Source of the DNA: Candidatus Woesebacteria bacterium | GTDB lineage: Bacteria; Patescibacteriota; Microgenomatia; UBA1400; MFAQ01 | Direction: 5' to 3' | Assembly (NCBI GenBank): GCA_035389185.1 | Contig: DAOORK010000001.1 | Coordinates: forward strand, 331,825 to 395,824 | DNA length: 64,000 nt | Shown here: one piece after another, positions 1 through 64,000 of the stretch | Layout: every line of letters starts with the position of its first letter | Numbering within the stretch: position 1 is the stretch's first letter | The notes under the pieces: generated by a model | Database searches by the model: none | Told to the model about the DNA's origin: nothing | Seen by the model: the letters and a program-made list of their open reading frames with translations, nothing else | Made by a program: the position numbers and the translations under genes

Positions 1-476
1 TTGCCTGGATAATACTTGTTAAAACAATTTTTACAACCAAGGAAATAATATTTGAGAGCATTCCCTATCGTGGGGAACTTGTAACATGAAGGTTGGATTT
101 TGCCATCATTGTAAAGAAGTTTGGGAGCAACAGCTCCAAGGACAGGATGTTCTTCGGCAAAATCAAAAAGAAGTTTTAGAGCCGCCCCTTTGATTCTGGT
201 GTCAGGATTTATTTGCAGAATATACTTTCCGTGTGATTCCTTGATAGCCCAGTTCACGGCCTTGGAGAGACCAACGTTTTCAGTATTGACCAAGACTTTT
301 GGCTTTAAAGGATGTTTCCTGGCTAACTCAACACAACGGTCGGCAGGATAGTTGTCGACAACGATTACTTCTTTGTTTAGTCCGTCGCGACTTTTTTGAA
401 TGGAGTCGAGAAAAGGAACAATGGTATCCTCAGATTTGTAACCAACGACGATGATGGAGATATCGATTTCTTTCAT
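1..476 (-). CDS. GT2 family glycosyltransferase (N-terminal part; the 3' end of the gene lies beyond the window start)
   Basis: Manual translation of the minus strand from ATG at 476..474 gives MKEIDISIIVVGYKSEDTIVPFLDSI...VIVVDNYPADRC...ENVGLSKAVNWAIKES, a GT2 Rossmann-like fold with DxD-like motifs. Its start overlaps the stop of the upstream gene (ATGA). The ORF stays open to position 1. Confidence 0.7.
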   Translation of the reverse strand, partial: MKEIDISIIVVGYKSEDTIVPFLDSIQKSRDGLNKEVIVVDNYPADRCVELARKHPLKPKVLVNTENVGLSKAVNWAIKESHGKYILQINPDTRIKGAALKLLFDFAEEHPVLGAVAPKLLYNDGKIQPSCYKFPTIGNALKYYFLGCKNCFNKYYPG

Positions 477-1342
477 ATTGTTTGATTAACTAACGATAGC
501 ACTTCCCTATCTGTTTTAACGAATTTTATTTTTTTATTTTTGATGATAAATCGCCATAGAGCAACCAAAAAAACTTTTAGATAGCCGGGGTGTCTGAGGA
601 TATGGGCAAACAAGAATTGACGATGGGAACGAAGTAAATCCTTGTCAGAGATGTTTACCCAGTTGAAGAGGAGTTCATTTCTTTGTTTTATTAAACTGAG
701 ATATCGAGGGTTTATTTTTTTGGCAGTGGACTCGTGTTCGTGGAAAACGAGAGATTGGTTGTCCCAGATAATTTTGTAACCCATTTTCCAGGCTCGATAA
801 CCAATATCGATGTCTTCCCAATAAAAAGGGGCGTAGATTTCGTTTAGACCGCCGAGTTTGTTCCAGATACTTCGCTTGAAAATAGCGCTACCTCCTGATG
901 CCCAGGCAGAGTAGTATGGCTTTGATTTATCTTCCCCCCTAGTGAACTGGATTTTACCGTCCCATTTTACCTGCGGCCAAGAAGAACTATCTTCATTGAA
1001 AGAAACGGCGAAGACTTTTTCGTCTTTGAAAAAATGAAGAACATCTTTGAGATAACCCTTTTCCGGATGGACATCATTGTTAAGTAGAACTAGATAGTCG
1101 GCAGTTGACACAGCCACACCCTGATTTACCGGTTTGGTGAAACCCAGGTTGGTGTCATTTTTGACTATGACGACTTCGGGATAATTCTCTTTTAGCCAGT
1201 CGATAGTGCCATCGGTGCTACCATTGTCGATAATAATAACTTTATTTAGAAAATCAGAGTTTTTAAATACTTCCGGTAGGTGTTTTTCCAGCAAGTATTT
1301 ACCATTGAAACTGGGAATAATAATATCAATCATTTCGTTCAT
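473..1342 (-). CDS. GT2 family glycosyltransferase
   Basis: 289 aa with IIIPSFNGKYLLEKHL...IIIDNGSTDGT...NLGFTKPVNQG...LLNNDV, typical GT-A/GT2 motifs. Confidence 0.8.
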   Translation of the reverse strand: MNEMIDIIIPSFNGKYLLEKHLPEVFKNSDFLNKVIIIDNGSTDGTIDWLKENYPEVVIVKNDTNLGFTKPVNQGVAVSTADYLVLLNNDVHPEKGYLKDVLHFFKDEKVFAVSFNEDSSSWPQVKWDGKIQFTRGEDKSKPYYSAWASGGSAIFKRSIWNKLGGLNEIYAPFYWEDIDIGYRAWKMGYKIIWDNQSLVFHEHESTAKKINPRYLSLIKQRNELLFNWVNISDKDLLRSHRQFLFAHILRHPGYLKVFLVALWRFIIKNKKIKFVKTDREVLSLVNQTI

Positions 1343-1363
1343 CTTACTTAGTATACCAATGGA

Positions 1364-3163
1364 TTAGTTTTGATTTATGCGAAAGGTTGTTTCCGGAGAA
1401 TATACCTTTTCTTCTTTTATGGAGATACCGGGAAGAGTGTTTCTCTCGATAGTGTCTTTATCGAGTTCCGGATTTAAGTAGCCGACGAATCTCGGGAAAT
1501 CATCAGGAATTGATTCCCGTATAATTCCATCAATTTTGTTGTCGCTCATTTTGGTAAGAGCAGAAAGAGCTGAAGTGTATCTTCCCCAATCGTACATGAG
1601 GCGCGGAATGACATAGACTGCTTGTCGGACTTTCTGAGTAGTATCAATTTTTTCGTTAATTTCAATCTTTTTGTCAGGACTGAACCCCGGTAACAGATAG
1701 TCCCATTTCCAAACTGTCTTCCATTGATTGTGCACTTTAAGGAAATTAATCTCCTGAGTATTAGAAATCTCGCCGTAATCGGTAAAGTATTTCGTATTGA
1801 GTTTTCCTTGATGAGTATTTTGTGTATCTACAACCTCGGTAATGGTGACTTCGATTTTTTTTACTTTTAGGCTGACGTAAAAACTCTCCATCGAAGAAAT
1901 GAATTTTGCTTCCGGAATATTGTTTCTGGTTTCGCTGTCGATACTTCGATACAGTTCGCGATAAGCCCTGGTATTGAGGAAACGACTAACTGCCCCTGCA
2001 TGTCCTGTAAGATCGTTCTTGGTGATTATGGGGAAAAGTAAAAGCAAATTGAGAATAACCAAAAGAAATAGTATGGGAATACGTTTTTTGAAAGCGTAGA
2101 GAATAAAAATGATGAACAAAGGGACGATCGGCATGAGATAACGAGCCCAAAAAGGAATAATCGTATTTATTCCAAGAATGATGAAGGTAAAAATGGTTAA
2201 GTACAGCAAGGAAAAATCTTTCTTTTTCAAAGCAATGACGAAGATGGTAATGGCCAAAATTACACCGAGAGGCAAAATGATCGACCAGTCTCCCAGACCG
2301 GTTCCAGTCGCGCCTACCCAAAAGCCCTTGTACGAATTCAAAAAGATTCCTCGCCACTGGTTTAGGTAGTCTACTTTATCAACCCCGGATTGGAGATAGA
2401 AGTTTAGTGGCTTCTCATGAAGTCTGAGCCATGGTATGGGATTGGGATGCTTGATAAAGTAACAAAAGAAAGAGAGAACGTAACCTCCAAAAACAGATCC
2501 AAGATAAAAAATTGTGTTTAAGATTTTTTTGGAACTTACAATCAAAGACAGAGTTAGCCCCAAAAGAAGAAGCAAGGGTGAATAAACACCAATTTTTGTA
2601 CCTGTGGCAAGGCCAAGAAAGACACCGGCGATAACCAGATCTTTGAGTTTGTGTCTTTTGAGAAACTTAACAAAGAATAGAGCGTTAAATAAAAAGAGAC
2701 TAGTAAGGGGTAAATCGAGCATGGTTTCTCTGATTTGGGTTGCCAGGAAAGGAGTCGTGACACAAAGAAGTAATCCAAAAAGAGCTGTAGTTCTGTTTTT
2801 GAATAGTTCCAAACACAAGAGATATATCGTTAACCCAGTGAGGAAGAAAAAACCCAGACTAATCCAGTATGGATTGCCAACTGTTTTTTCGGCGAGACCA
2901 TAGAGATACTTAGCAAGAGGGGGTACTTCAAAGTTGATGTTGAAAGGATTTTCGCCATTGGCTAACTGGAAACCTACGAACTTGTAGAGCTCACCATCGG
3001 AGATGCCTCTAGTACTTTGAGGAACATTCCATTGGGAGTTGTAGTAGTAGTTCTCAAAATACTCGGCGTCGTAGCGGAAAAAAAAGATCTCTCGGGAAAA
3101 ATAAAGAATTAAGGCGGTTACAAGACCGATGAGAATGAGGAGAATGATATTTATTTTCTTCAC
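1364..3163 (-). CDS. GT-C fold membrane glycosyltransferase (PMT/ArnT-like, GT39/GT83-like) with C-terminal extracytoplasmic domain
   Basis: 599 aa. The N-terminal ~380 aa hold about 10 hydrophobic helices and an early acidic loop (RYDAEYFENYY). A soluble C-terminal domain follows. The gene sits in the glycosyltransferase island. Confidence 0.55.
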   Translation of the reverse strand: MKKINIILLILIGLVTALILYFSREIFFFRYDAEYFENYYYNSQWNVPQSTRGISDGELYKFVGFQLANGENPFNINFEVPPLAKYLYGLAEKTVGNPYWISLGFFFLTGLTIYLLCLELFKNRTTALFGLLLCVTTPFLATQIRETMLDLPLTSLFLFNALFFVKFLKRHKLKDLVIAGVFLGLATGTKIGVYSPLLLLLGLTLSLIVSSKKILNTIFYLGSVFGGYVLSFFCYFIKHPNPIPWLRLHEKPLNFYLQSGVDKVDYLNQWRGIFLNSYKGFWVGATGTGLGDWSIILPLGVILAITIFVIALKKKDFSLLYLTIFTFIILGINTIIPFWARYLMPIVPLFIIFILYAFKKRIPILFLLVILNLLLLFPIITKNDLTGHAGAVSRFLNTRAYRELYRSIDSETRNNIPEAKFISSMESFYVSLKVKKIEVTITEVVDTQNTHQGKLNTKYFTDYGEISNTQEINFLKVHNQWKTVWKWDYLLPGFSPDKKIEINEKIDTTQKVRQAVYVIPRLMYDWGRYTSALSALTKMSDNKIDGIIRESIPDDFPRFVGYLNPELDKDTIERNTLPGISIKEEKVYSPETTFRINQN

Positions 3164-3182
3164 TTGTCTATCTTATCAATTA

Positions 3183-3926
3183 TTACCACTCACGGAAGTT
3201 TCTGGCCAGATAGATCCGGATCCGATTGTATGGGTACTTCAGAACAGTTTTGAAAGCTTTCTTGAGGGGATTCCCTGAACTTGCCTCAATGTTTTTCTCC
3301 CCGAGCTGGAAGTGATTATCGGGAAGTGTTACCATTTGGGAAACGTAGCCATCCATAAAGCCCCATTTTCGACCTAAATCATAAAAAATATCGCCACCGT
3401 TAAAGTTGATTTTTGATTTCATTTTTGGTCCGGCTAGTAAAGAAAAGCCAGTCTTGAAAAGAATATCTTTCATTTGGGATCTGGTCAGGACACTGTAGTG
3501 ATAATGCTCCGTGAGCCACTCTTTGGATGGCATTACCAATACAAGCCAACCATTTTTTACTAAATATTTTCTCCAGTGCATTAAAGCCAAAAAGGGCATA
3601 GTGGAGTGCTCCAAGACATTGCTGGCATAGATAACGTCAAACTTACCTATATCGCCAAGGTCATGCATATCACGAACATAAATCTTGGCACCATATTTGT
3701 CTTTACCTATCTTTGCTTCTTCTTCACTCGCAGTAATACCAACTGCCGTAAATTTGTGTTGATTCAACCAAGCTACCTCATGCCCATCTCCGCAACCGAT
3801 GACGAGAACTTTTTTATTTTTGGGCGGGATTAATTTTAGGAAACAATCCGGCCCTGCCACATTGCTAACAGACAATGGTTCATTTCTTTCTTTTTTGAAC
3901 CATTCATTATATAAAGTACTTTTCAT
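3183..3926 (-). CDS. Class I SAM-dependent methyltransferase
   Basis: 247 aa with a VLVIGCGDGHEVAWL glycine-rich SAM-binding motif and the downstream acidic residue pattern of Methyltransf_11/12. Confidence 0.7.
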   Translation of the reverse strand: MKSTLYNEWFKKERNEPLSVSNVAGPDCFLKLIPPKNKKVLVIGCGDGHEVAWLNQHKFTAVGITASEEEAKIGKDKYGAKIYVRDMHDLGDIGKFDVIYASNVLEHSTMPFLALMHWRKYLVKNGWLVLVMPSKEWLTEHYHYSVLTRSQMKDILFKTGFSLLAGPKMKSKINFNGGDIFYDLGRKWGFMDGYVSQMVTLPDNHFQLGEKNIEASSGNPLKKAFKTVLKYPYNRIRIYLARNFREW

Positions 3927-3930
3927 AGGA

Positions 3931-5463
3931 TTATTTTAGCTTGGGATCAATTTTTTCAATAATGGTGTTCCAGGGTAATGATATTTTTCGAGAAGATGCC
4001 GGAAAATTATTTCTCCAGTTGATTTCACCGCTCATTGTCGTCGGATCGTGTTCGATGATGAGAAAGATCAGATCATGATCCGATTCTTTTTTCTTTGTCC
4101 AAAAAACTGAGTTGTCTTTGATGTATTCCGGAACTCCTGGAAAATATGACATATCACTTGGTTGGTAACCATATTGTTTTGTTCCATACCACCAAAATAA
4201 ATATTGGAATCTTAAATCAAAAACTTGGGGAGTATAGGTATACACTTTGAAAGCACTTCCTGAGGCTTCATGATAAATATTATCAACAACAGTAAGCATG
4301 TTCTTGAGATTGGCCAAATCATTTGAATAACCTTTTTCAACCGACAGATAAGTAACTTTTGTGGAGATTGAGGAGAAAATAGTAAATCCAATAATGAATA
4401 CGGTAAAAAACTTACCCCATGATTTGGCATAAATAATGGTTAGTGCAGAGGCAAAAGCATATATGGAAAATGGTACAAGCCCATATAGATACCAATCTCG
4501 AATGTTAAAGGGAAATATCAGGAAAAATATTAAAAATGCAAAAATAATAAAAAGATTTGTTTTGATAAACTTTGTATTTTCCGAATCACGTTTTCCGAGT
4601 ATTAATGCGAGAGCAATTGTCGCAATAACAAATAACCAAGGAAGTTCGGTGGCTCCGGAAAAAATAGATTTGAAATAGGTAAATCGATTAAGGAGCATGT
4701 CAGATATGGAAAGTTTTTGACCAAGCCAGTCTGTTCCACCAGAGAACTCACCAAGCGTTGATCTGGTCATTAAAAAACCGTGACGAACTTCAAAGACAAT
4801 CTGAGGCAGAAGAGTAACAAAAAAACCTAAAATCAGAGGAATAAGTTGTCTGTCTTTTTTGGATCTTCGGGTATGTAAAAACAAGGAAATGGGGAAAAAT
4901 AAAATTCCGACTGCGGCTTCAACTTGAAGAATAAACCCACATAACAATCCCTCAAGGAATGACGATATTTTTGATTTGTAAAATATAAATAATGGAAGAA
5001 GTGCGGCGAAATAATAGGCTGAATTGGCATTCCAAGAAAATTTTATGGAAAAGGCAGCAATGGGAGAAAATAAAAATAATGAAGCAGAATAAAATGCCAA
5101 AATTTTATTCTTCTTTCTCAAAACAAAATAGATCACAAGAGAAATAATGTGTAAGGTAAGGATCTGGAATCTGACTAGCCATAAAGGATTCCCGCCGGAC
5201 AAGACAAAGGGGATGGAATTAAAATATGCCCAAAAGGGGCCGTAATATAAGCCAATAATATCTGTGGCCGGACCGATGAGGAGAGGTGTTCTGGTGAAGA
5301 TCATACGACGAATTTCGGCCATCTCTCTTGCCTGGTCGTAAGTAAAAGCAATGTCGAAGTCTTTTATTCTCAGGAAACTTAAAACCATCATGGTGATGAA
5401 TAAGACGGCGAAGATCAGGACATCCCAATATTTATTTATGAAATTACGAAACTTTATAAACAT
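3931..5463 (-). CDS. Polytopic membrane protein, putative GT-C-like glycosyltransferase
   Basis: 510 aa with more than 10 predicted TM helices and a C-terminal soluble domain. The glycosyltransferase context supports the call, but no motif was recognised with certainty. Confidence 0.4.
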   Translation of the reverse strand: MFIKFRNFINKYWDVLIFAVLFITMMVLSFLRIKDFDIAFTYDQAREMAEIRRMIFTRTPLLIGPATDIIGLYYGPFWAYFNSIPFVLSGGNPLWLVRFQILTLHIISLVIYFVLRKKNKILAFYSASLFLFSPIAAFSIKFSWNANSAYYFAALLPLFIFYKSKISSFLEGLLCGFILQVEAAVGILFFPISLFLHTRRSKKDRQLIPLILGFFVTLLPQIVFEVRHGFLMTRSTLGEFSGGTDWLGQKLSISDMLLNRFTYFKSIFSGATELPWLFVIATIALALILGKRDSENTKFIKTNLFIIFAFLIFFLIFPFNIRDWYLYGLVPFSIYAFASALTIIYAKSWGKFFTVFIIGFTIFSSISTKVTYLSVEKGYSNDLANLKNMLTVVDNIYHEASGSAFKVYTYTPQVFDLRFQYLFWWYGTKQYGYQPSDMSYFPGVPEYIKDNSVFWTKKKESDHDLIFLIIEHDPTTMSGEINWRNNFPASSRKISLPWNTIIEKIDPKLK

Positions 5464-5464
5464 T

Positions 5465-6547
5465 TCAGAGAAGTTTTTTTAGATTCGAAAAGAAGGATTC
5501 GTGTGAGTACAAGTGTGTTCGTTTTGAGGCAGTTGTTTGCATTTTTCGATACAGCTTTTCATCTTCGATGAGGAGTTTTGTTTTGGTAGCAATTTCTTGG
5601 GCGTTGGAGCAAAGGAATCCTGTACCTTCAGCTAGAATTTCTTTTTGACCACCCTTACCTATGACAATTGGGACACAACCAGAAGCCATACTCTCAACAG
5701 TGGTAATACCAAAATGTTCGACCCTTTCGGGATCAGTTTGTTCATCTATTTCAAAACCTGAAGCATGCCAAAAAAAACGTGATTTGGCATACAGACTCTT
5801 TAATTTATCAAAGCGGGGGTCAACGATAAACTTGATTGGCAACGACTTGGCTTTATCTTTAAGTTTTTCCAGTGTATCTGATTGACCATGACTTCCGCCC
5901 GTAAGAAACAGTTGATAGGCGGGAAAACTCTTATGTAAAATTTTAAAAGCATCAATCAAAACATCTTGGCGTTTAGGATGACTGGGTGAATCAAAACGAG
6001 CTACGGATAAAATTATGTTTTCCTTCTTTCCGGGATTGAAACTTTCAACATCGATTGGTGGATACAAAACAAAGCTTTTTTCTTTTGGAAAATGAGTTTC
6101 ATGAACTGCAGCAGTGAACCGTGAGTTGTAAACAAATTTATGAATAAAAAGAGTTTTAATTTTATTGATTAACGGACTACCGCCGATTGTCTTAAAAGGT
6201 ATCTGGAAATGAACTAGATTGTTTTTCGAAAACAAAAAGGGAAGACTGCCGTCACTGACCCAAAAGATAAGTCCGAAACGGACAGTAAACAGGAGTCTCC
6301 TTAACAAAGATGAGTGACCATGGCAGAGATTGTAGGCATTTTTATTTATTTTTAGTTGCGAAAGATCCAAACCAAAGCGTTCTTGTGCGGCAAGAAGAGT
6401 CTTATTGTCGTTCCAGGCTATTTCAACCGAGTAACCTGCAGATATCAGACCAATGGCAAAAGTAAGACAGTAACGTTCCCCACCTCCAAGAGTATCCAGA
6501 TATGGATCAAAAATTAAGGCTTTTTTCATAGTTTTTCTTCTTGCCAT
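5465..6547 (-). CDS. GT4 (GT-B fold, glycosyltransferase group 1) glycosyltransferase
   Basis: 360 aa. The C-terminal EX7E-type motif GFEIDEQTDPERVEHFGITTVESMASGCVPIV is diagnostic of retaining GT4 enzymes. Confidence 0.8.
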   Translation of the reverse strand: MARRKTMKKALIFDPYLDTLGGGERYCLTFAIGLISAGYSVEIAWNDNKTLLAAQERFGLDLSQLKINKNAYNLCHGHSSLLRRLLFTVRFGLIFWVSDGSLPFLFSKNNLVHFQIPFKTIGGSPLINKIKTLFIHKFVYNSRFTAAVHETHFPKEKSFVLYPPIDVESFNPGKKENIILSVARFDSPSHPKRQDVLIDAFKILHKSFPAYQLFLTGGSHGQSDTLEKLKDKAKSLPIKFIVDPRFDKLKSLYAKSRFFWHASGFEIDEQTDPERVEHFGITTVESMASGCVPIVIGKGGQKEILAEGTGFLCSNAQEIATKTKLLIEDEKLYRKMQTTASKRTHLYSHESFFSNLKKLL

Positions 6548-7335
6548 TCTTTCAATAAATCCTTATCAATTTTTTTGTAGGTATCTGAAAGTGATGGTTT
6601 CCTTTGGGCTTCCCACAATCTTTCATAGGTGAGAAATTTACTAAACATTTGATAAATGATCTCAATCCAACCTTCTGTTCCGTCTCTCCATAAACCCTGT
6701 TTTACCGCTCGGTACCAGAACTCTGTGAGCATGATGCGGACGAAACGCCAACCTTTCATTTGGGGGTGACCCGAGTCTAAAAGCATTCTGGCTTCAGACT
6801 TGGACCAGTTCATAGTGTTGGGTACTTTTTCATCAATATTTTTATGCGACAAGTGAACCATCTGATGCCTCAGTTCACCAATTGAACCTTCGATTTTGGG
6901 TTGCTCGTGAAGCTTTCCTTCCCAACGTTTAAGAGCCGTTTTTTTCATCAAACGAAGAACGAGCGGATCGCCCCAGTGAGTTAAGTGTTTGCCCAAGAAA
7001 ATCTCATAACGACTGATCGTGTATGCCTGATGTTGTGGTGTCTCGATTACAGACCTTATCTCGCGGGCAAGTTTAAGAGGAATTCGTTCATCAGAGTCGA
7101 GATACAAAAGCCAGTCACCTTTGGCCTCTTTTGCACCGTCGTTTCTCCACTTGGAAAAACTATCTCCTGTTGAGTGAACAATTTTGGCACCCAATTTGCG
7201 ACAAACTTCGACGGTGTTGTCGGTTGAACCCGAGTCCACCACAATAACTTCATCAGCAAATAAAGAAGTTTTTATGGCAAGTACTATTTCATCGGGAACA
7301 TTTTTGGCAAGAATGATGATCGATATTTTGGGCAT
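6526..7335 (-). CDS. GT2 family glycosyltransferase
   Basis: The listed 344-aa ORF overlaps the upstream gene. The conserved GT2 N-terminus begins at the internal Met (MPKISIIILAKNVPDE...VVDSGSTDNT), ATG at 7335..7333, directly after the neighbour's stop at 7338. The start was adjusted accordingly. Confidence 0.7.
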   Translation of the reverse strand: MPKISIIILAKNVPDEIVLAIKTSLFADEVIVVDSGSTDNTVEVCRKLGAKIVHSTGDSFSKWRNDGAKEAKGDWLLYLDSDERIPLKLAREIRSVIETPQHQAYTISRYEIFLGKHLTHWGDPLVLRLMKKTALKRWEGKLHEQPKIEGSIGELRHQMVHLSHKNIDEKVPNTMNWSKSEARMLLDSGHPQMKGWRFVRIMLTEFWYRAVKQGLWRDGTEGWIEIIYQMFSKFLTYERLWEAQRKPSLSDTYKKIDKDLLKEWQEEKL

Positions 7336-7337
7336 AG

Positions 7338-8243
7338 TTATTTTATCCAAGATCCTCCTCCTAATTTTCCCACAAAGAAGTCGCGAACAGCTTGTTTTTG
7401 GGCTTTGGTTCCTATAAAAAGCTTTTTGACCGCTTCCCTGAGAAGAGCAATCTTGGTTCGGGGACGGGCATAATCCATACCGAAAAGAAGACGATTGCGA
7501 GTGAGAAAATAATCGTTTAGAGGAGAACCAATACCCGAGCTTTGGGCGACTTTGTGCCAAAGTTTGATGTTTGAATCGACAACAAGTTTATAACCTGCTT
7601 TTTTGATGCGCATACCGAGATCCGAGTCTTCAAAATAGAGACAGTAACGTTCGTCAAAAAGGCCGACTTTTTTGAGAATTTCTGAGCGCACGATAAAAAG
7701 GCAACCGGTGATGAAATCGACCTCTCTCTGACCATCAAATTGACCTTTGTCGACCTCATTGACTCCAAGGTGGTTGGCATAGACGTTGTCCCAGTCGTAC
7801 TGACCTCCAGCGTACCAGATTACCTGCCCAAGTTCGTCTTTTTGATATTTATCTTCAAACTCGAACCCTTTGGCAAAATAAATGAGACCGCCGACAGCAC
7901 CAACATTTTTGTCAGATATTGGTGAGGCCAATATCTTGAGAATCAGGTCTTCCGGAACAACAGTGTCGTTGTTTATCATTACGATGATATCTGTTTCATC
8001 GAGAAGAGCCTTTTTGAACCCTAGATTATTACCGGCAGCAAAACCAACATTGCCGGGACTTTCAACGTATACTGCCTGAGGGTATTTGGAGAGTTTTTCC
8101 CTCAAATCAACCGAGCAGTCGTTGTCCACTACATATACTGTGGAGCTTACCCCCAAGGGTAAGGTGTTTTTTTCAAGCTGCTTCACAACATCGAGAGTGT
8201 CTTGAATACTGTGAAAGCTGACGGTGATAAAACCGATTTTCAT
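7338..8243 (-). CDS. GT2 family glycosyltransferase (rhamnosyltransferase-like)
   Basis: 301 aa with KIGFITVSFHS...VVDNDCS...IVMINNDTVV...CLYFEDSDL motifs of GT2. Confidence 0.75.
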   Translation of the reverse strand: MKIGFITVSFHSIQDTLDVVKQLEKNTLPLGVSSTVYVVDNDCSVDLREKLSKYPQAVYVESPGNVGFAAGNNLGFKKALLDETDIIVMINNDTVVPEDLILKILASPISDKNVGAVGGLIYFAKGFEFEDKYQKDELGQVIWYAGGQYDWDNVYANHLGVNEVDKGQFDGQREVDFITGCLFIVRSEILKKVGLFDERYCLYFEDSDLGMRIKKAGYKLVVDSNIKLWHKVAQSSGIGSPLNDYFLTRNRLLFGMDYARPRTKIALLREAVKKLFIGTKAQKQAVRDFFVGKLGGGSWIK

Positions 8244-8311
8244 TAATTTGATTATAGTGTATTCAAGACAGCTGTTTATTATGAACTGACGCGTTAGAAT
8301 ATATTTAGATT

Positions 8312-9862
8312 ATGAGTAAAAAAAGAACTGGATGGATATTGATACTGTTCGTGGTGCTTTTGGCTCTTATGGTGAGATTTGTCAGACTGGATGCTGTCCC
8401 GGCCAGTTTGTATTATGACGAAATTGATTTGGGTTATCAGATAAGAAGTTTGTTATCCACCGGCAAAGATTATCGAGGAGGATTGAGCCCATTTTATCTT
8501 CGCTCTTTTAATACCGATAAAACACCTTTTCCAATATATTTTTCGGTCTTACCGTCTTTGTTTTTTAGTTCTCCCGAGTATCAGGTTCGTGCTGGAGCGG
8601 CTTTGGCGGGGGTGATTTGTGTTATTTTGGCGATGATTTTGGTGTATCAACTTACAGGTAAAAAGAATGCCAGCATTATTACCGGCCTGGTCTTTGCTTT
8701 CTCCCCATGGCAAATCCAGTTTAGTCGAATGGCTTTTGAGGCCATTTTTATGTTGGTGGTTTTCTTAGCTTCAGTATCAGTATTCCTGTACTGGAAAGAC
8801 AGTAAAAAGAATTGGGCGTTTTATTTGTCGGCCGTATTGTTTGGTCTCAATGTTTATACCTACCGTACAATGAGTTTGTTTGGACCTATTTTGGTTGGGT
8901 TGGTGACTGTGATTTATTTCCGAGATTTTTGGAGACAAGGCTGGTGGCGTTTGGGAGTATGGCTTTCAATAATTGCCATTTTTGTCTTGCCTTTTATTTA
9001 TGCCACGACTATTGGTTCGGCTGACCAAGCCAGAATTAATCAAATTTCGGTTTTCTCCGATCCAATGACTCAAGTTAAAGTGTTACGTAACCGAGAAGTT
9101 GACTCAAATGATTACGGAAATCCTCAGATTGGTAAAAAGGCTGTGTGGTGGTCACCTATTTTCCATAACAAAGTATTAACTCCTTTGGTGAATTTTGGCA
9201 GTAATTATTTGAAAAATTATTCTACAGAGTTTTTGTTTTTGACAGGAGATCCAAATGGAAGACACTCGGTAACAAACATGGGCGAGCTACTATTTATTGA
9301 TTCACTGGGATTGATTGTCGGACTGACGTTTGTGTTTAAAAATATCAAAGATAAAAAATATCAACTGTTACTATGTCTTTTGATCTTCTCTCCAGTTGCT
9401 TCCGACCTGACGATGGATGGGGCGTATCACGCCTCAAGATTGATGATCTTGGCTGGTCCGATGCTTCTGATAGTTGGATTGGGATACTTTAGTTTGTTGG
9501 AAATACTATTTAAAAATAAAAAACTGTGGTTAGGTATACCCCTGATTACCGGCTTGTGGTTGTTATCAACTATTTTTTATCTACATCGTTATTTTGTCCA
9601 CTTTCCGATAGAGAGTTCGCGACAGTTTGGATATGGATACAAACAAGCGATGATAAAAATTGCCGATGTTGAGGATCAATTTAAGGCCATCAGATTAACT
9701 AATCTAAACGATCCGCCGATGCTTTATTATTTTTTCTGGAGAAATGAAGCGCCGATTAACGTACAGGAATACGGAACCGCGTATGGAGAAGATGTTTATC
9801 GAAATATGCCTTTGGACAAGATAAAACAAATAAGCTGGGGGGGCAAAACTGTGCACAGTTGA
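8312..9862 (+). CDS. GT-C fold membrane glycosyltransferase (dolichyl/polyprenyl-phosphate-sugar dependent, PMT/ArnT-like), possibly truncated by frameshift at a G7 tract
   Basis: 516 aa. The N-terminal loop YYDEIDLGY carries the conserved DE motif of GT39/GT83, followed by multiple TM helices. The stop lies 17 nt after a G7 homopolymer (9837..9843). A shifted frame continues coding-like for 73 more codons to 10082. Confidence 0.65.
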   Translation: MSKKRTGWILILFVVLLALMVRFVRLDAVPASLYYDEIDLGYQIRSLLSTGKDYRGGLSPFYLRSFNTDKTPFPIYFSVLPSLFFSSPEYQVRAGAALAGVICVILAMILVYQLTGKKNASIITGLVFAFSPWQIQFSRMAFEAIFMLVVFLASVSVFLYWKDSKKNWAFYLSAVLFGLNVYTYRTMSLFGPILVGLVTVIYFRDFWRQGWWRLGVWLSIIAIFVLPFIYATTIGSADQARINQISVFSDPMTQVKVLRNREVDSNDYGNPQIGKKAVWWSPIFHNKVLTPLVNFGSNYLKNYSTEFLFLTGDPNGRHSVTNMGELLFIDSLGLIVGLTFVFKNIKDKKYQLLLCLLIFSPVASDLTMDGAYHASRLMILAGPMLLIVGLGYFSLLEILFKNKKLWLGIPLITGLWLLSTIFYLHRYFVHFPIESSRQFGYGYKQAMIKIADVEDQFKAIRLTNLNDPPMLYYFFWRNEAPINVQEYGTAYGEDVYRNMPLDKIKQISWGGKTVHS

Positions 9863-10088
9863 CGAGATAAACAAACTTGAGCCAGAGACGCTCTACTTGG
9901 TGGCATTTAATAACCTGCCTTTGGACTTTAGAAGCGCGGAAAGAGATAAAGTACCAACAGGAATTAAACTTGTTGATGTGATTTTGTATCCTGACAATGA
10001 AGTGGCATATTACTTAATAACAAGAAACTCTATAAACGGTAAAGCTGTAATGGCTGACAAGGAAAGTGCTTGCAGAAATTAAACTCAG

Positions 10089-11006
10089 TTACGACGACAG
10101 TTTACGTTTAATTTTGAGTAGGAAACGCTTGGTTTTTTTTGATTCAGATTGAATAAGAACTGTCATAAACCAATAACGAAGTTCTCGATATTTCTCCATG
10201 AATAGTTTTTGCCAGATCGGAGTAAAAACACTCGCTTTCTTTGGTTCATGACCCTCAGCTTGCCAAACTTTGAGATAAATAAGCATAACGGAGAACATTT
10301 GTAAGAAAGCAAGAACAAGTCCATGAAGACCATCCTTGTAGCCTTCTCCAGCAAAGAAACGGCTGATAAACTCACTGATTGGTTTGCCAATAATGTCTTT
10401 GGCGTCGAATTTGTAGCCAGAGTCAACAAGCTCTTTGGCTTGCTGGGTGGAGTAGCGAAGAGCTCTTTCAAAATACTCATCGATTGAGTTGTAATGATGA
10501 TGTTCAAGAGCATACTCTTCCTCCGGATCAAGGTTAATTCCGGTACCGGTGGTAATAGGAATTGAATGAATCTCGTTTTGCCATTCAACAGAGTCTTTTT
10601 TGAAAAAACGGATATTGTAATCTGGCCACCAACGTGAGTGTTGGATCCATTGGCCAAAGATAAGATTTTTTCTGGGAATCCTGACAAAGTCAACTGCTTC
10701 TTTTTGGGCGATCTCGATTAGTTTGGCGGCAAGTGATCTAGGAACTCGTTCGTCGGCATCAACAATAAGAACCCATTTCCCCACGGCTTTACTGATGGCG
10801 AAGTTTCTTGCCGGCTCAACATATCCGATCATCTTATGATCAAAGACTTTGTCGGTAAATCTCTTGGCAATTTCCTTGGTGGCATCCGAAGATTCCATAT
10901 CCACAACAATGATCTCGTCAGCAAAAGCAAGAGCTTTGAGACAGTCGGCGATGTTTCTGCTTTCGTTTCTGGTGTTAACAATAGCTGAAATATTTATCTT
11001 GGACAT
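10089..11006 (-). CDS. GT2 family glycosyltransferase
   Basis: 305 aa with ISAIVNTRNESRNIADCL...IIVVDMESSDAT...LIVDADERVP GT2 motifs. Confidence 0.75.
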   Translation of the reverse strand: MSKINISAIVNTRNESRNIADCLKALAFADEIIVVDMESSDATKEIAKRFTDKVFDHKMIGYVEPARNFAISKAVGKWVLIVDADERVPRSLAAKLIEIAQKEAVDFVRIPRKNLIFGQWIQHSRWWPDYNIRFFKKDSVEWQNEIHSIPITTGTGINLDPEEEYALEHHHYNSIDEYFERALRYSTQQAKELVDSGYKFDAKDIIGKPISEFISRFFAGEGYKDGLHGLVLAFLQMFSVMLIYLKVWQAEGHEPKKASVFTPIWQKLFMEKYRELRYWFMTVLIQSESKKTKRFLLKIKRKLSS

Positions 11007-14000
11007 TATTTTTTTTGATAAACCTTAATTTCTCCCGAGTCGTAGATTTTGGTTAGAGATAAATCGTATGGATTAAGGGTAATTTTTTGTAAAGGTGTCT
11101 CGTAAACATATTTTATGTTATTTTTCTGCAAAAAGTTGTTGGCCCAGACTTTATCTTTGGTGTTGTAAAAACGTTGAATGTCTCTTATTCTCGATTGGTA
11201 CTGGAAACCGGTAATATCCAGGTTGATCGTGTCAGAAAGAAATTCAGGCTGGCCAGAAAGGGCGGAGATATATGCTGAGGAAACATAGGCATACAGAGGT
11301 TTGGGACCAGCAACCCAGTCAGCCTTAACATAAATTGGCGAAAGCACTACCCCTTTTTCTTTTGATTTGAGAGTATCTAAAGCTTTCATTTCCGGATAAC
11401 TGACTCGAGAGGGTGAGGTGTTTCCGAGATAGTCTTTTAGGGTACCGATTGACGTAAAGGTTGCTACTAGAAGAAACAGTGTTATCACAAAGACGGCGAT
11501 TGTTTTTGTTCGGAAACGAGAAAGGAGTCGAGATAGATACTCGGCAGTGAATAATCCCAGGAAAAATAGAGAATAATACATGAACTGTATCGTATTCCAA
11601 GGATTAATTTTTTGAGTGATAAATAGAGGCAAAACAATTCCCAATACGATGATTACAGAAACGATCTTTCGAGAGATGTCTGTGTTTTTGTCTTTGGCGA
11701 TGGAGAAAAAACCAAAAATCCGCATACCTAAGTTTCCAACAAGGAAGGCCAAGACAGAGAAAAGGTTTACTGCAAATAACTTAAGAAAATTCCCAGATGC
11801 CTCATAAGCTTGCCAAGCCTCAACAAACTTTGGCCAGTAAAAACGATCATATGAGGCGAAGAGACTACGAGGAAACCAAAGAGGATCGAAGATAAAAGGC
11901 GAACCTGAGAAGGAGGATAGAGGTAGTGTAATTAAAGCTCCGATAATGCCAACCACAATCAAGATCGAGAGACGTCTGGTAAACAAGAGGGCAAGACAAA
12001 GAAGAACAAAGGCATAGATTTTTGTTTGAGCAAGCAAACCACCCAAAAGAGCGAGTTTAATAAATTGAAGTGCTTTTATTTTCCCTTCTGAAGGAAGATT
12101 AAGTAAAAATAATAAGAGAAAAATAAGCGAAAGAGCATAAGGTGGATTAAGAAAAATTGAGGCAGATTGGTTGGCCCAGAAAGATGATTCTCCTGAGAAA
12201 ACATTTTGGCTGGTCAGTAGTTTGGGTATGAAGCCAAAAGAGCCGGCAAAGAAGACAAGAAGAAAGCCAAAAATCTTGGTGGTTTTTGAATAGTGCCATT
12301 TTTCCATTAAACGGTCTAAGAGGAAAACGAGGGCAAAGCAAAACAAAATGGGTAAAAAACGAAAATAAAGGGTGCTCGCCGGAATATTAAAGAACCATGA
12401 TAAAAGACCGGAAAAATAATCAAAAACAAAGTGATAGTTGGTCAATTTTTCACCGGCATACTGAGGATGAGAAAGGTCTAGCGGATTTTGAGAAAACTTT
12501 TCAATTAGTGAAAGATGAAAAATAGCATCATGGCCGTTGGGTCCAAAATACCCTTGACCAAAGGAAAAATTGAGACCATTACGAAATACAGTCAAACAAA
12601 CAATAAAGGCACAGAGAAAACCGAATAAAAGAGTTGAGGGTATTTTTGGTTTGCCTTTCTTGATAATTTTTTTGATAAGTAGAACCAGAAAAAAGAATAT
12701 TACAACCCAGAATAACCAAGAGTACTGAGCATAGTCTTTAAGTGGCGTGTGGGGACTTGCCTGCCAAGTAGTTTCTTGTTTATTGTTTAGTATTTTTATA
12801 TCAGCGGATTCAATGACAGGAGCCACGATATTGACGAATTTGATCGAGTCCGGTAGAAGATATATTTTTTGATTACCATTTTCCAGAGTTATTTGCCAGA
12901 GATCCCATTGTTTGTCATAGGTAGTTTTGAATTGAGAAAGATCAATATTGAGAGTAAGTTCCGATCCTGGTGTTTTGACCGAATCAATAATGGCTGGTAT
13001 TTCGGAATAAAGATCGGTTGTTTGATTGGGAACAGCAAAATAATCTTCATATATTTCCCGATTGTAGACGCGGAAATCAATTATCTGGGTTTGACCGTTA
13101 GCGGTCTTTAAGCCAATACGATAGCGATAACTTTGGTACCAGAACACCTCACCATTTTCCCTATTGGTGGAGTCTAGGGTTCGATAAAAGTATGTGGGGC
13201 TACTTTCCGGATAATAAGCTTTTACGATGTTCCCCAGCTCGGCTAAACTGACATACTCAAGATTATATTTTTCTCTATTTTTTTCCAGTAAACGATAAGT
13301 GCTGCTAATCTCTTTTTGATACAAATCAAGGCTGTAGTCATTTTCTAATCCCAGATTGATATGAGAAAGTTCATTGAATCCTTTCTGGGTATATTGAGCC
13401 AACAATTTTTCAAAATAGGTTGTATCAAGACCATAAGATAGATAATCATTAACCTGAACAGAGTAAGAAAATGCACCGGCTGTTCCGTAAAAGTTATAAA
13501 GGTCTCTTTGGGCCCATCGAACCATAATTAGGTTAATACGATTCTTAGCACTAGCGGCAGGGATCAATGAGTTATTTTTGTCCGGATAATAAGGACTGCC
13601 TACATAGCCTCCCCAAATGCGATAGTGATCGGTGCTGTATTGGTCATCGCAGTTCATAGCAGTAAGAATTGAGTATCTCGTTTGAAGATACTGAAGGGAA
13701 TAGCTATCAAGATCCCAAGCAGATACAGCAGTCGGATAAAAACCAAAACGATCAAAGAAAGCCTTCATATAAGTATCAATTAGTTTCAAACGATCTTTTT
13801 GGGAATAGCCGGATAAGAAAATACGATTGGGATTGGACATGTATGTTCCAGGTGGATAAACAACACCTGCTTGGGCGGTGAGGGATGGTGTGATTTCCAG
13901 AAAAGCTCCGAGAGATTGATTCTTGTCAGTTTCAAAGAGATCAGCGAAATAGGCTGAGATAGTAGCACTCGAAACTGCATCGAAACGGAGAAGCCAGGTA

Positions 14001-14200
14001 ACGGGATAAGCCGAATGAGTGGACTCTTGATACTGGAATCTAGGTAGATCCAGGGGTGTTTGATTTGGCTCTGACCAACCTTCATAACCTCTCACCGGAT
14101 TGGAAATAGTGACGAAGGCATTCTTTCCGAAAGCTAGTGTTGATTGAGGAAACAACAAAAGGATTAAGGGGACAAGTAGAGGAAGAAGTTTCTTAAACAT
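11006..14200 (-). CDS. Large fused envelope protein: signal peptide, ~500-aa extracytoplasmic domain, ~14-TM core and C-terminal domain (putative GT-C-like glycosyltransferase or polysaccharide polymerase)
   Basis: The ORF of up to 1096 aa probably starts at the internal Met (MFKKLLPLLVPLILLLFPQSTLAFG), which gives a classic signal peptide and avoids a 104-nt overlap with the flippase gene. The central region is very hydrophobic. A soluble C-terminal tail follows. Confidence 0.45.
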   Translation of the reverse strand: MFKKLLPLLVPLILLLFPQSTLAFGKNAFVTISNPVRGYEGWSEPNQTPLDLPRFQYQESTHSAYPVTWLLRFDAVSSATISAYFADLFETDKNQSLGAFLEITPSLTAQAGVVYPPGTYMSNPNRIFLSGYSQKDRLKLIDTYMKAFFDRFGFYPTAVSAWDLDSYSLQYLQTRYSILTAMNCDDQYSTDHYRIWGGYVGSPYYPDKNNSLIPAASAKNRINLIMVRWAQRDLYNFYGTAGAFSYSVQVNDYLSYGLDTTYFEKLLAQYTQKGFNELSHINLGLENDYSLDLYQKEISSTYRLLEKNREKYNLEYVSLAELGNIVKAYYPESSPTYFYRTLDSTNRENGEVFWYQSYRYRIGLKTANGQTQIIDFRVYNREIYEDYFAVPNQTTDLYSEIPAIIDSVKTPGSELTLNIDLSQFKTTYDKQWDLWQITLENGNQKIYLLPDSIKFVNIVAPVIESADIKILNNKQETTWQASPHTPLKDYAQYSWLFWVVIFFFLVLLIKKIIKKGKPKIPSTLLFGFLCAFIVCLTVFRNGLNFSFGQGYFGPNGHDAIFHLSLIEKFSQNPLDLSHPQYAGEKLTNYHFVFDYFSGLLSWFFNIPASTLYFRFLPILFCFALVFLLDRLMEKWHYSKTTKIFGFLLVFFAGSFGFIPKLLTSQNVFSGESSFWANQSASIFLNPPYALSLIFLLLFLLNLPSEGKIKALQFIKLALLGGLLAQTKIYAFVLLCLALLFTRRLSILIVVGIIGALITLPLSSFSGSPFIFDPLWFPRSLFASYDRFYWPKFVEAWQAYEASGNFLKLFAVNLFSVLAFLVGNLGMRIFGFFSIAKDKNTDISRKIVSVIIVLGIVLPLFITQKINPWNTIQFMYYSLFFLGLFTAEYLSRLLSRFRTKTIAVFVITLFLLVATFTSIGTLKDYLGNTSPSRVSYPEMKALDTLKSKEKGVVLSPIYVKADWVAGPKPLYAYVSSAYISALSGQPEFLSDTINLDITGFQYQSRIRDIQRFYNTKDKVWANNFLQKNNIKYVYETPLQKITLNPYDLSLTKIYDSGEIKVYQKK

Positions 14201-15677
14201 GTTTAATTTTAAAGTAGTTGATGGTGTTGGTGATAAAGGTAATGCCTTCAACAAGAATAATGGTACCAAAATAAATGGCCGCGGCAAAAACACCAATTAA
14301 GGTTAAACGTAAAACTGAGGTGCCATAGTGAGAAAGAATAGCCAGAAAACCACTCATAACTAGGGTTCCCAGTAAAGGCGTCTTGAGGATGCGCCAGAGA
14401 TTAAATTGAACATATTTACGAGCCATGAAGATTGTGACTATCGAAGATGTGGCAATAATGGCAACGGCGTAAGCAACACCTATGTAACCGTATTTAAGTG
14501 AGAGGAAGGGCATGGTAATCCAAGTCAAACCGGTCCACATGAGCATTAGTTTGAAAGTTGACTTGATGTGACCAGTGGCATTTAAGAGGTTGGTGAGACT
14601 GGTAGAAATACTGGCCCAGGCGGAGTTGTAGAGATAAATATATAAAGGAATAAGAGCGGGTAACCATTTGGTGTATTTGGGAATAATATCAACAAGAGGC
14701 GCGGCAAAGAAACCGAGACCGGCAAGAATTGGAAAAATAGCCAGACACATATATTTGAGACTAACTTCAACGGCACGAGCTAATTTTTCTTTATCATGCT
14801 GTAAACGAGCAAAGGTGGGAAAGGATACTTTGGTGAGGTTGTCCATGACAATTCTAAGTGGCAGGCCTGCCCACTTGCTGGCCCAACCAATATATCCTAG
14901 GCCGGTTGTGCCGATGATCTTGGTGAGAATAATGGTCATGCCATCATCTTTGAGAACTGACAGAAAAGTGTTTGCCTGATAAGGAACTCCAAACCTAAGT
15001 AATGATTTAAGAGACTGACGGTAAATACCAATGATTGGTTTCCAGGGATAAACAAGGTACATGGCGATTAGGCCAACGACTCCTCGACCCAGTACGGCGT
15101 AAGTAAAAGCGTTGATACCATATCCCTTCCAGGCGAAAAATACAGCAACAAAGTTGAAAACAAGAGTTTCAAGAATTTGAGGCAAAATTAATTTGTTGAA
15201 CTTAATCTCTCTTTCAAGCATGATAGAAGGAATGGTTTTGAGGGAACTTAAAAAGAGCGATATGCCCATGGCATAGAGTAGATATAGACCACTCTGATCC
15301 ATGTGGTAAGTAGTCTTAATAAAAGGACTGACGATAAATAAAACGAGTAAAAGCGACAAAACTAGAATCTGCTGAATTGAAAAAGTGGTAGCGAGATCCT
15401 CTTTGGTAATATTTTCTTTTTTTTGGATAAGAGCGGCGGCAAGACCAACATCAGAAAAGTAACCAAGAAAGTTAACTACGGAACTAACAAGATAATAAAC
15501 ACCATAGATATTGGGGTCGAGAAAAATTGTTAGAGCAAGGGTGGCAATAAAAGAAATAATTTGAATCACAAAAGTGCGAGAAATTAAGGCCAACACTCCC
15601 GATATTGAACGGCGTTTGACTTCTTGATACTCAAGTATTTCCTGATTGTCAGGGATGTCGTCGAGCATAAAGTGCAA
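14193..15677 (-). CDS. Oligosaccharide/polysaccharide flippase (Wzx-like, MOP superfamily)
   Basis: 494 aa with about 12-14 TM helices and the architecture and size of polysaccharide biosynthesis flippase family proteins. Confidence 0.65.
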   Translation of the reverse strand: MHFMLDDIPDNQEILEYQEVKRRSISGVLALISRTFVIQIISFIATLALTIFLDPNIYGVYYLVSSVVNFLGYFSDVGLAAALIQKKENITKEDLATTFSIQQILVLSLLLVLFIVSPFIKTTYHMDQSGLYLLYAMGISLFLSSLKTIPSIMLEREIKFNKLILPQILETLVFNFVAVFFAWKGYGINAFTYAVLGRGVVGLIAMYLVYPWKPIIGIYRQSLKSLLRFGVPYQANTFLSVLKDDGMTIILTKIIGTTGLGYIGWASKWAGLPLRIVMDNLTKVSFPTFARLQHDKEKLARAVEVSLKYMCLAIFPILAGLGFFAAPLVDIIPKYTKWLPALIPLYIYLYNSAWASISTSLTNLLNATGHIKSTFKLMLMWTGLTWITMPFLSLKYGYIGVAYAVAIIATSSIVTIFMARKYVQFNLWRILKTPLLGTLVMSGFLAILSHYGTSVLRLTLIGVFAAAIYFGTIILVEGITFITNTINYFKIKHV

Positions 15678-17361
15678 GTCTTAATAATATGAAGATGGAG
15701 CTAAGGGTAAGTAAATCAGAAAAAAGGCGAATGGGAGTGTAACCTATTTTAGCGTAAAGGGAGTGAGTCCCCTGAGGTACGGTAATGATAACCCGACCCA
15801 GGTCCGGATCGTAGGCAGAAGTCACTTTGTGCCCATCCATCTTAGTTACGAGTCCTGGAAAAGAGAAAAGCGGCAACATAATTTTGGCCGAAGAAGAAGA
15901 TACTTTGGCATCCAGTTTCATCCAGTTGGTACCAGAAACAAAGTTTTCTATACCCCCATAACCTTCAATATATTGAGGAATGGTGAAGGCCGGGTCCCCT
16001 GGAGGTGCAGCGGCGGTACGAGGTAAATAATCAAAAATTCCACTGGTAACTTGAAGTTCCCATTGACGCCCGGCCATTTTTTCGGCGAGAGAGACTCTTG
16101 TATGTCTCTCAACATGAAAGAAGGTTATATTGGTGAGAATAATACCCAGTGAGGCGATGACAAATAATAGAGGTTTTACTATTTTTGGAAGACGAAGCTT
16201 GGTAATATAACCAGCGGCTAAGGAGAAGTAAAAAACAATCAAGGCAACTAATCTCCAGGGAAATTGGGCATATTGTAATAAGGAGAGATGATCCCAGATA
16301 AAGAAAGAGCGACTATGAGTGAGAAAAGCATAAACAAAACCAAGGGCTGTGGCCATAAGAACCATCAGGGAGACTGTCTTGTCTTTTTTGAAACGAAAAA
16401 GAGCTATCAACGAAGCAATAAGGACAGCCGCAAGCTGTATTTGACCGACAGAAAAAGACATACCATCTTCGGGACCATAAGTTGAACCGCCATACCCCCA
16501 GAACCGAGAGAAAAAAAGCTGATTAATATCGGCATAGTGGGCCATAAAGTTGAAGTATCCGGAAATCATGGAATCGACATGGACATATTTTTGTTCGAGA
16601 ACTTCGGGAATAAAGAAAAAAGCAGATAAGCCAACTCCCAGAAGGCCAGAAAGAATGATCGGCTTTATCGTCGAGTATTTTTTTGTCCGCCATATCCAGA
16701 AAATTGCCCAAAGTAGAGCACTAGGTGCAAAAACCATGGTCATAACATTGTGAGACGTTAGCTGACCGGCAAGACAGACAGCAAAGAGAAGGAAATTTTT
16801 CCAAGAGAATTTTTTGACGATAAGGTTGTAAAGAAAAAGGAGTACAAAAGGAAACCAAACCATCCCCCAGGCTTCGTTTTGGGCTCCTCGGACATAGACA
16901 TCAACTGAGTGATATGGGGCATAAACATACAAAAGAGACGAAATAATACCTCCCCACTTGCCAAAAAATTCTTTGGCAAGGAGATACATTCCCCAACCAG
17001 ACATAAGAATAGAAAGAACAAACATAATTTTTACCGGCCAAAAGTAGCCAAGCCCCAGTAGAGTAAGCAGTTCCATAGGATAGTAAGGCATAGGAGGGTA
17101 AAACTGCATCAAAGGGTAACCATAACCATATCCCCCATCAGGAACCCAACGGCAGGGTATCTGACCGTCATGGATACACTTATCAAGTTCGTAGAGACGA
17201 AAAACCTGCATGTCATCATGCATCGTGAAGTAGCCAGGAGTGAGAAGGTCCTTAACAGCAGGTAGGAGAAGAATAAATAATAAAAGACCTACCCGATAAC
17301 GCCAGATTATTTTCCATAAGGAGGACAACTTGCCAGTAAAAGTAAACTTCATTGAGTTCAT
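15649..17361 (-). CDS. Polytopic membrane protein, putative GT-C-like glycosyltransferase (YfhO/PMT-like)
   Basis: 570 aa with an N-terminal TM helix, then an FTMHDDMQVF acidic loop, many TM helices and a C-terminal soluble domain. Confidence 0.4.
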   Translation of the reverse strand: MNSMKFTFTGKLSSLWKIIWRYRVGLLLFILLLPAVKDLLTPGYFTMHDDMQVFRLYELDKCIHDGQIPCRWVPDGGYGYGYPLMQFYPPMPYYPMELLTLLGLGYFWPVKIMFVLSILMSGWGMYLLAKEFFGKWGGIISSLLYVYAPYHSVDVYVRGAQNEAWGMVWFPFVLLFLYNLIVKKFSWKNFLLFAVCLAGQLTSHNVMTMVFAPSALLWAIFWIWRTKKYSTIKPIILSGLLGVGLSAFFFIPEVLEQKYVHVDSMISGYFNFMAHYADINQLFFSRFWGYGGSTYGPEDGMSFSVGQIQLAAVLIASLIALFRFKKDKTVSLMVLMATALGFVYAFLTHSRSFFIWDHLSLLQYAQFPWRLVALIVFYFSLAAGYITKLRLPKIVKPLLFVIASLGIILTNITFFHVERHTRVSLAEKMAGRQWELQVTSGIFDYLPRTAAAPPGDPAFTIPQYIEGYGGIENFVSGTNWMKLDAKVSSSSAKIMLPLFSFPGLVTKMDGHKVTSAYDPDLGRVIITVPQGTHSLYAKIGYTPIRLFSDLLTLSSIFILLRLALYARRHP

Positions 17362-18875
17362 TATAAAGAGTTTGGCAGGTAGAGGTAAAGTTGAAGTACC
17401 TCCTGAGAACCATCGGTGCGTGCTGGTTTGGGATATTCTTTAACAAGTTGTAAAGCATCCAAAGCTCCAGCGTTAAGATGATTCCGAGATTTATTGACAA
17501 TTAAAAAGCGTTCGTTTTCCGGAGAAGTATTGGCTAGGCCTTCAGGAATGGACCCAACGTAGGGACTTGAACCAACAACGGTGATGTTTTTGTGTCCGTT
17601 GGTGTAAATCTGAATACCGTCGGGAAGAGAACCAAAAAATCCTTCAGTAAAAGCAACTACCTTTTTACCTTGGCTTTCGAGATCGAGGAAATAGATGGCG
17701 ATTTCTTTCTGGCCCCAACCGGCAGTCCATTCTTCGAGATAACCGTTGCGCATGTCGAACGAAAGAGGGGCCCTTTCGGGATTAAATACACAAAAATAAG
17801 AAATGATCACCGGGACGACTAAAAGAATTATTGGGGACAATTTGATAAGAATCCCCTTGCGGCTGATGAGCCAGGACAAACCAAGCCCACAAAGAGGAAT
17901 TAGAGGATAAACAGCAAATAGGGCATATCTGCTTGTATAAACTTTGGCAATGGCGGCTTGACCGATTAGAGGAATCAAGGCAACCAAACAAAGAAAAAGA
18001 CCGGGCAAACGAGTTTTTTTGGGGAAGAAACTGAGAATTATGGCAACTAGGATAGAAGGAGTAAAAAGCAGCCAAAGCCAGTTAGCAGTGGTCTTTAAGT
18101 TACCGATGAGAGGACTAAGGGGATGACCCAGAACCTCTTTCCAGGTGAACAGATAATCTTGATTACGGGCACCAATCATTTCGAAAGCGGGTCCTAAACG
18201 AAGAATGGCATACATTGCTTGAGAGATAATTATGGCGGCCAGAAGACCGAGGGTTAAACTACCAAGATCACGAAGTTTGAGTTGCTTGAAAGGTGTAAAG
18301 CACAAGATGGAGACAACCAACCAGACATAGAAAAAGATGGCTGGTGACTTGGTGAGCATTCCACCCCCAAGTGCAAATCCAAGTAGCATAGCGTAATCCA
18401 ACCGACGGGTTTTGGCAAAGAAAATGGAGAAAACGAGAGACCAGACTCCAAACATGGCCAGAAGAGAGTCGGCAAGGGCCATCCGATCAAAAAAGACAGT
18501 ATAAGGCAAGGCTGAGTAAACAAGAGCTGTCAAAGCGGCAACAAGAACGTTACCAAAAAGTAGAAAGGCCAGAAGGGCAATACCTACAAGTGATCCAAAG
18601 CCGGCAACAACAGAAACCAAACGTCCGGCAACCAATGGATCAGAACTTATCTTAAAGAAAGGAACTGTGGCCCACATAAAAAACGGCTGTTTGCCATCAG
18701 TTTGGGGAATAAAACGAAGATTTGGTTCATTTTTGATGATTTGAGACCAGCGAACATAAATTGCTTCATCGACAAAAACGGGAATTTTGTTGAGTTGGGA
18801 GAGACGAAAGAAAAAGAAAGCAAAGATGGCAAGAAGAAAAATAGCGATTGTCAGTAATTTCTTATTTTTGGTCAT
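17361..18875 (-). CDS. GT-C fold membrane glycosyltransferase (GT39/GT83, PMT/ArnT-like)
   Basis: 504 aa. The motif FFFRLSQLNKIPVFVDEAIYVRW holds the DE motif in the first extracytoplasmic loop. Multiple TM helices follow. Confidence 0.65.
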   Translation of the reverse strand: MTKNKKLLTIAIFLLAIFAFFFFRLSQLNKIPVFVDEAIYVRWSQIIKNEPNLRFIPQTDGKQPFFMWATVPFFKISSDPLVAGRLVSVVAGFGSLVGIALLAFLLFGNVLVAALTALVYSALPYTVFFDRMALADSLLAMFGVWSLVFSIFFAKTRRLDYAMLLGFALGGGMLTKSPAIFFYVWLVVSILCFTPFKQLKLRDLGSLTLGLLAAIIISQAMYAILRLGPAFEMIGARNQDYLFTWKEVLGHPLSPLIGNLKTTANWLWLLFTPSILVAIILSFFPKKTRLPGLFLCLVALIPLIGQAAIAKVYTSRYALFAVYPLIPLCGLGLSWLISRKGILIKLSPIILLVVPVIISYFCVFNPERAPLSFDMRNGYLEEWTAGWGQKEIAIYFLDLESQGKKVVAFTEGFFGSLPDGIQIYTNGHKNITVVGSSPYVGSIPEGLANTSPENERFLIVNKSRNHLNAGALDALQLVKEYPKPARTDGSQEVLQLYLYLPNSL

Positions 18876-19623
18876 ACAATCCTTTGATGTCGTTTAATTT
18901 TACCTGGAGGATCTGCTTTAACATGTCCGTTGATTCCTTGATGAAGCGTTTATTCTTGTTGGTGGAGATATCTTCATCTTTCCAGGAAACATCGACCTCT
19001 TTTAGCTTGTAGCCATATTTTTCAGCAAGGAAGAGCAGTTCAACATCAAAAGCGGAGACGGTCCAACCCTTTGATTCTTTTTCTTCCTTTAAAACGGACA
19101 GTTTGGGGAAAATTTCTTTGGCCACTTTGGTTTTGAAAGACTTAAAACCACATTGAGTATCAGTGACATCACGAAGAAGGAAAAAACCTCTAATAAAACG
19201 GAAGCCCCAGGAGGTCAACTGGCGGTACCAAGGGAAGTTTTTTCTGGCTCGGCCACGAGAACCAAAAACGACATCAAAGCCTTCATCAAACCAAGGAAGA
19301 AGTTTTTCGACCTCTTTTAGGGGTGTGGATTGATCCATGTCTGCAAAAAGAACAATGTCGCCTTTGGCGGCCTTAATACCAGCCCAGACAGCTTTAGCTT
19401 TCCCCCCATGAAGGTTGGGCAGAACACGAAATCCCGAGTGACTGCGAGCATATTTTTCGGCATCTTCTCGACTACCATCGGTGGAACCGTCATCGCTGAT
19501 AAGCACTTCCCAAGCGTAGTCGGTTTTGTGGAGATAATGATTAACCTGATCCAGAACTCCCCTATCTAGGTTTTCTTTTTCGTTGAAGTTGGGAATAACG
19601 ATTGATAGTTTTGGATTGGCCAT
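18862..19623 (-). CDS. Polyprenol-phosphate glycosyltransferase (GT2; Dpm1/GtrB/ArnC-like)
   Basis: 253 aa with LSIVIPNFNEKENL...LISDDGSTDGS...LFADMDQSTP, typical of dolichol/undecaprenol-phosphate mannose or glucose synthases. Confidence 0.75.
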   Translation of the reverse strand: MANPKLSIVIPNFNEKENLDRGVLDQVNHYLHKTDYAWEVLISDDGSTDGSREDAEKYARSHSGFRVLPNLHGGKAKAVWAGIKAAKGDIVLFADMDQSTPLKEVEKLLPWFDEGFDVVFGSRGRARKNFPWYRQLTSWGFRFIRGFFLLRDVTDTQCGFKSFKTKVAKEIFPKLSVLKEEKESKGWTVSAFDVELLFLAEKYGYKLKEVDVSWKDEDISTNKNKRFIKESTDMLKQILQVKLNDIKGLYDQK

Positions 19624-19626
19624 AGT

Positions 19627-20163
19627 TTATTTGAAGACGGTGTCTCTGTAATATTTTAACTCATCGATTGATTCCAAAATATCATCGTGAGCCCGATGAG
19701 GTTCAACTTTAGAAAAAGGTTTGTTGTGAGGATACCAACGACCAGCAAGCTCTTTAATGGTAGAGACGTCAATAATACGATAGTGAACAAAATCAGCCAG
19801 CTTGGGCATCTGAATCCTAAGGAATTCCCGATCGATGTGGATAGAGTTGCCGGCAAAAAGAGCCGTGTTTTTGGGACAGTGTTTTTTGAGAAAAGAAAGA
19901 GTTTTTTCTTCTGCTTCGTCTGTGGATATTTTTGATTCATGAATTTCATTGAGAAGACCCGACTCGGCAAAATGTTCCTGGCACCAATCGTTAATTTTGT
20001 TCATCACTGAAGCCGGATGATGAATAACGATGTCTGGACCTTCGGCAACAACGTTTAGTTCGGCGTCGGAAATAATAGTCGCAATTTCAACAATTTTATC
20101 TTTTTCTGGATCAAGACCGGTCATCTCTAGATCAAGCCAGATGAGTTTACCGTTGGTAATCAT
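19627..20163 (-). CDS. orn: Oligoribonuclease (3'-5' exoribonuclease, DEDDh family)
   Basis: LIWLDLEMTGLDPEKDKIVEIA...HRAHDDILESIDELKYYR matches the Orn N-terminus and the DEDDh catalytic motifs. The start was moved to the internal Met (MITNGKLIW), consistent with Orn N-termini and with the upstream gene's stop at 20160. Confidence 0.85.
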   Translation of the reverse strand: MITNGKLIWLDLEMTGLDPEKDKIVEIATIISDAELNVVAEGPDIVIHHPASVMNKINDWCQEHFAESGLLNEIHESKISTDEAEEKTLSFLKKHCPKNTALFAGNSIHIDREFLRIQMPKLADFVHYRIIDVSTIKELAGRWYPHNKPFSKVEPHRAHDDILESIDELKYYRDTVFK

Positions 20164-21644
20164 TTGGAGTGAGCTAGTTGGTAGATTTTTAGATAATCGA
20201 TACTCCACTCGGAAACAATGTGTGATGGACCAAAGACCGCAATTTGCCATCCGGGGTTACCTTCAGGTTGGCATTTATCCCCATCTTCGCAGATTACAAA
20301 AAGCCAGTCGGTAATTCTCTCTTCCCCCCTAATGAGGTTGGCTTTTTTGTTTTCTAAGAAGTAACGATACGACTCGTCATAGTTTTGTTTGGCAATAAGA
20401 CCAAAATTGAAGGGCTCCCCTTTTGATTCTTTGATAATCAAGTCCGCAGCGGCTTCTGTACGTTGAAGCTGTCGATTGGGTTGGCCAAAGGTAGGACTAT
20501 ATCTTAAATTGACAAATAATAGGGCCAAAACAGTAAGAAGGGCTACGACTTTTAAGACAAAGCCTTTTCTGGAAAGGAAATAGCCGATTAGGGCACCGAG
20601 CAAAAGATACACTGCCGGGTAGATAAAGCCAAGGTAGTGAACATAAACATGCTGTTTGTAGATACTTAACCCAAAAATTCCGAAAGCAAGCCAGATATAA
20701 AGAAGCTTTAACTGGGGGCGCCATTTTGACTTGAAAAATATAAAAACGGACAATAAAAGAATTGCCACTGAGATAAGGGGAACACTAATATTCTGACGAG
20801 CCAGAACGAGATCGGTAACGGTGGTAATAATGACCGGAACAAAACGATCTGACTTGGTGGGATTGAGATTAACAGTGGTTTGACGATCGGTGAAGAATTT
20901 TTCGAAAGCGTGGAAATTCATACCTTGATGTTTGATATCAAAAAGAACAAGCGGTGACATAAGTACTAAAAACAAAGCAATGGCTAATAGGGTATTCTTG
21001 ACGAAATGTGAACGAAGAGTTTTGTCTTTTCTTATCCGGAGGAGAGAAATGAGCCAGAAAAAACCTAAAGTGGGAGCTAAAAGCAGACCGAGATAATGCA
21101 TTTGCAAAGCAAAGGCAAAAGAAACACCAACAATAGGCAACCAAAAATATTTTTTATTTTGCCAGACCTGATAGACTCCCCAAATACAAAGAAGGGCAAA
21201 AAGAGGCATAGGGTTGGGATTCCAAGAAGAGCGTGAATAAATTATGGCAACCGGAGAAACGGAGAATAAAGCCGCCGCAACCAAACCGGCACTTTTGTTG
21301 AACCAAGATCTACCAACAAACCAGGTAAGGCCGACGGTAAGAACTCCCAGTAGGGCAACCATAATAGCCGGACCGACTGGATTAAGATTAGACAAAAATA
21401 ACGCCGGGGCCATCATGTAGTAATAAAGCGGACCCAAGTACATGTTGCCAATACTAGTTTGAGGTCCGATGAAAACTAAGTTGCCTCTGGTAATAAGGTC
21501 ACGAACAATACGAACGTCGCGCCCTTCATCTCCCAAGAAAGTCATGAACTCACCAATGCGATATAGGCGCAAAAATAAGGCTAGACCAAGAATACCAATT
21601 AATATAAAGAACTCTAGACGATTTTTTTTGATCCAGTTGATCAT
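20160..21644 (-). CDS. GT-C fold membrane glycosyltransferase (GT39/GT83-like)
   Basis: 494 aa with the N-terminal loop FMTFLGDEGRDVRIVRDL (DE motif) and more than 10 TM helices. Confidence 0.65.
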   Translation of the reverse strand: MINWIKKNRLEFFILIGILGLALFLRLYRIGEFMTFLGDEGRDVRIVRDLITRGNLVFIGPQTSIGNMYLGPLYYYMMAPALFLSNLNPVGPAIMVALLGVLTVGLTWFVGRSWFNKSAGLVAAALFSVSPVAIIYSRSSWNPNPMPLFALLCIWGVYQVWQNKKYFWLPIVGVSFAFALQMHYLGLLLAPTLGFFWLISLLRIRKDKTLRSHFVKNTLLAIALFLVLMSPLVLFDIKHQGMNFHAFEKFFTDRQTTVNLNPTKSDRFVPVIITTVTDLVLARQNISVPLISVAILLLSVFIFFKSKWRPQLKLLYIWLAFGIFGLSIYKQHVYVHYLGFIYPAVYLLLGALIGYFLSRKGFVLKVVALLTVLALLFVNLRYSPTFGQPNRQLQRTEAAADLIIKESKGEPFNFGLIAKQNYDESYRYFLENKKANLIRGEERITDWLFVICEDGDKCQPEGNPGWQIAVFGPSHIVSEWSIDYLKIYQLAHSK

Positions 21645-22357
21645 TTGATTTTTAACCTGAGTCGGCCAAGGTCAATGAAACTTTGGATAATAACGTTTAG
21701 TTTGGCCCCAGTGGCCTCACCAAATTTACGAGGATAGTGATGAACTCCAATTTCAACAATCTTAAAACCTGCTTTTTTGGCTTTTATCAGAAACTCGGAA
21801 CTGATGAAAGCACCTCGCTCACTTTCCAAGTGAGGGATGGTGTCGACAACTTTTTTGGAAATTAGTTTGAAACCGCAGTCGATGTCCCGAACATTAAGAC
21901 CAAAAAGCAACCAGACAAAAAACTGCCAAATCTTTGAGTTCATTTTGCGAGTGAGATGTACTTTGCGGTCAAGGTAAAAACCAATAACCATGTCCGCACC
22001 GGTCTTTTTCTGGGTGTTTAGAAAATCAGTAATGTCTTTAAAGTTGAACTGACCGTCGGAGTCAATAAAAGAAATCCAGGGATATTTACAACCATAAAGA
22101 CCGCTTTTGAATGCGCCCCCATATCCCCGATTGGGATGGTGATGAATTACAGAGATACGTTTGTCTGCCTTGGCTAGTTTGTTGGCAATTTTGCCAGTGT
22201 TATCTTTGGAACCATCGTCGACAATAACGACTTCCCAAGTAGAGATATTTTTTTGGAGATTTTCAACTACGTTTTTGACCGTCCGCTCGAGATTGGCCTC
22301 CTCGTTGTATGCCGGCAAAAATACGGAGAGTTTATCTATTTGTCTCGCCATAATCAC
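21641..22357 (-). CDS. Polyprenol-phosphate glycosyltransferase (GT2; Dpm1/GtrB-like)
   Basis: 238 aa with LSVFLPAYNEEANL...VVIVDDGSKDNT...SFIDSDGQF motifs. Confidence 0.75.
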   Translation of the reverse strand: MIMARQIDKLSVFLPAYNEEANLERTVKNVVENLQKNISTWEVVIVDDGSKDNTGKIANKLAKADKRISVIHHHPNRGYGGAFKSGLYGCKYPWISFIDSDGQFNFKDITDFLNTQKKTGADMVIGFYLDRKVHLTRKMNSKIWQFFVWLLFGLNVRDIDCGFKLISKKVVDTIPHLESERGAFISSEFLIKAKKAGFKIVEIGVHHYPRKFGEATGAKLNVIIQSFIDLGRLRLKIK

Positions 22358-22377
22358 AAGTATATACTAAGAAGAAG

Positions 22378-23493
22378 ATGAAACGAGTTTATTTAGGCAT
22401 TGCCGTATTACTATTTTCCTTACTGGTTTGGTTACCTTTTGTTCTTAAGGTCAAATTGCCAGCCTGGGGTTTGGATTTTTCCGAAGGCACGAAAATTTTG
22501 TGGCAAAACTATGACGGACCAAATTATCTAATTGTGGCAAAAACTTGGTACAACAAAGCAGATATTCTTAACAAATTTTCAAATCCTCTGCCAGCGGAGT
22601 ATTATCCAGCTCACTTTCCTTTGTATCCGGCGATTATCTCGGTTTTTGATCAGTTCTTAAAAGGCCCAACGGCAATGTTGCTAAGCAGTCTTTTAGGTAC
22701 AGTCCTTTTGTATATCGTATTTTTCCGATATCTAACCCATTTTAAATTGAGTAAAAATCCACTTTGGGCATGTTTGGTCTTTTTGATATTACCTGCCAGA
22801 TGGATTGCTGTTCGTAGTGTTGGTTCTCCTGAACCATGGTTTTTACTTTTTGTAGTCACCAGTATCTTTTTTTTCCGTAAGGAAAAATACTGGATGGCAG
22901 GACTGTTTGGGTTGCTTGCTCAACTGACAAAAAGTCCGGCAATTATTTTATTGGGTGCGTACGGCATTTATGCCTTGGTGGAGTCGATCAAAAGCAAAAA
23001 AATTCAGTTTAAATACTGGCCATTGTTGATCCAAGCATTAGCCATTCCAGCCTTGTTCTGGTTTTATGGGATGCAGACCGGGGATTTTTGGGCATATTTC
23101 CACAGTGGTGACAATATTCATCTTTTTTGGCCTCCCTTTTCCGTGTTTACACCTTTGGGACAGCATTGGGTAAATAGTTTTTGGCTTGAAGATGTGATTT
23201 GGACTTGGTTAATTTTTGGCTTAGGAATATTAAAGCTTTGGGGGAAAAAGGCCAAAGTGGAGACATATTTTGCCGGATTATTTTTTCTATCCACTCTCTT
23301 TGTAGCTCATAGAGACATCAGTCGTTATATTCTTCCCATTGCCCCTTTTGTTTTGATTGGTTGGGACAACCTTATCCAAAAGAAAGAGTTCAAAATTATG
23401 TTGGGAATTCTTCTTATTCCAGTTATCTTGTATAGCTGGAACTTCATATTAAACAATATGGCTCCGGTAGCTGACTGGACACCGTACCTCTAA
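22378..23493 (+). CDS. Polytopic membrane protein (putative GtrC/GT-C-like glycan transferase)
   Basis: 371 aa with about 10 TM helices and no soluble domain. It is convergent with, and adjacent to, the GtrA-GtrB fusion gene. Confidence 0.35.
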   Translation: MKRVYLGIAVLLFSLLVWLPFVLKVKLPAWGLDFSEGTKILWQNYDGPNYLIVAKTWYNKADILNKFSNPLPAEYYPAHFPLYPAIISVFDQFLKGPTAMLLSSLLGTVLLYIVFFRYLTHFKLSKNPLWACLVFLILPARWIAVRSVGSPEPWFLLFVVTSIFFFRKEKYWMAGLFGLLAQLTKSPAIILLGAYGIYALVESIKSKKIQFKYWPLLIQALAIPALFWFYGMQTGDFWAYFHSGDNIHLFWPPFSVFTPLGQHWVNSFWLEDVIWTWLIFGLGILKLWGKKAKVETYFAGLFFLSTLFVAHRDISRYILPIAPFVLIGWDNLIQKKEFKIMLGILLIPVILYSWNFILNNMAPVADWTPYL

Positions 23494-23494
23494 T

Positions 23495-24649
23495 TTATTT
23501 TTTCTTTTTCCAGATGATGAGGTTGTACATCAACCAGTTGTAAGGCAGAACCAAGAAAACGATGATAAAGGGGAGCAACAGTTGACGATTGAGATGGGTG
23601 AGAGAGACAAGACCGGCGCCGGAAATTGTTTGGATAAGTAAGGCTCCGACAGAAGTAAGGTTGAACTGAAGAAATTTATTGATAGTAGCAATGACTCCGT
23701 GAATCTTGTCTGATTTGAAAGTCCAGAGATTGTTCCAGGTAAAGTTACTGATGATGGCCAGCTCGGTGCTTAAGAGCCAACTGAGCCATTCATTGTGTGT
23801 AAGATTGCTAAAAACGGCTAAGCCGATGGCATTAACAAGGTAACCGATAAAACCAACAGTACCAAACTTAACGAACTTTTGGGTACCTGGATCGTTCCAA
23901 CGAAGAAGGAAAACTGAACGAAAAATATCTTTGGCTGTTTTGGATTCGATTTTGGACTCACCTTTGGTACGAAGACCAAACTGTAGAGGAATTTCTTTGA
24001 CTTTGGCTCCAAGAGTAACCATTTTATAGAGGAACTCAAGTTTGTAACCAAAACTTCGGGAATAAAGATGGTCCATGTCCATGGTGTCCACAAAGCCCTT
24101 AACACGAGAGGCCTTGAGACCGGTTGTGGGATCTGTAATTTTGAAGAACATTTTTGTCGGAAAGAAAAGAACAAAACGGGCGACTAAACCACCAACTTCA
24201 CTAAAAAAGATGCGTTTGAAACCCCAACCCTTGGGGTTTGATCCCCCATCGATTTTTCGAGAACCCAAAACATAGTCATACCCTTTGGAGATTTCTTTTA
24301 ACAATACCGGTATGTCTTTGGGGGGATGTTGAAAGTCGGCATCAAATTCAATGATGACATCTGCCCCGAGAACTTTCATGGCGTGACGGAAACCTTTTAC
24401 ATAAGCACCACCGATACCGGCTTTGGTAGGATTAAGATAAAGATTGAGGTTTGGATACTCTTTTTGTTTTTTCTGAACAATTTTGTAGGTACCGTCGGGG
24501 GAGGTGTCATCAACAACAAGAAGTTTGCACTGCCAGTCGATTATCTTGGGAAATATTTTTCCACATAGAGTGTCGATCATCTTGCCAATGGTACCGGCTT
24601 CGTTGTAGGTCGGGATGACAACAACGGCAACAGGGAGTTTCTTCATCAT
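23495..24649 (-). CDS. Polyprenol-phosphate glycosyltransferase fused to a C-terminal GtrA-like membrane domain
   Basis: 384 aa. The N-terminal GT2 domain (VVVIPTYNEAGTI...LVVDDTSPDGT) is followed by four TM helices (KFVKFGTVGFIGYLVNAIGLAVF...), typical of the GtrA family. Confidence 0.7.
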   Translation of the reverse strand: MMKKLPVAVVVIPTYNEAGTIGKMIDTLCGKIFPKIIDWQCKLLVVDDTSPDGTYKIVQKKQKEYPNLNLYLNPTKAGIGGAYVKGFRHAMKVLGADVIIEFDADFQHPPKDIPVLLKEISKGYDYVLGSRKIDGGSNPKGWGFKRIFFSEVGGLVARFVLFFPTKMFFKITDPTTGLKASRVKGFVDTMDMDHLYSRSFGYKLEFLYKMVTLGAKVKEIPLQFGLRTKGESKIESKTAKDIFRSVFLLRWNDPGTQKFVKFGTVGFIGYLVNAIGLAVFSNLTHNEWLSWLLSTELAIISNFTWNNLWTFKSDKIHGVIATINKFLQFNLTSVGALLIQTISGAGLVSLTHLNRQLLLPFIIVFLVLPYNWLMYNLIIWKKKK

Positions 24650-24897
24650 ACTTTAGATTTTTTGTTATCTTGGCAATGACAGTTATCACACTCTCCGCAA
24701 CATTCATCGGCTTCGGTGGTGATTTCTTCTCGATTTTGCTTTTCATCGTACCAATAAAGTTTCTTTTCGTCTTCGTCAAGAGTTTTAATATGGGAACCAT
24801 CACAAAAGGGTTGTTTTTTGCTTAGTCCGCACATACAGATAAATTGATCCCCTACTTGCTGTGGACCGTGGGCGGTTTTTTGAACGAGTCTTGGCAT
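24646..24897 (-). CDS. CDGSH iron-sulfur domain protein
   Basis: 83 aa with CMCGLSKKQPFCDGSH (CDGSH signature) and a second Cys-rich stretch CCGECDNCHC. Confidence 0.7.
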   Translation of the reverse strand: MPRLVQKTAHGPQQVGDQFICMCGLSKKQPFCDGSHIKTLDEDEKKLYWYDEKQNREEITTEADECCGECDNCHCQDNKKSKV

Positions 24898-25106
24898 GAA
24901 GATATTATATATCTATCTTTGACAGACTATTTTTCTCACTAGACCTGCCGTCTACACGCCTTTTCAGGGCAGACGAAATATTTTCGCCAGCGCGAAAATT
25001 TTCTGATACGCAGGGCGTTTTTTCTTGGAGTACCAAGAATCCTGGCAAAACGCACTTTACGTAATCCTGCCGAAAAGGGAATAGACTACGGTCTATATCG
25101 TTCGAA

Positions 25107-25115
25107 AAATGAATA
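25107..25115 (+). promoter_or_regulatory. Extended -10 element (TGTATAAT) upstream of trmD
   Basis: tgtataat lies about 10 nt upstream of the trmD start region. Assignment is by position only. Confidence 0.35.
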
Positions 25116-25125
25116 GATTGTATAA

Positions 25126-25767
25126 TTGGGCTTGATGAAAATAGATATTTTGACTATATTTCCGGAAATGTTTGAGGGGGTTTTGGGGACTTCGATAATT
25201 GGTAGAGCTACGGGAACAGGTGTCGTGGAGATAAAGATTCATAACCTGCGAGACTGGAGCGATGATAATTATAAGAGTGTTGACGATAGACCTTTTGGCG
25301 GGGGTGCTGGCATGGTGATGAGAGTTGATGTAGTAGATAAAGCACTTAAAGACCTAAAAACTCCAGAGACAAAAGTGATACTTTTGGACACTAAGGGAGA
25401 AATGTATAACCAAAAAGCTGCCGAGACTCTTAAAAACGAGAAGCACCTGATTCTTATTTCTCCTCATTTTGAAGGAATTGACCACCGAGTCCATGAACAT
25501 CTAGCGGACAAAGTTTACTCGATTGGACCTTATGTTTTATCGGGAGGAGAGTTACCATCGATGGTCTTGGTTGACTCGATAGTGCGACTTTTACCGGGTG
25601 CTTTGGGAAACCCTCAATCACTTGCCGAGGAGTCGTATTCCGAAGAGTTTGAAACAGAGTACCCACAGTACACAAGGCCGGCTGAGTACAAAGATTGGAA
25701 AGTTCCGGAGATTCTACTTTCGGGTGATCACAAAAAAATCGCTGATTGGAGAAAAGGAAAGAAGTAA
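25126..25767 (+). CDS. trmD: tRNA (guanine37-N1)-methyltransferase
   Basis: 213 aa. MKIDILTIFPEMFEGVLGTSIIGRA... is the characteristic TrmD N-terminus and SPOUT fold. Confidence 0.85.
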   Translation: MGLMKIDILTIFPEMFEGVLGTSIIGRATGTGVVEIKIHNLRDWSDDNYKSVDDRPFGGGAGMVMRVDVVDKALKDLKTPETKVILLDTKGEMYNQKAAETLKNEKHLILISPHFEGIDHRVHEHLADKVYSIGPYVLSGGELPSMVLVDSIVRLLPGALGNPQSLAEESYSEEFETEYPQYTRPAEYKDWKVPEILLSGDHKKIADWRKGKK

Positions 25768-26571
25768 TTACCTGGGATAGCCGACCGGCATAAGATAAAT
25801 GATGGTATCGGTGTCAGCAACAGTAACTAATTCTTTTAACTTTAATTCATCAAAGTTTGTGTTGACGACCGTCCCCAGTTTAAGACTTTCTGCTTGTAGG
25901 GCGAGGTTTTCGGCGGCAAAACCAGCTTCAAGATACACTTCTTTGTCGTGAGGAATTCCCCCATAGGCGTCGGCCATTTTATTTAGGTTTCCGGTGACTA
26001 CGAAAATCGCCGGAACATCTTTAAATGAACTTTGATTAAGTAAATCATAGATTGATTCTCCCAGTTCAACTTTTTTGATTGGCTTTAGCTGATTAAGAGG
26101 TGTCCTATCTCCAGGAAGATATTGATACTCACCGGCATCTAAACCATCTACCTTGTTGGCGATAAGATAAACAGTGAGAGGATAAGTAGATTTCATCGAA
26201 GGTGAAGTGCGGTCACCCCAGTCGGTGTTGATACCCTGAGCCGCCCAAAGTAGTTGAGCAATTTGCTTGAGAGAAAGTGAGCTATCATTGAAATCAAGCT
26301 TTATACGCCTGTTTTTTAGGACTGCCTCGATGGAGTTGCTACTTTTGACATCGGTTTGAGGTAAGACAATGTTATCCGTAGACTGGATAACTTCTATCGA
26401 TGTTCCGGAAGGAGTATTTTGATCTTTCTGTTTGTGACTGGCGACAATCAGAGAAACGATAGCCAGGACGAGAACAATGACAGCGGTTAAGATGGGAGTA
26501 AGCCACTTTTTGACAAACTCCCTAATCTCAACTAATTTTGGTATCTTAAGTTCAAGAGCAGCTTTCTTCAC
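25768..26571 (-). CDS. Membrane-anchored nitroreductase-family (SagB-type dehydrogenase-like) protein
   Basis: 267 aa with an N-terminal TM helix. VLKNRRIKLDF...LSLKQIAQLLWAAQGI resembles the nitroreductase N-terminal signature. Confidence 0.5.
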   Translation of the reverse strand: MKKAALELKIPKLVEIREFVKKWLTPILTAVIVLVLAIVSLIVASHKQKDQNTPSGTSIEVIQSTDNIVLPQTDVKSSNSIEAVLKNRRIKLDFNDSSLSLKQIAQLLWAAQGINTDWGDRTSPSMKSTYPLTVYLIANKVDGLDAGEYQYLPGDRTPLNQLKPIKKVELGESIYDLLNQSSFKDVPAIFVVTGNLNKMADAYGGIPHDKEVYLEAGFAAENLALQAESLKLGTVVNTNFDELKLKELVTVADTDTIIYLMPVGYPR

Positions 26572-26580
26572 AAATACAGT

Positions 26581-27300
26581 TTAGAGATAACTGTTGACTT
26601 TAGCTTCATTTCTAACTTGGGTATACCATTCTTGAGATCTGGTATAGATTTCCTGTTGGTATAGACTGTCTTTTATTTCGGCCGATACTTGATCTAGAGT
26701 TTTACCGGTAAAAGAAGTTTTGTTTTCTTCAAAATAGGTTTTTACCTGTTCATCGGTTATCTCAATCTTGTTCTGAGACTCAATTAATTTTTTTAGACCA
26801 AGACTCTGTTTTATTGATTCTTCTGCTTGTTCTTCGGTCATAGCGTATTGCTCGATCGCAGCAAGGAACTGCTCCTCACCACCATATTGCTCTTTAATAC
26901 TAGCAAGCTCATCGGCGACTTCTTTGTCGGTAATGACTATCTTGTATTTTTTAAGATTTTCCTCCAAGATGCGCTCGGAAATTATTTCTTCGAGAGTGGT
27001 TTGACCATATTTATCAGACATCTTCTGGTTTAATTCCCAACGATAGATGGGTGATTTGTTTACTGTTCCGACCAGAATTAGATTACGATTTTTTTGTAGA
27101 AGCAAAAAGACGACGATACCGATAGAAACGATCAATAGAATCTTAACCAGGAGAATGGGGTTGAACTTTAGGTTGGCAATCAGGGATGGGGTTTTTCTCA
27201 TAGGTTTAATTACTTTTACGGCCTTCTTTCCTTTTGTGTTTGTTTTTGGCATATCGGTTGATATTTTTTTAATAGTTTTTTTAATTATTGCTTTAGCCAT
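26581..27300 (-). CDS. SurA N-terminal domain protein (PpiD/PrsA-like chaperone lacking a PPIase domain)
   Basis: 239 aa with a basic N-terminus, a TM anchor, then a helical chaperone domain. Confidence 0.5.
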   Translation of the reverse strand: MAKAIIKKTIKKISTDMPKTNTKGKKAVKVIKPMRKTPSLIANLKFNPILLVKILLIVSIGIVVFLLLQKNRNLILVGTVNKSPIYRWELNQKMSDKYGQTTLEEIISERILEENLKKYKIVITDKEVADELASIKEQYGGEEQFLAAIEQYAMTEEQAEESIKQSLGLKKLIESQNKIEITDEQVKTYFEENKTSFTGKTLDQVSAEIKDSLYQQEIYTRSQEWYTQVRNEAKVNSYL

Positions 27301-27308
27301 GACTTTTA

Positions 27309-27674
27309 TTATATAGCAGGTTCTTCTAGATCGATGTTGTTGTCAAATACAGGTATAAATGGATCCGGAAGATCGGTGCTGAGATCTTGTATTTCAGTTT
27401 TTAAGCCGGAAAAATCGGATTTGATTGTTGTTCCTTGCGTGGGAGTAATGGATTCAATATCCGAAGGAGAATAGACGGGGATTTGGGAAGATTGAAATAT
27501 TTTTTTACCAAGTAGAATGGCAATAATTAGAACCGTAATAATGGCAAGAGTAAAGAAATACCAACGGTTTCTTTTGAACCAAGCAATTAATGGATGAAAC
27601 AGTTCACCGGATTTAAATCTGTTTATAAACTCTATCGCTTGGGGATTGGTGATTTCTAATTTAGGAATGAGCAT
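27309..27674 (-). CDS. Hypothetical membrane-anchored protein
   Basis: 121 aa with one TM helix and an acidic C-terminus. It overlaps its neighbours in operon-like fashion. Confidence 0.35.
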   Translation of the reverse strand: MLIPKLEITNPQAIEFINRFKSGELFHPLIAWFKRNRWYFFTLAIITVLIIAILLGKKIFQSSQIPVYSPSDIESITPTQGTTIKSDFSGLKTEIQDLSTDLPDPFIPVFDNNIDLEEPAI

Positions 27675-28437
27675 AATTTAAATCAATATCTATCAGTGAG
27701 TCCATCCACTTTAACTGTTGGGACTTAATTTTTTGGGCTGCTTCGGATTTTTCTGAAAAATAGTTCTCGCTTTCAATGTTGGCTAAATCCTCTTCAGAAA
27801 GAAGGGTGTTGGCCAGTTCGTCTATTGAAGCGTTGATACTTTTCCCAAGTTTTTGCAGATCCTCAATTTTTGTCTTTAAAGGAGTTGATATTGGTGTGGC
27901 AAGTTTTGGCAAAATAATATTAAGGGCGTTATCCATTTCTTGCTGGAAATGAACCAGTAAGGATAGTTTGTAAGCCACGACTCCAGCACGGGAACTGTGA
28001 TCGTGTTCGATAACGTTGGTGTTGTATTCTTGGGTAAAGTTTTTAAGATCGGCTGGGGTAGCAATTGATTGTGACTTTAGAGCTTCATTACTAAAAAAAT
28101 TCTTGGCCTTGGTGAGGGAGAAAATAATAGGGTCGATGTTTTTGTAATTTGCTTTAGTATTTTTTATCAGAGAAAGCAGGTACTCCGCGTAGTTTGATTT
28201 TGCCAGATCTCTGGCGGAAAGAGTTTCTTTGGCTGCCAAAATTGCTTTTTGCTGATTATCTAGTGTGGGGTTACTTATGTAATCGCTTTTAAGTAATTTG
28301 TATTCGATATATTTTCCTCGATAGAGACTATATTGATATTCGTAATCTGATTTGGCATCTGCCAAAACAGTCGTTGTCCCAAAACAAAAAAAGATAGATG
28401 GTAGTATAAGCAAAAGCAGCTTTGAAAAAAGCTTCAT
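27661..28437 (-). CDS. Hypothetical secreted protein
   Basis: 258 aa with a signal peptide (MKLFSKLLLLILPSIFFCFGTTTVLA) and helical composition. Confidence 0.4.
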   Translation of the reverse strand: MKLFSKLLLLILPSIFFCFGTTTVLADAKSDYEYQYSLYRGKYIEYKLLKSDYISNPTLDNQQKAILAAKETLSARDLAKSNYAEYLLSLIKNTKANYKNIDPIIFSLTKAKNFFSNEALKSQSIATPADLKNFTQEYNTNVIEHDHSSRAGVVAYKLSLLVHFQQEMDNALNIILPKLATPISTPLKTKIEDLQKLGKSINASIDELANTLLSEEDLANIESENYFSEKSEAAQKIKSQQLKWMDSLIDIDLNYAHS

Positions 28438-29333
28438 TACTTTAAGGATAACCCCTGACCGATAAGTATTTCAACCACAGTCTGCCAAGCAGAAAAATGA
28501 AGACCCAATTTTTTCTCGGTAGCAACTGTTTTTAGACCGCCAAAAACCGGGTAACGGCTTTTGTTGGTTTGGGTTGCTAGAAAGGTATGGATCGAAGAAG
28601 ATTTGATGACTGAAGGATCACCCCCAAGCTGATCGACCACGTAGGTAATTAATTCAAAGGGAGTTGTGGTATCGGAGCAACAGTGGAAGATACCAGTTTT
28701 TTCTGTATCGATAATTTTTTCCAGTGTCTGGGCAACTTCATCGATGAAGGCAATACAGATTTGCTGGTCATTGAACAGAGGATACATAGTTCCATCGACA
28801 TATTTTTTGACTGCGCCACGAATATAGTCTAGCTTGGCGTCAAACTGGGCACGGACGGGATAAATGATGCGAAGAATTGTACCTCCGTGGTTGAGGACCA
28901 CTTTTTCGGCACGATTTTTGGTCCAACCATACCAAGTGAGATTTTCGGGCGAGTCGGGAGTTTTATCGGTTTCAGAATAAGGACCGGGGTGTTCAACACT
29001 GCCAGGGAAAACCATGTCGGTACTGATGTGAATAATTTTTTTGGAAGGAAAAGCATTGACGAGATTTTCGGTACCTTCAACATTAATTTTCCAAGCGGGG
29101 CCAGTGTTATCCCCTGTTTGAGTTTCTGCGGCATTGACGTCGGTAAAAGCGGCAAAGTTTACAATCCATTCGGGATTAAACTTGTCAATGGCATTTTTAA
29201 CTGAGCTCGGGTCGGTAAGGTCAAATTCCGGATATTCGGGAGTGAAAAAATCGTATTTATTCTGGGCAAGTTCGATAAAGCGAGAACCAACAAGTCCTGA
29301 GGCTCCGGTGACTAAAACTTTTATTTTGTTCAT
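28437..29333 (-). CDS. rfbD: dTDP-4-dehydrorhamnose reductase
   Basis: 298 aa with KVLVTGASGLVGSRF, an NAD(P)-binding Rossmann fold and an HISTDMVF motif. It sits in an rfbABCD cluster. Confidence 0.75.
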   Translation of the reverse strand: MNKIKVLVTGASGLVGSRFIELAQNKYDFFTPEYPEFDLTDPSSVKNAIDKFNPEWIVNFAAFTDVNAAETQTGDNTGPAWKINVEGTENLVNAFPSKKIIHISTDMVFPGSVEHPGPYSETDKTPDSPENLTWYGWTKNRAEKVVLNHGGTILRIIYPVRAQFDAKLDYIRGAVKKYVDGTMYPLFNDQQICIAFIDEVAQTLEKIIDTEKTGIFHCCSDTTTPFELITYVVDQLGGDPSVIKSSSIHTFLATQTNKSRYPVFGGLKTVATEKKLGLHFSAWQTVVEILIGQGLSLK

Positions 29334-29336
29334 AGA

Positions 29337-29900
29337 TTACATCGTTTCCGGTTTGACAAAATCAAAGGAGACTTTTGCCGGATCGATTCGGCATTCTTGA
29401 GTGTCTTCGGTAGCTACAAAGAATTTATCGGTGAAGTAATTGAGAGTGACAGGAGTTGTTGAGGGATTGATAAAGCCGTGGGCTAAGCCGGCAGGAATGT
29501 AAACAAGTTTTTCGGAAGATAGAACGATTTTCATCTGTTTGCCGTAGGTTGGAGAACCGGTACGAAAATCAATTAGACCGAGAAGGATAGTGCCGTTGGT
29601 CGTCCAGATCTCATTCTGGACTGGATGAATATGCCAAAACCGTTGGGTGTAGGGAGCAAGATAAGACATATTACCCTGAACCGGCTTGAACTCAATACCA
29701 AGTTCTTTGAGAGCAAGATTGTTACCTTTTTCGTCGAGTCTGAGGGTTTCTTTGAACCAACCGCCAAAATCATCAGCGAAGGTGTTTAGTTTAAGAATTT
29801 GAACGCCATCAATCATGTCAGCTTTTTCGTAAGTCTGGCAAAAAAGATTGCTGTCTTGAGGAAGAGTAATGTTTTGATATTTTATTGGTTTAAATCCCAT
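29337..29900 (-). CDS. rfbC: dTDP-4-dehydrorhamnose 3,5-epimerase
   Basis: 187 aa with a cupin fold and DDFGGWFKETLR-type RmlC motifs, in the rfb operon. Confidence 0.75.
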   Translation of the reverse strand: MGFKPIKYQNITLPQDSNLFCQTYEKADMIDGVQILKLNTFADDFGGWFKETLRLDEKGNNLALKELGIEFKPVQGNMSYLAPYTQRFWHIHPVQNEIWTTNGTILLGLIDFRTGSPTYGKQMKIVLSSEKLVYIPAGLAHGFINPSTTPVTLNYFTDKFFVATEDTQECRIDPAKVSFDFVKPETM

Positions 29901-29909
29901 TTTGTTTAA

Positions 29910-30908
29910 TTATTTTTTATAAATAGATTCCGATTTTTCTTTAAGAGGCTTCCACCATGCCTCATTTTCTTTATACCACTCGACTGTCTTCTGAAGCCAT
30001 GTGTCGAAGTCGTATTGGGGAGCCCAACCGAGGTCCTTATTAATCTTGGTCCAGTCGACGGCGTAACGGCGGTCGTGACCGGGACGGTCGGTGACAAATT
30101 CGATTTTTTCATCGGGATTCATGCCAAGAAGTGAGATAACCTTCTGAGCGATTTCAAGATTATTTATATCTTCGGTCATACCACCAACACAGTAGGTTGA
30201 ACCGGGTGCGGCGTTGTGAAATACCATATCAATAGCACGGCAATGATCGAGGACATGAAGCCAGTCACGAACATATTTTCCATCACCGTATACTTTGACC
30301 TTTTCACCTGTTAACAAATTGGTGATCATACGAGGCATAAACTTTTCAGGATCTTGGAATGGGCCAAAGTTATTACTGCAGTTAGTGATCGTTACAGGGA
30401 CCCCAAAAGTATCGAAATAAGACCTCACGAGATGGTCTGAAGCGGCTTTGGATGCTGAGTAAGGGCTGTGAGGTTCATAACGAGTTTCTTCGTTGAATTT
30501 ATCTTGGCTATCTAGCGGTAAAGCTCCAAAAACCTCGTCGGTTGAAACATGATGAAACTTTTTGATGCCGTATTTCTTGGCTGCCTCGAGAAGAATTTGG
30601 GTACCGATAATGTTGGTTTTGGTAAAAACAAGGGGATCAAGAATTGAACGGTCAACGTGAGACTCGGCGGCAAAATGGATAATAGCCTCTACTTGAGAGA
30701 CAACTTTGTCGACAGCTACAACATCGGTAATATCCCCTTTCACAAAAGTGTAATGAGGATTATTTTCAACACTTTTGAGAGATTCGAGGTGACCGGCATA
30801 GGTTAGGAGATCAAAGTTTATGATTTCATCTTCAGGATATTTTGCCAGCCAGTATTGGACAAAGTTGGATCCGATAAAACCTGCTCCTCCAGTGACGAGT
30901 ATCTTCAT
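29910..30908 (-). CDS. rfbB: dTDP-glucose 4,6-dehydratase
   Basis: 332 aa with MKILVTGGAGFIGSNFV and a YxxxK catalytic motif (YSASKAASDHLVRSY). Confidence 0.85.
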   Translation of the reverse strand: MKILVTGGAGFIGSNFVQYWLAKYPEDEIINFDLLTYAGHLESLKSVENNPHYTFVKGDITDVVAVDKVVSQVEAIIHFAAESHVDRSILDPLVFTKTNIIGTQILLEAAKKYGIKKFHHVSTDEVFGALPLDSQDKFNEETRYEPHSPYSASKAASDHLVRSYFDTFGVPVTITNCSNNFGPFQDPEKFMPRMITNLLTGEKVKVYGDGKYVRDWLHVLDHCRAIDMVFHNAAPGSTYCVGGMTEDINNLEIAQKVISLLGMNPDEKIEFVTDRPGHDRRYAVDWTKINKDLGWAPQYDFDTWLQKTVEWYKENEAWWKPLKEKSESIYKK

Positions 30909-31991
30909 TTAGAATGTTATTTTACTTAATTCACCGACTAAGACTTCGACCTTGTTCTCAGAACGGGGGTTTTGAGATAGATGAGTACTGGGGCCGATGA
31001 TACTGTCATCGATGTTCTTCTTTATCTTATCAATAATAACGCCTTCCATCAGAACTGAGTCGGTAATGGTTGAGCCGATGACGGTACAGTTGTGATAAAT
31101 AGAGGTAAAAGGACCGATATTGGCGTCGTTGATGATACAGTTGTCACCAATATTGACCGGACCTTTGATAACAGTGTTTTTGATCTCACAGTTCTTGCCG
31201 ACAACGACACGACCGTGAATTTTGACGGTGTCGTCAAGCTTGGAATCGATATTGGTTTTGGTGTTGGCGTCCAAAAGGAACATATTGGCTTCCAACCAGT
31301 CATCAACTTTGCCCGGGTCAAGCCATTCGCCTTTGATTTCGAGAGTGTCGACGCGTTCACCATGGTCAATTAACCACTGAAAGGCTGCGGCAATCTCTAG
31401 TTCTCCTCTTTCCGAAGGTACTATTTTGTCTTTGCCTTTGAAACAATCAAAGATCATATTGTCGAAGAAGTAGACACCAGGGATGGCATAGTCGTGGGGA
31501 GGGTTGGCTGGCTTCTCAACATATTTGATCAATCTGCCTTTTTCATCAAAATAAGGGACACCCAAACGAGTGTTTTCGGGGTGATGGACAATACCGACCA
31601 AACCCTTGGGGCGATGAGTGTTGAAGTGATCGACTAAATTTTCTATTCCTCCATTAAAAATGTTATCTCCGAGGTGAAGAATGAAAGAATCTCCATCAAT
31701 GAAGTCTTCACAGACTTGAAAAATGTTGGCTAAACCTCCAACTGGATTTTCCTGAAGAACATAAGTAAATTTGGCTCCCCATTTTGAGCCATCTCCTAAA
31801 ACAGATTGAACTAACTCTAAACCTCCTGGGTTATAAGTAAAGGCAATTTCTTTTACTCCAGCCTCAAGAACAGCTTCGATGGGATAAAAGATAAGAGGTT
31901 TGTTCCCCACGGGAATCAAGTGCTTATTAGCAGAAAAAGTTAGAGGTCTCATTCTGGTGCCTCTTCCACCGGTTGGGATAATTGCTTTCAT
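30909..31991 (-). CDS. rfbA: Glucose-1-phosphate thymidylyltransferase (long form with C-terminal left-handed beta-helix)
   Basis: 360 aa. MKAIIPTGGRGTRMRPLT is the nucleotidyltransferase signature. The C-terminal hexapeptide-repeat region resembles the ~355-aa RmlA long forms. Confidence 0.75.
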   Translation of the reverse strand: MKAIIPTGGRGTRMRPLTFSANKHLIPVGNKPLIFYPIEAVLEAGVKEIAFTYNPGGLELVQSVLGDGSKWGAKFTYVLQENPVGGLANIFQVCEDFIDGDSFILHLGDNIFNGGIENLVDHFNTHRPKGLVGIVHHPENTRLGVPYFDEKGRLIKYVEKPANPPHDYAIPGVYFFDNMIFDCFKGKDKIVPSERGELEIAAAFQWLIDHGERVDTLEIKGEWLDPGKVDDWLEANMFLLDANTKTNIDSKLDDTVKIHGRVVVGKNCEIKNTVIKGPVNIGDNCIINDANIGPFTSIYHNCTVIGSTITDSVLMEGVIIDKIKKNIDDSIIGPSTHLSQNPRSENKVEVLVGELSKITF

Positions 31992-32022
31992 ATTCCGTTA
32001 TTATAACAATTGATAATAATGG

Positions 32023-32277
32023 TTACTTTAATAAACCTATAGTTATTATACACCCTAAAAGGGCAAATAGCACGTATTCTAAGACTATTCGTGCATGAAG
32101 TGACTTTTCTTTTGAGTGATGAATGATGGCCCATACTATATATAGTATGGAGTAGCCGATGATGGTAATTTCCTGGTAAAACTTATTTCCATTGAAGTAA
32201 AGAACTGCAATAATGGCAATTGAAGTAAGGATTGCAAGTAAAAGATAGTCTAGGATACTTCTGATCGGTTTTTTCAT
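32023..32277 (-). CDS. Small membrane protein (2 TM)
   Basis: 84 aa, hydrophobic, overlaps the upstream gene's stop. Confidence 0.35.
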   Translation of the reverse strand: MKKPIRSILDYLLLAILTSIAIIAVLYFNGNKFYQEITIIGYSILYIVWAIIHHSKEKSLHARIVLEYVLFALLGCIITIGLLK

Positions 32278-33152
32278 AAGACAATTCCCTGACGGATAAT
32301 AAGAATGATGATGGCAATGCCGGCGAAGTAGGTTAGATGGGCCCAGTTTTTGCCAGAAATACGAATGATGTTGTAGCGAAGAACAAAGAGCCAGTCAAGA
32401 CTGAGAGCAAAGAGAATCAGAATCACAAAGGCCAAAGACCAGGCACGAGAAAGATCCAAAGGAGACAAAACAGACTGTTCGGTGATTGAAGCCGTTTGTA
32501 GCGTGGTATCTGCGATGGTTTGAGTGGTGACAGTATCTTCGGCATAGGCAGTATTAGTTATTTTGGACGAGGCAATTTGGGAGACTGAAGTTTGGGTTGA
32601 ACCAAACATTTGAACTACAAGAGTGGTTTCGACTCCATTAATGGTCCCGTCGACAACGGCAACGCCAATATCTTGGTAACGACCATCAAGAAGATTTTGC
32701 TTGTGGGTTGGCGAAGCCATCCAAGCCCTGACAACATCGGTAGGATTACTAAAATCACGAGCCAGATTTTCCCCGGCGTGTTGGTAACTATAGCCTGAGC
32801 TGTTGATAAAGTACCATGGCTCTGTACCTGTAGGTGAGATGTGAGCCCAGTAATCATGCTCAAACATATCCATGGCTTTGGCGAGGGCGGCTTGGTCCAG
32901 CTGGGCATTTTCTTTTAGGATAGAAAGTCCTGCATTAAGACGTTCGCTATTGGTCAGCTCGATGATTTTGTCCGGATCGATTTGAGAAGCGTAGCCTAAA
33001 ACTCCAGGTTGTAACCCGACAGTAATGTCGATGATAGAACGGCCCATGATAAAAAGACCGATCAAAACAACAATTGATTTTGGCCAAAGAACTTTGGCTT
33101 TATGGTTGTTGTGAGGATGAGGTGCGAAAAGGCTTATGAAGGCGTTGGCCAT
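32274..33152 (-). CDS. CAP/SCP (PR-1-like, YkwD-like) domain protein with C-terminal membrane anchor
   Basis: 292 aa. ELTNSERLNAGL...HDYWAHISPTG...HAGENLARDF...RAWMASPTHKQNLLDGRYQDIGVAV matches CAP-domain motifs. A C-terminal hydrophobic segment follows. Confidence 0.6.
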   Translation of the reverse strand: MANAFISLFAPHPHNNHKAKVLWPKSIVVLIGLFIMGRSIIDITVGLQPGVLGYASQIDPDKIIELTNSERLNAGLSILKENAQLDQAALAKAMDMFEHDYWAHISPTGTEPWYFINSSGYSYQHAGENLARDFSNPTDVVRAWMASPTHKQNLLDGRYQDIGVAVVDGTINGVETTLVVQMFGSTQTSVSQIASSKITNTAYAEDTVTTQTIADTTLQTASITEQSVLSPLDLSRAWSLAFVILILFALSLDWLFVLRYNIIRISGKNWAHLTYFAGIAIIILIIRQGIVL

Positions 33153-33186
33153 AACTCATTTCATTATAAGAGCTTGCTCGCCTTCT

Positions 33187-33762
33187 TTACAATAACCCTG
33201 TTGCGGTGATAACCAAACGCTTGATATCCGTGCCGGGAGGATAACAGGTCATAAGAGTAAGAGTTTTCCCCTGTTTGCTGTTTGCCAAAGACGAGAGATT
33301 CTGAGGGTCAACAATCTCTTTTTTGACGGTCTGGTAGGTATATTTCTGGCCGTGGTAATAAAGAATTACTTCGTCTCCCATTTCGAGCTTGGTGAGCAGA
33401 TAAAAGATGGAGTTGTAACGAGTAGCCAAAAAGAAATCCTCTGATGAGTGAGAAAAAATAAACACATTCCCCTCTTCATCGGGAAGGGCTGAACCTTGCG
33501 CATGGGCAACTCCTTGGGTAAGAGCTTTTTGATAGACTTGAGCGTTGAAGGGATCAACATTGGCAATGACTTTAGCATTGATACCCAACTTGGGAATAAT
33601 AATGCCAAAGTCGGTACTTAGGGGTAGGATTTCTTTTGTCTCAGGTGGTTTGGTCTGGTGGAGTTGATAGATAACCTCGTTTTGGGCAATAGGGAAAAAA
33701 GTCATCACAACAACGGAAATAGCACCCAATACCAATAAAAAACCAAGTATTTTTTTTATCAC
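33187..33762 (-). CDS. Sortase family transpeptidase
   Basis: 191 aa with an N-terminal TM anchor, His in GNVFIFSHSS, catalytic Cys in TLTLMTCYP (TLxTC) and conserved Arg in IKRLVITA. Confidence 0.75.
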   Translation of the reverse strand: MIKKILGFLLVLGAISVVVMTFFPIAQNEVIYQLHQTKPPETKEILPLSTDFGIIIPKLGINAKVIANVDPFNAQVYQKALTQGVAHAQGSALPDEEGNVFIFSHSSEDFFLATRYNSIFYLLTKLEMGDEVILYYHGQKYTYQTVKKEIVDPQNLSSLANSKQGKTLTLMTCYPPGTDIKRLVITATGLL

Positions 33763-33769
33763 AAGACTA

Positions 33770-34699
33770 TTATGAACGTTTTCTGGCTTTTCTGAAGAAA
33801 TAGGCCGAAAGAAGAAGCAGAGGAATGGCTAGCCATTTTAGATTCTTCAATTTATCGGTGCTGATACCGAGGACTGCAGAAGATGAAGCGGACTGAGATT
33901 CGCTGGGGGAAACTGAAACATTAGCTGTCGGTTCTTCTGCTGTGCTGACACCAGCGGCTACTTGAGATCCTGATGTGACAGGAATGGCTGTCTGAGAATT
34001 AATTGTCGTGGTAGTTCCGGTAGTAATTACTGTGGTGAAACTGTCGCCGACAATTCCGGAAACGTTTCCATAGTTATCAACAGCTCTTATCGCGTAAAAG
34101 TACTCTTTACCGCAAGTGGGAATACTGTTAGTGATTTCACCGGTTGTGTCTGGAACAATTGACTGGGAAGAAATAAAATGATCCGAATTAATACTGATGG
34201 AATTTGTGTCAGACCTATAAAGCTCAATTTTAGTTGTTCTTCCGTCGTTGGCTGTTTTGAATTTTATTTTGTAATCACAGTCATTAATTTTTTCTTTCGA
34301 GTAGGAAACAGGAGCACTTGGACCGGAGGTATTAAAATCAATGGAGACAATATTACTTTCTTTGACGCCATTGGCAACCACCTTAAAAGAATAAGCACCG
34401 ATTGTATTTAAAATGGTGTTATCGACGCTGCAGTAGTCGGTATTTCCACCAGGAATCAAGGAAATATCTTGGAACTTAACATAGTCACTGTCTGAAGGAG
34501 ACTTTTTGAAACAACTGACGGCGATATTGTCTGTTCCGCCAATTTCGAGAGCCACAAAAGTAAGCTTTAAATTACTTTGATTGGTAGGTGTCTTGGGCTG
34601 ACCCAATCTAACCGTAAGTGCGTTGGCTGCTTGGGAAGTGATCGGGAAACTCAAAGCGATAGCGCAGAAACTAGCGAGAACAAATATTTTTAATTTCAT
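33770..34699 (-). CDS. Secreted Ig/FN3-like surface protein with C-terminal TM anchor and basic tail (no canonical LPXTG)
   Basis: 309 aa with a signal peptide and beta-rich repeats. The C-terminus ...LKNLKWLAIPLLLLSAYFFRKARKRS resembles a sorting-signal architecture. It lies immediately downstream of the sortase. Confidence 0.45.
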   Translation of the reverse strand: MKLKIFVLASFCAIALSFPITSQAANALTVRLGQPKTPTNQSNLKLTFVALEIGGTDNIAVSCFKKSPSDSDYVKFQDISLIPGGNTDYCSVDNTILNTIGAYSFKVVANGVKESNIVSIDFNTSGPSAPVSYSKEKINDCDYKIKFKTANDGRTTKIELYRSDTNSISINSDHFISSQSIVPDTTGEITNSIPTCGKEYFYAIRAVDNYGNVSGIVGDSFTTVITTGTTTTINSQTAIPVTSGSQVAAGVSTAEEPTANVSVSPSESQSASSSAVLGISTDKLKNLKWLAIPLLLLSAYFFRKARKRS

Positions 34700-37293
34700 T
34701 TACTTTTGGATGATCTTAGTAATTTAATACCCATCGTGAGACCAATCATGGCGAGAATTATCCAGTAAGTGGAAGCACCTGTAGCGGGTAGAGTTGTCGT
34801 TGCGCCGAGGACTTCTCCAATTTTAGTTTCTTTCTTTTCAACGTCGTAGGTATCATCTTTTGTCTGCGATTTGACGACGTTGACTTCTGTACCAACGAAG
34901 TTTTCGGCAATGAATTTTGAATCAACACCTGAAGCATAGATGTCTTCATTAGCAACGGCCCAAGCAAGGTCGGTATAAAGACCAGGGTCTTGGGATGAAC
35001 TGATGTCGGCGGTATAGGTAAGAATTACATCAGCGCCTTCCGGGACATCACCAAGGCTCCAAGTTCCTGGTGAGTGATATGTTGGTTCAGAAATAGTGAC
35101 TGGAAGACCATTTACTGTGGCATGATATGAACCTATACGGTAGACAAAGCCTGAAGGCAATAAATCTTCGACTGTCAAACTATTGGCTTGGGCAGACGAG
35201 ACGTGGAGTTTGATAATGAAGTTTACAGAACTACCAGGAGTTTTGTCAGTTGAGGCATCGTTGGACTTACTAATAGTGAGTGTGGGGTTGTATTCACACG
35301 CTTCTTCATCACTGTAGGTAGTTGATGTCACCTCTTCATAATTATTGGCTGTTTCATCAGTACACACCGGAGTTTTGTCGTGACACTCGTTGTCGTTGCC
35401 AAGGTACTGTATCTCTGTACAATCTGGGGTAGGTTCAACACAGTGATTATTTAGAGTCGGTTGATCACCGTAGGCAGAGATTGCATCACCATTTTTGGCA
35501 GTGAAAGCCGGCCAGATGTCGTCCGAGTGACCGCCATGGCCACTAAGCCAATCTATGGCTGAAGCGACTGAGTTTATGGAAACGTCCTGTTCATTGTAGT
35601 CGTGACTGGAGTTTTCACTGGTGGCATGACAGATTGTGACTTTGCTTTCAGTTTGACAACTTGAATCACAGCCGTCGCCATCAATTACGTTTCCGTCGTC
35701 ACAGTATTCCTCTGATTGAATATAGCCGTCGCCAGATGAAGCAATTTCGCAGGCATTTGTACATGAATCAGTGTTTACAGTATTACCGTCATCACATGAC
35801 TCATCACCTTGAGCAAAACCATCACCACAGACTATGGCGTCACAAGCATTGCCGATACCATCGCCATCATCGTCTTGCTGGTTTGAGTTGGCAACGCTGG
35901 CACAGTTGTCACAAACATTGCCTAACATATCGTTGTCGGAATCACTCTGATCTGGATTGGCGGTTGAACGACAGTTATCACACACATCGCCGATACCGTC
36001 AGAATCAGAGTCTGATTGATCTGAGTTGGCAACGCTGGCACAGTTGTCATCACTGTCACAGATACCATCCTCATCGCGATCATTACAAGGAGGAGTGTAA
36101 GTATTGGTGAAAGTACAAACAACCGATTCGTTGGCCTTGAGAACAATGGAGATATTGGGGGAAGCGTTTTTATTCCAACTGGAACTGGAGTTTGCTCCAG
36201 TACAGGAGACACCGGTGAGAGCCCAACCAGAAGCAGGGGCGTCTTCAGTGAAGGTATAAGTACCTGTAGCTATATCACTGAATGTTTGTGAACCGGTATT
36301 GCTTGAAGTTGTGATCGTAAAAGGGGAGATACCGCCGGTTGCGGTAATTCCGAAAGAACCATCGGAATCGACAGTGTTTTTAATTATTTTTATTGAACCT
36401 TTTGGAGATGAAATGGTAATGGTATCTGAACAAGTATTATTTGATTCGTCTCCTTCGATTATGTTGTTTCCTGAATCAACGTTACAGACGCCGCCGGTTT
36501 TGGGGTTTGTATACATGCCTGAGGCGGTAGCTGTGACATTGAAAGATACCGTGAGATAACTCGATGGATTGAAGACCACATGTTTGTCGTTTTTGACCTT
36601 ACAGGTAAGGACTTTTGAACTAATGGAGCAAATCAAATCATTTTCGTGATCGATGTTGTTGTGGACAGAAATATATGGTGTTCCATATGTGAGACCACTG
36701 ATTGGTAGTTCATCGGTAATAACGACTTCATTCTCGTTAAAACGGGCGTCTGCTGATCCAATATTAGTTACTTTTAGACTCCAGATAAAGGTTTGATTAA
36801 TAGAACCTGTTGAACTTACTAGATTATTTGTTTTTTCAATCTTTAGGTCGCTTGGAGCTTTGCATCCGTTTGCCAAGAAAGCCTGATTGTAAGTTGTGTC
36901 GTAATTTTTACCAGGATATGAACAAGAACCATAAGTGTAGCTTGGAATAATGTCATCATCATGAGTTCCATGACCATTGACACTTTCACATTTTGAAATC
37001 GAGTTAATACTTACTGGGTTTTCTGTATATTTTCCACCTTGCCCTTCGTCCCAGTGGCAGATAGTGATATTTGTATTGGGAATTGATGGAGTATCAGTAA
37101 AAGTAGTGGAGGCAACAGTGGTATCTGTGGAATCAGTAACAACGATAGCATAGTCTGGGCGGTATTCTCCAAGAAGAGGAAGGAAGTACATGAATGAACC
37201 AGCTTCGTCAGTAACCACATTTTCGGCATTGGAATAGTTATCGGTTTCGGAAGTTACTGTGGAAGTGTAAGGGGTGTTGGCAAGAAAAAACAT
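34696..37293 (-). CDS. LPXTG-anchored cell-surface protein with thrombospondin type 3-like Ca-binding Cys/Asp repeats (main ORF; the N-terminus is separated by a frameshift)
   Basis: 865 aa. The C-terminal LPATGASTYWIILAMIGLTMGIKLLRSSKSK is an LPXTG motif followed by a TM helix and a basic tail. Internal repeats DSDDNCASVANSDQSDSDSDGIGDVCDNC... and CDDGN Cys-rich repeats are present. There is no signal peptide at the listed Met. The frame stays open upstream to 37575. Confidence 0.75.
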   Translation of the reverse strand: MFFLANTPYTSTVTSETDNYSNAENVVTDEAGSFMYFLPLLGEYRPDYAIVVTDSTDTTVASTTFTDTPSIPNTNITICHWDEGQGGKYTENPVSINSISKCESVNGHGTHDDDIIPSYTYGSCSYPGKNYDTTYNQAFLANGCKAPSDLKIEKTNNLVSSTGSINQTFIWSLKVTNIGSADARFNENEVVITDELPISGLTYGTPYISVHNNIDHENDLICSISSKVLTCKVKNDKHVVFNPSSYLTVSFNVTATASGMYTNPKTGGVCNVDSGNNIIEGDESNNTCSDTITISSPKGSIKIIKNTVDSDGSFGITATGGISPFTITTSSNTGSQTFSDIATGTYTFTEDAPASGWALTGVSCTGANSSSSWNKNASPNISIVLKANESVVCTFTNTYTPPCNDRDEDGICDSDDNCASVANSDQSDSDSDGIGDVCDNCRSTANPDQSDSDNDMLGNVCDNCASVANSNQQDDDGDGIGNACDAIVCGDGFAQGDESCDDGNTVNTDSCTNACEIASSGDGYIQSEEYCDDGNVIDGDGCDSSCQTESKVTICHATSENSSHDYNEQDVSINSVASAIDWLSGHGGHSDDIWPAFTAKNGDAISAYGDQPTLNNHCVEPTPDCTEIQYLGNDNECHDKTPVCTDETANNYEEVTSTTYSDEEACEYNPTLTISKSNDASTDKTPGSSVNFIIKLHVSSAQANSLTVEDLLPSGFVYRIGSYHATVNGLPVTISEPTYHSPGTWSLGDVPEGADVILTYTADISSSQDPGLYTDLAWAVANEDIYASGVDSKFIAENFVGTEVNVVKSQTKDDTYDVEKKETKIGEVLGATTTLPATGASTYWIILAMIGLTMGIKLLRSSKSK

Positions 37294-37400
37294 ACCGGCT
37301 ATCTGAACCGTGTCGGTCGGAGCATAGTCGGCTTTGTCTGTGGTGACAGTTGGCTCGTTGGATGTATTTTCTGCGGGAGGAGAGTTGTTTTTAACTTCTT

Positions 37401-37636
37401 CCGGAGTTGGTTCTACTGTTGGGGTAGCTTCGGGGGTTATCTCGGGAGTAATTTCCGGAGTTATCTCAGGTGTTACTTCGGGAGTTGGAGAAACCTCGGG
37501 AGTTGGATCAATTGTAGGAGTAGCTTCCGGAGTTATTTCCGGAGTTGGTTCTACTGTTGGGGTAGCTTCGGGGGGTTATCTCGGGAGTAATTTCCGGAGT
37601 TATCTCAGGTGTCACTTCGGGAGTTGGAGAAACCTC
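37401..37636. repeat. Imperfect tandem direct repeat (two ~97-bp copies, period ~138 bp) encoding a TPE[IV]TPE repeat; copy 2 carries G6 where copy 1 has G5
   Basis: Copy 1 (37401..37497) and copy 2 (37539..37636) are identical by direct comparison except for one extra G (37570..37575 versus 37432..37436) and a T/C change. Confidence 0.8.
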
Positions 37637-37765
37637 AACTACAGCCGCAGGTGTGGCGTCTTCGGCATACACCGGTAGTGCAACAAAAAATGGGGTAAAA
37701 GATTGAAAGAGAAGACTAAAAGAAGAAATAAACGAAAATATTTTCCTTACTTTATGGTGCTTCAT
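37508..37765 (-). CDS. Signal-peptide-bearing N-terminal fragment of the LPXTG surface protein (out of frame with the main ORF)
   Basis: 85 aa. MKHHKVRKIFSFISSFSLLFQSFTPFFVALPVYA is a signal peptide, followed by TPEVTPEITPEITPEITP. The frame leaves the repeat exactly at the G6 tract; removing one G fuses it in-frame to the 865-aa ORF. Confidence 0.65.
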   Translation of the reverse strand: MKHHKVRKIFSFISSFSLLFQSFTPFFVALPVYAEDATPAAVVEVSPTPEVTPEITPEITPEITPRSYPNSRTNSGNNSGSYSYN

Positions 37766-37841
37766 TTGTTTTTTGGCATTAATACCTATTCAGCTTATAT
37801 TAAGCTATCTGAGGCGTATTGTACTGTTTAATACAGTTTTG

Positions 37842-38165
37842 TCAACAGGGTCTTTTTGTGATAGATGGAGGTGAAGAATAGATGGGTTCGACAGGGGTGG
37901 CAGAACCGTTTACATCGATATCCAGAGCGAGACTTAAAGCATTTGCTATTGAGACACCGACACGAGTACCGGTAAAAGATCCGGGGCCAGGATTGACTTC
38001 AATATCGGTGATGTCTTCCGGCTTTTTGTTTTCTTTTTCGAGACAACCGACCAGAAAACCAAAAACGTCTTGATCTCGTGGTGAGTCGACTTTTCTCACG
38101 TACTCTCGATCGTTTATACGGATAATTGTTTGAGTATTTTGGGTTGAGTCAATATAGAGTTTCAT
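37842..38165 (-). CDS. tsaB: tRNA threonylcarbamoyladenosine biosynthesis protein TsaB (short form)
   Basis: 107 aa. A conserved GPGSFTGTRVGVSIANALS motif (YeaZ/TsaB N-domain) is present. It lies adjacent to tsaE. Confidence 0.6.
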   Translation of the reverse strand: MKLYIDSTQNTQTIIRINDREYVRKVDSPRDQDVFGFLVGCLEKENKKPEDITDIEVNPGPGSFTGTRVGVSIANALSLALDIDVNGSATPVEPIYSSPPSITKRPC

Positions 38166-38599
38166 TTGTGTTCGATGATTTTTATCACTCTTTCATTTTC
38201 GCCGTTGGCTTTGAAAAAGATGTCGAAACGTTTTTGGGGAAGAATATCGGCCAGCTTTTCCGGCCACTCAATGATCAGAATGTTTGATGGATCTGACCAA
38301 ATTTCTTCGATATCAAAGGCTCTGATTTCTTCTACAGAGTTTAGACGATACAGATCGAGATGGTAGAAGGTCTTTATTGTCGGATGATTAGCAACAGGGT
38401 ATTGGCGCATGATGATGAAAGTAGGAGATACGACCCTATCGATACCAAAATACTTTCCGATTCCTTGTGAAAAAGTGGTTTTGCCGGCAGCCAAGTCACC
38501 ATAAAGACAGATGGTTGTTCCCCTTTCCAAAATCGAGGCGATTTTTTCAGCTATTTCTCTTGTTTCTTCGTAAGAAGTGGAGATGTAAGTCTCTTCCAT
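38162..38599 (-). CDS. tsaE: tRNA threonylcarbamoyladenosine biosynthesis ATPase TsaE
   Basis: 145 aa with the Walker A motif YGDLAAGKTTFSQGI, typical of YjeE/TsaE. Confidence 0.75.
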   Translation of the reverse strand: MEETYISTSYEETREIAEKIASILERGTTICLYGDLAAGKTTFSQGIGKYFGIDRVVSPTFIIMRQYPVANHPTIKTFYHLDLYRLNSVEEIRAFDIEEIWSDPSNILIIEWPEKLADILPQKRFDIFFKANGENERVIKIIEHK

Positions 38600-38940
38600 A
38601 GTTTGAATTTTACAATTAAATAAGAAAGAAAAATCATACCGAGGGAGTCGATGGCCACATCACGAAGAAGACCGGTGCGTCCGGGAACAAATAGTTGATG
38701 AGCTTCATCTGTAAAGGCATAGGCCAAGGAAAGCATAAAAGCATAGGCTGGGGATTTTTTGTCTAAAGCACGATACCAAAGTAAGAATAAAATCGAGTAC
38801 TCAAGAACATGAGCTGTTTTTTTGATAAGAAAATCTAGAACATAGACCTCGTTTGAAGGAAGGTCGGGAAAAGAAGAGATAATAAAGATTGCAGCCATCC
38901 ATAGGAGAGCAGGGATAAATTTTGAGATTTTTTGGAGCAT
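38551..38940 (-). CDS. VanZ family membrane protein
   Basis: 129 aa with four TM helices. The KTAHVLEYSILFLL...DEAHQLFVPGRTGLLRDVAID motifs match the VanZ-like family. Confidence 0.6.
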   Translation of the reverse strand: MLQKISKFIPALLWMAAIFIISSFPDLPSNEVYVLDFLIKKTAHVLEYSILFLLWYRALDKKSPAYAFMLSLAYAFTDEAHQLFVPGRTGLLRDVAIDSLGMIFLSYLIVKFKLWKRLTSPLLTKKQEK

Positions 38941-38949
38941 TAGGATATT

Positions 38950-39783
38950 TTAATCATTTCGGTGACGAAAATATAGCCAAGATCCGGAAGTGAGTAGTAA
39001 GAACACCCCAAAGAAAAAGAAATATTTACTATTTACAGGGTTGTTTTTTCTGACCGCTGGGGAAGTAGCTTCAACAAAAATTGATGGAGATGTATCCACA
39101 ACGACTGACTCGGTGGCAATCCCTAAGACATCCGGTGTCAAAGAGGATGAAACCGACGAGATTTTTGGGGTGCTGGTTGGGGCAGGAGTAATCTTAATAG
39201 TAGCTTTTGTGGGTGTTTTTATGGGTGTAGGAGTGTTGGTAGGAGTGGGTGTCGGAGACGATGTGGGGGTCGCCGTAGGAGTGTTGGTTGAAGTTGGAGT
39301 AGGAGTTGGAGTATCAGTCGGAGTAACAACAACTTCTGAGATTTCAACTGAAAGGGTGTTGTCTGACTCTCCCGCCGAAGAAGTGCTATTGCCGGTGTAA
39401 CGTTTTAGTTTGAGAATGTATGTTCCCGGACCAAGATAATCTGAGTCGTCCGGATCGTTTGTAAAAAGAATTTTTATTTTTTGGTCGTTTTCCAGTTTAA
39501 TAAAGTTTTCAGTAATAAATTCTTTTTCCGGTGAAGAAATGTAGTTTATCCACTCCCCTTTTTGACTCCACATTTTCCCGAAATAGTGAGGATCTCCTGG
39601 AGCGGTGAGAACCGTTTGGACAAAACATGAAGAGGAAGAGGCAAGCCCACTAACAAGAGCTTCGACAGAATAGAAGCTATCACTTTTTTCGACATTGGAA
39701 ATGGTGAGAGAAATGGCGGCTGATGCCACCTTTGGAAAGACGCAAAAACACAGTAGAAACAGCACGGGCAGGATTTGTTTCAC
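38950..39783 (-). CDS. Secreted Thr/Pro-rich surface protein with C-terminal membrane anchor
   Basis: 277 aa with a signal peptide, a folded N-domain, a ~60-aa TPTxTP linker (TPTDTPTPTPTSTNTPTATPTSSPTPTPTNTPTP...) and a C-terminal hydrophobic segment with an RHRND tail. Confidence 0.55.
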   Translation of the reverse strand: MKQILPVLFLLCFCVFPKVASAAISLTISNVEKSDSFYSVEALVSGLASSSSCFVQTVLTAPGDPHYFGKMWSQKGEWINYISSPEKEFITENFIKLENDQKIKILFTNDPDDSDYLGPGTYILKLKRYTGNSTSSAGESDNTLSVEISEVVVTPTDTPTPTPTSTNTPTATPTSSPTPTPTNTPTPIKTPTKATIKITPAPTSTPKISSVSSSLTPDVLGIATESVVVDTSPSIFVEATSPAVRKNNPVNSKYFFFFGVFLLLTSGSWLYFRHRND

Positions 39784-39873
39784 TGTAATTTAATATACAG
39801 TATGTGATATAAAAAATGAGTTATATCTGCTAAATGATATAATATAGGTCTGAACTTTAAAAAGGAGGAATGA

Positions 39874-40959
39874 GTGACAAATAGATTCGATTTTTCTGTT
39901 CTTAAAAGACCAGCTGTCCCTCACAACGTGATTATCATCGGAGATTTTCTCAAAGATCTAGATGATGAACATTCGTTATGTGGAGTCGCCGGGCTAATCA
40001 AACTGGGGTTCGTGTCTTTGAAAGCAGTGGTTGCTAACTTGGCTCCTGCGGAACTAAGAGCAAGAGGAGCTAAGGGGACATTGAATACTCTCGGGTTGAC
40101 GTCGATCCCTGTTGGGGTAGGTTTACCGATAATTGAGGGAGATGTTGACCCTTATGAAGCTAATCTACCCTACCTAGCTTCTCCTGACGAAGTGATTCAT
40201 TATGGCACTATGCTGGTAAAAACTCTTAGGGAGTGTCCTGATAATTCCGTTATTCTCGTGTTGCAGTCCGCAATGACCGACGCAACTGTGTTGCTTTCTA
40301 TGTACAGGAATCTGGTGATGGATAAGGTCAAAACAGTGGCAATTATGGGAGGTGTCGAAACTGATAGAGAGAAAGTCATACTTTGCGATGACGGTATGAT
40401 GATCCCAAACAACGCCAATAATAACAGTTTTGATATGCAGTCCGCGATCTGGCTTTATAGACAGTTGCAGAGGAAAAATATACCCTTGGTGATCACTACA
40501 AGAGAAGCTGCTTATGCAGCACAAGTACCATTTAAGGCATACGATGAGTTTGAAGAAACCGGCAACCCGATTGGCGCTTGCCTTAAAAACCGTCAGTTGC
40601 CTTCGATGCAACATCTCTGGGTAGCGGCTTGTTCGCCTGCCGGATCAGAAATACGCGGAACATTGCCTGACGACAGGAATCGAGAATGGTTTGTCAGAGT
40701 GTACTGCGATGGAGTTGACCCTGAGATTGGATCTACCGACAGTATCTGGCCGTACGTCCGCTGTTTTAATCTCTACGACCCGACGAACCTGTATGCGGCG
40801 ATTCCGGAACTTAGGGAGTACTTTCTGAAACCACATATCGTTCATGTTGGCGAGACGGACCATATGATAGTAGGTCTTTCCAAACAAAATAATGGTGTCG
40901 TCAATCCTGAACAATTTTCCAAGTTTATGGTGGATATTGAGTTACTTGGATTGCAGTAG
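39874..40959 (+). CDS. Hypothetical cytoplasmic protein, weakly nucleoside-hydrolase-like (IUNH fold?), compositionally distinct
   Basis: 361 aa with a GTG start 5 nt after an AAGGAGG RBS. The N-terminal IIIGDFLKDLDDE acidic motif, a central VAIMGGVETD and NNSFDMQSAIW loosely resemble inosine-uridine nucleoside hydrolase motifs. GC content and codon choice are visibly higher than in the flanking genes. Confidence 0.3.
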   Translation: MTNRFDFSVLKRPAVPHNVIIIGDFLKDLDDEHSLCGVAGLIKLGFVSLKAVVANLAPAELRARGAKGTLNTLGLTSIPVGVGLPIIEGDVDPYEANLPYLASPDEVIHYGTMLVKTLRECPDNSVILVLQSAMTDATVLLSMYRNLVMDKVKTVAIMGGVETDREKVILCDDGMMIPNNANNNSFDMQSAIWLYRQLQRKNIPLVITTREAAYAAQVPFKAYDEFEETGNPIGACLKNRQLPSMQHLWVAACSPAGSEIRGTLPDDRNREWFVRVYCDGVDPEIGSTDSIWPYVRCFNLYDPTNLYAAIPELREYFLKPHIVHVGETDHMIVGLSKQNNGVVNPEQFSKFMVDIELLGLQ

Positions 40960-40964
40960 ATTTT

Positions 40965-40990
40965 ACCCAGCCGAAAGGCTGGGTTTTTTG
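40965..40990 (+). terminator. Rho-independent terminator (likely bidirectional, between convergent genes)
   Basis: Stem acccagcc, loop gaaa, stem ggctgggt, followed by a T6 run immediately after the stop at 40959. An A-rich stretch on the other side can serve the minus-strand gene ending at 40996. Confidence 0.75.
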
Positions 40991-40995
40991 TGATT

Positions 40996-42201
40996 TTAAT
41001 TAACCGTAACCTTATCGAAACGGAAAATTTGAGAGGTACTATATGTATCTGAAAACTTTTTATCGTAACCGTTTTCCATATAAGGATCGTTCATTATGTA
41101 GCCATCACCATTCTTTCCTTTGATGACTATAAAGTGGGTACCATAGCCAGTATTGAGTCCGGCAATAATCGGCCGGCCGGCATTGAGTTCGTTATCAACG
41201 GCATCGCTGGACATTCCTTGCTGTCTGTTTACTGTTACGCCGTTTACAGTCCAGCTGCCAGCATTCATATAAGCAGTGGAAGGGAAAAATGGATTTGTAC
41301 TTGCAGCAATATCAGATGGTTTAATATTTTTTCCATAATGAGAAGCAATCATGGCAGTTGAAGTAATTAAACAACCGACTCTTCCCACAGTTTCGCGAGA
41401 GTTACCAATAATTTGAGAGAACCATATTGAGTCTCTTTGACTGTAATAACATCCCCAACCATCACAGTGAGTCTGATTGCTTAAAGGAGTTGCTCCTGAC
41501 GTAAAACCTCTCATAGCGGCAACCAAAGCACTGGCTTGAGCTAACAATGTCTGGTATCTCTTTTCATCATTTTGGGTGAGAATTAGAACCTTTTGTTTCT
41601 CGGCTTGCTGGGCGTTAAGAGTGTTCTTCTGGGCAACAAGTTTTGCTTTTAATGCCTCAACTTCTTTTTGTTTGGCAACTTTATCTGTTTTTCTTTGATC
41701 ATAATCAAGTCTGGATTTTTCCAGCTCGGCCAGTATTAGCTGGTCTTTTGTTTTGATGGTATTTAGATACTTTACTTTATTGAAGTAGTCCCCGATTGAG
41801 TCGGAAGAAAAAATTAAATCGAATGAAGTCACACGTGTCTGTTTGTAACTCTCACGAACACGGGCTAAATAAATTTTTTCTAACTGATCCATGGAGTCAG
41901 TAACGGTTTCGAGTACCCCATCAAGAACATCAACTTCTTTTTCGAGTGTTTTTATCTGAGCTTGAGTTCGATTTATCTGAGCTTGGGCGAGGTTAATTTT
42001 GGAATTTAAAGTAGTTATTGTTTGTTTGAGAGTGGCCTGACTTGATTGATTGGCTGAGATACTCGATTCACAAGCTTTTATAAAATCATCTAGCTGGTCT
42101 GAAGAAATACTTTGGGGGTCGGCGTCACAAGTTGTGGCAAAAACATTCTTTGGGATCAAAAAAATGATGCATACCAGAAGTAGGGTGACTTTCCATTTCA
42201 T
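40996..42201 (-). CDS. Secreted coiled-coil protein with C-terminal papain-like cysteine peptidase domain (C39-like/CHAP-like); putative FtsEX-regulated peptidoglycan hydrolase (PcsB/CwlO analogue)
   Basis: 401 aa with a signal peptide, ~220 aa of Q/K/E-rich heptad-like coiled coil, then a domain with candidate catalytic Cys (VGCLITSTAMIASHYG) and His (GTHFIVIKG). It lies directly downstream of ftsX-ftsE. Confidence 0.6.
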   Translation of the reverse strand: MKWKVTLLLVCIIFLIPKNVFATTCDADPQSISSDQLDDFIKACESSISANQSSQATLKQTITTLNSKINLAQAQINRTQAQIKTLEKEVDVLDGVLETVTDSMDQLEKIYLARVRESYKQTRVTSFDLIFSSDSIGDYFNKVKYLNTIKTKDQLILAELEKSRLDYDQRKTDKVAKQKEVEALKAKLVAQKNTLNAQQAEKQKVLILTQNDEKRYQTLLAQASALVAAMRGFTSGATPLSNQTHCDGWGCYYSQRDSIWFSQIIGNSRETVGRVGCLITSTAMIASHYGKNIKPSDIAASTNPFFPSTAYMNAGSWTVNGVTVNRQQGMSSDAVDNELNAGRPIIAGLNTGYGTHFIVIKGKNGDGYIMNDPYMENGYDKKFSDTYSTSQIFRFDKVTVN

Positions 42202-43109
42202 TTTGAACGATTTACAAACCTGGTGGCTGCGAAGAGACTAGATAAGAAAGAGATTAGCAAGCCAAAGACAAGCATACCTCCAAATAAAATCAGGATGTAA
42301 GTGAAGGGTATGGGAAATGAAATTATGGAACCAATCCTGGGGGCCAAAAATGGGGTTGAGTAAAGAACAATAATAAAACACCCTAGCCAGCCTACGATGG
42401 AACCAATAAGACCATAAACGATCGACTCCTGAAGATAGGGTTTGATAATGTACATATTTTTTGCACCCATTAGCTTGAAGGTACTGATTTCAAATCTTCT
42501 TGAAGATATCTTCATGGAAATAGTCGCCATAATAGTGAGAATCGCAACGAGAGTGAGAGCAATGACTAAAGCAAGACCGCCAATTCGAATTGCATTGGTC
42601 CACTTTGTGAGCTCGGTGATAACGTCTTGGGGGTAATCGATTTCTTTATTCCCTTGGGGTGTGACGCTGACAATATCGCTTTTTTCCAAAGTGACAGCAA
42701 TCGACTTGAAGGCATCGGGATTGGTAGCGGTAATCTCGACACTAGCAGGCAAAATGTCGGCGGTAACAATACCCCAATCGGTGACTGTACCTAGTAAAAC
42801 CGGATCATTACCAACACTTTCTTTGTAGAGTTTGAGTGCGTCTTCTTTACTTATGTAAACCGCTTTTTTGACACCTTCGGTGGTGTTTAGAGAACTTATT
42901 AATCCGCCAACCTGCTCAGTTGTGTGTCCGTCTTTGAGATAAGCGATTATTTGGGGACGGGTTTCAAAGTTGTTGAGTATCTGCTGGGAAGCAACCGTGA
43001 CCAGAGAAAATATGCCGACAATAAAAATGGTAAGACTAACAATAAAAATGGCAGATAAGGCCTGATATGGAGAACGGCGAATGTTTCTGATGGCAGTTTT
43101 CATGATCAT
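42198..43109 (-). CDS. ftsX: Cell division ABC transporter permease FtsX
   Basis: 303 aa with TM1, a large extracytoplasmic loop and three C-terminal TM helices. It is coupled to ftsE. Confidence 0.8.
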   Translation of the reverse strand: MIMKTAIRNIRRSPYQALSAIFIVSLTIFIVGIFSLVTVASQQILNNFETRPQIIAYLKDGHTTEQVGGLISSLNTTEGVKKAVYISKEDALKLYKESVGNDPVLLGTVTDWGIVTADILPASVEITATNPDAFKSIAVTLEKSDIVSVTPQGNKEIDYPQDVITELTKWTNAIRIGGLALVIALTLVAILTIMATISMKISSRRFEISTFKLMGAKNMYIIKPYLQESIVYGLIGSIVGWLGCFIIVLYSTPFLAPRIGSIISFPIPFTYILILFGGMLVFGLLISFLSSLFAATRFVNRSK

Positions 43110-43110
43110 A

Positions 43111-43803
43111 TTAGTCTTTTACCTCTTTTTTATCGAGAGGATGGTCTTCCTCTTTAACTATCTTACCTTTTTGCAAATGGATATGGCGTCCTTGGTTGAG
43201 GTTGATCAAAGTGACATCGTGTGTGGCCATAATGACCGTGGTACCAGCCGAGTTTATTTTTTTGAGAAGATCAAAAATGTCTAGTGAGGTTTCTTTATCT
43301 AGGTTGCCTGTAGGTTCATCAGCAAATAAAATTTTGGGATCTCCAGCAATAGCACGAGCAATCGAAGCTCTTTGTATTTCTCCGCCGGAAAGCTGTCCCG
43401 GAAAAAGATTTTCTTTTCCTGAAAGACCAACTAATTCCAGTATGTGTTTTACTTTTTCAGGGATTTTTTCGGCTTCGTAACCAGAAATTTCAAGAGACAC
43501 AATAATATTCTCACCAACAGTTTTGTCGGGAATCATTCTGAAATCTTGGAAGGCAAAACCGATTTTGCGACGAAGTAGGGGAATATTTTGGGGTTTGATT
43601 TTGGTGAGATCTTCGCCATCAACGACAATTTTGCCTTTATCAGGTATAAGGTCATGTATAAGGAGACGACCGATCGTAGTTTTTCCTGCTCCAGATTTGC
43701 CGGTGATAATGACGAATTCTCCTGGAGACACAGAAAAATCGATGTCGTCTAGAACTACATCTCCGTTGGGATATGATTTGGTGACATGGATATAGTCGAT
43801 CAA
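43111..43803 (-). CDS. ftsE: Cell division ATP-binding protein FtsE
   Basis: 230 aa with Walker A GKSGAGKTT, ABC signature LSGGEIQR and Walker B ILFADEPTGNLD. Confidence 0.85.
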   Translation of the reverse strand: MIDYIHVTKSYPNGDVVLDDIDFSVSPGEFVIITGKSGAGKTTIGRLLIHDLIPDKGKIVVDGEDLTKIKPQNIPLLRRKIGFAFQDFRMIPDKTVGENIIVSLEISGYEAEKIPEKVKHILELVGLSGKENLFPGQLSGGEIQRASIARAIAGDPKILFADEPTGNLDKETSLDIFDLLKKINSAGTTVIMATHDVTLINLNQGRHIHLQKGKIVKEEDHPLDKKEVKD

Positions 43804-43827
43804 AATAGTTATTGTTTTGCTAACAAG

Positions 43828-44373
43828 TTACTCTGGTGCTGAGGCATTTAAAGCTTCAACTTTGGCACGGCCAACGTCCATTAGCCAACCAACTTTTTGG
43901 CCTTTGAAAGTTTCTCCCCAGATGGAAACCTGATCACCAACGAGTTGATCAAGGTCGATTGTGGAACTGGTGAGATATACGGTTTGAGATACTCCACCCG
44001 AACGAAGAAGCTTGTGAGTCCCCTCTCCGTTGTACCCACCCTTTTCCAAAACTCCAGTGGCGGAGTCTTTGAAGATTTTTTCGTCCGCCGAGCCATAAAT
44101 GTCTCCAACTTTGGCTCCAGTTGAAGGAACTTCGGCTTGAATCCCTGATAATTCGGCAGAGACGATTTTGCCTGAATTTTTGGCTTTTAGCCAAGATCCG
44201 GAATAAAAACCTACTGCAGCAATGACCAAAAAGAGAACAATTTTCAAGGGGAATTTTTTCTTGTTAGTTTTGGCAAGTGGTGCTTCCGCAGCAAAAGATG
44301 GGGTTTCGGGAGTTGAGTTGGTAACAGGAGTGGTTGATTCACCCTTGTCGAGGTCGATCATTTTTATATCCAT
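43828..44373 (-). CDS. Hypothetical membrane-anchored protein
   Basis: 181 aa with an acidic N-terminus, one TM helix and an extracytoplasmic beta-rich domain. Confidence 0.35.
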   Translation of the reverse strand: MDIKMIDLDKGESTTPVTNSTPETPSFAAEAPLAKTNKKKFPLKIVLFLVIAAVGFYSGSWLKAKNSGKIVSAELSGIQAEVPSTGAKVGDIYGSADEKIFKDSATGVLEKGGYNGEGTHKLLRSGGVSQTVYLTSSTIDLDQLVGDQVSIWGETFKGQKVGWLMDVGRAKVEALNASAPE

Positions 44374-44385
44374 GAAATTAGTTTA

Positions 44386-45495
44386 TCAAATTTGCCGCGT
44401 CGGTGCGAAGAACTTCAACTCTGCCTCGATAAATTCATCCAGATTGCCATCAAGGACCGACTCTGGATTGCCGGATTCATAGTCCGTACGTAGATCTTTA
44501 ACTAGTTTGTAGGGATGCAGAACATAAGAACGGATCTGGGTTCCCCAACTAGCTTGAGTTTGTTCTCCCTTGATTTGGTTTAACTCACTTTGACGTTTGG
44601 CTTCCTGAATTTCCCAGAGTTTGGAGCGGAGCATATCCATAGCAATTTTGCGATTTTGGACTTGATATCGCTGAGTCTGACACTCGACAACAATACCTGT
44701 GGGGAGATGTTTGATACGAACAGCAGTACTAACCTTGTTGACGTTTTGCCCACCTGCACCGCCTGAACGACTAGCTTCAAACTCGATATCTTCATCACGA
44801 ATTTCAATATCAGTATTCTCCGGAAGAATCGGGGTCACCTCAACACCAGCAAAAGAAGTCTGACGAAGTTTATCGGCATTGAAAGGTGACTGGCGAACTA
44901 AGCGGTGAGTTCCTTTTTCGTTTTTGAGGAAACCAAAAGCGAAACGCCCATGAACCATGTAAGTGACGGATTTGATACCGGCTTCGTCACCAGGCGAGTA
45001 CTCAACGGTTTCGTAGTTCCAGCCTCTTTTTTCAAAAAATCTGGTGTACATTCGAGAAAGCATACTGGCCCAGTCCATAGCTTCGGTACCCCCTTGGCCA
45101 GCTCTGATCGTCAGAATTGCCTCTGAAGGGTCGTATTTCTCGGAAAGAAAGGTGACTAGCTCGACTTTTTCGATGTGTTTTTCTAAGGTCTCTTTCAAAA
45201 TAAGAATATCGGTGTCCATAGAGTCATCTGACTGAGCTACAGCCATCTCAAAAAGCTCTACCAAGTTTTTGTATTCTGAGGTCAGCCCTTCAATCGAAGC
45301 AATCAGATCTCGAACCTCGGCAAGGCTAGACATTATTTTTTTGGCATTATCTTCGTCCTGCCAAAGTTCAGGCTTCCCCGACTCGATTTCAAGTTTTTGT
45401 TTTTCTTGTTCGAGAGAGGCAAAGTCTATCTTTTTTTGGAGATCTTCTATACGTCTTTGAAGATCGTTTAAATTAAGTTGGGTTTCGGATAGCAT
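44386..45495 (-). CDS. prfB: Peptide chain release factor 2 (single uninterrupted ORF)
   Basis: 369 aa. The SPF tripeptide (LVRQSPF) is diagnostic for RF2 as opposed to the RF1 PxT motif. A GGQ motif is present ([10 protein letters not shown]). Confidence 0.85.
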
Positions 45496-45568
45496 TCTTG
45501 TATTTTACAGCTTTAGAAAGCGATATACTGAAGGTATATAATCTGAGGGTTGGTATTTTTTATGTAAT

Positions 45569-46612
45569 ATGAAACTTCTAAAAATTGTAAAAAGATTCTG
45601 GCTTTTATTTCTCATCGGTTTTTTGATCGGTGGGGGTATTGTGTGGTTTTCTAGTTCTGCCAAAGCAAAAAGTAACGAAGCAAATAAGTTCACTGTTAAG
45701 AGAGAGACTTTGACTGAAGTAGTGTCTCTTTCCGGTGAGATTGACGCTGAGGAAAAAGCTTCCCTGCGTTTTCAGACGTCCGGACACTTGACTTGGGTTG
45801 GGGTAAAAGAAGGTGATTTTGTGAAAAAATACCAGTCTTTGGCATCTCTCGACAAAAAAGAACTCCAAAATAGTATGAGTAAACTTTTGAATACTTACTC
45901 GAAGTCTAGATGGGATTTTGAACAAGCCCAAGCAGACAACAAAGATTGGCAAACCGATGGTATGACAGATGAAGCTCGTGACACCGTAAAGAGAACTTTA
46001 GACAAATATCAATTTGACTTAAACAACTCAGTATTGTCGGTGGAATCCCAATCCTTGGCGATGAAGTACGCTACTTTATGGACTCCGATCGAAGGAATTG
46101 TAACCAGTGTTGAGTCTCCTTTGGCCGGACAAAATATCACTCCAGCTACCGCCACATTTGAGGTGGTAAATCCTAAAACAATATTTTTCTCTGCAACTGC
46201 AGATCAGACAGAAGTTGTTTCTTTTTCTGTTGGCATGAAGGGAAAACTCTCGCTTGACTCCTTTCCTGATACAGAACTTGTCGGCGAGATCGTTAGTGTT
46301 GGATTTGTACCCAAAACTGGAGAGTCATCGACGGTTTATGAAATAAAAATCGCCGTAGATACAACACCTATTGGAGACAAAATTAAAATGGGAATGACAG
46401 GTGACGCCGAGTTTGTTTTGAAAGAGATTAAAGACGTGTTGGTAGTTCCAGAAAGTTATATTAAAAAAGAAAATGGTAAATATTACGTGACGGTATACGA
46501 GGGGAAAATAAAGACCAAAAAAGAAATTACTATTGGGGAAACCGTCGAGGGTTTGGTAGAAATTACAGGAGGACTAAATGAAAAAGACGTCATCTATTAT
46601 CAGCCTAAGTAA
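45569..46612 (+). CDS. Efflux transporter periplasmic adaptor subunit (MacA/HlyD family membrane fusion protein)
   Basis: 347 aa with an N-terminal TM helix and a coiled-coil region plus beta-barrel domain pattern. It lies upstream of MacB-like ATPase and permease genes. Confidence 0.7.
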   Translation: MKLLKIVKRFWLLFLIGFLIGGGIVWFSSSAKAKSNEANKFTVKRETLTEVVSLSGEIDAEEKASLRFQTSGHLTWVGVKEGDFVKKYQSLASLDKKELQNSMSKLLNTYSKSRWDFEQAQADNKDWQTDGMTDEARDTVKRTLDKYQFDLNNSVLSVESQSLAMKYATLWTPIEGIVTSVESPLAGQNITPATATFEVVNPKTIFFSATADQTEVVSFSVGMKGKLSLDSFPDTELVGEIVSVGFVPKTGESSTVYEIKIAVDTTPIGDKIKMGMTGDAEFVLKEIKDVLVVPESYIKKENGKYYVTVYEGKIKTKKEITIGETVEGLVEITGGLNEKDVIYYQPK

Positions 46613-47276
46613 TATCTCTAAGGAATATGTGATGGGTGATGAATCGGTTTTTTCGGCATTGTCGGATGTTAGTTTAGAAATTCATAAAGGTGAGTATTCT
46701 GCCATTGTGGGACAGTCCGGATCCGGAAAATCAACTTTGATGCATATTATTGGACTTCTGGATAAACCAACTCGAGGGAAAATTATCATCAATGGAAAAG
46801 ACACGGCTAAATTAAGCGATGACGAAACAAGTAAAGTAAGAAATCGATTTGTGGGATTTGTTTTTCAACAGTTTAATTTATTAAACAAACAAACTATTCT
46901 CGAGAATGTTTTACTGCCGGTAATGTATTCGAGAGAAAAGCTGGATTTTGATCCAGAAAAAAGAGCTCTTGAGTTACTTGAAAAATTTGGCATTTTGTCT
47001 AAAAAAGATTCGTATCCAAATAAAATCTCTGGGGGTCAGCAACAAAGAGTCGCGATAGCGAGAGCACTAATAATGAGTCCACAGTTACTTTTGGCTGATG
47101 AACCAACGGGTAATTTGGATACAAAAACCGGTAATGAAATACTGAGACTATTTGAAGACCTCAATAAGGAAGGAATTACTGTTTTGCTCGTGACTCACGA
47201 GCCGGATATTGCAGCTAGAACAAATAGACAAATTCGAGTGATGGACGGAAAAATTGTGGAGGATAACAAAAAATGA
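46578..47276 (+). CDS. ABC transporter ATP-binding protein (MacB/LolD-like)
   Basis: 232 aa with Walker A GQSGSGKST, signature ISGGQQQRVAIARAL and Walker B LLLADEPTGNLD. Confidence 0.85.
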   Translation: MKKTSSIISLSNISKEYVMGDESVFSALSDVSLEIHKGEYSAIVGQSGSGKSTLMHIIGLLDKPTRGKIIINGKDTAKLSDDETSKVRNRFVGFVFQQFNLLNKQTILENVLLPVMYSREKLDFDPEKRALELLEKFGILSKKDSYPNKISGGQQQRVAIARALIMSPQLLLADEPTGNLDTKTGNEILRLFEDLNKEGITVLLVTHEPDIAARTNRQIRVMDGKIVEDNKK

Positions 47277-48475
47277 GTAACATCGCCAACATCAAACAGT
47301 TATTTAAATCTGCTTTCGCCGATTTCCGACGCGATAAAGTACGCACGGGACTTACTTCTCTCGGTATCACGATTGGTGTTCTCTCTGTTGTGCTACTGAT
47401 TGCTTTGGGCTTGGGTCTGAAAAACTATATCCAGGATCAGTTTGAGAGTATGGGAGCAAATCTTGTTATGATCATGCCCGGTTCCGGATTTAGCAGTGGG
47501 AACATGGGCCCGGGAATGATGACGGGGACCGTGAAGTTTGATGAAAAAGATGTAAAAAACCTAAAGAAAATTGAGGAGCTGAAGTATGTGGTGCCAATAT
47601 TTATGTCTTCCACGACAATAAGTTCGGCTAACAAGGAAAAAATTGGCACGGTTATGGCAGTTAATGAGGAGGCTTTTCCTTTGTTAAATATAAAAATGCA
47701 GGTCGGTGAGACTTGGGGAAAAACTGAACTTAACAAGAAATCTAAAGTAGCAGTGATTGGATACACAATGACTGAAGATTTGTTTGAAAACATAAATGAT
47801 GCAATTGGAAAATCTATTACGGTTGAAGGAATGAGAATCAAGGTAATTGGAGTTTCTCAAAAGACCGGAGACCCAGACCAAGACGCGGCTATCTATATTC
47901 CATACACAACGTCTTTTGGATCAATTAATCCGGATAAAACTTTTTGGGGAATATATCTCGGAGTAATCGATAAAGACGATGTAACTGCGGTGACGGAAAA
48001 AGCAAAGGAAATCTTGTTGGAAAGATATGATAAAGATAAGTTCTCGGTAACGGAACAATCAGAGATCCTCTCAACGATTGATCAGATTTTTGGTATTATC
48101 AATATCGTTTTGGTCGCCATTGGCTCAATTTCTCTTCTTGTCGGAGGAATTGGGATTATGAATATCATGTATGCAACAGTAACAGAAAGAACTCGTGAAG
48201 TGGGTATTCGACGCGCTCTAGGGGCGACAAAAAGAGATATTCTCTTACAGTTTTTATCTGAGTCTACTTTATTGTCTGTTTTTGGAGGACTGATGGGATT
48301 AGTTCTTGCTACAGTAATTGTAATGTTGGTTAGGATTTGGTTCCCTGTAGCCTTGAATTTGGTAGCTGTTCTGGTTGCTATCGGCGTATCTAGCGCGATT
48401 GGAATTTTCTTTGGGGTATCCCCTGCCAAAAAAGCGGCCAATCTGTCCCCGATCGATGCTATCAGATATGAGTAG
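47273..48475 (+). CDS. ABC transporter permease (MacB-like, FtsX-fold with large periplasmic domain)
   Basis: 400 aa with an N-terminal TM helix, a ~220-aa periplasmic domain and three C-terminal TM helices (MacB_PCD/FtsX family architecture). Confidence 0.8.
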   Translation: MSNIANIKQLFKSAFADFRRDKVRTGLTSLGITIGVLSVVLLIALGLGLKNYIQDQFESMGANLVMIMPGSGFSSGNMGPGMMTGTVKFDEKDVKNLKKIEELKYVVPIFMSSTTISSANKEKIGTVMAVNEEAFPLLNIKMQVGETWGKTELNKKSKVAVIGYTMTEDLFENINDAIGKSITVEGMRIKVIGVSQKTGDPDQDAAIYIPYTTSFGSINPDKTFWGIYLGVIDKDDVTAVTEKAKEILLERYDKDKFSVTEQSEILSTIDQIFGIINIVLVAIGSISLLVGGIGIMNIMYATVTERTREVGIRRALGATKRDILLQFLSESTLLSVFGGLMGLVLATVIVMLVRIWFPVALNLVAVLVAIGVSSAIGIFFGVSPAKKAANLSPIDAIRYE

Positions 48476-48491
48476 GATATAATCCTCGGTA

Positions 48492-49046
48492 ATGAAATCT
48501 GAGTTTATTCAAGTTTCTCCTGTGGAGACATTTTTGTATCCGAAATATTTTAAGGAAAGGATCCCTTATGTAAGCGATGAATGTAAATTTGTTCCATGCG
48601 GATGGGCAAAAATTGAAGGAGAGTTTTTCCCTTTGGGATATAAAGTGGTGACTATGGATTTGAAATCTTTGGGATTGCGGAAAAACCCAAATATTATGAC
48701 TTTCCCGATTGGCGAGTGGGTTACGCTAGCTGAAGAAGAGGTACTTGTCGGCAATAGTGATGAGGGAGGAATATGGTCGGCTTTAAACAAGGGTAGTATA
48801 AAAACATTAAAAAACTACATGATGAGTGAGTATGGGGTGGATACAAGAGCGTTTTTAACTGCGATGCGTCGACCAGTGTATGCCAATAGTTATCGCATAA
48901 AATCACAAGGAGTGATGCTTATAGAAGAATATTTAGTGAACCAAATCTTTTGCCAAGGTAATGTTTTGAATATCGGAACCGGTGCGATCAAACCCCGGAA
49001 CTTCCAGAATGAGAGGCAGAGAGCTGAAGGTAGGATGATTAATTAA
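48492..49046 (+). CDS. Hypothetical protein (doubtful 3' region; overlaps convergent nfo by ~114 nt)
   Basis: A 184-aa ORF. The first ~150 codons lie in otherwise unassigned space after the permease gene. No recognisable domain. Confidence 0.3.
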   Translation: MKSEFIQVSPVETFLYPKYFKERIPYVSDECKFVPCGWAKIEGEFFPLGYKVVTMDLKSLGLRKNPNIMTFPIGEWVTLAEEEVLVGNSDEGGIWSALNKGSIKTLKNYMMSEYGVDTRAFLTAMRRPVYANSYRIKSQGVMLIEEYLVNQIFCQGNVLNIGTGAIKPRNFQNERQRAEGRMIN

Positions 49047-49769
49047 ATTTCTCAAACCAACAAGACCAATCTCCCCTTCTCCGATGTTGGCGTGCATATC
49101 ACGATGGGAGTCAAAGACAGTGGCAGAGTCATTTAAATGCAGACAGACCAGTTTGTCGGCCAGACCGAGACTAGTTAGCTGTTGAGAAAATTTCTCGACC
49201 GATGAGACATCTTGAATATTCACACCAGATTCAAACAAATGGGCAGAGTCGAGACACATCTTGAGGCGAGGGTTGTTGATCTTATTGATAAGGTAACTGA
49301 TTTCTTCCGGAGAGCCAATTTTGCCATTTTGACCAGCGTCATTTTCCAAAATTAGATCGCAGTCTGCGGTAGAAGAAAGAATTCTTTGAATAACAGAGAC
49401 TATTTGATCCTTGACTGTATCAAAACCTGCTCCTAGGTGAGACCCGATATGAACAATGACTCCGGATGCTCGAATGCGGGCGCCATTTTGCATGTCGATT
49501 ATGAGAGAGTTGATCGATTTTTCTAAGATGTCTTGGTTTTGTGAGGCAAGGTTAACTAAGTAAAGAGCGTGAATAAAAGTGGGGTGAATGTCCAGTTCTT
49601 TTGCCAAGTGAAGATATTCTGAAACATCTTTTTCGGGAAAAGGTTTTCTAAACCAAAGTCGAGGAGAGCCGGCGAACATCTGTAAACAATTTCCGCCGAT
49701 TTTATTCGTCGTTTTTAAAGCGTTGGTGATGTTTCCGGCCATAGAGACATGGCCGCCGATTCTTCTCAT
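48933..49769 (-). CDS. nfo: Deoxyribonuclease IV (AP endonuclease family 2, endonuclease IV)
   Basis: 278 aa with HIGSHLG and LILENDAG motifs and the overall TIM-barrel Nfo pattern. Confidence 0.8.
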   Translation of the reverse strand: MRRIGGHVSMAGNITNALKTTNKIGGNCLQMFAGSPRLWFRKPFPEKDVSEYLHLAKELDIHPTFIHALYLVNLASQNQDILEKSINSLIIDMQNGARIRASGVIVHIGSHLGAGFDTVKDQIVSVIQRILSSTADCDLILENDAGQNGKIGSPEEISYLINKINNPRLKMCLDSAHLFESGVNIQDVSSVEKFSQQLTSLGLADKLVCLHLNDSATVFDSHRDMHANIGEGEIGLVGLRNLINHPTFSSLPLILEVPGFDRTGSDIQNITLAKDLVH

Positions 49770-50431
49770 TTTTCTTCAATAGTGATCGAGCTGATGACCA
49801 CTTGTGTTAGAGGTGCATCATTGGCATCTGTCTGAACACTGGCTATTGCATCAAGTGTTTTTAAGCTGGCAGAGTCTGAAGCGTCTATACGGCCAAAAAT
49901 GGTGTAGTTTTTGGGGAGAGCCATGTCTTTGTGCATAATAAAGAACTGGGAACCGTTGGTATTTGGGCCGGAGTTGGCCATGGCAAGCGTACCACGAGTA
50001 TAGTTTTCGGTAACTGGCTCGTCGGCAAACTTATAGCCCGGACCTCCAGTACCGATGCCGTTCGGATCACCGCCTTGGATCATAAAATCGGAGATGACGC
50101 GATGGAAAATAAGACCGTCATAAAAAGGTTTCTCGGACACTTTTTTCCCCGTATTAGGATTAATTTTGACGCCTTTGGCCAGTTCAACGAAGTTGCGGAC
50201 GGTGTTGGGAGCTATCTTGGGAAAAAGGATGACTTTGATAGTTCCTTTGCTGGTGTTGATTACGGCGGTAATGTTTTCGGCTAAGGGGGCTTGGGTTGGT
50301 GTTGGGTTTTCCATATTGGTTGGATTGACTTTAATATCTGTTAATTGGTAATCATGAACACTTGGTGTTTGGGTAAGGGTGCAGGCTGAGAAAAGTATAG
50401 CCGAGACAGCAATATATAGAAGATTTTTCAT
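49766..50431 (-). CDS. Cyclophilin-type peptidyl-prolyl cis-trans isomerase, lipoprotein
   Basis: 221 aa. The signal sequence with lipobox LFSAC is followed by GLIFHRVISDFMIQGGDP...GSQFFI cyclophilin motifs. Confidence 0.85.
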   Translation of the reverse strand: MKNLLYIAVSAILFSACTLTQTPSVHDYQLTDIKVNPTNMENPTPTQAPLAENITAVINTSKGTIKVILFPKIAPNTVRNFVELAKGVKINPNTGKKVSEKPFYDGLIFHRVISDFMIQGGDPNGIGTGGPGYKFADEPVTENYTRGTLAMANSGPNTNGSQFFIMHKDMALPKNYTIFGRIDASDSASLKTLDAIASVQTDANDAPLTQVVISSITIEEK

Positions 50432-50440
50432 AAAACTATA

Positions 50441-51151
50441 TTATATTGAAAAATCAGTGTTGCCAAAAGTAAGTTTGGATATTATTTCTTCGACTTCACG
50501 TTTCCTTATAGATAAGTTGTTTGCTGTAGATATCTGTAACGACTCGGAGGCTAGTTTTTGTGCATCTTCCAGATTACCTTCTTTTGCTAATACTTTGACT
50601 AAGGTATTAAGAGCACCAGTTTCCCAGACGCGAACAGAATAATCGGTAAGGTCTCCGGTCCTGATATCTTGAAGAGATTCTTTGATAAGGGCAATTCCCT
50701 CTTCTTTGGAACCGAGAACATATTTTGCTTCACCAATATGGGTTTTTATTCTGCCCTTTTCCGGAATCGAACTAGTGGAAACGTCCAAAGCGGCCTCAAA
50801 AACCGGGAGAGACTCTGCAGTTTTCCCGTCCATAAATAAAGCGTCGGCATAGGCCATATAGGCTACGGAAAGTGTAGCTCCTTCAAGACTGTCTTTGTTT
50901 GCTTCACCAATTGCATAAGCTTCTTTGCCAAAAGCAGTGGTGAGATTTCGATAGACATGACTATCTTCTTTTCGTGAAAGAATTTTGTAAATGAGACTAT
51001 GGCCTGCGAGACAGTGAACTAGCTGCTGTGGATCGCCGGATGGAATTAATTCAAGCAAGCATTCGGTAAATAGTTTGGCAGATTCGGAGTATTGTTCTTG
51101 TTCGCGAAGTGTGTTTGCTTGGCCAAGTTTTTGCTCTATTTGTTCATTCAT
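50441..51151 (-). CDS. Tetratricopeptide repeat protein
   Basis: 236 aa with helical repeats of TPR-like periodicity (A/Y/L-rich pairs of helices). Confidence 0.5.
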   Translation of the reverse strand: MNEQIEQKLGQANTLREQEQYSESAKLFTECLLELIPSGDPQQLVHCLAGHSLIYKILSRKEDSHVYRNLTTAFGKEAYAIGEANKDSLEGATLSVAYMAYADALFMDGKTAESLPVFEAALDVSTSSIPEKGRIKTHIGEAKYVLGSKEEGIALIKESLQDIRTGDLTDYSVRVWETGALNTLVKVLAKEGNLEDAQKLASESLQISTANNLSIRKREVEEIISKLTFGNTDFSI

Positions 51152-51173
51152 AAGTTCATGATAACATGGGAGT

Positions 51174-51509
51174 ATGCAAATGCCGGTAATCGTTGGTTTA
51201 GTGGTGGCTGTAATATTCTTAGTGGCTTTTTCCGGATGGTTTTATCATCTGGTAACCGGGTGGAAAGCATACGTGCTTGATGATGTTCTTTTCCGTTATC
51301 GAATAGTGGGCGTTTCACTGTTGTCTTTTTTGGTTATGGGAGGAACATTTTACGGAATTGCTCTAATAAATGAGTGTCCAAACGAGGAAAGAGTAGGCTT
51401 TTTTGCCGGACTAAAATGCAAGGAATACAACAAGATAAAAGTTAATGCAGAAAGATTATTTCTTTCCCAAGACAAGTCTCTCGAGCCAAACAACGAAACG
51501 ATAGATTAG
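51174..51509 (+). CDS. Hypothetical membrane protein (2-3 TM)
   Basis: 111 aa, hydrophobic. It overlaps the 3' end of the convergent DUF4258 gene by 54 nt. Confidence 0.35.
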   Translation: MQMPVIVGLVVAVIFLVAFSGWFYHLVTGWKAYVLDDVLFRYRIVGVSLLSFLVMGGTFYGIALINECPNEERVGFFAGLKCKEYNKIKVNAERLFLSQDKSLEPNNETID

Positions 51510-51782
51510 CCTCTCTGGGAATGAACGTTTGACTGTTTCTTTTTGCTGTTTTCCATATACTGGATTCCACCAAGAGCTGGTGACAACCCAGTCATCTCCC
51601 TGACGTTTTACGGCGGCAACAATCTTGTATCCATTTATTACTTTGATGTGTTTTCTGGAATTGGTTGTCGTACTATCTTGGACTTCATCAGGAAAACGAA
51701 TGGCGGTATCAACCCATTGAGGATCAAGTCCTCGCTGTTTGATTCTTTCTCTGAGATGTTTGGTCCAGATTACCTTACCCAT
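51456..51782 (-). CDS. DUF4258 domain protein (RelE/ParE-superfamily toxin-like)
   Basis: 108 aa. WTKHLRERIKQRGLDPQWV matches the DUF4258 H-x3-R-x3-(E/Q)RGI core. Confidence 0.45.
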   Translation of the reverse strand: MGKVIWTKHLRERIKQRGLDPQWVDTAIRFPDEVQDSTTTNSRKHIKVINGYKIVAAVKRQGDDWVVTSSWWNPVYGKQQKETVKRSFPERLIYRFVVWLERLVLGKK

Positions 51783-52906
51783 TATTTTGTAGGTTTAACC
51801 AAATCCGGATCCTCATAAAGAGGGTTTGTTGACACAGGTGTTTCGGGAATGGGAGTTGGCTCGGGAGACATCAAGGGTTCACTCATGACTTGGGGTTGAG
51901 GAATTGGGGAAGAAACGACTGGAGTGGAAGTGATTGCTGGTGAGGCAACCGGAGGTTCTATTGCAGGTGATGGCGTGGTTGTGTCTGGAGCGGCAACAGG
52001 TTCGGGTTCTGGTTGGGGAAGAAGGTCAGAGAGATGGTTGTTGAGGGGAGTGCTGGCTGGCTCTGGACTTACAGATTGATTCCCCGGAGTAATGTCAATT
52101 GGAGCAGAACTAGTTGGCTGATTGGCAGGAACAGCTTGAGGTGAACCATCCTGAGGAGAAATCATATTAGGATCCATATTGAGATCAATAACGGGAGAGT
52201 TGGTGTCGTCCATATTTTGTGTTGGAGTTGTTTTATTTTTAATAGTGATTTCAGGAATGTGTATAGTCTGACTTAAGTTTATAACATATTGGACAACCGA
52301 AGCGACCTCTGTAGGATCGAGTGCCTGAGAAAGATCTCGAGAGGCGTTACTTTTTTGGAAAAGGGAAGTTTTAATAAGGCCGGGATATACAGCTGTAACT
52401 TTGATATTCTCTTCTTCGAGGTCATCTTGTAGACACTTTGTAAATCCGGTGATGGCCCACTTTGAGGCATGGTAGACAGAACGATCTTTCTTGGCACAAA
52501 GACCATCTTGGGAAATGATGTTTACTATCTGACCACTTTTTTGGGTGCGCATTTGAGGGAGAACAAGCTTGGAAAGGAGAATTGTACCGGTGGTGTTGAT
52601 ATCGATCACTTCTTTGATTTTGATTGGGTCGTTTTGATCCAACTGGCCTTCGATCCAAATACCAGCGTTATTGACTAAGACGTCAATTTTTTGATATTTG
52701 GAGACAACTTGATCAACGGCGATTTTAAGAGAGGCATAATCAGTCATTTCCGCCTCGACATAATCACAGCCGACTTCCTTGGCTGCGGTCTCAAGTTTGG
52801 TTTTATTGTGAGCAAGAATAATGACTTGATTGCCATTAACTAGTTTTTGGGCAATGGCTTTTCCTAAGCCATCACTTCCTCCGGAAATTAGAATTACTTT
52901 GGGCAT
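51782..52906 (-). CDS. SDR family oxidoreductase with ~140-aa Pro/Ser/Thr-rich disordered C-terminal extension
   Basis: 374 aa. The N-terminus VILISGGSDGLGKAIAQKL (TGxxxGxG), NNAG and YHASKWAI (YxxxK) mark a classic SDR. The tail PQPEPEPVAAPDTTTPSPAIEPPVASPAITSTPVVSSPIPQPQ... is low complexity. Confidence 0.75.
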   Translation of the reverse strand: MPKVILISGGSDGLGKAIAQKLVNGNQVIILAHNKTKLETAAKEVGCDYVEAEMTDYASLKIAVDQVVSKYQKIDVLVNNAGIWIEGQLDQNDPIKIKEVIDINTTGTILLSKLVLPQMRTQKSGQIVNIISQDGLCAKKDRSVYHASKWAITGFTKCLQDDLEEENIKVTAVYPGLIKTSLFQKSNASRDLSQALDPTEVASVVQYVINLSQTIHIPEITIKNKTTPTQNMDDTNSPVIDLNMDPNMISPQDGSPQAVPANQPTSSAPIDITPGNQSVSPEPASTPLNNHLSDLLPQPEPEPVAAPDTTTPSPAIEPPVASPAITSTPVVSSPIPQPQVMSEPLMSPEPTPIPETPVSTNPLYEDPDLVKPTK

Positions 52907-52915
52907 TAATTCATT

Positions 52916-55564
<2,649 letters not shown>

Positions 55565-55582
55565 GTCAGTTAATTATACCCG

Positions 55583-56209
55583 TTAGACAAGAGAGATGAC
55601 GATGTTGGAAATGGTGTGTGCTTTAACAAAAAATAGCCGAGATCGTATCGAGCGAAAAAACCGAATAGAGGCATCCTTCCCTTCTCTCCACCAAAGACGA
55701 TTAATCAAGACAAAACGAGAGTGTTTTTTGATTTTTTTCAAAAAGACAATATTTTCCAATTTTTTGGGAATTTCTTTACCCACAAAACAATCAATCATTA
55801 CCAGATCGAATGTTTGAGATGGCCTAAGATTCTTTACGTAGTGAACAGCGTCGTCGACGATGATGTGTAAATTTTTTAGTCTATCTAGATGGAAGTACTG
55901 ACGACCAATATTGACCATAACCGGATCAATCTCCACGGCAGTAATTTTGGCCTGAGGGTAGTACTTATTAATCAACCGAGCGTTGCTTCCTCCGGCAAGA
56001 CCCAGAAGTAACACCTTTTGGGGTTTAAATTTGGGAGGAAGAAAAGAATTGATACCTTTTTGCCAAACTGTAGTCATGATATCTCCTGATTCAATTAGGC
56101 CATCAACTGTTAAAGTGGTGGTATTTAGGAAACGGATCAAACGAATATTTTTATTGATTTTTGAGTCGGGAAGTCGAATTGTTTGAGGGAAAAATAGATG
56201 AATACACAT
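55583..56209 (-). CDS. Spermidine synthase-like (PABS fold) SAM-dependent methyltransferase family protein
   Basis: 208 aa with VLLLGLAGGS (glycine-rich), AVEIDPVMV and IVDDAVHYV motifs resembling PABS/MTase fold. Confidence 0.45.
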   Translation of the reverse strand: MCIHLFFPQTIRLPDSKINKNIRLIRFLNTTTLTVDGLIESGDIMTTVWQKGINSFLPPKFKPQKVLLLGLAGGSNARLINKYYPQAKITAVEIDPVMVNIGRQYFHLDRLKNLHIIVDDAVHYVKNLRPSQTFDLVMIDCFVGKEIPKKLENIVFLKKIKKHSRFVLINRLWWREGKDASIRFFRSIRSRLFFVKAHTISNIVISLV

Positions 56210-57258
56210 TAAATTTTAGTTTCGGCGGCCTTTATCTCAGCCTGAATTTGTCTGGCCAGGTCTCCCCATTCACGATAATGCGTATTGAGAGCGGCTTTAG
56301 TGATATTTTTTGGAGCCAAACCCTCTGCTAAAAATCCTGCATCAAGCAATGCTGCCGCGGCCATATCCCGTTCGAGATAAGAATCAGCACCAGAGACTAT
56401 AGCCACCATTGAAAAACCGTCTCTTTCGGCTGTTACGATGGTGGAGTAACCAGCTTCTTCGGTGTAGGCAATTTTTAGACCAGTTACTCCTGGGTAGACA
56501 CCCAAAAGTCCATTCCAGTTGGGTAAATAGTATTTTCCATGCGTATCTGTTTTTTCAATATCCTGACGGTCAGATTTTGCCGCTGCAAGTATTTCTGGGT
56601 AATTTTTTTGAACATTATTAATTAGTTTGGCTATATCGAGTATTGTTGAGTACTGATTTTGTTCATCTAGACCATCCGGATTAGTAAAATGACTGTTTTT
56701 TAGCCCAAGAAGAGTTGCTTTGGCATTCATATAGTAAAGAAATTCTTGTTTACTAATACCGACAGCCATGGCTGATCCATCGGCGAGTGTTTGGGCGGCA
56801 TCATTGGCACTGGTGGCAATGGCTCCCCGAAGTAGGTCCTCAACAGACAGTTTTTCACCTGCTTTGAGTTCGAGGATCGTAGGTACTTTGTCAACTGATT
56901 CTTTGGTGGCAGTGATCATATACTCTAAAGGGACTAGATCAAGGGCCACTTGGCTGGAAAGAAGTTTTGTAAATGAGGCTGGGGAAAGACGAACATCTGG
57001 ATTTTTGGCGTAATAAACTTTCTGAGTTTTACTGTTGTAAACAATGTATCGAGGAAGATTTTCTAGACTGGAGAGGGTTTTTGCCCTTGTAGCGTCAAGA
57101 TTAAAAGAAGAAACAACTTTCTGAGAGATTTTTGCTGTTTGATCTGGGCCTTGAAAGAACGGAGAGATTAAGTTTTTTGATAATATTCTGGGCAAAAAAT
57201 ACGTTAGTGACAAAGCAAAAATACCGAAAATTAGAATTAGTACTTTACGTTTACGCAC
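56209..57258 (-). CDS. D-alanyl-D-alanine carboxypeptidase (peptidase S11, PBP5/DacA-like)
   Basis: 349 aa with a signal/TM N-terminus, an SxxK active-site motif SPASFTK, and downstream SxN (SAND) and KTG-like motifs. Confidence 0.75.
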   Translation of the reverse strand: MRKRKVLILIFGIFALSLTYFLPRILSKNLISPFFQGPDQTAKISQKVVSSFNLDATRAKTLSSLENLPRYIVYNSKTQKVYYAKNPDVRLSPASFTKLLSSQVALDLVPLEYMITATKESVDKVPTILELKAGEKLSVEDLLRGAIATSANDAAQTLADGSAMAVGISKQEFLYYMNAKATLLGLKNSHFTNPDGLDEQNQYSTILDIAKLINNVQKNYPEILAAAKSDRQDIEKTDTHGKYYLPNWNGLLGVYPGVTGLKIAYTEEAGYSTIVTAERDGFSMVAIVSGADSYLERDMAAAALLDAGFLAEGLAPKNITKAALNTHYREWGDLARQIQAEIKAAETKI

Positions 57259-58525
57259 GACTGATCTTGGTTTTGCCCATTATGGGAACTAAAACTTCAG
57301 GAATATTGATTGAACCATCGGCTTGCTGATAATTCTCCAGAATAGCCACCAACCAACGGGGAGAGTTTGAAGCAGTGTTGTTTAGCATGTGGACATAACG
57401 CATCTCATTGTTGGCATCTCGATATCGGATGTTGGCACGGCGTGATTGGAAATCTAGAAGAATCGAGTCTGAAGCGAGTTCTCCATAACCATTTCGACTA
57501 GGTATCCAGGCTTCGAGATCGTACTTTTTGGCTTGGGGTTCTCCCATATCACCTGTGCACATGCGAAGGATTCGATATGGAAGTTTTAGATCTTGGGCGA
57601 TTTCTTCGGTTAGTGACAGCATCTCGTCGTGCAGGCGACGAGATTCTTCAACGTCGTTCTTGCAGATAACAACTTGCTCTGTTTTGACAAACTCGTGAAC
57701 TCGGTAGATACCCTTGGTGTCTTTTCCGTAGTTGCCGGCTTCCTTGCGATAGCAGGGAGAAAAACCAATCAAACGAATAGGAAGATCTTTCTCATTTAGA
57801 ACCTCGTCTTGGTAGAGAGAGACTAGAGGAACTTCTGCAGTTCCAGCAAGATATGTTTCCTCTTCACCTTCTTCTGTTTGGAATTTGTATGTTTCTTTTT
57901 CTCCCCAGGGAAAGTGACCGGTATTTACGAAAGCTCGTTTTTTGAGAATTACAGGGGGGACAACGGGAGTATAGCCTTTGGAAATAAATTTCTGCAATGT
58001 ATATTGCATCAAGGCAAACTGAAGCATAACGGCTTCGTTTTTGAGGAAGTAGCCACGGAAACCGGCAACTTTTGAACCACGAACAATGTCTATTAGATCA
58101 AGAGATTCTCCGAGCTCGATATGAGTTTTGGGAATAAAGTCAAGCTGGGGGATATCTCCCCAAGTGCGGATAACCACATTTCCGGTGTCGTCTTTACCAA
58201 CCGGAACTTCTTCAAGGGGAATGCCGGGAACTTGGAGCATGAGAGAGTTGAGTTCTTCTTCAACTTGAATCAGTTGAGGCTCAAGATCTTGAAGTTTTTG
58301 TTTGAGCTCCCCGGACTGCTGAATTAACTCGGGAGTTCGAGCGACTTTTAGCTGTTCGTTGAGTTTGTTTCTATCAGCGCGAATAGTTTCGGTCTGTTGA
58401 ATAAGTTCGCGACGCTTTGAATCTAACTTCAGAACGGCATCAATGATGTCCGGATTTAAGTTTTTGTTTTTGATCCCCTCTTTGACTTTGTCGGGGTTTT
58501 CGCGAATAAAAGCTATATCAAGCAT
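57251..58525 (-). CDS. serS: Seryl-tRNA synthetase
   Basis: 424 aa with an N-terminal coiled-coil arm and class II aaRS motifs (FRGYFLKNE, SPCYRKEAG, ELASDS). Confidence 0.9.
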   Translation of the reverse strand: MLDIAFIRENPDKVKEGIKNKNLNPDIIDAVLKLDSKRRELIQQTETIRADRNKLNEQLKVARTPELIQQSGELKQKLQDLEPQLIQVEEELNSLMLQVPGIPLEEVPVGKDDTGNVVIRTWGDIPQLDFIPKTHIELGESLDLIDIVRGSKVAGFRGYFLKNEAVMLQFALMQYTLQKFISKGYTPVVPPVILKKRAFVNTGHFPWGEKETYKFQTEEGEEETYLAGTAEVPLVSLYQDEVLNEKDLPIRLIGFSPCYRKEAGNYGKDTKGIYRVHEFVKTEQVVICKNDVEESRRLHDEMLSLTEEIAQDLKLPYRILRMCTGDMGEPQAKKYDLEAWIPSRNGYGELASDSILLDFQSRRANIRYRDANNEMRYVHMLNNTASNSPRWLVAILENYQQADGSINIPEVLVPIMGKTKISRA

Positions 58526-58543
58526 GAGTTGATTATATCCTGT

Positions 58544-59131
58544 TTAAAGACCGAGCTTGTCGGCGATTCCCCGCATGGCAGTAAGACAGATTTCGGAAAG
58601 AGTTTCCAGACTTAAATTTAAACCATCTTCTTTTTCGCAAAGAATTATTTCCTCGCGTCGAGTGCCGGCGGCAAAACGAGGTTCTTTATGGAAACGTTTC
58701 AAAATTGAACTAACTTTTACGTCGGCTAACTTTCGACTTGGGTAAACATAACCAACAGCGGTGATGAGGCCGGTAAGAGAGTCACAACAAAAAATGGACC
58801 ACTCTGCTTTATTTTTTGGTTCGATACCGGAAATTTTGGGGGCATGAGCTTTGACAATACGAAGAACAGTATCTGACACAGACAATCCATATTTTGCAAG
58901 CGCTTCGGATGTATGGTTTGGATGCTCGTCCTTATAAGGATCGGCATAATCAATATCGTGAATAAGGCCAGCCAAAAGCCAGTCTTCTTTGGAGGGTTCA
59001 TTGGGTTCGAGAAGACCTTCTTTTGAGAAGTAGTCGTAGAGAGCTCCCATACATGCTTCAAGAGCTAAAGAGTGTTTGTAGATTTTTTCGTCACGGTTCT
59101 GTTTTACCGCCTCTTCATATTGTTCAAACAT
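58544..59131 (-). CDS. HD domain phosphohydrolase
   Basis: 195 aa with the H...HDIDY metal-binding signature. Confidence 0.65.
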   Translation of the reverse strand: MFEQYEEAVKQNRDEKIYKHSLALEACMGALYDYFSKEGLLEPNEPSKEDWLLAGLIHDIDYADPYKDEHPNHTSEALAKYGLSVSDTVLRIVKAHAPKISGIEPKNKAEWSIFCCDSLTGLITAVGYVYPSRKLADVKVSSILKRFHKEPRFAAGTRREEIILCEKEDGLNLSLETLSEICLTAMRGIADKLGL

Positions 59132-59177
59132 ATGAGAGTATTTTAATCCACTTGAGGAATTTTGGAAAAGAAAAAAC

Positions 59178-59651
59178 TTAGTTTACCTTTTTGATGGAAT
59201 AGGTTATGGTTCCAGATGGAGCATCAACCAGCACTTCCTCACCTACCTTTTTGCCCATAAGAGCTTTTCCCAAAGGAGATTCGTGGCTGATTTTTTTAGC
59301 CGCCGGATCTGCTTCCCATTCACCTACGATAGTGAATTCATGGAGAGAACCATTGACTTCGATATGAACAATACTTCCAAGACCAACAGATCCCTCACTC
59401 TTTTTGGCAGTGTCGACAACAACTGCCCGAGCAATAATATCTTTAAGCTCTTCAATTCGACCTTCGAGTTCTGAAAGATCATCCTTGGCAGAGTGATACT
59501 CGGCATTTTCTGAAAGATCGCCAAAATCACGCGCCTTTGCAAGGCGTTCAATAGCCTCAGGGCGTTTTGTTTTTTCGAGTTGTTCGAGCTCATCAGCCAG
59601 TTGACGATAGCCAAGAGGTGTCATTTGAACTCTTTGATTTAGTCGATTCAT
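59178..59651 (-). CDS. greA: Transcription elongation factor GreA
   Basis: 157 aa with an N-terminal coiled-coil (acidic tip region) and a C-terminal FKBP-like domain. Confidence 0.85.
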   Translation of the reverse strand: MNRLNQRVQMTPLGYRQLADELEQLEKTKRPEAIERLAKARDFGDLSENAEYHSAKDDLSELEGRIEELKDIIARAVVVDTAKKSEGSVGLGSIVHIEVNGSLHEFTIVGEWEADPAAKKISHESPLGKALMGKKVGEEVLVDAPSGTITYSIKKVN

Positions 59652-59805
59652 AATTCTTGTTTATTTACAAAATATAAATATAAGGCCTGATTTCCCTGTG
59701 TCAAGTAAGAGATTGGCCACAATTTGGCCACAAAAGAAGGAGTTTTGACTGGGGAGTATTAATTAAGGAAAATCAAAGCGATAACGTGTAATATTTTACG
59801 TTTTT

Positions 59806-59839
59806 TGAGCATAGAAGTCAAATCTGGTAAAATATGGAG
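59806..59839 (+). promoter_or_regulatory. Sigma-70-like promoter for tRNA-Glu (TTGAGC, 17 nt, TAAAAT)
   Basis: ttgagc-atagaagtcaaatctgg-taaaat reads directly in the sequence. The 3' end of the -10 lies ~12 nt upstream of the tRNA 5' end. Confidence 0.55.
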
Positions 59840-59850
59840 GTTTGTTAGAA

Positions 59851-59924
59851 GGTCCCGTCGTCTAGTGGTCTAGGACATTTGGTTCTCATCCAAAAGATCG
59901 TGGGTTCGATTCCCACCGGGATCA
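59851..59924 (+). tRNA. tRNA-Glu (anticodon CUC)
   Basis: Hand-folded cloverleaf: acceptor GGTCCCG/CGGGATC, D-arm TCGTCTAGTGGTCTAGGACA (tRNA-Glu-like), anticodon stem TTTGG/CCAAA with loop TTCTCAT (CTC), T-arm GTGGG-TTCGATT-CCCAC, discriminator A. CCA is not encoded. Confidence 0.85.
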
Positions 59925-59927
59925 CAA

Positions 59928-60677
59928 CTAGAGGAAACTCAAACTTAAGGCCATAATAAGCATTCCAATGATGATTCCGAAGATTGCCGTGTGTCCTTCA
60001 CTGTGTTTGAAACAAGTAGGTAGAAGTTCGTCAAAGCTAATGTAAACCATGACTCCGGCGACAAAGGCAAAAATGTAAGAAAGAAAAGTTGAATTAAAAT
60101 ATTGTTGGAAGATTAGATATGCAAAGAAGGCTCCTATTGGTTCTGCTATTCCTGCCAGAAACGAGTACCCAAAAGCTTTCCTTTTACTATTTGTGGCGAA
60201 GTATATTGGAGTTGCAACAGCCATACCTTCAGGAATGTTATGTAGGGCTGTTGCAAAAGCAATCAAGAAACCCAATCTTACACCCCCAAGAGAACTCATA
60301 AAAACGGTGATTCCTTCCGGAAAATTATGGATTGTTAGTCCAACAGCAACCATAAAACCTGTAATCATGAGTTTGTTACATTCTTTTCTCCTTTTTGAAT
60401 AATAGTTTATATAGTGATGAGGAATTATTTTGTCTACAAGCCCAATTAGCAAAATACCGATGAAAAAAGTGATGTTTGCTTGTCGGAAACTAATACTCTC
60501 AACCGCTAGAGGTAGTAGTTCCATAAAAGAGAGATAGACCATGGTGCCGGCCGACATCCCAAGAAAGAAGCTGAGATAGCTTTTTTTAAAATCTTTTAAA
60601 AAGAAAACTACAAATGCTCCCAGCACTGTGGAAATACCAGCAAGAAAAGTAAGAAGAAGCGGTAGTCTAATGTCCAT
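59928..60677 (-). CDS. zupT: ZIP family metal (zinc) transporter
   Basis: 249 aa with 8 TM helices and HNFPEGITVF / HNIPEGMAVA metal-binding motifs. Confidence 0.8.
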   Translation of the reverse strand: MDIRLPLLLTFLAGISTVLGAFVVFFLKDFKKSYLSFFLGMSAGTMVYLSFMELLPLAVESISFRQANITFFIGILLIGLVDKIIPHHYINYYSKRRKECNKLMITGFMVAVGLTIHNFPEGITVFMSSLGGVRLGFLIAFATALHNIPEGMAVATPIYFATNSKRKAFGYSFLAGIAEPIGAFFAYLIFQQYFNSTFLSYIFAFVAGVMVYISFDELLPTCFKHSEGHTAIFGIIIGMLIMALSLSFL

Positions 60678-60740
60678 AATTTGTAGTGGAAAATTCCTTT
60701 TCCATTGTATCAGCTAAACCCCTCTTGAGATTATTGCCGA

Positions 60741-61700
60741 CTACTGGCACATAATACTATCAATGACGTCACCTGTTGTTTCGTCTTCTATCCCGGAAAT
60801 GGGTGCGTAGTCCTCCATGGGTTTTGCAGGGTTCGGAGCAACATACTTAACTTCTTTGTTTAAATGAATTTTTGCATTAGTAAGTGAGATCATTTTTTGA
60901 CCCTTTAGCCAGTTATCAAAACCAGTCCAAGATAGATCTTTTGAACAAAGTACCTTCTCGTACTCTTGCCACCATTCAAGACGAGTACCTCCAAGATATG
61001 CATGAGAAACAATGATCATATTGTCAGGCTTTTTTGCGATACTTTGAGCAAGGATCTTGCCAAACTCCTTGGCATCCGCTCCTCTAGCCCAGAGACTGTA
61101 ATCACAAAGAGAGCCTCTTCCCATTGGCTCTCCAACATCAACATTGGTGACAGATATAACTTTTGTCTTGTATTCAAGTGGTTGGTAGACAACAGCTTCG
61201 ACATCTTGAGTGCCGCGACCGAGGATGTATTGAATACCTAAAGCGTCGGCTGCTTTTAATGTTGTTTCGTCATAGGCAAAATAACGACTGCCAAAGACTC
61301 TCATTTCTTTGCCCGTAATACTTTCTACTGTTTCTTTGGCTTCTTTTAAATATTTGTATTGGTCGTCGTAAGACATATCCCAGAATGGGGCTACATCATA
61401 ACCACCAGCAATCTCGTAACCTTTGTTTGCTAGGCGTTTGAATACTTCAGGATTCTCTTTGAGGACATTATCTTGAACTTTGACAAGGGCAGTAAGATTG
61501 CGTGAATCTAACTGTTTTTCCCACTGAAGAACCCCATCTATGCTTTCAAACTCAATGAGCATAAGCATAGTATTAATTGGTCGATTGATAATTTTCTTGT
61601 TGATTTTTGAATTGAAGAAAATAAGAGAAGCTATTAATGAAAAGAGTAATATGAGCAAAAGAATGGCACACTTTTTTAATAGGTAGGACTTCTTTTTCAT
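60741..61700 (-). CDS. Hypothetical membrane-anchored extracytoplasmic protein (possibly polysaccharide deacetylase-like)
   Basis: 319 aa with an N-terminal TM helix and an alpha/beta-like domain. No confident motif. Confidence 0.3.
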   Translation of the reverse strand: MKKKSYLLKKCAILLLILLFSLIASLIFFNSKINKKIINRPINTMLMLIEFESIDGVLQWEKQLDSRNLTALVKVQDNVLKENPEVFKRLANKGYEIAGGYDVAPFWDMSYDDQYKYLKEAKETVESITGKEMRVFGSRYFAYDETTLKAADALGIQYILGRGTQDVEAVVYQPLEYKTKVISVTNVDVGEPMGRGSLCDYSLWARGADAKEFGKILAQSIAKKPDNMIIVSHAYLGGTRLEWWQEYEKVLCSKDLSWTGFDNWLKGQKMISLTNAKIHLNKEVKYVAPNPAKPMEDYAPISGIEDETTGDVIDSIMCQ

Positions 61701-62857
61701 TTTTTTTGATAATTGTTAAAGATATATGAAGCAATAAACGTGGTTATAGGAACTGCCAAAACGAGACCAATGCTACCAACCATTGTCCTGACAACTTCGT
61801 CGGCAATTATTTCATAGTTTATTAATTCAGAAAAAGGTCTTGGGTTATCTACAAACAAAAGAAGTAATGGAAGTGCTGCTCCCGCATAAACCAGTATTAG
61901 AGTATTTACCATAGATGCGATATGGTCTTTACCAACAGACATGGCCTTTAAATATAGATCTTTGGATTTTAATTGTGAATTAGCGAGTTTTAGTTCTTGA
62001 ACAATGGCTGACTGTGAGATGGTAATGTCGTCGAGCACTCCAAGAACTCCAATAATTATGCCTGCCAGAAGAAGTCCTTTGATGTTTATGGTCCCTTCTT
62101 TGAAAACATTTAAAAACCCAGCTTCTTCAGATGCAAAACCCGTGAGTTTTGTCGCTTCTACAAAAAGAGAGGCGAGAATCCCGGTAACTACGAGAGAGAT
62201 TAGAGTGCTGACGATGGCGATAAGAGTTTTTCTATTAAAGCCATGCGACAAGAAAAAAGTAACGGGAATTATGGCAAATGAACCAAGTATGGCAATTGTG
62301 ACTGGATCGCTTCCGCTATATATACTAGGAAGAATGAACTTAAGAATCACCAGAAAAGAAATAGCCATACCCAGAATTGAACTCAGACCTTTCCACTTTC
62401 CGATAATGACGGTAGTCACAACAAACAAAAGAAACAACATTAAAAGAGGAGTTCTGCGAACGTAATCGGTAATGAGATATGTTTCACTTCCAGTAGAATC
62501 TTTCGCATAGACAATGACTACTTCATCCCCAACCATATACAAAGTATTACTTCCCTGATATGCGTCGCCGCTTTCTATGTTTATTGTTTCCCCTTTTTGG
62601 GATCCTTTGGTAACTTGTATTTCTAGTTGCTGATATAACTGTTCTTTGGAGTTTCCTGAAGGAGAAATTCGTCTCTGGCCTGTAATTTTGATGATTTTCC
62701 CTTCAAGTGTTTCTTCTTGATAGTCAGTTACCGCTTTCTGTTCGCTAGTTATTAAAATTGCTTCGTCTGTTGCTGTCTTGGCATATACAATTGGGGTTGA
62801 AAATAATGAATATACGAATAGCGAAAAACAGACAAAAACTGTGGAAGTATTTTTCAT
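61697..62857 (-). CDS. YibE/F family membrane protein
   Basis: 386 aa with a signal peptide, a ~120-aa extracytoplasmic domain, then an 8-TM core (DPVTIAILGSFAIIPVTFFL...) typical of the YibE/F family. Confidence 0.65.
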   Translation of the reverse strand: MKNTSTVFVCFSLFVYSLFSTPIVYAKTATDEAILITSEQKAVTDYQEETLEGKIIKITGQRRISPSGNSKEQLYQQLEIQVTKGSQKGETINIESGDAYQGSNTLYMVGDEVVIVYAKDSTGSETYLITDYVRRTPLLMLFLLFVVTTVIIGKWKGLSSILGMAISFLVILKFILPSIYSGSDPVTIAILGSFAIIPVTFFLSHGFNRKTLIAIVSTLISLVVTGILASLFVEATKLTGFASEEAGFLNVFKEGTINIKGLLLAGIIIGVLGVLDDITISQSAIVQELKLANSQLKSKDLYLKAMSVGKDHIASMVNTLILVYAGAALPLLLLFVDNPRPFSELINYEIIADEVVRTMVGSIGLVLAVPITTFIASYIFNNYQKK

Positions 62858-62860
62858 AAA

Positions 62861-63139
62861 TTACTGTCTCTCAAGCCTAATTGCCTTTCCATTGATCAAA
62901 GCGTCGGCAATTTTCTGATTGGCACTATCTAATATTCTAGCGAAGGTTGGCTGAGAAATTTTCATTTTTTCGGCAGCTTCTGTTTGTGAGACATTATCTA
63001 CTTCATAAAGTTTAAGGGCTTCGAGCTCATCAGCTCCCAAACTAACCTCTTCAAGCAAACGAAGAGGAATGCCTTGAGGCTTGAAGTACGACACTTTCGG
63101 ACTAAACCGAACACATCGGGGAATTTTTCGTCTTGTCAT
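62861..63139 (-). CDS. DUF134 (UPF0251) sigma-70 region-4-like DNA-binding protein
   Basis: 92 aa. The N-terminus MTRRKIPRCVRFSPKVSYFKPQGIPL and the HTH LYEVDNVSQTEAAEKMKISQPTFARIL match DUF134. Confidence 0.7.
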   Translation of the reverse strand: MTRRKIPRCVRFSPKVSYFKPQGIPLRLLEEVSLGADELEALKLYEVDNVSQTEAAEKMKISQPTFARILDSANQKIADALINGKAIRLERQ

Positions 63140-63152
63140 ACTAATTTTGTTA

Positions 63153-63347
63153 CTATTTACTGTCGGAAACTAACTTCTTTGATTTTATTTGTTTTCCAAG
63201 ACCTAAACCTAACCCCTTACTCCATCTACATCCTCGTCCACGGCCTTGAACAATACCACTTCTATCTGCCTCAGGAACACACACACCACGACCTCTTCCC
63301 GTCTTTGATCCTTCTCCTCGAGGACCTGTTTTGTCTAAATTTGGCAT
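63153..63347 (-). CDS. DUF5320 family small Gly/Arg-rich protein
   Basis: 64 aa. MPNLDKTGPRGEGSKTGRGRGVC...GRGRG matches the M-P-x-x-D-x-T-G-P-x-G-x-G-x-x-T-G-R-G pattern of DUF5320, which is usually encoded next to DUF134. Confidence 0.55.
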   Translation of the reverse strand: MPNLDKTGPRGEGSKTGRGRGVCVPEADRSGIVQGRGRGCRWSKGLGLGLGKQIKSKKLVSDSK

Positions 63348-63533
63348 TTTTTTGATAATTATTAATGAATACTTATTCAGTATATCATAAATGTATTTTT
63401 TGTGCTCAATAAAAAACGTGGCTTATTTACTATCTCGTTAGTCCTAATTATCCTCAAAAATGATACTGTTATATCGATATGCGAATGTTAATCCCAGATG
63501 ACTGACAGATAAATATTGTTTGAAAAACCGCAT

Positions 63534-64000
63534 CTAACGAGCGCCGGTTTTGAAAGCCCGCTTTGTGAGTTGACTCATTTGGTAAAGATCATCAAGGGTG
63601 AGATCAATCTCATTATTAACTAAATACCAATCAATAGCTCCAAGAATGTCGGCAAGTTCGCAGAGAACTAATAATTTTTGCTTTTCAAAAACTGCATCTT
63701 GAAGTTCGTAGACTTCTTCAAATATTTTTAAAATTGAACCGATTTTTGTTTTGGGAATATCCAGATTTTTATGATAACCAGTTTTCTTTTCCAGACTGAT
63801 AACCTGAGAAAGCCTTGGTAGAGCACAACCGGTTGCGTAGATATATTTAATACTTTTATTATTTAAAGTGAACTCTCTGATTCCATATGAACCCAATTCG
63901 ATGTCGGTATTTTCGGAATAAATGTCGTATGAACCATTAGCTAGGGCAATTTCTTTGACGGGAATAAACTGAACAAAAAAGTCTTTGGCAATATTGATTA
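63534..64000 (-). CDS. Hypothetical protein (5' end outside the window)
   Basis: The listed 120-aa ORF starts at a TTG. The frame stays open upstream to the window edge, so the true start lies beyond 64000. No recognised domain. Confidence 0.4.
   Translation of the reverse strand, partial: INIAKDFFVQFIPVKEIALANGSYDIYSENTDIELGSYGIREFTLNNKSIKYIYATGCALPRLSQVISLEKKTGYHKNLDIPKTKIGSILKIFEEVYELQDAVFEKQKLLVLCELADILGAIDWYLVNNEIDLTLDDLYQMSQLTKRAFKTGAR

Follow-up and report, generated by a model that had tools for sequence, protein, structure and literature searches.

Two C-terminal tails without LPXTG at a Candidatus Woesebacteria sortase locus are most likely membrane anchors preceded by a motif shared with true sorting signals

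We analyzed a sortase locus in a 64,000-nucleotide stretch of DNA (the window) from the genome of a Candidatus Woesebacteria bacterium, an uncultivated, ultra-small bacterium of the CPR/Microgenomates. The locus is best explained as a conserved Microgenomates operon comprising a promoter, an adhesin gene, the gene of an FN3-domain membrane protein of 309 amino acids (p309), and a sortase gene. Judging from sequence, the two unusual C-terminal tails at this locus, those of p309 and of a nearby protein of 277 amino acids (p277), are most likely plain membrane anchors. Overall, we consider a model probable in which this operon encodes p309 as a type I membrane partner that is not a sortase substrate, p277 acts independently, and both proteins share a recognition motif, (V/I)LGxxT, with true sorting signals.

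The first-pass annotation had called ORFs for the sortase, the 309-amino-acid protein, an LPATG protein, and a Thr/Pro-rich protein of 277 amino acids. All four were found where it had placed them, on the minus strand, as are all features of the window given below. Its sortase-first order had to be reversed, since transcription proceeds from the adhesin through p309 to the sortase, with p277 nearby. The order adhesin, p309, sortase is kept in 33 of 34 related genome loci. A promoter-like site (TTGACA, 16 nt, TACAAT; 37818..37845), called by consensus match only (11 of 12 positions), precedes the adhesin start codon by about 50 nt. A membrane protein with a CAP/YkwD domain match is encoded just downstream of the sortase (32274..33152); because this position is kept only in the Collierbacteria/Woesebacteria clade, its membership in the unit is uncertain.

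The adhesin gene (34696-37765) encodes the LPATG protein and is frameshifted. Its main ORF (34696..37293; 865 amino acids as called, ending ...VLGATTTLPATGASTYWIILAMIGLTMGIKLLRSSKSK) represents only the 3' part and contains SpaA_4 prealbumin-like, CARDB-like, thrombospondin type 3, and Cys-rich DUF4215 repeat domains. The signal peptide (MKHHKVRKIFSFISSFSLLFQSFTPFFVALPVYA) and the first Thr-Pro-Glu repeats are located in a separate 5' ORF (37508..37765), and intact orthologues start alike, for example MKSRNIRKIISFISSFNLLLQSF in locus L002. The +1 frameshift maps to a run of six C (37570..37575), compared to five C in a paralogous repeat copy at 37432-37436. Deleting one C from the run yields an uninterrupted ORF of 1022 amino acids from 37765 to 34696, in which the signal peptide is rejoined. 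Either the assembly is wrong at this run or the homopolymer is variable; orthologous adhesin genes are intact and do not have the frameshift of the window. Since the gene is frameshifted here, the operon may lack full function in this genome. The source record misses both the gene of p277 and the 5' part of the adhesin gene.

At its C-terminus, the adhesin carries an extended sorting signal (34696..34812), in which VLGATT-T-LPATG is followed by a 20-residue hydrophobic segment, RSSKSK, and the stop codon. The tail LPATG-ASTYWIILAMIGLTMGIKLL-RSSKSK thus has the pentapeptide, hydrophobic segment, and basic tail of an LPXTG sorting signal. An LPXTG-like pentapeptide near the transmembrane segment is present in all 27 orthologous adhesins, and the layout VLGA(S/T)T-x-LPxTG is kept in 26 of them. 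A homologue search with the 70-residue adhesin tail as query returned one candidate and was uninformative.

The sortase (33187..33762; 191 amino acids) has an N-terminal transmembrane anchor and exceeds the cut-offs of Pfam PF04203 (85.2 versus 26.6 bits) and TIGR01076 (61.4 versus 39.35). The catalytic His (F.HSS) and Cys (TLMTC.P.GT) and a downstream Arg each show at least 90% conservation among 36 sortase orthologues. By its sequence, the enzyme fits none of the curated classes (A-F and GN, NCBIfam models). It stays below all NCBIfam class cut-offs, with class C as the best (62.4 versus 160), followed by SrtD (58.8 versus 140), class D (55.6 versus 165), class E (46.8 versus 160), GN (35.9 versus 158), and class F (16.8 versus 166), while the class A and B models gave no match. 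Its orthologues and a second sortase type likewise remain below every class cut-off. Among solved structures (PDB) and NCBIfam models, the best matches are class C polymerases, weakly and far below the class thresholds, and the alignment to class C structures spans the His, Cys, and Arg positions. According to the sequence, the class C lid is absent: about 25 residues separate the transmembrane segment (1-25) from the first strand (~50), and DPF 70-72 aligns within the catalytic domain, not in a lid.

The first 4 nt of the p309 ORF (33770..34699; ending ...LKNLKWLAIPLLLLSAYFFRKARKRS) overlap the adhesin stop. The protein comprises a cleavable signal peptide (1-24), two FN3 domains (28-122 and 132-226), a disordered Ser/Thr-rich stalk of about 55 residues (228-282), and a C-terminal transmembrane helix (287-308); its earlier "Ig-like" label is thus replaced by a tandem FN3 fold. 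The C-terminal anchor (33770..33841) reads LKWLAIPLLLLSAYFF RKARKRS and stop codon, without LPXTG. The Thr/Pro-rich p277 (38950..39783; ending ...KYFFFFGVFLLLTSGSWLYFRHRND) is encoded outside the operon; behind its signal peptide, a single beta-sandwich domain (25-148) is joined by a Pro/Thr linker (150-250) to a transmembrane helix (253-276). Its anchor (38950..39027) reads KYFFFFGVFLLLTSGSWLYF RHRND and stop codon, also without LPXTG; ...SAVLGISTDKLKNLKW... is an example of a tail peptide from p309 or p277. Foldseek searches with p277 gave only weak matches to Ig V-like domains. A VanZ-family membrane protein is encoded 9 nt downstream of p277 (38551..38940). This pairing is conserved, and one relative is a fusion that keeps its own p277 transmembrane segment and continues into the VanZ membrane domain. 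With 86 homologues of p309 and 154 of p277 (E<=1e-3) and confident AlphaFold models for both, neither is a chance ORF. The modeled layout of signal peptide, beta-sandwich domains, C-terminal helix, and basic tail is that of type I membrane proteins, as which both are best read, with retention in the membrane predicted.

The C-terminal hydrophobic segment and basic tail without LPXTG described for both small proteins were borne out, and of the two explanations offered for them, simple membrane anchoring is the better supported. An LPXTG-like motif within ~25 residues of the C-terminal transmembrane segment was found in none of 85 p309 homologues, none of 144 further p309 representatives, and none of 103 p277 homologues with such a segment. 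One of about 290 p309 relatives has an LPXTG tail (L021 9959-10933), with LPQTG before the anchor, the same pentapeptide as in the neighboring adhesin. We rejected recombination as its source, as the two tails are alike only in the pentapeptide. Anchoring is also backed by the C-terminal region of p309, which is its least conserved part (1.7-2.0 bits per column versus 2.8-3.1 in the FN3 domains), by the long transmembrane segments and long acidic cytoplasmic tails of many p309 and p277 relatives, which are unlike sorting signals, and by the p277-VanZ fusion. In Collierbacteria/Woesebacteria, p309 has a short anchor of ~15 hydrophobic residues with a conserved Pro, and here the anchor itself is well conserved (3.1-3.2 bits). 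There, the tail runs VLGxxT-S, five residues, hydrophobic segment, basic residues, and the adhesin sorting signal is laid out alike. A degenerate or specialised sorting signal would explain the p309 tail of this clade no less well than a plain anchor.

A conserved motif upstream of the anchors, as the first-pass annotation had envisaged, was indeed found and is lineage-specific. We surveyed the window and 34 related 20-kb loci, comprising 205,082 residues of ORFs, in which the strict pattern (V/I)LGxxT occurs 45 times compared to 0.88 expected, 44 of these in tails before a transmembrane segment. It is present in the tails of 82 of 85 p309, 83 of 103 p277, and 26 of 27 adhesin sequences, compared to 1-9% of shuffled tails. 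In the window, p309 carries VLGIST (33857..33874) 10 residues before its hydrophobic segment, and p277 carries VLGIAT (39112..39129). In at least three sortase systems, including a second sortase cassette and other LPRTG substrates, the motif is found just ahead of the pentapeptide that is cleaved; the spacing of 0-2 residues is fixed across three different cassettes. The motif also occurs without a pentapeptide in the stalks of p309 and p277, where it lies 5 to 75 residues from the membrane and is often present twice. The proposal of a divergent sortase motif that replaces LPXTG is therefore unsupported in that form, because in true substrates (V/I)LGxxT adjoins LPXTG and in the small proteins its distance from the membrane varies widely. 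Its conservation in otherwise disordered stalks implies that something recognises it, and the fixed spacing suggests that motif and pentapeptide are recognised as a single continuous element, which speaks against a separate modification site. Most likely, (V/I)LGxxT is a short element recognised by a common envelope factor, for which the sortase is one candidate.

The adhesin and p309 genes are tightly linked. They overlap by 4 or 8 nt, and the junction measures -8 to +2 nt in 23 of 26 measurable loci, the window included, with exceptions of -41, -32, and +16. In roughly half of metagenomic cases, the adhesin and the p309 module form one ORF, so that the LPXTG signal becomes internal. In 90 of 94 long representatives, an internal VLG..LPxTG is followed by a first transmembrane segment, a basic loop, and a second, signal-like transmembrane segment that immediately adjoins the p309 module. 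A signal-peptidase-type Ala is kept at position -1 of 222 out of 230 p309 modules, whether separate or fused. With the sorting signal as seed, an independent scan detected a p309 module downstream at 79 of 97 loci, and at 37 of these the two were fused. These findings mark p309 as a conserved partner of sortase and adhesin, often through gene fusion, and we infer from the overlap, the fusion, and the position beside the sorting signal that it is dedicated to adhesin display.

By analogy with the sortase/LPXTG paradigm, the adhesin would be exported by Sec and held in the membrane by its extended signal VLGA(S/T)T-x-LPATG, hydrophobic segment, and basic tail. The adjacent His-Cys-Arg sortase would cut between LPAT and G and join the adhesin to an envelope amine. 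After removal of its signal peptide, p309 would display two FN3 domains on a stalk, permanently anchored by its stop-transfer helix and basic tail. It would not be a sortase substrate and would be made in fixed proportion with the adhesin, beside the sorting signal of the latter. In fused ORFs, the adhesin sorting signal and the p309 signal peptide would form a two-helix membrane hairpin. p277 would be an independent type I membrane protein paired with VanZ.

We also considered p309 as a membrane-embedded acceptor or base, on an amine of which the sortase resolves the adhesin-LPAT acyl intermediate, with or without peptidoglycan, such that the adhesin is tethered on the p309 stalk. Candidate amines are K135, K36, or the new N-terminus. 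Such a role agrees with a stable transmembrane protein co-made side by side with the adhesin in fixed proportion (by overlap or fusion), with the adjacent sortase in 33 of 34 loci, and with the class C polymerases as its weak best matches; a long stalk such as that modeled for p309 could span a wall. At position 135, in the interdomain linker P..P..Y-S-K-E, 223 of 230 modules have Lys (K135) and only 4 have Arg, while neighboring basic positions interchange Lys and Arg freely, and we take Y-S-K to resemble the Y-P-K of pilin motifs. However, a conserved Lys could serve many other roles, p309 has an FN3 fold rather than a CnaA/CnaB-type pilin Ig fold and no exact YPKN motif, and a class C lid would not fit into the sortase. 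K36 sits in an EPK(S/T)PT loop. The mature N-terminus was rejected as a Gly-type nucleophile, since the +1 residue (Ala 42%, Gly 9%) reflects only the usual signal-peptidase preference. Furthermore, other VLGAST-LPxTG substrates have a sortase but no p309, so that these sortases generally need no acceptor of this type. We therefore regard the acceptor role as unlikely, and its specific form, in which the LPAT carboxyl is joined to a p309 amine (K135 being the best candidate) and not, or not only, to peptidoglycan, as quite improbable. If true, ligation would produce a two-protein fibre held in the membrane by the C-terminal helix of p309, and VLGxxT would be a docking element that brings the sortase to both partners. 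In fused genes, signal peptidase and sortase would excise the two-helix hairpin and rejoin the halves, which would amount to sortase-driven protein splicing.

That p309 and p277 are themselves sortase substrates, cleaved non-canonically at or just after (V/I)LGxxT, appears very doubtful. The motif is strongly enriched in both tails and part of true sorting signals in at least three substrate/sortase pairs, a few relatives (L015 4955-5620, P0327) have VLGATG or VLGAATG directly before the hydrophobic segment without LPXTG, and the Collierbacteria/Woesebacteria p309 tail is arranged like a sorting signal. Yet the adhesin, with the motif beside LPXTG, would then have two cleavage sites, and the variable, often duplicated placement of the motif, the long transmembrane segments and acidic tails, and the fusion of p277 to VanZ beyond the transmembrane segment argue against it. 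In addition, L-G-x-x-T has its conserved Thr at position 5, whereas that of LPxTG is at position 4, and position 4 of the motif is variable. Processing at or near (V/I)LGxxT in the p309 and p277 stalks is possible. Alternatively, the motif could be unrelated to sortase and serve as an O-glycosylation sequon or shedding-protease site in surface-protein stalks of this lineage, which we consider rather unlikely. Its occurrence in Ser/Thr/Pro-rich disordered stalks, where it can be repeated, and in proteins without a pentapeptide is consistent with this, as are the glycosyltransferase and rhamnose-synthesis genes of the window, but the spacing of 0-2 residues from the pentapeptide is fixed in three cassettes, and no link to a particular transferase or protease was found. 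C-terminal sorting tags with dedicated enzymes are known from PEP-CTERM/exosortase and GlyGly-CTERM/rhombosortase (PMC3237569). The p309 and p277 tails likewise consist of a short motif, a transmembrane segment, and a basic cluster at the C-terminal end of a secreted protein, and within one clade the p277 tail (...LLYFRHRKD) shows high conservation. It is nevertheless extremely improbable that they are tags of an exosortase, archaeosortase, or rhombosortase type system. In contrast to PEP-CTERM, GlyGly-CTERM, and PGF-CTERM tags, they match no NCBIfam C-terminal sorting-domain model (E<=0.01), and each tail type is limited to one orthologous family in the surveyed loci. Moreover, outside the clade the tails vary freely, the distance of the shared motif from the transmembrane segment is variable, the motif also accompanies LPXTG, and no candidate processing enzyme was found nearby.

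The preferred reading, with p309 as a non-substrate membrane partner, can be compared to known systems. As in the paradigm of Staphylococcus aureus SrtA, the adhesin has pentapeptide, hydrophobic segment, and basic tail, and the sortase is a membrane-anchored PF04203/TIGR01076 protein with His, Cys, and Arg residues. Unlike in that paradigm, the sortase belongs to no curated class (best class C, 62 versus 160 bits), the signal reaches further upstream, into a conserved VLGA(S/T)T, and is internal to a longer polypeptide in many relatives, and a conserved non-substrate membrane protein stands between substrate and enzyme. SpaA-type pilus operons encode a tip adhesin, pilins, a class C sortase, and a basal pilin as terminator. 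The operon resembles them in encoding a large adhesin that has SpaA-like prealbumin domains, together with a small Ig-like protein and a sortase with weak best matches to class C, and in the Lys-specific position in the p309 linker. It differs in the FN3 rather than CnaA/CnaB fold of p309, which has neither LPXTG nor an exact YPKN and ends in a permanent transmembrane anchor, and in the sortase without a lid segment. SafA, a small membrane factor encoded beside the housekeeping sortase of Actinobacteria, protects the sortase from signal peptidase. Both SafA and p309 are membrane proteins with a genetic link to a sortase of which they are not substrates. However, the two FN3 domains of p309 sit on a long stalk, and its link to the substrate gene, by overlap or fusion, is tighter than that to the sortase.

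Microgenomates are ultra-small, probably episymbiotic, and have giant adhesins, and to our knowledge nothing is known about how these are displayed. Our literature search on sortases, non-canonical signals, internal LPXTG, and the motif in CPR/Patescibacteria/Microgenomates returned only general statements that sortases are common in Microgenomates, in which they are almost universal (PMC6744442), and no description of the p309 partner protein was found. Our results show that the main Microgenomates sortase belongs to a fixed three-part module with a middle component that was not previously described, which bears on how the CPR cell envelope is built. The sorting signal is longer than LPXTG and often lies inside a polyprotein rather than at a C-terminus; LPXTG finders that consider only the C-terminus miss these substrates in annotation. 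For sortase engineering, the upstream element may serve as a binding site outside the pentapeptide.

The at least five PMT-type GT-C glycosyltransferases and the rhamnose-synthesis genes of the window, the latter with epimerase, RmlD-type, and dTDP-sugar isomerase domains, are all located within 33 kb.

The four open reading frames (ORFs) reported in the first-pass annotation were all recovered on the minus strand with unchanged boundaries: the sortase (33187-33762), p309, a 309-aa protein (33770-34699), the LPATG protein (34696-37293), referred to as the adhesin, and p277, a Thr/Pro-rich 277-aa protein (38950-39783). The C-termini quoted for p309 and p277 were exact, and neither protein contains an LPXTG pentapeptide. 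Sequence identity is complete between the window and a contig of GCA_029561095.1, a Candidatus Woesebacteria genome (CPR/Microgenomates). The order with the sortase in first place has to be reversed, as transcription runs from the adhesin through p309 to the sortase; a strong promoter-like site matching the consensus lies ahead of the adhesin (37845-37818, minus strand). The 865-aa LPATG ORF lacks its 5' end, and the signal peptide and Thr-Pro-Glu repeats are found in a separate ORF (37508-37765, minus strand). This split is caused by a +1 frameshift at a run of six cytosines within the repeats (37570-37575, minus strand), whereas the paralogous second repeat copy (37432-37436) has five. Deletion of one C from the run results in a 1022-aa adhesin ORF with a signal peptide. 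Either an assembly error or a phase-variable homopolymer could account for the frameshift. Downstream of the sortase (32023-33152), we observed genes for a CAP/YkwD-domain protein with C-terminal transmembrane (TM) segments and for an 84-aa membrane protein, a position kept in the Collier/Woese clade and not in other clades.

The tails of all three proteins have the motif (V/I)LGxxT in common. In the adhesin it is part of the sorting-signal peptide GEVLGATTTLPATGAS, which includes VLG (EVLGATT-T-LPATG). In p309 (AVLGIST) the hydrophobic segment starts 10 residues later, and in p277 (DVLGIAT) the motif stands about 28 residues ahead of it. Across the ORFs of the window and 34 related loci (205,082 residues), the strict motif was observed 45 times compared to 0.88 expected, and 44 of these occurrences lie in tails preceding a TM. 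The tails of p309, p277, and the adhesin carry the core [VI]LG in 82 of 85, 83 of 103, and 26 of 27 cases, respectively, compared with 5%, 1.4%, and 8.5% after shuffling. The gap between motif and pentapeptide in sortase substrates is 0-2 residues; in p309 and p277 the motif occurs alone, is separated from the TM by 7-75 and 5-57 residues, respectively, and is sometimes doubled.

The motif also precedes other pentapeptides in a second cassette (related loci L015, 4955-6147; L016, 1899-3297; L019, 11774-13091). This cassette pairs a small, Cys-rich secreted protein (...CPECTQAP...) with a different sortase of ~190 aa encoded downstream. The C-terminus of the Cys-rich protein reads GQVLGAST-(F/DY)A(G/K)TG or QVLGATG and continues into a hydrophobic segment with a basic tail. 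A TM and a basic tail also follow VLGASTxLPRTG at the C-terminus of other families, which have an adjacent sortase (within ~3 kb) and no p309 module (metagenome loci L047, L057, L078, L127 and L049, L070, L076, L149). Judged from their sequences, these appear to be further users of the extended signal. The motif precedes different pentapeptides in several cassettes and is thus an upstream part of sorting signals throughout the lineage. A divergent recognition motif had been proposed as one explanation of the odd tails; (V/I)LGxxT, however, accompanies LPXTG and does not replace it. We found no mention of the motif in the literature accessible here.

We found 86 homologues of p309 (~305-330 aa), and every informative source label among them denotes Microgenomates or allied CPR lineages. 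The AlphaFold model, built on 65 homologues, is confident and comprises a signal peptide, two beta-sandwich domains (28-122 and 132-226, pLDDT >90), a disordered stalk (228-282), and a C-terminal helix (287-308); the tail peptide is SAVLGISTDKLKNLKW. At 34 genome loci, drawn from Collier-, Gottesman-, Davies- and Levybacteria, WWE3 and others, the order is giant adhesin, p309, sortase, with the sortase immediately downstream in 33. Where the adhesin/p309 junction could be measured (26 loci, including the window), it falls at -8 to +2 nt in 23; in several of the genome loci, the two genes form a single ORF.

A profile was searched against 1.84 billion cluster representatives, which gave 876 p309 relatives. 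Among 144 new top matches, 94 were long proteins (430-3052 aa) with a C-terminal p309 module; as representative sets over-count diverse long proteins, the share of fused genes is approximate. In 90 of the 94, the region immediately before the module consists of VLG..LPxTG, then a hydrophobic stretch, a basic loop, and another hydrophobic stretch, this one signal-like. A signal-peptidase-type Ala at -1 is retained in 222 of 230 modules, fused ones among them. An independent metagenome scan, seeded with DNA encoding VLGA(S/T)T-x-LPxTG, yielded 119 loci, 97 of them with sufficient downstream sequence. A p309 module follows the extended sorting signal in 79 of the 97, of which 37 are fused in frame. 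A sortase is also present in 52 of the 60 loci having at least 2.1 kb downstream. The junction, fusion, and scan data mark p309 as a dedicated companion of the sorting signal in the adhesin, a signal that lies internally in many organisms. In the fused genes, the stop-transfer signal of the adhesin and the signal peptide of p309 may form a hairpin, from which signal peptidase and sortase would release two products. A single p309 relative carries a full sorting signal (L021, 9959-10933: LPQTG, hydrophobic segment, RRSRK); its LPQTG is the same unusual pentapeptide as in the adjoining adhesin, and in close relatives this place is taken by APVAG or APSSG. The titles 'uncultured Pseudomonadales' or 'Gammaproteobacteria', given to many GenBank genome records with this Microgenomates-type cassette (L002, L007, L008, L009, L013, L016, and others), look wrong as taxonomic labels.

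For p277 we found 154 homologues (E<=1e-3). Its model is likewise confident and comprises a signal peptide, a single beta-sandwich (25-148, pLDDT >94) with generic Ig-like fold matches only, a Pro/Thr linker, and a helix (253-276). The tail ...LLYFRHRKD is kept solely in the Collier/Woese clade; outside this clade, there is free variation in the TM and in the tail, which is often long and acidic. Only in the same clade does p277 lie upstream of the adhesin cassette, and we treated it as independent of the operon. A VanZ-family membrane protein gene is located directly 3' of p277 (38551-38940 in the window; also L004, L006, L010, and L035), and the 410-aa metagenomic protein P0118 is a p277-VanZ fusion with VanZ beyond p277's own TM, which fits a permanent anchor. 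The GenBank gene calls of the source genome place a 136-aa ORF (38990-39400, plus strand) instead of p277; this ORF falls inside the Pro/Thr-coding region on the opposite strand, and p277 starts with GTG.

Adhesin and sortase both belong to the established LPXTG/sortase system, and by analogy we infer that the adhesin is cleaved between T and G of LPATG and attached to the envelope. Layout and conservation indicate that p309 and p277 are probably retained as type I membrane proteins. Cleavage of either at the VLG motif would be an alternative, which we regard as improbable. The most interesting option for p309 is that of an acceptor for the adhesin; Lys occupies position 135 (K135) in 223 of 230 modules and Arg in just 4, in line with such a role, which we nevertheless consider rather unlikely. 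In its layout the operon is similar to those for pili, but p309 has an FN3 fold where pilins have a CnaA/CnaB fold, and it contains no exact YPKN motif. (V/I)LGxxT could instead be a glycosylation or shedding site, and a dense glycosylation region adjoins the sortase operon (1364-23493 and 28437-31991). GT-C glycosyltransferases of the PMT/PMT_2 type (at least five) are encoded there together with several GT2 enzymes, and a nucleotidyltransferase gene is accompanied by epimerase, RmlD-type, and dTDP-sugar isomerase genes resembling rhamnose synthesis; the region might serve to glycosylate the Ser/Thr-rich stalks.

Classification of the sortase upheld its family membership (scores above family cut-offs; His, Cys, and Arg retained) and gave no assignment to classes A-F, all class scores being far below the cut-offs. 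The best class model was class C (62 bits vs a cut-off of 160), and the best PDB sequence matches were likewise class C enzymes, although weak (E ~1e-8). The enzyme has no room for a lid. The sortase type of the second cassette is equally unclassifiable by class cut-offs. A literature search returned no description of an obligatory FN3 membrane partner, an extended sorting signal, or a frequent internal signal position. Further along the window (40996-43803), a PcsB-like protein combining a coiled coil with a C39-like peptidase domain is encoded after an FtsE/FtsX pair, a gene set which suggests a divisome-linked wall hydrolase and hence a peptidoglycan wall in this organism.

What the first reader, a model, noticed from the sequence alone, without database searches (positions are those of the whole stretch)
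34696..37765. LPXTG surface protein split from its signal peptide by a +1 G in a tandem repeat
The 865-aa LPATG protein has no signal peptide at its annotated Met, but its frame is open upstream to 37575 and encodes a (TPE[IV]) repeat. An 85-aa ORF starting at 37765 encodes a textbook signal peptide followed by the same TPEVTPEITPEITP repeat. It leaves frame exactly where repeat copy 2 has GGGGGG (37570-37575) instead of GGGGG in copy 1 (37432-37436). Removing one G yields a single ~1020-aa secreted, sortase-anchored protein. This is either an on/off phase-variable adhesin, a recent pseudogenisation, or a sequencing error in a repeat.
Basis: seen in the sequence. Interest (0 to 1): 0.7.

Follow-up and report, generated by a model that had tools for sequence, protein, structure and literature searches.

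The report
Frameshift-split sortase-anchored surface protein gene
One extra base in a short run of G's cuts the export signal off a large cell-wall-anchored surface protein gene of an uncultivated ultrasmall (CPR/Microgenomates) bacterium, which is most likely an ordinary recent knock-out mutation (or, less likely, an assembly error) rather than a new kind of switch.

Summary
On the minus strand, an 85-aa ORF (37765..37508: signal peptide plus TPE-rich linker) and the 865-aa LPATG ORF (37293..34696, frame open up to 37575) are two halves of one gene. They are separated by one extra G at 37570-37575 (G6). The sister copy of a lineage-specific ~105-nt tandem duplication has G5 at 37432-37436. 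Deleting one G gives a 1022-aa protein.

About 90 relatives, including syntenic orthologues (TsaE-TsaB-[surface protein]-309-aa protein-sortase-CAP), encode signal peptide, linker and N-terminal domain in one frame. The annotated Met lies inside a predicted beta-strand.

The window is otherwise 96% coding with no other split gene, so it is not an assembly full of homopolymer errors. The same G6 is present in two public assemblies (six contigs carry the 865-aa product), but these are 100% identical and may share reads. No intact allele is in the databases.

The tract is too short, and not conserved, for a classical phase-variation locus. No relative shares the frameshift, which argues against programmed recoding. 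The site ACC-CCC-CGA is nevertheless a known +1-slippery CCC-CG motif, so low-level leak is possible.

Verdict: an ordinary, recent frameshift allele of a known kind of gene. Reads are needed to exclude an artefact or a mixed population.

The parts
37818..37845 (-). Best sigma-70-like promoter match of the region (TTGACA-16-TACAAT, 11/12). It lies in the 3' end of, and just after, the TsaB-like gene, about 50 nt upstream of the 85-aa ORF start.
37664..37765 (-). True start codon and Sec-type signal peptide: MKHHKVRK n-region, a 23-aa hydrophobic core, and VYA|ED as the likely cleavage site. It is conserved in orthologues (PVYAED).
   Evidence: No signal-peptide predictor was available, so this rests on sequence features and conservation.
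37508..37765 (-). 85-aa ORF, the orphaned 5' part of the gene. It holds the signal peptide and the first TPE repeats, then 20 out-of-frame codons and a TGA.
37537..37642 (-). Upstream copy (in gene orientation) of the ~105-nt tandem duplication in the Pro/Thr/Glu linker. It carries the extra base.
37570..37575 (-). Frameshift site: G6 on the + strand, C6 on the coding strand, read as ACC-CCC-CGA. One base too many compared with the sister copy. It is also a CCC-CG +1-slippery motif.
37399..37503 (-). Downstream copy of the duplication, in frame, with G5 at 37432-37436 (ACC-CCC-GAA = T-P-E).
34696..37575 (-). Body of the gene: a 959-codon open frame without a usable start until Met95 (37293). 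Contents in order: rest of the linker, N-terminal beta-sandwich, two ICH..GHG..DIIP modules, CARDB-like and SpaA_4 prealbumin-like domains, TSP3 and DUF4215 Cys-rich repeats, CLIPPER/DUF11-like domain, sorting signal.
34696..37293 (-). 865-aa ORF as called in public records (HOX96147.1, 'DUF4215 domain-containing protein'). Its Met is an internal conserved residue (QIAGMFFLAN) inside predicted strand 89-95 of the first domain.
34699..34791 (-). C-terminal sorting signal: LPATG (34777-34791), hydrophobic ASTYWIILAMIGLTMGI, basic tail KLLRSSKSK.
33770..34699 (-). Conserved 309-aa partner gene with a signal peptide and a C-terminal TM helix plus basic tail. Its start overlaps the stop of the surface-protein gene (ATGA), so it is probably translationally coupled.
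33187..33762 (-). Sortase (PF04203 E=4e-24; TIGR01076 61 bits against a cut-off of 39). The subclass is not resolved.
32274..33152 (-). CAP/YkwD-family secreted protein, the conserved last member of the syntenic block.
37842..38165 (-). Short TsaB-like gene, the conserved upstream neighbour. The 76-nt gap to the 85-aa ORF start equals the gap to the intact orthologue start in L007.

Best explanation
This is one gene for a Sec-exported, sortase-anchored, modular surface protein made of a stalk of Ig-like domains, like a fibrillar adhesin or pilin. It belongs to a Microgenomates (Woesebacteria/Collierbacteria-related) CPR bacterium.

In this lineage a ~105-nt piece of the Pro/Thr/Glu-rich linker was recently duplicated in tandem. 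One copy then gained a C in a C5 run on the coding strand (ACC-CCC-GAA became ACC-CCC-CGA-A).

As written, the allele is off. Ribosomes starting at the native ATG (37765) make an 85-aa signal-peptide fragment and stop at 37508. The 959-codon body has no signal peptide and no natural start. Premature termination probably also weakens the translationally coupled 309-aa gene downstream.

The lesion is young, because there is no second defect. I take it to be a real mutation in the sampled population, that is, a recent pseudogene or null allele. At most about 1% full-length product could arise through spontaneous +1 slippage of peptidyl-tRNA-Pro on CCC-CG.

Shown: the gene structure, the single-base cause, the intact state in relatives, and the absence of further lesions. 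Inferred: that the base is real in the cells, the polar effect, the leak, and the adhesin role.
For: - Sequence and repair.
- Homologues P0002-P0006 and P0019 have signal peptide, linker and TTDKADYAPTDTVQIAGMFFLANTPY in one ORF.
- The synteny VanZ-TsaE-TsaB-[1613 or 1173 aa intact protein]-309/306 aa-sortase-CAP is identical in L003-L007. Flanking proteins are 52-83% identical over their full length.
- Census: 80 of 81 relatives whose match spans signal peptide to N-domain are continuous in one frame. Most partial matches also have the signal peptide in frame.
- Promoter-like TTGACA-16-TACAAT sits upstream of the 85-aa ORF.
- The AF2 model places the annotated Met inside beta-strand 89-95 of a confident N-terminal beta-sandwich.
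- Fold hits are to the sortase-assembled pilins SpaD, EbpC and T6, and to a CLIPPER adhesin domain.
- The window is 96% coding. 37294-37841 is the only long stretch on that strand without a full-length gene. The six other G/C runs of 6 or more and more than 200 A/T runs of 6 or more sit in intact ORFs.
- G6 is identical in GCA_029561095.1 and JGI 3300010355, and six contigs carry the 865-aa product.
- No 1022-aa allele was found among 5.8 billion proteins.
- Other family members also carry sporadic inactivating lesions: L073 has a CAA>TAA nonsense mutation and L084 lacks a signal peptide.
Against: - No reads were available.
- The public assemblies that share G6 are 100% identical over 20.9 kb, so they may derive from one read set. 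They are not independent confirmation.
- The lesion sits in a near-identical tandem repeat, where assemblers are most likely to mis-thread a minor variant.
- The body ORF is perfectly intact over 959 codons. That also fits an artefact, or an allele that is still in use.
Confidence: 0.58

Rival explanations
1. Assembly or consensus artefact. The genome really has C5 in both repeat copies and the gene is intact. The extra base would come from a minor variant or a systematic error that was threaded into one copy of the two-copy repeat.
For: - The lesion is a single-base homopolymer length change inside a ~105-nt repeat that is 99% identical to its sister copy.
- A Logan k=31 contig of run SRR4244858 breaks exactly at the repeat (L111 starts at window 37428), which shows the graph branches here.
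- The body ORF has no other defect.
- The assemblies sharing G6 are identical over 20.9 kb and may share reads.
Against: - The rest of the window shows no sign of homopolymer errors.
- Contigs of 443-905 kb imply high coverage, where a wrong consensus at a 6-mer is unusual for short reads (inference).
- Assemblies with different contig boundaries (538 kb and 443 kb shown, 905 kb on record) give the same base.
- Reads of 100 nt or more span the 78 nt needed to assign the run to its copy.
Confidence: 0.17
2. Reversible ON/OFF phase variation. Slipped-strand mispairing in the C5/C6 run would toggle expression of the surface protein within the population, and the assembly caught the OFF state.
For: - The location is typical for contingency genes: a G/C homopolymer in the 5' coding part of a surface protein, between the signal peptide and the mature part.
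- The body is intact.
- Orthologues have swapped their whole central region while keeping both ends, as expected for a surface protein under diversifying pressure.
Against: - The tract is only 5/6 nt, whereas known homopolymer switches usually have 7 or more (own knowledge).
- It is not a conserved feature. The duplication and the run at this place are lineage-specific, and 80 of 81 relatives are simply in frame.
- C5 runs are common by-products of ACC/GCC/TCC+CCC codons in these linkers: 38 in 40.6 kb.
- No ON allele appears in any database.
- G/C runs of 6 or more are not enriched in the window: 7 in 64 kb, six of them inside other intact ORFs.
Confidence: 0.12
3. Recoding. Full-length protein would be made on purpose from the C6 template, either by +1 ribosomal frameshifting of tRNA-Pro on CCC-CGA or by transcriptional slippage in the C run, setting a low expression level.
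For: - ACC-CCC-CGA contains the CCC-CG motif shown to be +1-slippery in E. coli, with up to about 1% shifting at a second-codon CCC-C (PMC4519876).
- A +1 slip gives exactly ...EITPEATP..., the sequence of the sister copy.
- CGA is read through an inefficient I:A wobble (own knowledge).
Against: - The frameshift is not conserved in any relative.
- There is no Shine-Dalgarno-like stimulator upstream.
- CGA is not rare here: 5.0 per 1000, against 1.9 for CGG and 2.7 for AGG.
- There is no significant RNA structure around the site (z = -1.9).
- trmD, whose m1G37 product suppresses this slip, is present at 25126-25767.
- Six C's are short for RNA-polymerase slippage (own knowledge).
Confidence: 0.05
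4. Two separate genes: a small secreted peptide gene and an independent 865-aa cytoplasmic or otherwise exported protein.
For: Public annotation calls only the 865-aa ORF.
Against: - The Met is an internal conserved residue inside a beta-strand.
- An LPXTG substrate needs Sec export.
- About 90 relatives have a single ORF.
- The 85-aa product is not called as a gene in the collection searched.
- The ORF leaves the conserved TPE register exactly at the extra base.
Confidence: 0.02

Closest known systems
Sortase-anchored LPXTG fibrillar adhesins and pilins of Gram-positive bacteria (e.g. SpaD, EbpC, T6, Cna-B/SpaA-domain proteins)
   Same: - N-terminal Sec signal (after repair).
- A string of Ig-like/prealbumin beta-sandwich domains.
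- C-terminal LPATG, hydrophobic stretch and basic tail, with an adjacent sortase gene.
- Foldseek hits to pilins and a CLIPPER adhesin domain.
- Sortase is reported as near-ubiquitous in Microgenomates (PMC6744442).
   Different: - The host is an uncultivated CPR bacterium.
- The domain mix includes TSP3 and DUF4215 Cys-rich repeats and two ICH..GHG..DIIP modules with no Pfam or NCBIfam match in these scans.
- Global TM-scores are low (0.1-0.3), so the similarity is at fold-class level only.
- Pilin polymerisation motifs were not examined.
- The gene is frameshifted here.
Homopolymer-tract contingency (phase-variable) surface genes, e.g. poly-G/C tracts in Neisseria, Campylobacter and Helicobacter, and the 7C tract of M. 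tuberculosis glpK (own knowledge)
   Same: A +/-1 change in a G/C run in the 5' coding region of a surface protein gene decides whether the mature protein is made.
   Different: - The run is only 5/6 nt.
- It is not conserved in relatives.
- No length polymorphism was observed.
- C5 runs are generic in these Pro/Thr linkers.
CCC-C(G) +1-frameshift-prone sites read by tRNA-Pro, and programmed +1 frameshifting as in prfB
   Same: The P-site codon CCC is followed by C. Re-pairing in the +1 frame is isoenergetic and would restore the ORF.
   Different: - No conservation.
- No stop or rare A-site codon.
- No SD-like stimulator.
- TrmD is present.
Homopolymer frameshifts in reduced symbiont genomes rescued by transcriptional slippage (poly-A tracts in Buchnera/Blochmannia; own knowledge)
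   Same: A small-genome, probably host-dependent bacterium carries a homopolymer frameshift in an otherwise intact gene.
   Different: The tracts there are A runs of about 9 or more. Here the run is C6, and rescue is untested.

Membership tests
LPXTG sortase-substrate surface protein | C-terminal sorting signal: LPXTG, hydrophobic segment, positively charged tail | tested here: met
   LPATG-ASTYWIILAMIGLTMGI-KLLRSSKSK at 34699-34791. LPATG is nearly invariant in the alignment of 13 homologues.
LPXTG sortase-substrate surface protein | N-terminal Sec signal peptide on the same polypeptide | tested here: not met
   In the sequence as given, the signal peptide is on a separate 85-aa ORF. The feature is met only after removing one G, and it is met in about 90 relatives.
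LPXTG sortase-substrate surface protein | A sortase encoded in the genome | tested here: met
   ORF 33187-33762: PF04203 E=4e-24; TIGR01076 61.4 bits against a cut-off of 39.35.
LPXTG sortase-substrate surface protein | Covalent attachment to peptidoglycan, or polymerisation into pili | not testable with these tools
   Needs biochemistry. Sortase subclass models (C, D, E) all score below their cut-offs.
Simple-sequence-repeat phase-variable (contingency) locus | Hypermutable repeat tract of a length known to switch (homopolymer usually 7 nt or more) | tested here: not met
   The tract is 6 nt, and the ON state would be 5 nt.
Simple-sequence-repeat phase-variable (contingency) locus | Tract-length polymorphism among reads, strains or samples | tested here: inconclusive
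   Every database instance has G6, but the assemblies are identical and may share reads.
Simple-sequence-repeat phase-variable (contingency) locus | Tract maintained at the same place in related genomes | tested here: not met
   The duplication and the run are specific to this lineage. Relatives are in frame, with ordinary codon-derived C5 runs.
Programmed +1 ribosomal frameshift | Frameshift conserved among orthologues | tested here: not met
   80 of 81 spanning relatives are in a single frame, and the exception is a nonsense codon.
Programmed +1 ribosomal frameshift | Slippery P-site codon able to re-pair in the +1 frame | tested here: met
   CCC-C in ACC-CCC-CGA. The motif is described in PMC4519876.
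Programmed +1 ribosomal frameshift | Slow A-site (stop or rare codon) and/or an upstream SD-like stimulator | tested here: not met
   CGA occurs at 5.0 per 1000 and is not the rarest Arg codon. There is no GGAGG-like element in the 20 nt upstream. The RNA fold z-score is -1.9.
Recent pseudogene / null allele | Disrupted relative to intact syntenic orthologues | tested here: met
Recent pseudogene / null allele | Lesion real and fixed in the population | not testable with these tools
   Needs read mapping. Indirect evidence only, from the assemblies.

The most novel reading that the evidence does not exclude
The C5/C6 run in a freshly duplicated linker may be a working reversible switch. Alternatively, through CCC-CG +1 slippage, it may act as a fixed low-level expression valve. 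Either way it would control the main sortase-anchored, probably host-contact, surface protein of an uncultivated Microgenomates bacterium. That would be the first documented phase-variable or recoded surface protein in the CPR.
Probability: 0.1. Interest if true: 0.55.

Novelty: new member of a known kind. Interest (0 to 1): 0.22.

Why it matters
- **Annotation.** The public 865-aa 'DUF4215 domain-containing protein' (HOX96147.1) is the 3' part of a frameshifted 1022-aa LPXTG protein. It should be flagged as such rather than treated as a cytoplasmic protein.
- **CPR biology.** The locus is a conserved module: a large variable LPXTG protein, a 309-aa partner, a sortase and a CAP protein, next to tsaE/tsaB and a glycosylation cluster. 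The central part of the large protein is exchanged between relatives, which makes it a good candidate for a host-contact structure.
- **If the null allele is real.** A null allele in an abundant population would say that the protein is dispensable or counter-selected in that habitat.

None of this is surprising to a specialist.

Tried and rejected
- **Scans for other run lengths.** An exact-pattern scan allowing C4-C7 at the site found nothing in metagenome contigs or genome contigs. The pattern works on the window, so those collections simply do not hold this genome. No ON allele could be looked for there.
- **Look-up of the 85-aa product.** It is not on record.
- **Provenance or platform.** A paper search for JAKQJP, 3300010355, GCA_029561095 and Ga0116242 gave no hits.
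- **Independent samples.** I tried to expose them via the neighbouring 309-aa protein. This gave only a Logan contig (SRR4244858) that breaks at the repeat and does not reach the G6.
- **First census attempt.** A motif-based census of relatives missed half the loci. It was replaced by a census based on tblastn match coordinates.
- **L008's apparent 502-aa truncation.** This was rejected as biology, because the contig ends in Illumina adapter.
- **53-sequence alignment.** It failed, so a 13-sequence alignment was used. This left the Cys-rich middle (residues 497-761) at low confidence.
- **RNA structure near the site.** Not significant.
- **Shine-Dalgarno as a test of the true start.** Rejected, because only 10 of 52 genes have an SD-like motif.

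Full report
**Observation**

Reading the minus strand of 34500-38100, listing ORFs and translating all frames confirm every coordinate in the finding.
- ORF 37765..37508 (85 aa) begins MKHHKVRKIFSFISSFSLLFQSFTPFFVALPVYA|EDATPAAVVEVSPTPEVTPEITPEITPEITP. This has a basic n-region, a long hydrophobic core and a VYA|ED cleavage-type site. It then reads RSYPNSRTNSGNNSGSYSYN and stops.
- The 865-aa ORF 37293..34696 ends in LPATG-ASTYWIILAMIGLTMGI-KLLRSSKSK. Its frame is open upstream to 37575, directly after a TAA at 37578-37576.
- Repeat finding shows two copies, 37399-37503 and 37537-37642. They differ by one synonymous substitution (37474 T / 37613 C) and one base of run length: G5 at 37432-37436 against G6 at 37570-37575.
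- Start-to-start spacing changes from 138 to 139 nt across the run.
- Removing one G gives a single 1022-aa ORF with only the terminal stop.

**One gene, not two**

It also found more distant relatives.
- P0006 (Collierbacteria GW2011_GWC2_45_15, 1613 aa), P0002, P0003, P0004, P0005 and P0019 all carry one polypeptide. It holds a near-identical signal peptide (…LPVYAEDATPAAVVDVSPTP…), a P/T/E linker and the domain TVTTDKADYAPTDTVQIAGMFFLANTPYTSTVTS.
- The 'start' Met of the 865-aa ORF is therefore an internal conserved residue.
- In an AlphaFold model of the 959-residue open frame (13-sequence alignment), this Met (residue 95) lies in strand 89-95 of a confident beta-sandwich (residues ~73-161, pLDDT 75-90). 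The 865-aa product would lack the first strands of its first domain.
- The best sigma-70-like match of the region (TTGACA-16-TACAAT, 11/12) lies at 37845-37818, just upstream of the 85-aa ORF.

**Synteny**

The genes around P0006 and P0002 follow the window's order: FtsE-FtsX-peptidase-…-VanZ-TsaE-short TsaB-[surface protein]-309/306-aa protein. In the P0006 loci the sortase, CAP protein, 84-aa protein and rhamnose-pathway genes follow as well; the P0002 contig ends inside the gene after the 306-aa one.
- Flanking proteins are 52-83% identical over their full length.
- The surface protein keeps only its first ~226 residues (66% identity) and last ~200 residues (45% identity). The middle is replaced, giving 1022, 1613 and 1173 aa.
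- In L007 the intact gene starts 76 nt after tsaB. That is the same gap as between tsaB (end 37842) and the 85-aa ORF start (37765).

**Census of relatives**

Protein-pattern scans of genome and metagenome contigs gave 101 loci.
- Of 81 loci whose match runs from residue 11 or earlier to residue 205 or later, 80 are one frame without a stop.
- Most loci with partial matches also have the signal peptide in the same ORF.
- The exceptions are informative but different in kind. L073 has CAA>TAA inside the conserved YSYQLDGNYRPNY. L084 runs from a promoter-like element straight into the linker without a start or signal peptide.
- L008's apparent stop is Illumina adapter at the contig end.
- The frameshift is therefore unique to this genome, and sporadic inactivation of this gene occurs elsewhere in the family.

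**What the protein is**

- Pfam and NCBIfam find SpaA_4 (E=4e-14), DUF4215/'cysteine-rich acidic repeat', TSP3-like repeats and a weak CARDB match.
- The model shows a chain of beta-sandwich domains.
- Foldseek's best PDB hits include the sortase-assembled pilins SpaD, EbpC, T6, PilB and EbpB, and a CLIPPER adhesin domain (TM 0.77 on the target). Global TM-scores are low.
- The neighbouring 191-aa ORF is a sortase.
- The LPATG gene is the only ORF in the window with a sorting motif near its C-terminus.
- Sortase is reported as near-ubiquitous in Microgenomates (PMC6744442).
- The adhesin or host-contact role is inferred, not shown.

**Real base or artefact?**

Evidence that the window is not a noisy assembly:
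- It is about 96% coding.
- The only long stretch without a full-length gene on its strand is 37294-37841.
- Six other G/C runs of 6 or more, and more than 200 A/T runs of 6 or more, leave their genes intact.

Evidence from other assemblies:
- The G6 is present in GCA_029561095.1 (538-kb contig) and in JGI 3300010355 (443-kb contig). Six contigs in all carry the 865-aa product.
- No 1022-aa allele exists among 5.8 billion proteins.
- These assemblies are identical over 20.9 kb, so they may come from the same reads.

Limits of the evidence:
- A Logan contig of SRR4244858 is 100% identical to window 37428-32282. It begins one base after the last 31-mer shared by the two copies, as expected if both copies exist in the reads, but it does not reach the run.
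- Exact-pattern scans for other run lengths found nothing, because the searchable collections lack this genome.
- I therefore rate an artefact at about 0.17.

**Switch or recoding?**

Against a dedicated switch:
- The tract is short (5/6 nt) and lineage-specific.
- C5 runs are frequent by-products of ACC/GCC/TCC+CCC codons in these linkers. There are 38 in 40.6 kb of orthologous linker DNA, with C6 and C7 in frame at SPP/APP.
- There is no sign of a dedicated hypermutable tract.

On recoding:
- The site reads ACC-CCC-CGA. CCC-CG is a documented +1-slippery sequence for tRNA-Pro, with up to ~1% shifting at a second-codon CCC-C in E. coli, and the slip is suppressed by m1G37 (PMC4519876).
- A +1 slip would give exactly the in-frame sequence of the sister copy.
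- Against a programmed event: no relative shares the shift. CGA is not rare at 5.0 per 1000. There is no SD-like stimulator. The local RNA fold is unremarkable at z = -1.9. trmD is present at 25126-25767.
- A small unprogrammed leak is plausible. A designed mechanism is not supported.

**Mechanism proposed**

- The gene is transcribed from the promoter at ~37845-37818.
- Translation from 37765 yields a signal-peptide fragment that terminates at 37508.
- The body is not exported or made, except through rare +1 slippage or reversion to C5.
- The 309-aa gene overlaps the body's stop codon (ATGA), so it may also be under-translated (inference).
- The absence of any second lesion in 959 codons dates the event as recent.

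**Verdict**

The finding is real as a sequence feature and correctly interpreted. It is an ordinary kind of event: a single-base homopolymer frameshift in a surface-protein gene of a metagenome-assembled genome. Its cause can be settled only with reads. Interest is low (0.22). The most novel reading still open is a working switch or recoding in a CPR surface protein, which I put at about 0.1.

Noticed in passing
window 34696-37765 versus L003 4998-9839 and L007 6001-9522: Syntenic orthologues of the surface protein keep the N-terminal ~226 aa (66% identity) and the C-terminal ~200 aa (45% identity). The whole central region is exchanged, giving 1022, 1613 and 1173 aa. Flanking genes are 52-83% identical over their full length. 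This looks like cassette-like diversification of a surface protein.
   Followed up: partly
L073 about 3150-3300 (Ga0116202_10012214): A relative of the same gene has an in-frame TAA in place of the conserved Gln in YSYQLDGNYRPNY (CAA>TAA). This is an independent inactivating lesion.
   Followed up: partly
L084 about 2400-2520 (Ga0075668_102): This relative has no start codon or signal peptide. A promoter-like TTGACA…GATATAAT is followed directly by the P/T-rich linker in frame. It is either a 5' deletion or an unusual start.
   Followed up: no
L008 4507-4556 (CAISER010000031.1, Collierbacteria LaPlata_bin-1578): The deposited contig ends in Illumina adapter sequence (AGATCGGAAGAGCGTCGTGTAGGGAAAGAGTGT). 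This creates a false stop in the closest orthologue (73% identity at the N-terminus).
   Followed up: yes
window 36856-37071 and about 35450-35640 (minus strand): Two copies of a Cys/His module are present: 'ICH(W/A)…NP…(N)GHG.H.DDI(I/W)P'. It is conserved in relatives as ICHATDSQTNPY…GGH..H…GDIIPPF. No Pfam or NCBIfam model matched it in these scans, so its fold and function are uncharacterised.
   Followed up: no
window 8312-9862(+), 15649-17361(-), 17361-18875(-), 20160-21644(-), 14193-15677(-), 28437-31991(-): The window holds four PMT_2-family glycosyltransferases, a polysaccharide flippase and dTDP-rhamnose-pathway genes within 30 kb of the surface-protein operon. The Thr/Pro-rich linker could be an O-glycosylation substrate, but this is speculation.
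   Followed up: no
window 33770-34699 (minus strand): The conserved 309-aa partner protein has a signal peptide, a Ser/Thr-rich region and a C-terminal TM helix with a basic tail. The tail is preceded by AVLGIST (compare VLGATTTLPATG in the big protein), but there is no LPXTG. It has no family match. It may be a non-canonical sortase substrate or a membrane anchor.
   Followed up: no
window 37842-38165 (minus strand): The TsaB-like gene is only 107 aa, about half the usual length (it matches TIGR03725 positions 2-90 of 212). The same short form (108 aa) is conserved in relatives.
   Followed up: no
window 9837-9843: This G7 run is the longest G/C homopolymer in the window. It lies 20 nt before the stop of a PMT_2 glycosyltransferase ORF, and the ORF looks full-length (516 aa).
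   Followed up: partly
window-wide: Shine-Dalgarno-like 4-mers occur upstream of only 10 of 52 genes. A-rich leaders are common, so start-site calls in this genome cannot lean on an RBS.
   Followed up: partly

Follow-up and report, generated by a model that had tools for sequence, protein, structure and literature searches.

Surface proteins with S/T/P-rich stalks

The window (the whole 64-kb stretch of DNA that was analyzed, from a Woese-/Collierbacteria-like CPR genome of the Microgenomates) contains a sortase gene beside genes encoding surface proteins with tracts rich in serine, threonine or proline, a large set of glycosyltransferase genes and, downstream of secA, a short-chain dehydrogenase/reductase (SDR) gene with a proline-rich C-terminal tail. 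The surface-protein genes and their features are as follows.

32274-33152 (-): CAP-domain membrane protein (domain match)
32460-32600 (-): S/T-rich segment of the CAP protein, separating the CAP domain from the TM helices at the C-terminus
33187-33762 (-): sortase (Pfam PF04203, E 4e-24)
33770-34699 (-): 309-aa exported protein with signal peptide, domain, stalk, VLGIST motif, C-terminal TM and basic tail
33860-34036 (-): S/T-rich stalk of the 309-aa protein
34696-37293 (-): 865-aa LPXTG body with domain matches to SpaA_4 (prealbumin-like), TSP3 and DUF4215 Cys-rich repeats
34699-34791 (-): sorting signal of the LPXTG protein, LPATG plus TM plus RSSKSK
37296-37663 (-): T/P/E-rich tract of TPE[IV] units, with two copies of a 138-nt repeat
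37569-37574 (-): C6 run, one C longer than the C5 of the second 138-nt repeat copy
37664-37765 (-): signal peptide of the LPXTG surface-protein gene, aa 1-34, MKHHKVRKIFSFISSFSLLFQSFTPFFVALPVYA
38950-39783 (-): 277-aa Microgenomates-specific surface protein with signal peptide, ~120-aa domain, PT linker and C-terminal TM
38968-39024 (-): C-terminal TM of the 277-aa protein
39112-39129 (-): VLGIAT motif of the 277-aa protein
39163-39324 (-): PT-repeat linker of the 277-aa protein

A preliminary description had claimed three S/T/P-rich tracts, and all three were present where it placed them and far above chance. Taking as baseline the mean S+T+P content of the called ORFs of the window (17.9%) and scoring enrichment by binomial P, the 277-aa protein peaked at 27 of 30 residues (P about 1.5e-17) and the SDR tail at 19 of 30 (P about 4.5e-8), and the mature N-terminus of the LPXTG protein was 21% T, 21% P and 17% E. 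However, the three do not form the single set proposed, as two are stalks of exported proteins and the SDR tract is of a different class. We put at about 0.7 the probability that the tracts are of two unrelated kinds, extracytoplasmic surface stalks versus a separate cytoplasmic disordered protein that is fused to the SDR and paired with a DUF4258-like protein. The placement of the tracts also required refinement: the TPTxTP linker of the 277-aa protein is confined to 39163-39324, and the TPE[IV] tract assigned to the N-terminus of the LPXTG protein lies at 37296-37663, where the reading frame of the 865-aa ORF offers no start codon.

The signal peptide and the LPXTG body are in different frames because of one extra C in the C6 run. 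Contigs L009 and L010 (NCBI and JGI; a second assembly record) share this C6 run. Deletion of one C in silico gave a 1022-aa protein having an N-terminal hydrophobic segment; we found no record of this in-frame product, the product on record at NCBI, JGI and ENA being that of 865 aa. Thus, in the gene as assembled, a frameshift separates the TPE tract from the LPXTG body, and hence the tract may be missing from the anchored protein. The C-terminal sorting signal and a sortase gene are both present, and the signal peptide is out of frame in the NCBI and JGI contigs alike. Translocation of the TPE tract is predicted only after frame repair, and translocation of the PT linker of the 277-aa protein is predicted for the gene as it stands. 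Two further exported proteins that the preliminary description did not list, the 309-aa protein (33860-34036) and the CAP-domain protein (32460-32600), also have S/T-rich stalks.

We propose that the TPE tract, the PT linker and the S/T stalks of the 309-aa and CAP proteins would be extended extracytoplasmic spacers of sortase- or membrane-anchored proteins on a Gram-positive-type CPR cell surface, where they would keep folded domains at a distance from the membrane. The basis for this reading is the signal peptides, the C-terminal anchors, the adjoining sortase and the PT linker, which together with the VLG motif is kept in 22 of 22 aligned homologues of the 277-aa protein. Such stalks may receive O-glycans from GT2/GT-C pairs and, given their predicted location, are plausible acceptors for O-glycosylation.

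Glycosyltransferases and their possible acceptors

The candidate glycosylation genes are as follows.

1364-3163 (-): PMT_2 GT-C glycosyltransferase with a C-terminal PBP2a-N-like (NTF2-like) domain (Pfam)
8312-9862 (+): PMT_2 GT-C glycosyltransferase (Pfam)
14193-15677 (-): Wzx/MOP-family flippase
15649-18875 (-): two adjoining PMT_2 GT-C genes, 15649-17361 and 17361-18875 (Pfam)
18862-19623 (-): GT2, polyprenyl-phosphate-sugar-synthase-like, overlapping the start of the GT-C gene 17361-18875
20160-21644 (-): PMT_2 GT-C glycosyltransferase (Pfam)
21641-22357 (-): GT2, polyprenyl-phosphate-sugar-synthase-like, overlapping the start of the GT-C gene 20160-21644
23495-24649 (-): GT2 fused to a GtrA/DPMS transmembrane domain
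28437-31991 (-): dTDP-rhamnose pathway, rmlA, B, C and D-like (gene table of contig L009)

The "many PMT-like genes" of the preliminary description are five ORFs that match Pfam PMT_2 (PF13231) at 33-51 bits and lie 11-50 kb from the tracts. Three of the five also match PF02366 (27-32 bits, cut-off 22.7), and in these the first loop contains a D-E pair. Pfam searches of the five ORFs found neither PMT_4TMC nor MIR domains, none gave a sequence match to solved PMT structures, and the sole solved structure matched by a profile of the paralogues was ArnT (5ezm, E 6.5e-7). The paralogues are mutually 17-21% identical and, as judged from these matches, are generic GT-C enzymes. The best NCBIfam likenesses of the GT2 proteins were ArnC, PgfS and dolichyl-P hexose transferase, all below the equivalog cut-offs; these proteins are the putative donor synthases (Ppm1/Dpm1-like GT2 enzymes making polyprenyl-phosphate sugars) that a PMT system employs.

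Paired GT-A and GT-C enzymes O-glycosylate extracytoplasmic S/T-rich disordered regions in streptococci, where the substrates of GtrB plus PgtC2 and of PgfS plus PgfM1 are such regions and LPXTG adhesins (PMC12041528), and actinobacterial Pmt modifies the same kind of region (PMC8698208). Given these precedents, the protein O-glycosylation idea is a reasonable one for the exported proteins. In its specific form, the PMT_2 enzymes would transfer sugars from polyprenyl-phosphate donors made by the adjoining GT2s to the PT, TPE and ST stalks outside the membrane. The five PMT_2 genes (three of them with the above PF02366 matches and D-E pair), the neighboring ArnC/PgfS/DPM-like GT2 genes, the GtrA domain, the Wzx flippase and the predicted extracytoplasmic position of the stalks agree with this proposal, and exported S/T(/P)-rich disordered stalks, GT2 genes adjoining GT-C genes and GtrA/Wzx-type flippases are features shared with the GT-A plus GT-C protein systems. 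However, the GT-C enzymes of the window belong to PMT_2, not to YfhO, and lack PMT_4TMC and MIR, their one solved relative is ArnT rather than a PMT, and the acceptor genes are unlinked, the GT-C genes lying 11-36 kb from those of the stalk proteins and outside their operons. Moreover, one of the proposed acceptors, the SDR tail, is cytoplasmic, and bacterial PT linkers are widespread regardless of glycosylation status. We regard glycosylation of the stalks by these GT2/GT-C pairs as rather doubtful.

The same enzyme families mostly modify teichoic acids and rhamnose polysaccharides, and for most characterized Gram-positive PMT_2 GT-Cs (GtlB, GttB, GtcC, CsdD, CsdF, GtsC and GacL) the acceptors are LTA, WTA or rhamnan (PMC8035078, Table 2). 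The PMT_2 and GT2 proteins could instead carry out multi-component transmembrane glycosylation of a cell-wall glycopolymer or lipid, such as a rhamnose polysaccharide or a teichoic-acid-like polymer, with the stalks being unglycosylated spacers. The GT-C genes lie within a glycan cluster containing the Wzx flippase, several GT1, GT2 and GT4 genes, a rhamnosyltransferase-like GT2, a methyltransferase and a protein of the "cell surface glycopolymer formation" family, with rmlABCD close by; one paralogue bears the PBP2a-N-like extracytoplasmic domain, and ArnT, the only solved relative, is a lipid A transferase. A GT2, a flippase and a PMT_2-type GT-C near rml is also the arrangement of the GacI/J/K/L, CsdAB/CD/EF and GtlAB sets (LTA, WTA and rhamnose polysaccharide) and resembles ArnC/ArnT, although those sets do not have five very divergent paralogues. 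Such divergence would allow several acceptors, including proteins, and the two kinds of glycosylation are not mutually exclusive. We give glycopolymer decoration with bare stalks a little under even odds; since the GT-C/GT2 pairs lie beside Wzx and rmlABCD, glycosylation of proteins is no more likely than decoration of a glycopolymer. That tracts and GT-C genes share 64 kb of a small genome says little in favor of protein O-glycosylation.

The SDR tail as a separate gene

52241-52906 (-): classical SDR domain, aa 1-222 (Pfam adh_short, E 8e-51)
52214-52240 (-): junction of 9 codons, A-rich and G-poor, KNKTTPTQN, interpreted as an intergenic spacer that has come to be translated
51782-52213 (-): fused disordered-protein gene, aa 232-374 plus stop, beginning at the invariant Met232
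52136-52213 (-): tail motif MDDTNSPVIDLNMDPNMISPQ..PQ
52082-52099 (-): tail motif IDITPG
52022-52036 (-): tail motif HLSDL
51785-51826 (-): C-terminal motif of the tail, NPLYEDPDLVKPTK

The SDR gene lies directly downstream of secA. Its product has the classical cofactor motif GGSDGLG (residues 9-15), NNAG (79-82) and the catalytic residues S132 and Y145xxxK149, all invariant in the alignment, and AF2 pLDDT exceeds 90 over most of the domain. In contrast to this enzyme domain, the tail (aa 232-374; 24% P, 12% S and 9% T) has pLDDT values of 43-57, its sole predicted secondary structure being one 3-residue helical turn. The disordered protein gave no Pfam match, no family match and no predicted fold, and no obvious Shine-Dalgarno sequence precedes Met232.

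The tail had been described as a low-complexity appendage, whereas it has four conserved motifs and is a separate, previously undescribed gene encoding a cytoplasmic protein that is ~100-260 aa long and disordered throughout. Of 75 long SDR homologues, 70 carry the first as well as the last tail motif; the Met at the junction does not vary. A profile search with the tail gave 49 clusters, mostly of stand-alone proteins that begin exactly at the junction Met. The close relative P0035 encodes a 222-aa SDR followed by a stop codon, a 24-nt gap and then separate genes for proteins of 166 and 108 aa; stop codon plus gap total 27 nt, the length of the 9-codon junction in the window. In L012 the disordered-protein gene comes straight after secA with no SDR, and in L013 it is again followed by a DUF4258 gene. 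At all 35 informative species loci the ORF that ends -4 to +7 nt from the DUF4258-like start carries the conserved terminal motif; 22 of these ORFs are SDR-fused (the junction being A-rich in every case) and the other 13 stand alone, no SDR lying within 2.6 kb of them. These 13 loci together with L012 argue against the stand-alone ORFs being artefacts of truncated SDR genes. The stand-alone proteins start MD[DN]N/T... and have no signal peptide or TM segment. Across the sequences of the disordered protein the E-[DN]-P..V C-terminus is invariant, but the spacers are unalignable and give lengths of ~100 to 260 aa. The protein starts MD[DN], continues with repeated [IV]ID[IL]TP-type motifs and ends ...[LFY]xE[DN]PxxV.... 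In a subclade its ORF has probably become continuous with that of the upstream SDR, the SDR stop codon having been lost and the 24-nt spacer translated, although the event could have run the other way, as a split.

The tail had also been put forward as a GT-C acceptor, which would require that it be exported. Its high S/T/P content and the position of its gene directly downstream of secA could be taken in that sense, but neither signal peptide nor membrane segment was found in the fused protein (maximum KD19 hydrophobicity 0.94), the Rossmann motif already occupies residues 9-15, and the stand-alone forms are likewise devoid of export signals. A cytoplasmic SDR with a tail kept in homologues is the outcome that the preliminary description itself had named as adverse. 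The tract, being cytoplasmic, fails the translocation that PMT acceptors undergo and is out of reach of GT-C enzymes that face the periplasm; moreover, its conserved linear motifs are typical of binding sites. We consider an exported or otherwise glycosylated tail extremely improbable.

The DUF4258-like partner

51456-51782 (-): 108-aa DUF4258-like protein, RelE/BrnT (BECR) fold, its start codon within TAATG overlapping the stop of the SDR-fused ORF
51174-51509 (+): convergent 111-aa two-TM protein, overlapping the DUF4258-like 3' end by 54 nt; synteny conserved

DUF4258 figures in PMC11980606 among the BECR toxin families, its gene order being given there as antitoxin/toxin. The pair resembles type II toxin-antitoxin systems (RelE/ParE and DUF4258 modules; PaaA2-ParE2) in that the gene of a disordered protein lies upstream of, and overlaps, that of a small protein of the RelE/BrnT (BECR) toxin fold, in the antitoxin-then-toxin order (through TAATG in the window, and adjoining at 35/35 loci). 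PaaA2, the antitoxin of ParE2, is likewise disordered. However, the upstream protein here is disordered throughout, 100-260 aa long and P/S/T-rich with several repeated motifs; having neither a predicted fold nor a Pfam match, it lacks a DNA-binding domain, and a PADLOC search gave no match. Unlike mobile, patchily distributed TA modules, the pair is a syntenic, highly conserved core locus beside secA (50-81% identity) and is SDR-fused in most species.

In FtsZ (with its C-terminal peptide) and SSB (with its tail), a conserved docking peptide is tethered to a folded domain by a long disordered linker. The SDR-fused form presumably follows a similar layout of enzyme domain, P-rich linker of variable length and conserved terminal peptide, but differs in that linker and peptide are an independent gene product in many genomes. 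The terminal peptide is not known to resemble those of FtsZ or SSB in sequence.

A protein with no predicted fold and no family match might be only a passive linker or solubility bristle with a functionally meaningless DUF4258 neighbor. This seems improbable, because the four motifs and E-[DN]-P..V persist amid unalignable spacers, the adjacency holds at -4 to +7 nt in 35/35 loci and 13 species have the disordered protein without any domain to link. We favor instead a protein whose constant partner is the translationally coupled downstream DUF4258 protein; it would dock on and control this RelE-like protein, probably via the conserved C-terminal peptide, and the SDR fusion would bring an enzyme into the complex. 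Very tentatively, the MD[DN]...E[DN]PxxV proteins may be new wholly disordered multi-motif regulators, the domesticated core partner of a RelE/BrnT-fold RNase-like protein in Collier-/Woesebacteria-type CPR, and SDR-coupled. If so, the recurrent in-frame SDR fusion would tie RNase control to an NAD(P)-dependent enzyme and thereby to the metabolic state of the cell.

Tracts rich in serine, threonine and proline

The preliminary description had singled out three S/T/P-rich tracts as candidate acceptors for PMT-like glycosyltransferases: the TPE[IV] repeats of the LPXTG protein, the PT linker of the 277-aa protein and the C-terminal tail of a short-chain dehydrogenase (SDR). All three were seen in the ORF listing and in translation. 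Mean S+T+P content was 17.9% across the called ORFs of the window, where GC content was about 37-44% throughout, and only five ORFs contained 30-residue windows of at least 50% S+T+P. One of these, a short ORF at 48566-48790, we take to be spurious. Peak S+T+P over 30 residues was 90% in the 277-aa protein and 63% in the SDR tail (binomial probabilities about 1e-17 and about 5e-8, respectively). Two proteins missing from the original list also have S/T-rich stalks: an exported protein of 309 aa at 33770-34699 and a membrane protein with a CAP domain at 32274-33152.

Read in antisense, the PT and TPE repeats form long G/V/S-rich ORFs (window 38990-39400 and 37334-37678, both plus strand). Such ORFs also occur in the NCBI (L009, 1800-2210) and JGI (L010, 3522-3857) contigs and are annotated as genes in public records; in the NCBI record the antisense ORF was called in place of the real 277-aa gene.

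The SDR tail and its small partner

The features of this locus are as follows.

51782-52906, minus strand: SDR domain fused to a disordered protein (the tail, residues 232-374, beginning at Met232)
51456-51782: DUF4258-like gene, 108 aa, its start lying inside the TAATG that ends the SDR-tail ORF
51174-51509, plus strand: convergent 111-aa two-TM gene, sharing 54 nt with the 3' end of the DUF4258-like gene

Residues 1-222 are a classical SDR (GGSDGLG at 9-15, NNAG and Y145xxxK149), modeled by AF2 with pLDDT >90 over most of the domain. The tail scored 43-57, and its model had no secondary structure except one 3-residue helical turn. The topology check that had been proposed for this protein gave no hydrophobic segment anywhere in the chain (19-residue Kyte-Doolittle mean at most 0.94), and the tail motifs are kept in homologues, which speaks against an exported acceptor. 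Among the best 120 SDR homologues 75 were long, and 70 of these carried both the first and the last tail motif. The tail alignment holds at only four islands, with the Met of NMDD invariant, and the spacers between islands are P/T/S/A-rich and highly variable in length.

Conserved islands of the tail
Island 1: NMD[DN]...P.IDLNIDP[DN]MI..Q...PQ
Island 2: [GV]IDITPG, one to three copies
Island 3: HL[SA]D[ILV].P
Island 4, terminal: SPLAEDPDLVKLIK

Searches of the window and of the first 11 loci found these motifs at no other site, and therefore the tail is not a tag common to several proteins. An assembly artefact was ruled out, as the identical protein is present in NCBI (MAG contigs of GCA_029561095.1), two JGI and Logan assemblies. 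The MAG is labelled Candidatus Woesebacteria, which places the window in a CPR genome of the Microgenomates group. Comparisons of the tail with the YxxxD signal of T7SS, the C-terminal peptide of FtsZ and clamp-binding motifs were rejected or kept as analogy only, the relevant residues being unconserved or mismatched.

A profile built from 22 tails and run against 1.84 billion representative proteins returned 49 clusters, most of them stand-alone proteins of about 100-260 aa that start exactly at the invariant Met and have the terminal motif at their end. The closest split relative (P0035) consists of a 222-aa SDR (77% identical) followed by a stop codon, a 24-nt gap, a 166-aa gene and a 108-aa gene; the stop codon plus the 24 nt add up to the nine codons (KNKTTPTQN) that form the junction in the protein of the window. 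At each of the 22 fused species loci the junction is rich in A and poor in G, resembling an intergenic spacer. At one SDR-less locus (L012) the stand-alone gene lies directly after secA, and at another (L013) the small DUF4258-like gene again follows it immediately. The disordered protein and three stand-alone relatives had no Pfam match.

The partner had 119 homologues (50-81% identity, nearly all 101-118 aa) and scored 24.4 bits against DUF4258, just below the 25-bit cut-off. DUF4258 is catalogued among the BECR-fold toxins of the RelE/ParE superfamily, its gene order being given as antitoxin/toxin and no activity being assigned (PMC11980606). We scanned one genome per species and obtained 37 loci, mostly with Collierbacteria labels, 35 of which were informative. 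In all 35 the ORF that finishes -4 to +7 nt from the start of the small gene has [LFY]xE[DN]PxxV at its end; this ORF was SDR-fused in 22 and stand-alone in 13, the latter having no SDR within 2.6 kb. The conserved gene order was serS, S11 peptidase, methyltransferase, secA, the disordered protein with or without SDR, DUF4258, the convergent two-TM gene, TPR, cyclophilin and nfo. None of the disordered, DUF4258-like, two-TM and TPR proteins matched PADLOC. The SDR tail is thus explained as the product of a fused gene for a disordered protein not described before, which forms a conserved pair with a RelE-like protein, and is excluded as a glycosylation acceptor.

The module may have a third component in the two-TM protein, whose C-terminal EYNKIKV region is kept also in the SDR-less relative L013. 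Many MAG records titled 'uncultured Pseudomonadales' or 'Spirochaetia', L014, L015 and L019 among them, contain this locus, which is clearly of Collierbacteria type, and these titles look like taxonomic mislabels.

Surface proteins and their stalks

The 277-aa protein has no Pfam family, and an exact look-up with its GTG start gave no match; a homology search instead found about 150 homologues, all organism-labelled ones being Microgenomates/Patescibacteria. The 22 aligned homologues share one plan: signal peptide; a domain of ~120 aa in which YFG..T and GPG.Y.LK..RYT are conserved; a linker of PT repeats, roughly 40-70 residues long; a conserved VLG[DE]ST; a segment that varies; and, at the C-terminus, a TM helix ending in basic residues. 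Since these homologues all keep the linker, it is a structural stalk, conserved in a surface protein that is anchored in the membrane. Directly downstream lies a gene for a VanZ-like membrane protein (38551-38940, minus strand). In the homologue P0152 (410 aa) the two regions are joined in one protein, a hint that they are functionally linked.

VLG[IA][ST]T sites occur on the minus strand as follows.

39112-39129
about 33860-33874
about 34798-34812

The motif, in which L and G are (nearly) invariant in the 277-aa family, stands 27-52 residues before the C-terminal end in three surface proteins, including the 309-aa protein, and in the LPXTG protein 6 residues ahead of LPATG. It may act in processing or sorting as a motif specific to the lineage. 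VLGxST may itself be a sortase motif, although its spacing to the TM helix is too long in the 277-aa family.

The LPXTG gene has these parts.

34696-37293, minus strand: 865-aa ORF ending in LPATG, a hydrophobic segment and RSSKSK
37664-37765, minus strand: good signal peptide, in another frame, by translation
37569-37574, minus strand: run of six C with one C extra, inside a 138-nt tandem duplication in the gene (34696-37765)

The ORF is followed by the genes of the 309-aa surface protein and a sortase. Its frame is open upstream across the TPE[IV] tract, where it has no start codon. The signal peptide and the LPXTG body are in different frames because of the one extra C; in the other repeat copy the run at the matching position is C5. 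Deletion of one C gives a 1022-aa protein with signal peptide, T/P/E-rich tract and body. The TPE tract is real, yet the assembled sequence leaves it unconnected to the anchored body. The NCBI and JGI contigs both have the C6 run, and the 865-aa product is on record at NCBI, JGI and ENA; no record of the in-frame 1022-aa product was found. A metagenome pattern scan for a C5/C6 polymorphism returned no contig and a protein-based scan only one distant fragment. The gene may be a pseudogene, it may be phase-variable, or CCC-C may serve as a +1 frameshift site.

PMT-like enzymes and their possible acceptors

Pfam PMT_2 matched five ORFs at 33-51 bits, with PF02366 weakly in three and PMT_4TMC or MIR in none. 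The paralogues are mutually only 17-21% identical, and in three of them the first loop carries a D-E pair. Four of them searched singly against solved structures gave no GT-C match, and a joint profile found only ArnT (5ezm, E 6.5e-7). The starts of two PMT_2 genes are overlapped by GT2 genes nearest to ArnC, PgfS and dolichyl-P hexose transferase, and a third GT2 has a GtrA/DPMS membrane domain. The surrounding glycan cluster encodes Wzx, other glycosyltransferases, a methyltransferase and a glycopolymer-formation family protein, with rmlABCD close by.

In one PMT_2 enzyme (1364-3163, minus strand) residues about 396-506 resemble the NTF2-like N-terminal domain of PBP2a/MecA, this C-terminal domain matching Pfam MecA_N and PDB 4bl3 (E 8e-5). 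Cluster ORFs without a Pfam family are 11006-14296 (1096 aa), 3931-5463 (510 aa) and 22378-23493 (371 aa), the last with a weak match to the NCBIfam 'cell surface glycopolymer formation' family.

Systems combining GT-A, flippase and GT-C decorate LTA, WTA and rhamnose polysaccharides, as do most listed PMT_2-type enzymes (PMC8035078). In streptococci, comparable systems O-glycosylate LPXTG adhesins and disordered S/T-rich regions on the extracytoplasmic side (PMC12041528), and actinobacterial Pmt O-glycosylates such regions (PMC8698208). Because comparable systems modify glycopolymers and proteins alike, domain content does not decide the acceptor. Glycopolymer decoration by the PMT_2 systems is an alternative as likely as glycosylation of the stalks. 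A literature search linking CPR/Patescibacteria with PMT or protein glycosylation found nothing relevant. The original proposal is confirmed in part as an observation, in that the tracts exist, and supported in part as an interpretation: the extracytoplasmic stalks of the four surface proteins are legitimate but unproven candidate O-glycosylation acceptors, whereas the SDR tail is not.

A false lead, in which a cytoplasmic enzyme was mistaken for a glycosylation substrate, is thereby removed, and the search for CPR protein O-glycosylation is narrowed to the PT/ST stalks of four surface proteins. The SDR tail is the more interesting of the two outcomes. A 'low-complexity tail' can conceal a separate conserved gene, here an unannotated disordered-protein family with conserved short motifs, linked to a RelE-like partner at a core locus in a poorly known bacterial lineage.

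Follow-up and report, generated by a model that had tools for sequence, protein, structure and literature searches.

In the 64,000-nucleotide stretch of DNA analysed here (the window), from Candidatus Woesebacteria, an ultrasmall CPR/Microgenomates bacterium, three open reading frames follow one another on the minus strand, encoding proteins of 230, 303 and 401 residues, where the first-pass annotation had placed ftsE, ftsX and a coiled-coil peptidase gene (Table 1). They are the tail of an operon with the order prfB, a gene for a 181-residue protein, ftsE, ftsX and the gene for the 401-residue protein, which is predicted to be secreted. The ftsE stop codon and the ftsX start codon are 1 nt apart, and ftsX overlaps the 401-codon gene by 4 nt (ATGA). 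In nearly all related loci prfB lies upstream of ftsE. The 181-residue protein was detected by tblastn in most of 80 related loci, always in the interval between prfB and ftsE, and its reading frame could be extracted from 66 of them; profile searches of Pfam, NCBIfam and the PDB assigned it to no family and no structure. A G+C-rich hairpin is likely the terminator of the operon, as a consensus match only, which the scan placed on the plus strand. The plus-strand gene at 39874-40959 was considered as a member of the module and rejected, because only two other loci have it. This gene is an insertion, and it shows that other neighbours vary among loci.

Table 1. Positions of the genes, domains and predicted catalytic codons in the window.
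Feature	Position	Strand	Basis or remark
prfB (peptide chain release factor 2)	44386..45495	-	Pfam PCRF 169 bits, RF-1 129 bits; opens the conserved five-gene string
Conserved single-pass membrane protein, 181 aa	43828..44373	-	Between prfB and ftsE
ftsE, ABC ATPase, 230 aa, TTG start	43111..43803	-	TIGR02673 FtsE 262 bits (E 4e-78); Pfam ABC_tran 116 bits
ftsX, four-TM permease-like, 303 aa	42198..43109	-	Pfam and NCBIfam matches; extracellular domain about residues 53-147
Gene for a predicted secreted, coiled-coil C39-like peptidase, 401 aa, stop included	40996..42201	-	Start overlaps ftsX stop
Predicted Sec signal peptide, residues 1-22	42136..42201	-	MKWKVTLLLVCIIFLIPKNVFA/TT, read from sequence
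EnvC/PcsB-type helical hairpin, residues ~30-233	41503..42114	-	Profile, AF2 model, Foldseek
T-x-N-D-E hinge, residues 209-213, cassette junction	41563..41577	-	Alignment and DNA comparisons
C39-like papain-fold cysteine peptidase domain, residues 240-401	40999..41484	-	
Cys277 codon, predicted nucleophile	41371..41373	-	Invariant; Pfam C39 match begins here; weak alignment to the LahT 6mpz Cys motif
His356 codon, predicted catalytic base	41134..41136	-	Invariant; aligns with 'HF' of LahT and T6SS effector 9jdd
Asp372 codon, predicted third triad residue	41086..41088	-	Invariant D372-P373; aligns with LahT 'DP'
Terminator-like G+C-rich hairpin	40965..40984	.	ACCCAGCC-GAAA-GGCTGGGT; 8 pairs, 6 of them G-C; between convergent genes

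The translation of ftsE contains Walker A (GKSGAGKT), signature (LSGGE), Walker B (ILFADEPT) and H-loop (ATHD) motifs. Its score with the TIGR02673 model is just below the equivalog cutoff of 264.85, about 90 bits above that for LolD, and far exceeds its score with every other ABC family. FtsX is matched by the Pfam models FtsX (53 bits) and FtsX_ECD (47.5 bits, cutoff 23.5). The NCBIfam models FtsX_Gpos (154 bits) and FtsX_Gneg (146 bits) both score under their strict cutoffs, as expected because the phylum is deep-branching. On these profile scores, the ABC pair is assigned to FtsE/FtsX proper, not to the MacB/LolCDE type.

The 401-codon reading frame is a real gene, because a database entry from Candidatus Woesebacteria has the identical protein sequence and 468 homologues are found at E<=1e-3. 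Its translation contains both VGCLITSTAMIASHYG and GTHFIVIKG, the two motifs quoted in the first-pass annotation. The predicted signal peptide has, by reading, n-, h- and c-regions ending in a VFA/TT site, a pattern that the homologues keep; the N-terminal hydrophobic segment and an A-x-x-C pattern are conserved in the homologue alignment. A lipoprotein anchored through Cys25 was considered and dropped, because there is no lipobox: in VFATTC the cysteine is not the +1 residue of an L-[AS]-[GA]-C motif. Cys25 and Cys44, both conserved after the signal peptide, may form a disulfide. Conserved cysteine pairs in the homologues would suit an oxidising compartment.

The coiled coil, previously estimated at about 220 residues, measures about 200 in an AF2 model (pLDDT = 89.4), with helices at residues 34-52, 58-121, 126-132, 136-209 and 213-233, and a tip at about residues 120-140, where the pLDDT dips. 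A profile of the family, searched against the PDB, matches the EnvC coiled coil co-linearly over about 200 residues (8hd0, E 2.4e-9; 8tzk, 5.6e-7; 6tpi, 8.1e-7). Matches to the Pfam model CC_PcsB (residues 101-162, 26.4 bits, under the cutoff of 27) and to the NCBIfam PcsB and EnvC models (below their curated cutoffs) point to the same family of proteins, as do Foldseek matches of the full-length model to PcsB, EnvC and RipC, with weak E-values (1e-3 to 2e-2). By this profile evidence, the long antiparallel hairpin and the coiled coil of EnvC, as resolved in FtsEX-EnvC complex structures, are homologous.

For the C-terminal domain, Pfam Peptidase_C39_2 (PF13529) scores 41 bits against a cutoff of 24, aligning residues 252-374 with positions 5-143 of the 143-position profile, and precomputed PF13529 matches exist for most homologues. 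Cys277, His356 and Asp372, with the Cys and His in papain order, are invariant in an alignment of 53 homologues and also in a domain-only sequence set; the Cys/His papain-like domain proposed from the first reading is thus borne out. The mapping of these residues onto LahT and 9jdd comes from sub-significant profile matches and is weak support. Gln255 is likewise invariant in the alignment, but its position 22 residues ahead of Cys277, compared with about 6 in papain or ComA, makes a role as the oxyanion residue uncertain. Searched against the PDB as a single sequence, the domain gave chance matches only (CAP, E~0.45), and the domain-only profile gave nothing significant there (9jdd at 0.084, LahT at 1.7).

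The first-pass annotation had judged this domain to be C39-like rather than CHAP or NlpC/P60, and both profile and fold comparisons favour that choice. Assignment to CHAP (PF05257) or NlpC/P60 (PF00877) was rejected on both kinds of evidence: Pfam does not detect CHAP in the protein at all, and the C-terminal fold is nearer to the C39 and PeiR groups than to CHAP. The bacteriocin-type C39 model (PF03412) gives a marginal match (24.5 bits, cutoff 22) that overlaps the stronger C39_2 match. A bacteriocin-processing peptidase of the ComA/PCAT type was also rejected, since no transporter is fused to the domain, which forms the C-terminal end of the protein behind a predicted signal peptide and a coiled coil. 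The best fold match of the domain is a cell-wall isopeptidase, and its phage relatives occur within lysins and tape-measure proteins.

The earlier proposal that the putative hydrolase shares an operon with ftsEX holds well beyond this contig. Among loci from 80 species, each of the 77 informative ones has ftsX as the immediate upstream gene on the same strand; this holds for proteins as little as 34% identical, and the stop and start codons often overlap. Conversely, when loci were selected by FtsX, the coiled-coil gene was present wherever the downstream sequence was readable. What varies is the catalytic domain, or warhead: a C39 domain in 17 of these loci and, in 42, a circularly permuted, active-looking domain of M23, a peptidoglycan endopeptidase family, whose metal-binding and catalytic motifs are all kept in 40-41 of 41 sequences. 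Estimated from a neighbour-joining FtsX tree, the warhead type has switched at least 11 times. Loci with C39 and M23 in tandem occur but are rare. The exchanged cassette consists of the last helix and the catalytic domain, with its junction at the T-x-N-D-E hinge, in which T209, N211 and E213 are >=90% or fully conserved. In two pairs of loci (L129/L130 and L116/L117) the DNA is about 96% identical up to this motif and unrelated beyond it, and the similarity of the present locus to its M23-type relatives stops at 41555-41591.

Elsewhere among bacteria, FtsEX turns on enzymes that cut the cell wall. LytM, CHAP or NlpC/P60 domains serve in the partners known so far, and all known coiled-coil partners act on peptidoglycan. 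EnvC of Escherichia coli and Vibrio cholerae (6tpi, 8hd0, 8tzk/8tzl) is secreted, as is predicted for the 401-residue protein, and shares with it the layout of a long two-helix hairpin, a further helix and a globular domain at the C-terminus. In EnvC, however, that last domain is a degenerate LytM (M23) domain serving to activate amidases, whereas the present protein ends in a C39-like peptidase whose intact Cys-His-Asp set implies that it is probably itself the enzyme. PcsB of Streptococcus pneumoniae (4cgk), which Foldseek ranks first against the full-length model, also combines a coiled coil with a papain-superfamily cysteine peptidase and depends on FtsX, but its domain is CHAP. E. coli envC is not known to lie next to ftsEX, nor is pcsB known to be linked to it. 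CwlO of Bacillus subtilis and RipC of Mycobacterium tuberculosis (8idc, 8jia), the latter matched in fold within its FtsEX complex, are likewise coiled-coil proteins, FtsEX-activated as D,L-endopeptidases. The JGI pipeline labels homologues of the 401-residue protein 'CwlO-like'.

Among proteins resembling the catalytic domain, the pseudomurein endoisopeptidases PeiR, PeiW and PeiP of methanogen viruses (8z4h) share only 16% identity with it; these viral enzymes bring about lysis by attacking archaeal pseudomurein, carry different N-terminal wall-binding repeats and have no link to FtsEX. The true C39 domains of ComA, PCAT1 and LahT lie in the cytoplasm at the N-termini of ABC exporters and cleave off Gly-Gly leaders, whereas the domain described here is predicted to be secreted, is C-terminal on an EnvC-like hairpin, and is putatively coupled to a non-transporting ABC complex. 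B. anthracis 3erv and the mycobacteriophage LysA N5 domain were grouped with these as C39-like comparisons.

Taken together, the hairpin homology and the ftsX linkage support the first-pass interpretation of an FtsEX-hydrolase module of the PcsB/CwlO/EnvC kind. We conclude, with a probability of roughly 0.7, that the 401-residue protein is the extracytoplasmic third component of the FtsE-FtsX machine, a C39-like wall hydrolase carried on a generic hairpin adaptor. After export by the Sec pathway, the tip of the hairpin would dock on the extracellular domains of the FtsX dimer, and as FtsE binds and hydrolyses ATP on the cytoplasmic side, FtsX would relay this to the hairpin. Movement of the hairpin would release the catalytic domain, which at rest is probably autoinhibited, with the last helix (213-233) as a candidate latch. 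Cys277, His356 and Asp372 of the papain fold would then carry out catalysis, most likely by breaking a peptide bond of a peptidoglycan stem or cross-link. Wall cleavage would thus be confined to the place and time of FtsEX activity, and might serve division or wall growth. On the adaptor, C39 and permuted M23 cassettes have replaced each other many times in the lineage, by recombination at the T-x-N-D-E hinge and sometimes by way of tandem C39 and M23 gene pairs.

The foremost alternative, which we consider unlikely, is that the C39-like domain cuts proteins or peptides rather than the wall, so that FtsEX would gate surface proteolysis; candidate substrates are Gly-Gly-type leaders, proteins of the surface layer or of pili, and the conserved Thr/Pro-rich neighbour. 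The closest characterised relatives by sequence family (C39, C70) are indeed proteases of proteins or peptides. The warhead exchange argues against such a role, in that relatives bear active-looking M23 in the same slot on the same hairpin, and so do the isopeptidase as top fold match, the phage relatives in lysins and tape-measure proteins, and the action of the known coiled-coil partners on peptidoglycan.

Closer to EnvC, whose hairpin is the nearest in sequence and whose degenerate LytM domain acts as an activator, would be a catalytically silent protein that acts only by turning on a different hydrolase, for instance an amidase. We regard this as quite improbable: degenerate activators typically lose their catalytic residues, whereas here the triad is invariant across diverse sequences and the alternative M23 warhead retains its own motifs. 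Least credible of all is mere conserved gene order with a protein independent of FtsEX, for although the whole prfB-to-tsaE neighbourhood is syntenic in the lineage, so that linkage alone could reflect slow genome rearrangement, the linkage is unbroken even among distant homologues while other neighbours vary, as the inserted plus-strand gene does, the hairpin is homologous to the FtsX-binding part of EnvC, and pairs about 96% identical in ftsX and hairpin tolerate differing warheads, as expected if FtsX reads the hairpin alone.

To judge from the literature searched, the C39-type FtsEX partner, its alternation with M23, the switches, the hinge junctions and the tandem loci are new here. In the literature searched, with subscription journals mostly outside its scope, we found no description of an FtsEX partner with a C39-type domain and no substrate of the T6SS C39-like effector 9jdd. 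Nor did the literature searched yield a report of a Peptidase_C39_2 member cutting bacterial peptidoglycan, and a wide-ranging review from 2019 on the domains of wall hydrolases makes no mention of C39. A more general reading, to which we give an even chance, is that C39-like cysteine peptidases are a further catalytic fold, besides LytM, CHAP and NlpC/P60, recruited as a housekeeping, FtsEX-governed wall hydrolase, that the hairpin is a fold-agnostic, force-transmitting adaptor, and that cassettes of latch helix and warhead have been repeatedly exchanged at T-x-N-D-E.

Through wall hydrolysis, FtsEX provides a conserved point of control over how bacteria grow and divide. A C39 warhead on the same adaptor, if confirmed, would widen the set of enzymes that FtsEX governs and would tie a definite physiological role to Peptidase_C39_2, a large and uncharacterised family. 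If the more general reading holds, autoinhibition and release must act through the latch helix alone, and both warheads must cut equivalent bonds. The natural chimeras, in which nearly identical FtsX and hairpin carry either C39 or permuted M23 beyond a defined junction, are a ready-made test of mechanical signalling from an ABC ATPase to unrelated enzymes. They also offer a first handle on wall remodelling in uncultivated CPR bacteria.

The ORF listing of the window shows five closely packed minus-strand genes, prfB, a 181-aa gene, ftsE, ftsX and a 401-aa gene (see table), with 1 nt between the ftsE stop and the ftsX start; the 401-aa gene starts within the ftsX stop region, the two overlapping by 4 nt (ATGA). 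Checked against the window ORFs and their translation, the coordinates of the last three genes and the motifs quoted in the first-pass annotation are exact. FtsE matches TIGR02673 at 262 bits, and FtsX matches the Pfam FtsX, Pfam FtsX_ECD and NCBIfam FtsX models. The 401-aa gene and the convergent plus-strand gene are separated by a G+C-rich hairpin (40965-40984). The window also includes genes for SecA and an S11 D-Ala-D-Ala carboxypeptidase, which indicates that the organism, a member of Candidatus Woesebacteria (CPR/Microgenomates), handles peptidoglycan.

Features of the window and of related loci (L-numbers)
Feature	Location	Strand
prfB	44386-45495	-
181-aa membrane protein	43828-44373	-
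ftsE, TTG start	43111-43803	-
ftsX	42198-43109	-
401-aa gene	40996-42201	-
361-aa gene	39874-40959	+
277-aa Thr/Pro-rich protein	38950-39783	-
MacAB-like system	45569-48475	+
PMT_2 glycosyltransferases	1364-3163, 8312-9862, 15649-17361, 17361-18875, 20160-21644	
Further interval of the surface-glycan region	28437-31991	
1096-aa ORF	11006-14296	-
510-aa ORF	3931-5463	-
Permuted M23 on the same coiled coil, directly 3' of ftsX	L081 3516-4721; L083, L085, L087 and 38 further FtsX-selected loci	
Tandem coiled-coil genes after ftsX, C39 form first, M23 form second	L116 4351-6902; L038 (WWE3) 5950-8461; L071 5938-8429	

The 401-aa protein begins with a Sec-signal-peptide-like segment (residues 1-22). 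Its AlphaFold2 model, built with 53 homologues as input (pLDDT 89.4, pTM 0.73), consists of helices 34-52, 58-121, 126-132, 136-209 and 213-233, followed by an alpha/beta domain; confidence dips at residues 120-140, the tip of a two-helix coiled-coil hairpin. The 64-kb window encodes a single such protein. Over ~200 residues, a family profile is co-linear with the EnvC coiled coil in solved FtsEX-EnvC and EnvC-FtsX structures (8hd0, E 2.4e-9; 8tzk, 5.6e-7; 6tpi, 8.1e-7); the EnvC helix next after that coiled coil aligns with helix 213-233. The PDB folds closest to the whole model, at modest E-values (1e-3 to 2e-2), are PcsB (4cgk), EnvC in FtsEX complexes (8tzl, 6tpi) and RipC in FtsEX/RipC (8idc, 8jia).

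Residues 240-401 score 41 bits against Peptidase_C39_2 (cutoff 24), with weaker, overlapping matches to Peptidase_C39 and C70, and Pfam gave no CHAP or NlpC/P60 match in the protein even at E<=1; the domain is thus C39-like, as first proposed. Gln255, Cys277, His356 and Asp372-Pro373 are invariant in the 53 homologues (identity down to 40%), and conservation is at least 90% at Cys246 and Cys251. Among C39 exporters, the entries for the catalytic domain are PCAT1 (11.3), ComA (11.2) and LahT (10.3). A bacteriocin-type C39 domain was rejected, because neither the position nor the compartment nor the partner fits one.

A scan of relatives, with one genome per species, confirmed at least 287, of which 80 loci were kept; they come from Woese-, Collier-, Shapiro-, Gottesman-, Pace- and Levyibacteria, WWE3 and unnamed Patescibacteria. 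In 77 of these loci the gene lies immediately 3' of ftsX, with both on one strand; in the remaining three, the contig stops no more than 25 nt upstream of the gene. The full five-gene string is kept in most loci with sufficient upstream sequence, and the 4-nt overlap is the most frequent junction with ftsX (22/76). The proposal of a cysteine peptidase tied to ftsEX therefore holds on both counts, the invariant Cys-His pair and the linkage to ftsX. Many public MAG records with this clearly Microgenomates-type locus (among them L005-L007, L010, L020 and L023-L025) bear the titles 'uncultured Pseudomonadales', 'Gammaproteobacteria' or 'Saccharibacteria', probably because the source records are taxonomically mislabelled.

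The 181-aa protein, a single-pass membrane protein, occupies the same position between prfB and ftsE in most of the 80 related loci (tblastn). It carries a strongly conserved extracellular motif (GEGTHHL..GG.SQ.VYLTSS..DL...G.KV.VWGET...QKAGWLMDVG), has no Pfam, NCBIfam or PDB match, and may belong to the FtsEX module as an additional component. The 361-aa gene, which sits on the opposite strand between the coiled-coil gene and the gene for the 277-aa protein, resembles inosine-uridine nucleoside hydrolases only weakly (21 bits, under the cutoff) and occurs in only 2/161 related loci (L010, L101), which points to a local insertion. The 277-aa protein, which has no Pfam match, combines a signal peptide with a long stretch rich in Thr and Pro and a hydrophobic anchor at the C-terminus; in relatives, homologous genes come after the coiled-coil gene (L081, 276 aa; L117, 296 aa). 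Divergent from the prfB-ftsEX operon lies a MacAB-like system of its own, made up of an HlyD-family adaptor, an ABC ATPase and a MacB-type permease whose C-terminal domain is FtsX-like; this permease is the second of FtsX fold within 3 kb. Elsewhere, membrane glycosyltransferases of the PMT_2 family, at least five of them paralogues, adjoin a polysaccharide flippase and rhamnose-type nucleotide-sugar genes in a large surface-glycan region. The 1096-aa and 510-aa ORFs have no Pfam match at E<=1e-5.

The same slot can hold a different enzyme. Three homologous proteins (P0108, P0115, P0117) have hairpins 66-70% identical to that of the window protein, yet end in Peptidase_M23; the P0117 locus (prfB, 182 aa, ftsE, ftsX, the hairpin gene, 276 aa, VanZ, TsaE and a TsaD-family gene) matches the window neighbourhood. 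Compared with the Pfam model, this M23 domain is circularly permuted, with profile positions 57-96 ahead of 1-53. Because its HxH (41/41), HxxxD (41/41) and Y-x-H (40/41) motifs are retained, it looks active, unlike the LytM domain of EnvC. Our literature search on circular permutation and M23/LytM found no description of it. In a sample of 80 metagenome loci chosen by FtsX alone, the hairpin gene directly followed ftsX wherever downstream sequence was readable; the classifiable loci comprised 42 permuted M23 and 17 C39.

Fitch parsimony on a neighbour-joining FtsX tree gives, as a rough estimate, at least 11 switches between C39 and M23, with M23 at the root. L129 (C39) and L130 (M23) share 95.7% DNA identity as far as about codon 231 of the hairpin gene, beyond which their sequences are unrelated; L116 and L117 share 95.8% as far as about codon 215. 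At the protein level, both junctions fall just after a conserved T-x-N-[DN]-E (window residues 209-213), so that the last helix travels with the catalytic domain. L116 has ftsX, hairpin-C39 and hairpin-M23 in tandem and L117 only one gene, the first hairpin joined to M23, which would be the expected product of unequal recombination between tandem paralogues; the rare tandem loci are plausible intermediates of such swaps. The DNA similarity of the window to M23-type relatives likewise stops at 41555-41591 (~codons 203-215), whereas that to close C39-type relatives continues to the stop codon. In L005 (6001-7161), FtsX is 83% identical to that of the window but the C39 protein only 57%, and DNA similarity ends at about codon 215, which suggests that one C39 cassette can also take the place of another.

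Precedents for wall cutting by this fold are available. PeiW and PeiP cut the pseudomurein Ala-epsilon-Lys cross-link through a Cys-His-Asp triad (PMC4592898), Peptidase_C39_2 is among the catalytic domains listed for lysins of Gram-positive-host phages (PMC8223927), and 3erv is the best match for the N5 'cysteine protease' domain of mycobacteriophage Lysin A (PMC3314691). PHROGs gave a weak endolysin match, and viral fold neighbours include tape-measure proteins, cyanophage 'lysozyme'/endolysin proteins and one phi29-type wall hydrolase. Against such a precedent, C39 goes unmentioned in a broad 2019 review on the domains of wall hydrolases; direct proof of a C39_2 member cleaving peptidoglycan was not found in the literature searched.

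The best-supported reading is that the 401-aa protein is an FtsEX-governed extracytoplasmic wall hydrolase, in which an EnvC-type hairpin is the adaptor and a C39-like cysteine peptidase the enzyme. Since C39 and an active-looking M23 interchange on nearly identical FtsX and hairpin, we infer that FtsX reads the hairpin only and that both enzymes share one job, most simply the cutting of peptidoglycan peptide links. Helix 213-233, which aligns with the EnvC helix and swaps with the catalytic domain, is thus a candidate domain-specific latch. The hairpin and the FtsEX association are common to EnvC, PcsB, CwlO, RipC and the window system, but the catalytic fold differs. Parts of the system are already labelled by automated pipelines: an identical protein from a 905,580-bp contig is named 'C39 family peptidase' at NCBI, and homologues are named 'peptidoglycan hydrolase CwlO-like protein' at JGI. 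The literature searched yielded no paper connecting FtsEX with a C39-type partner.
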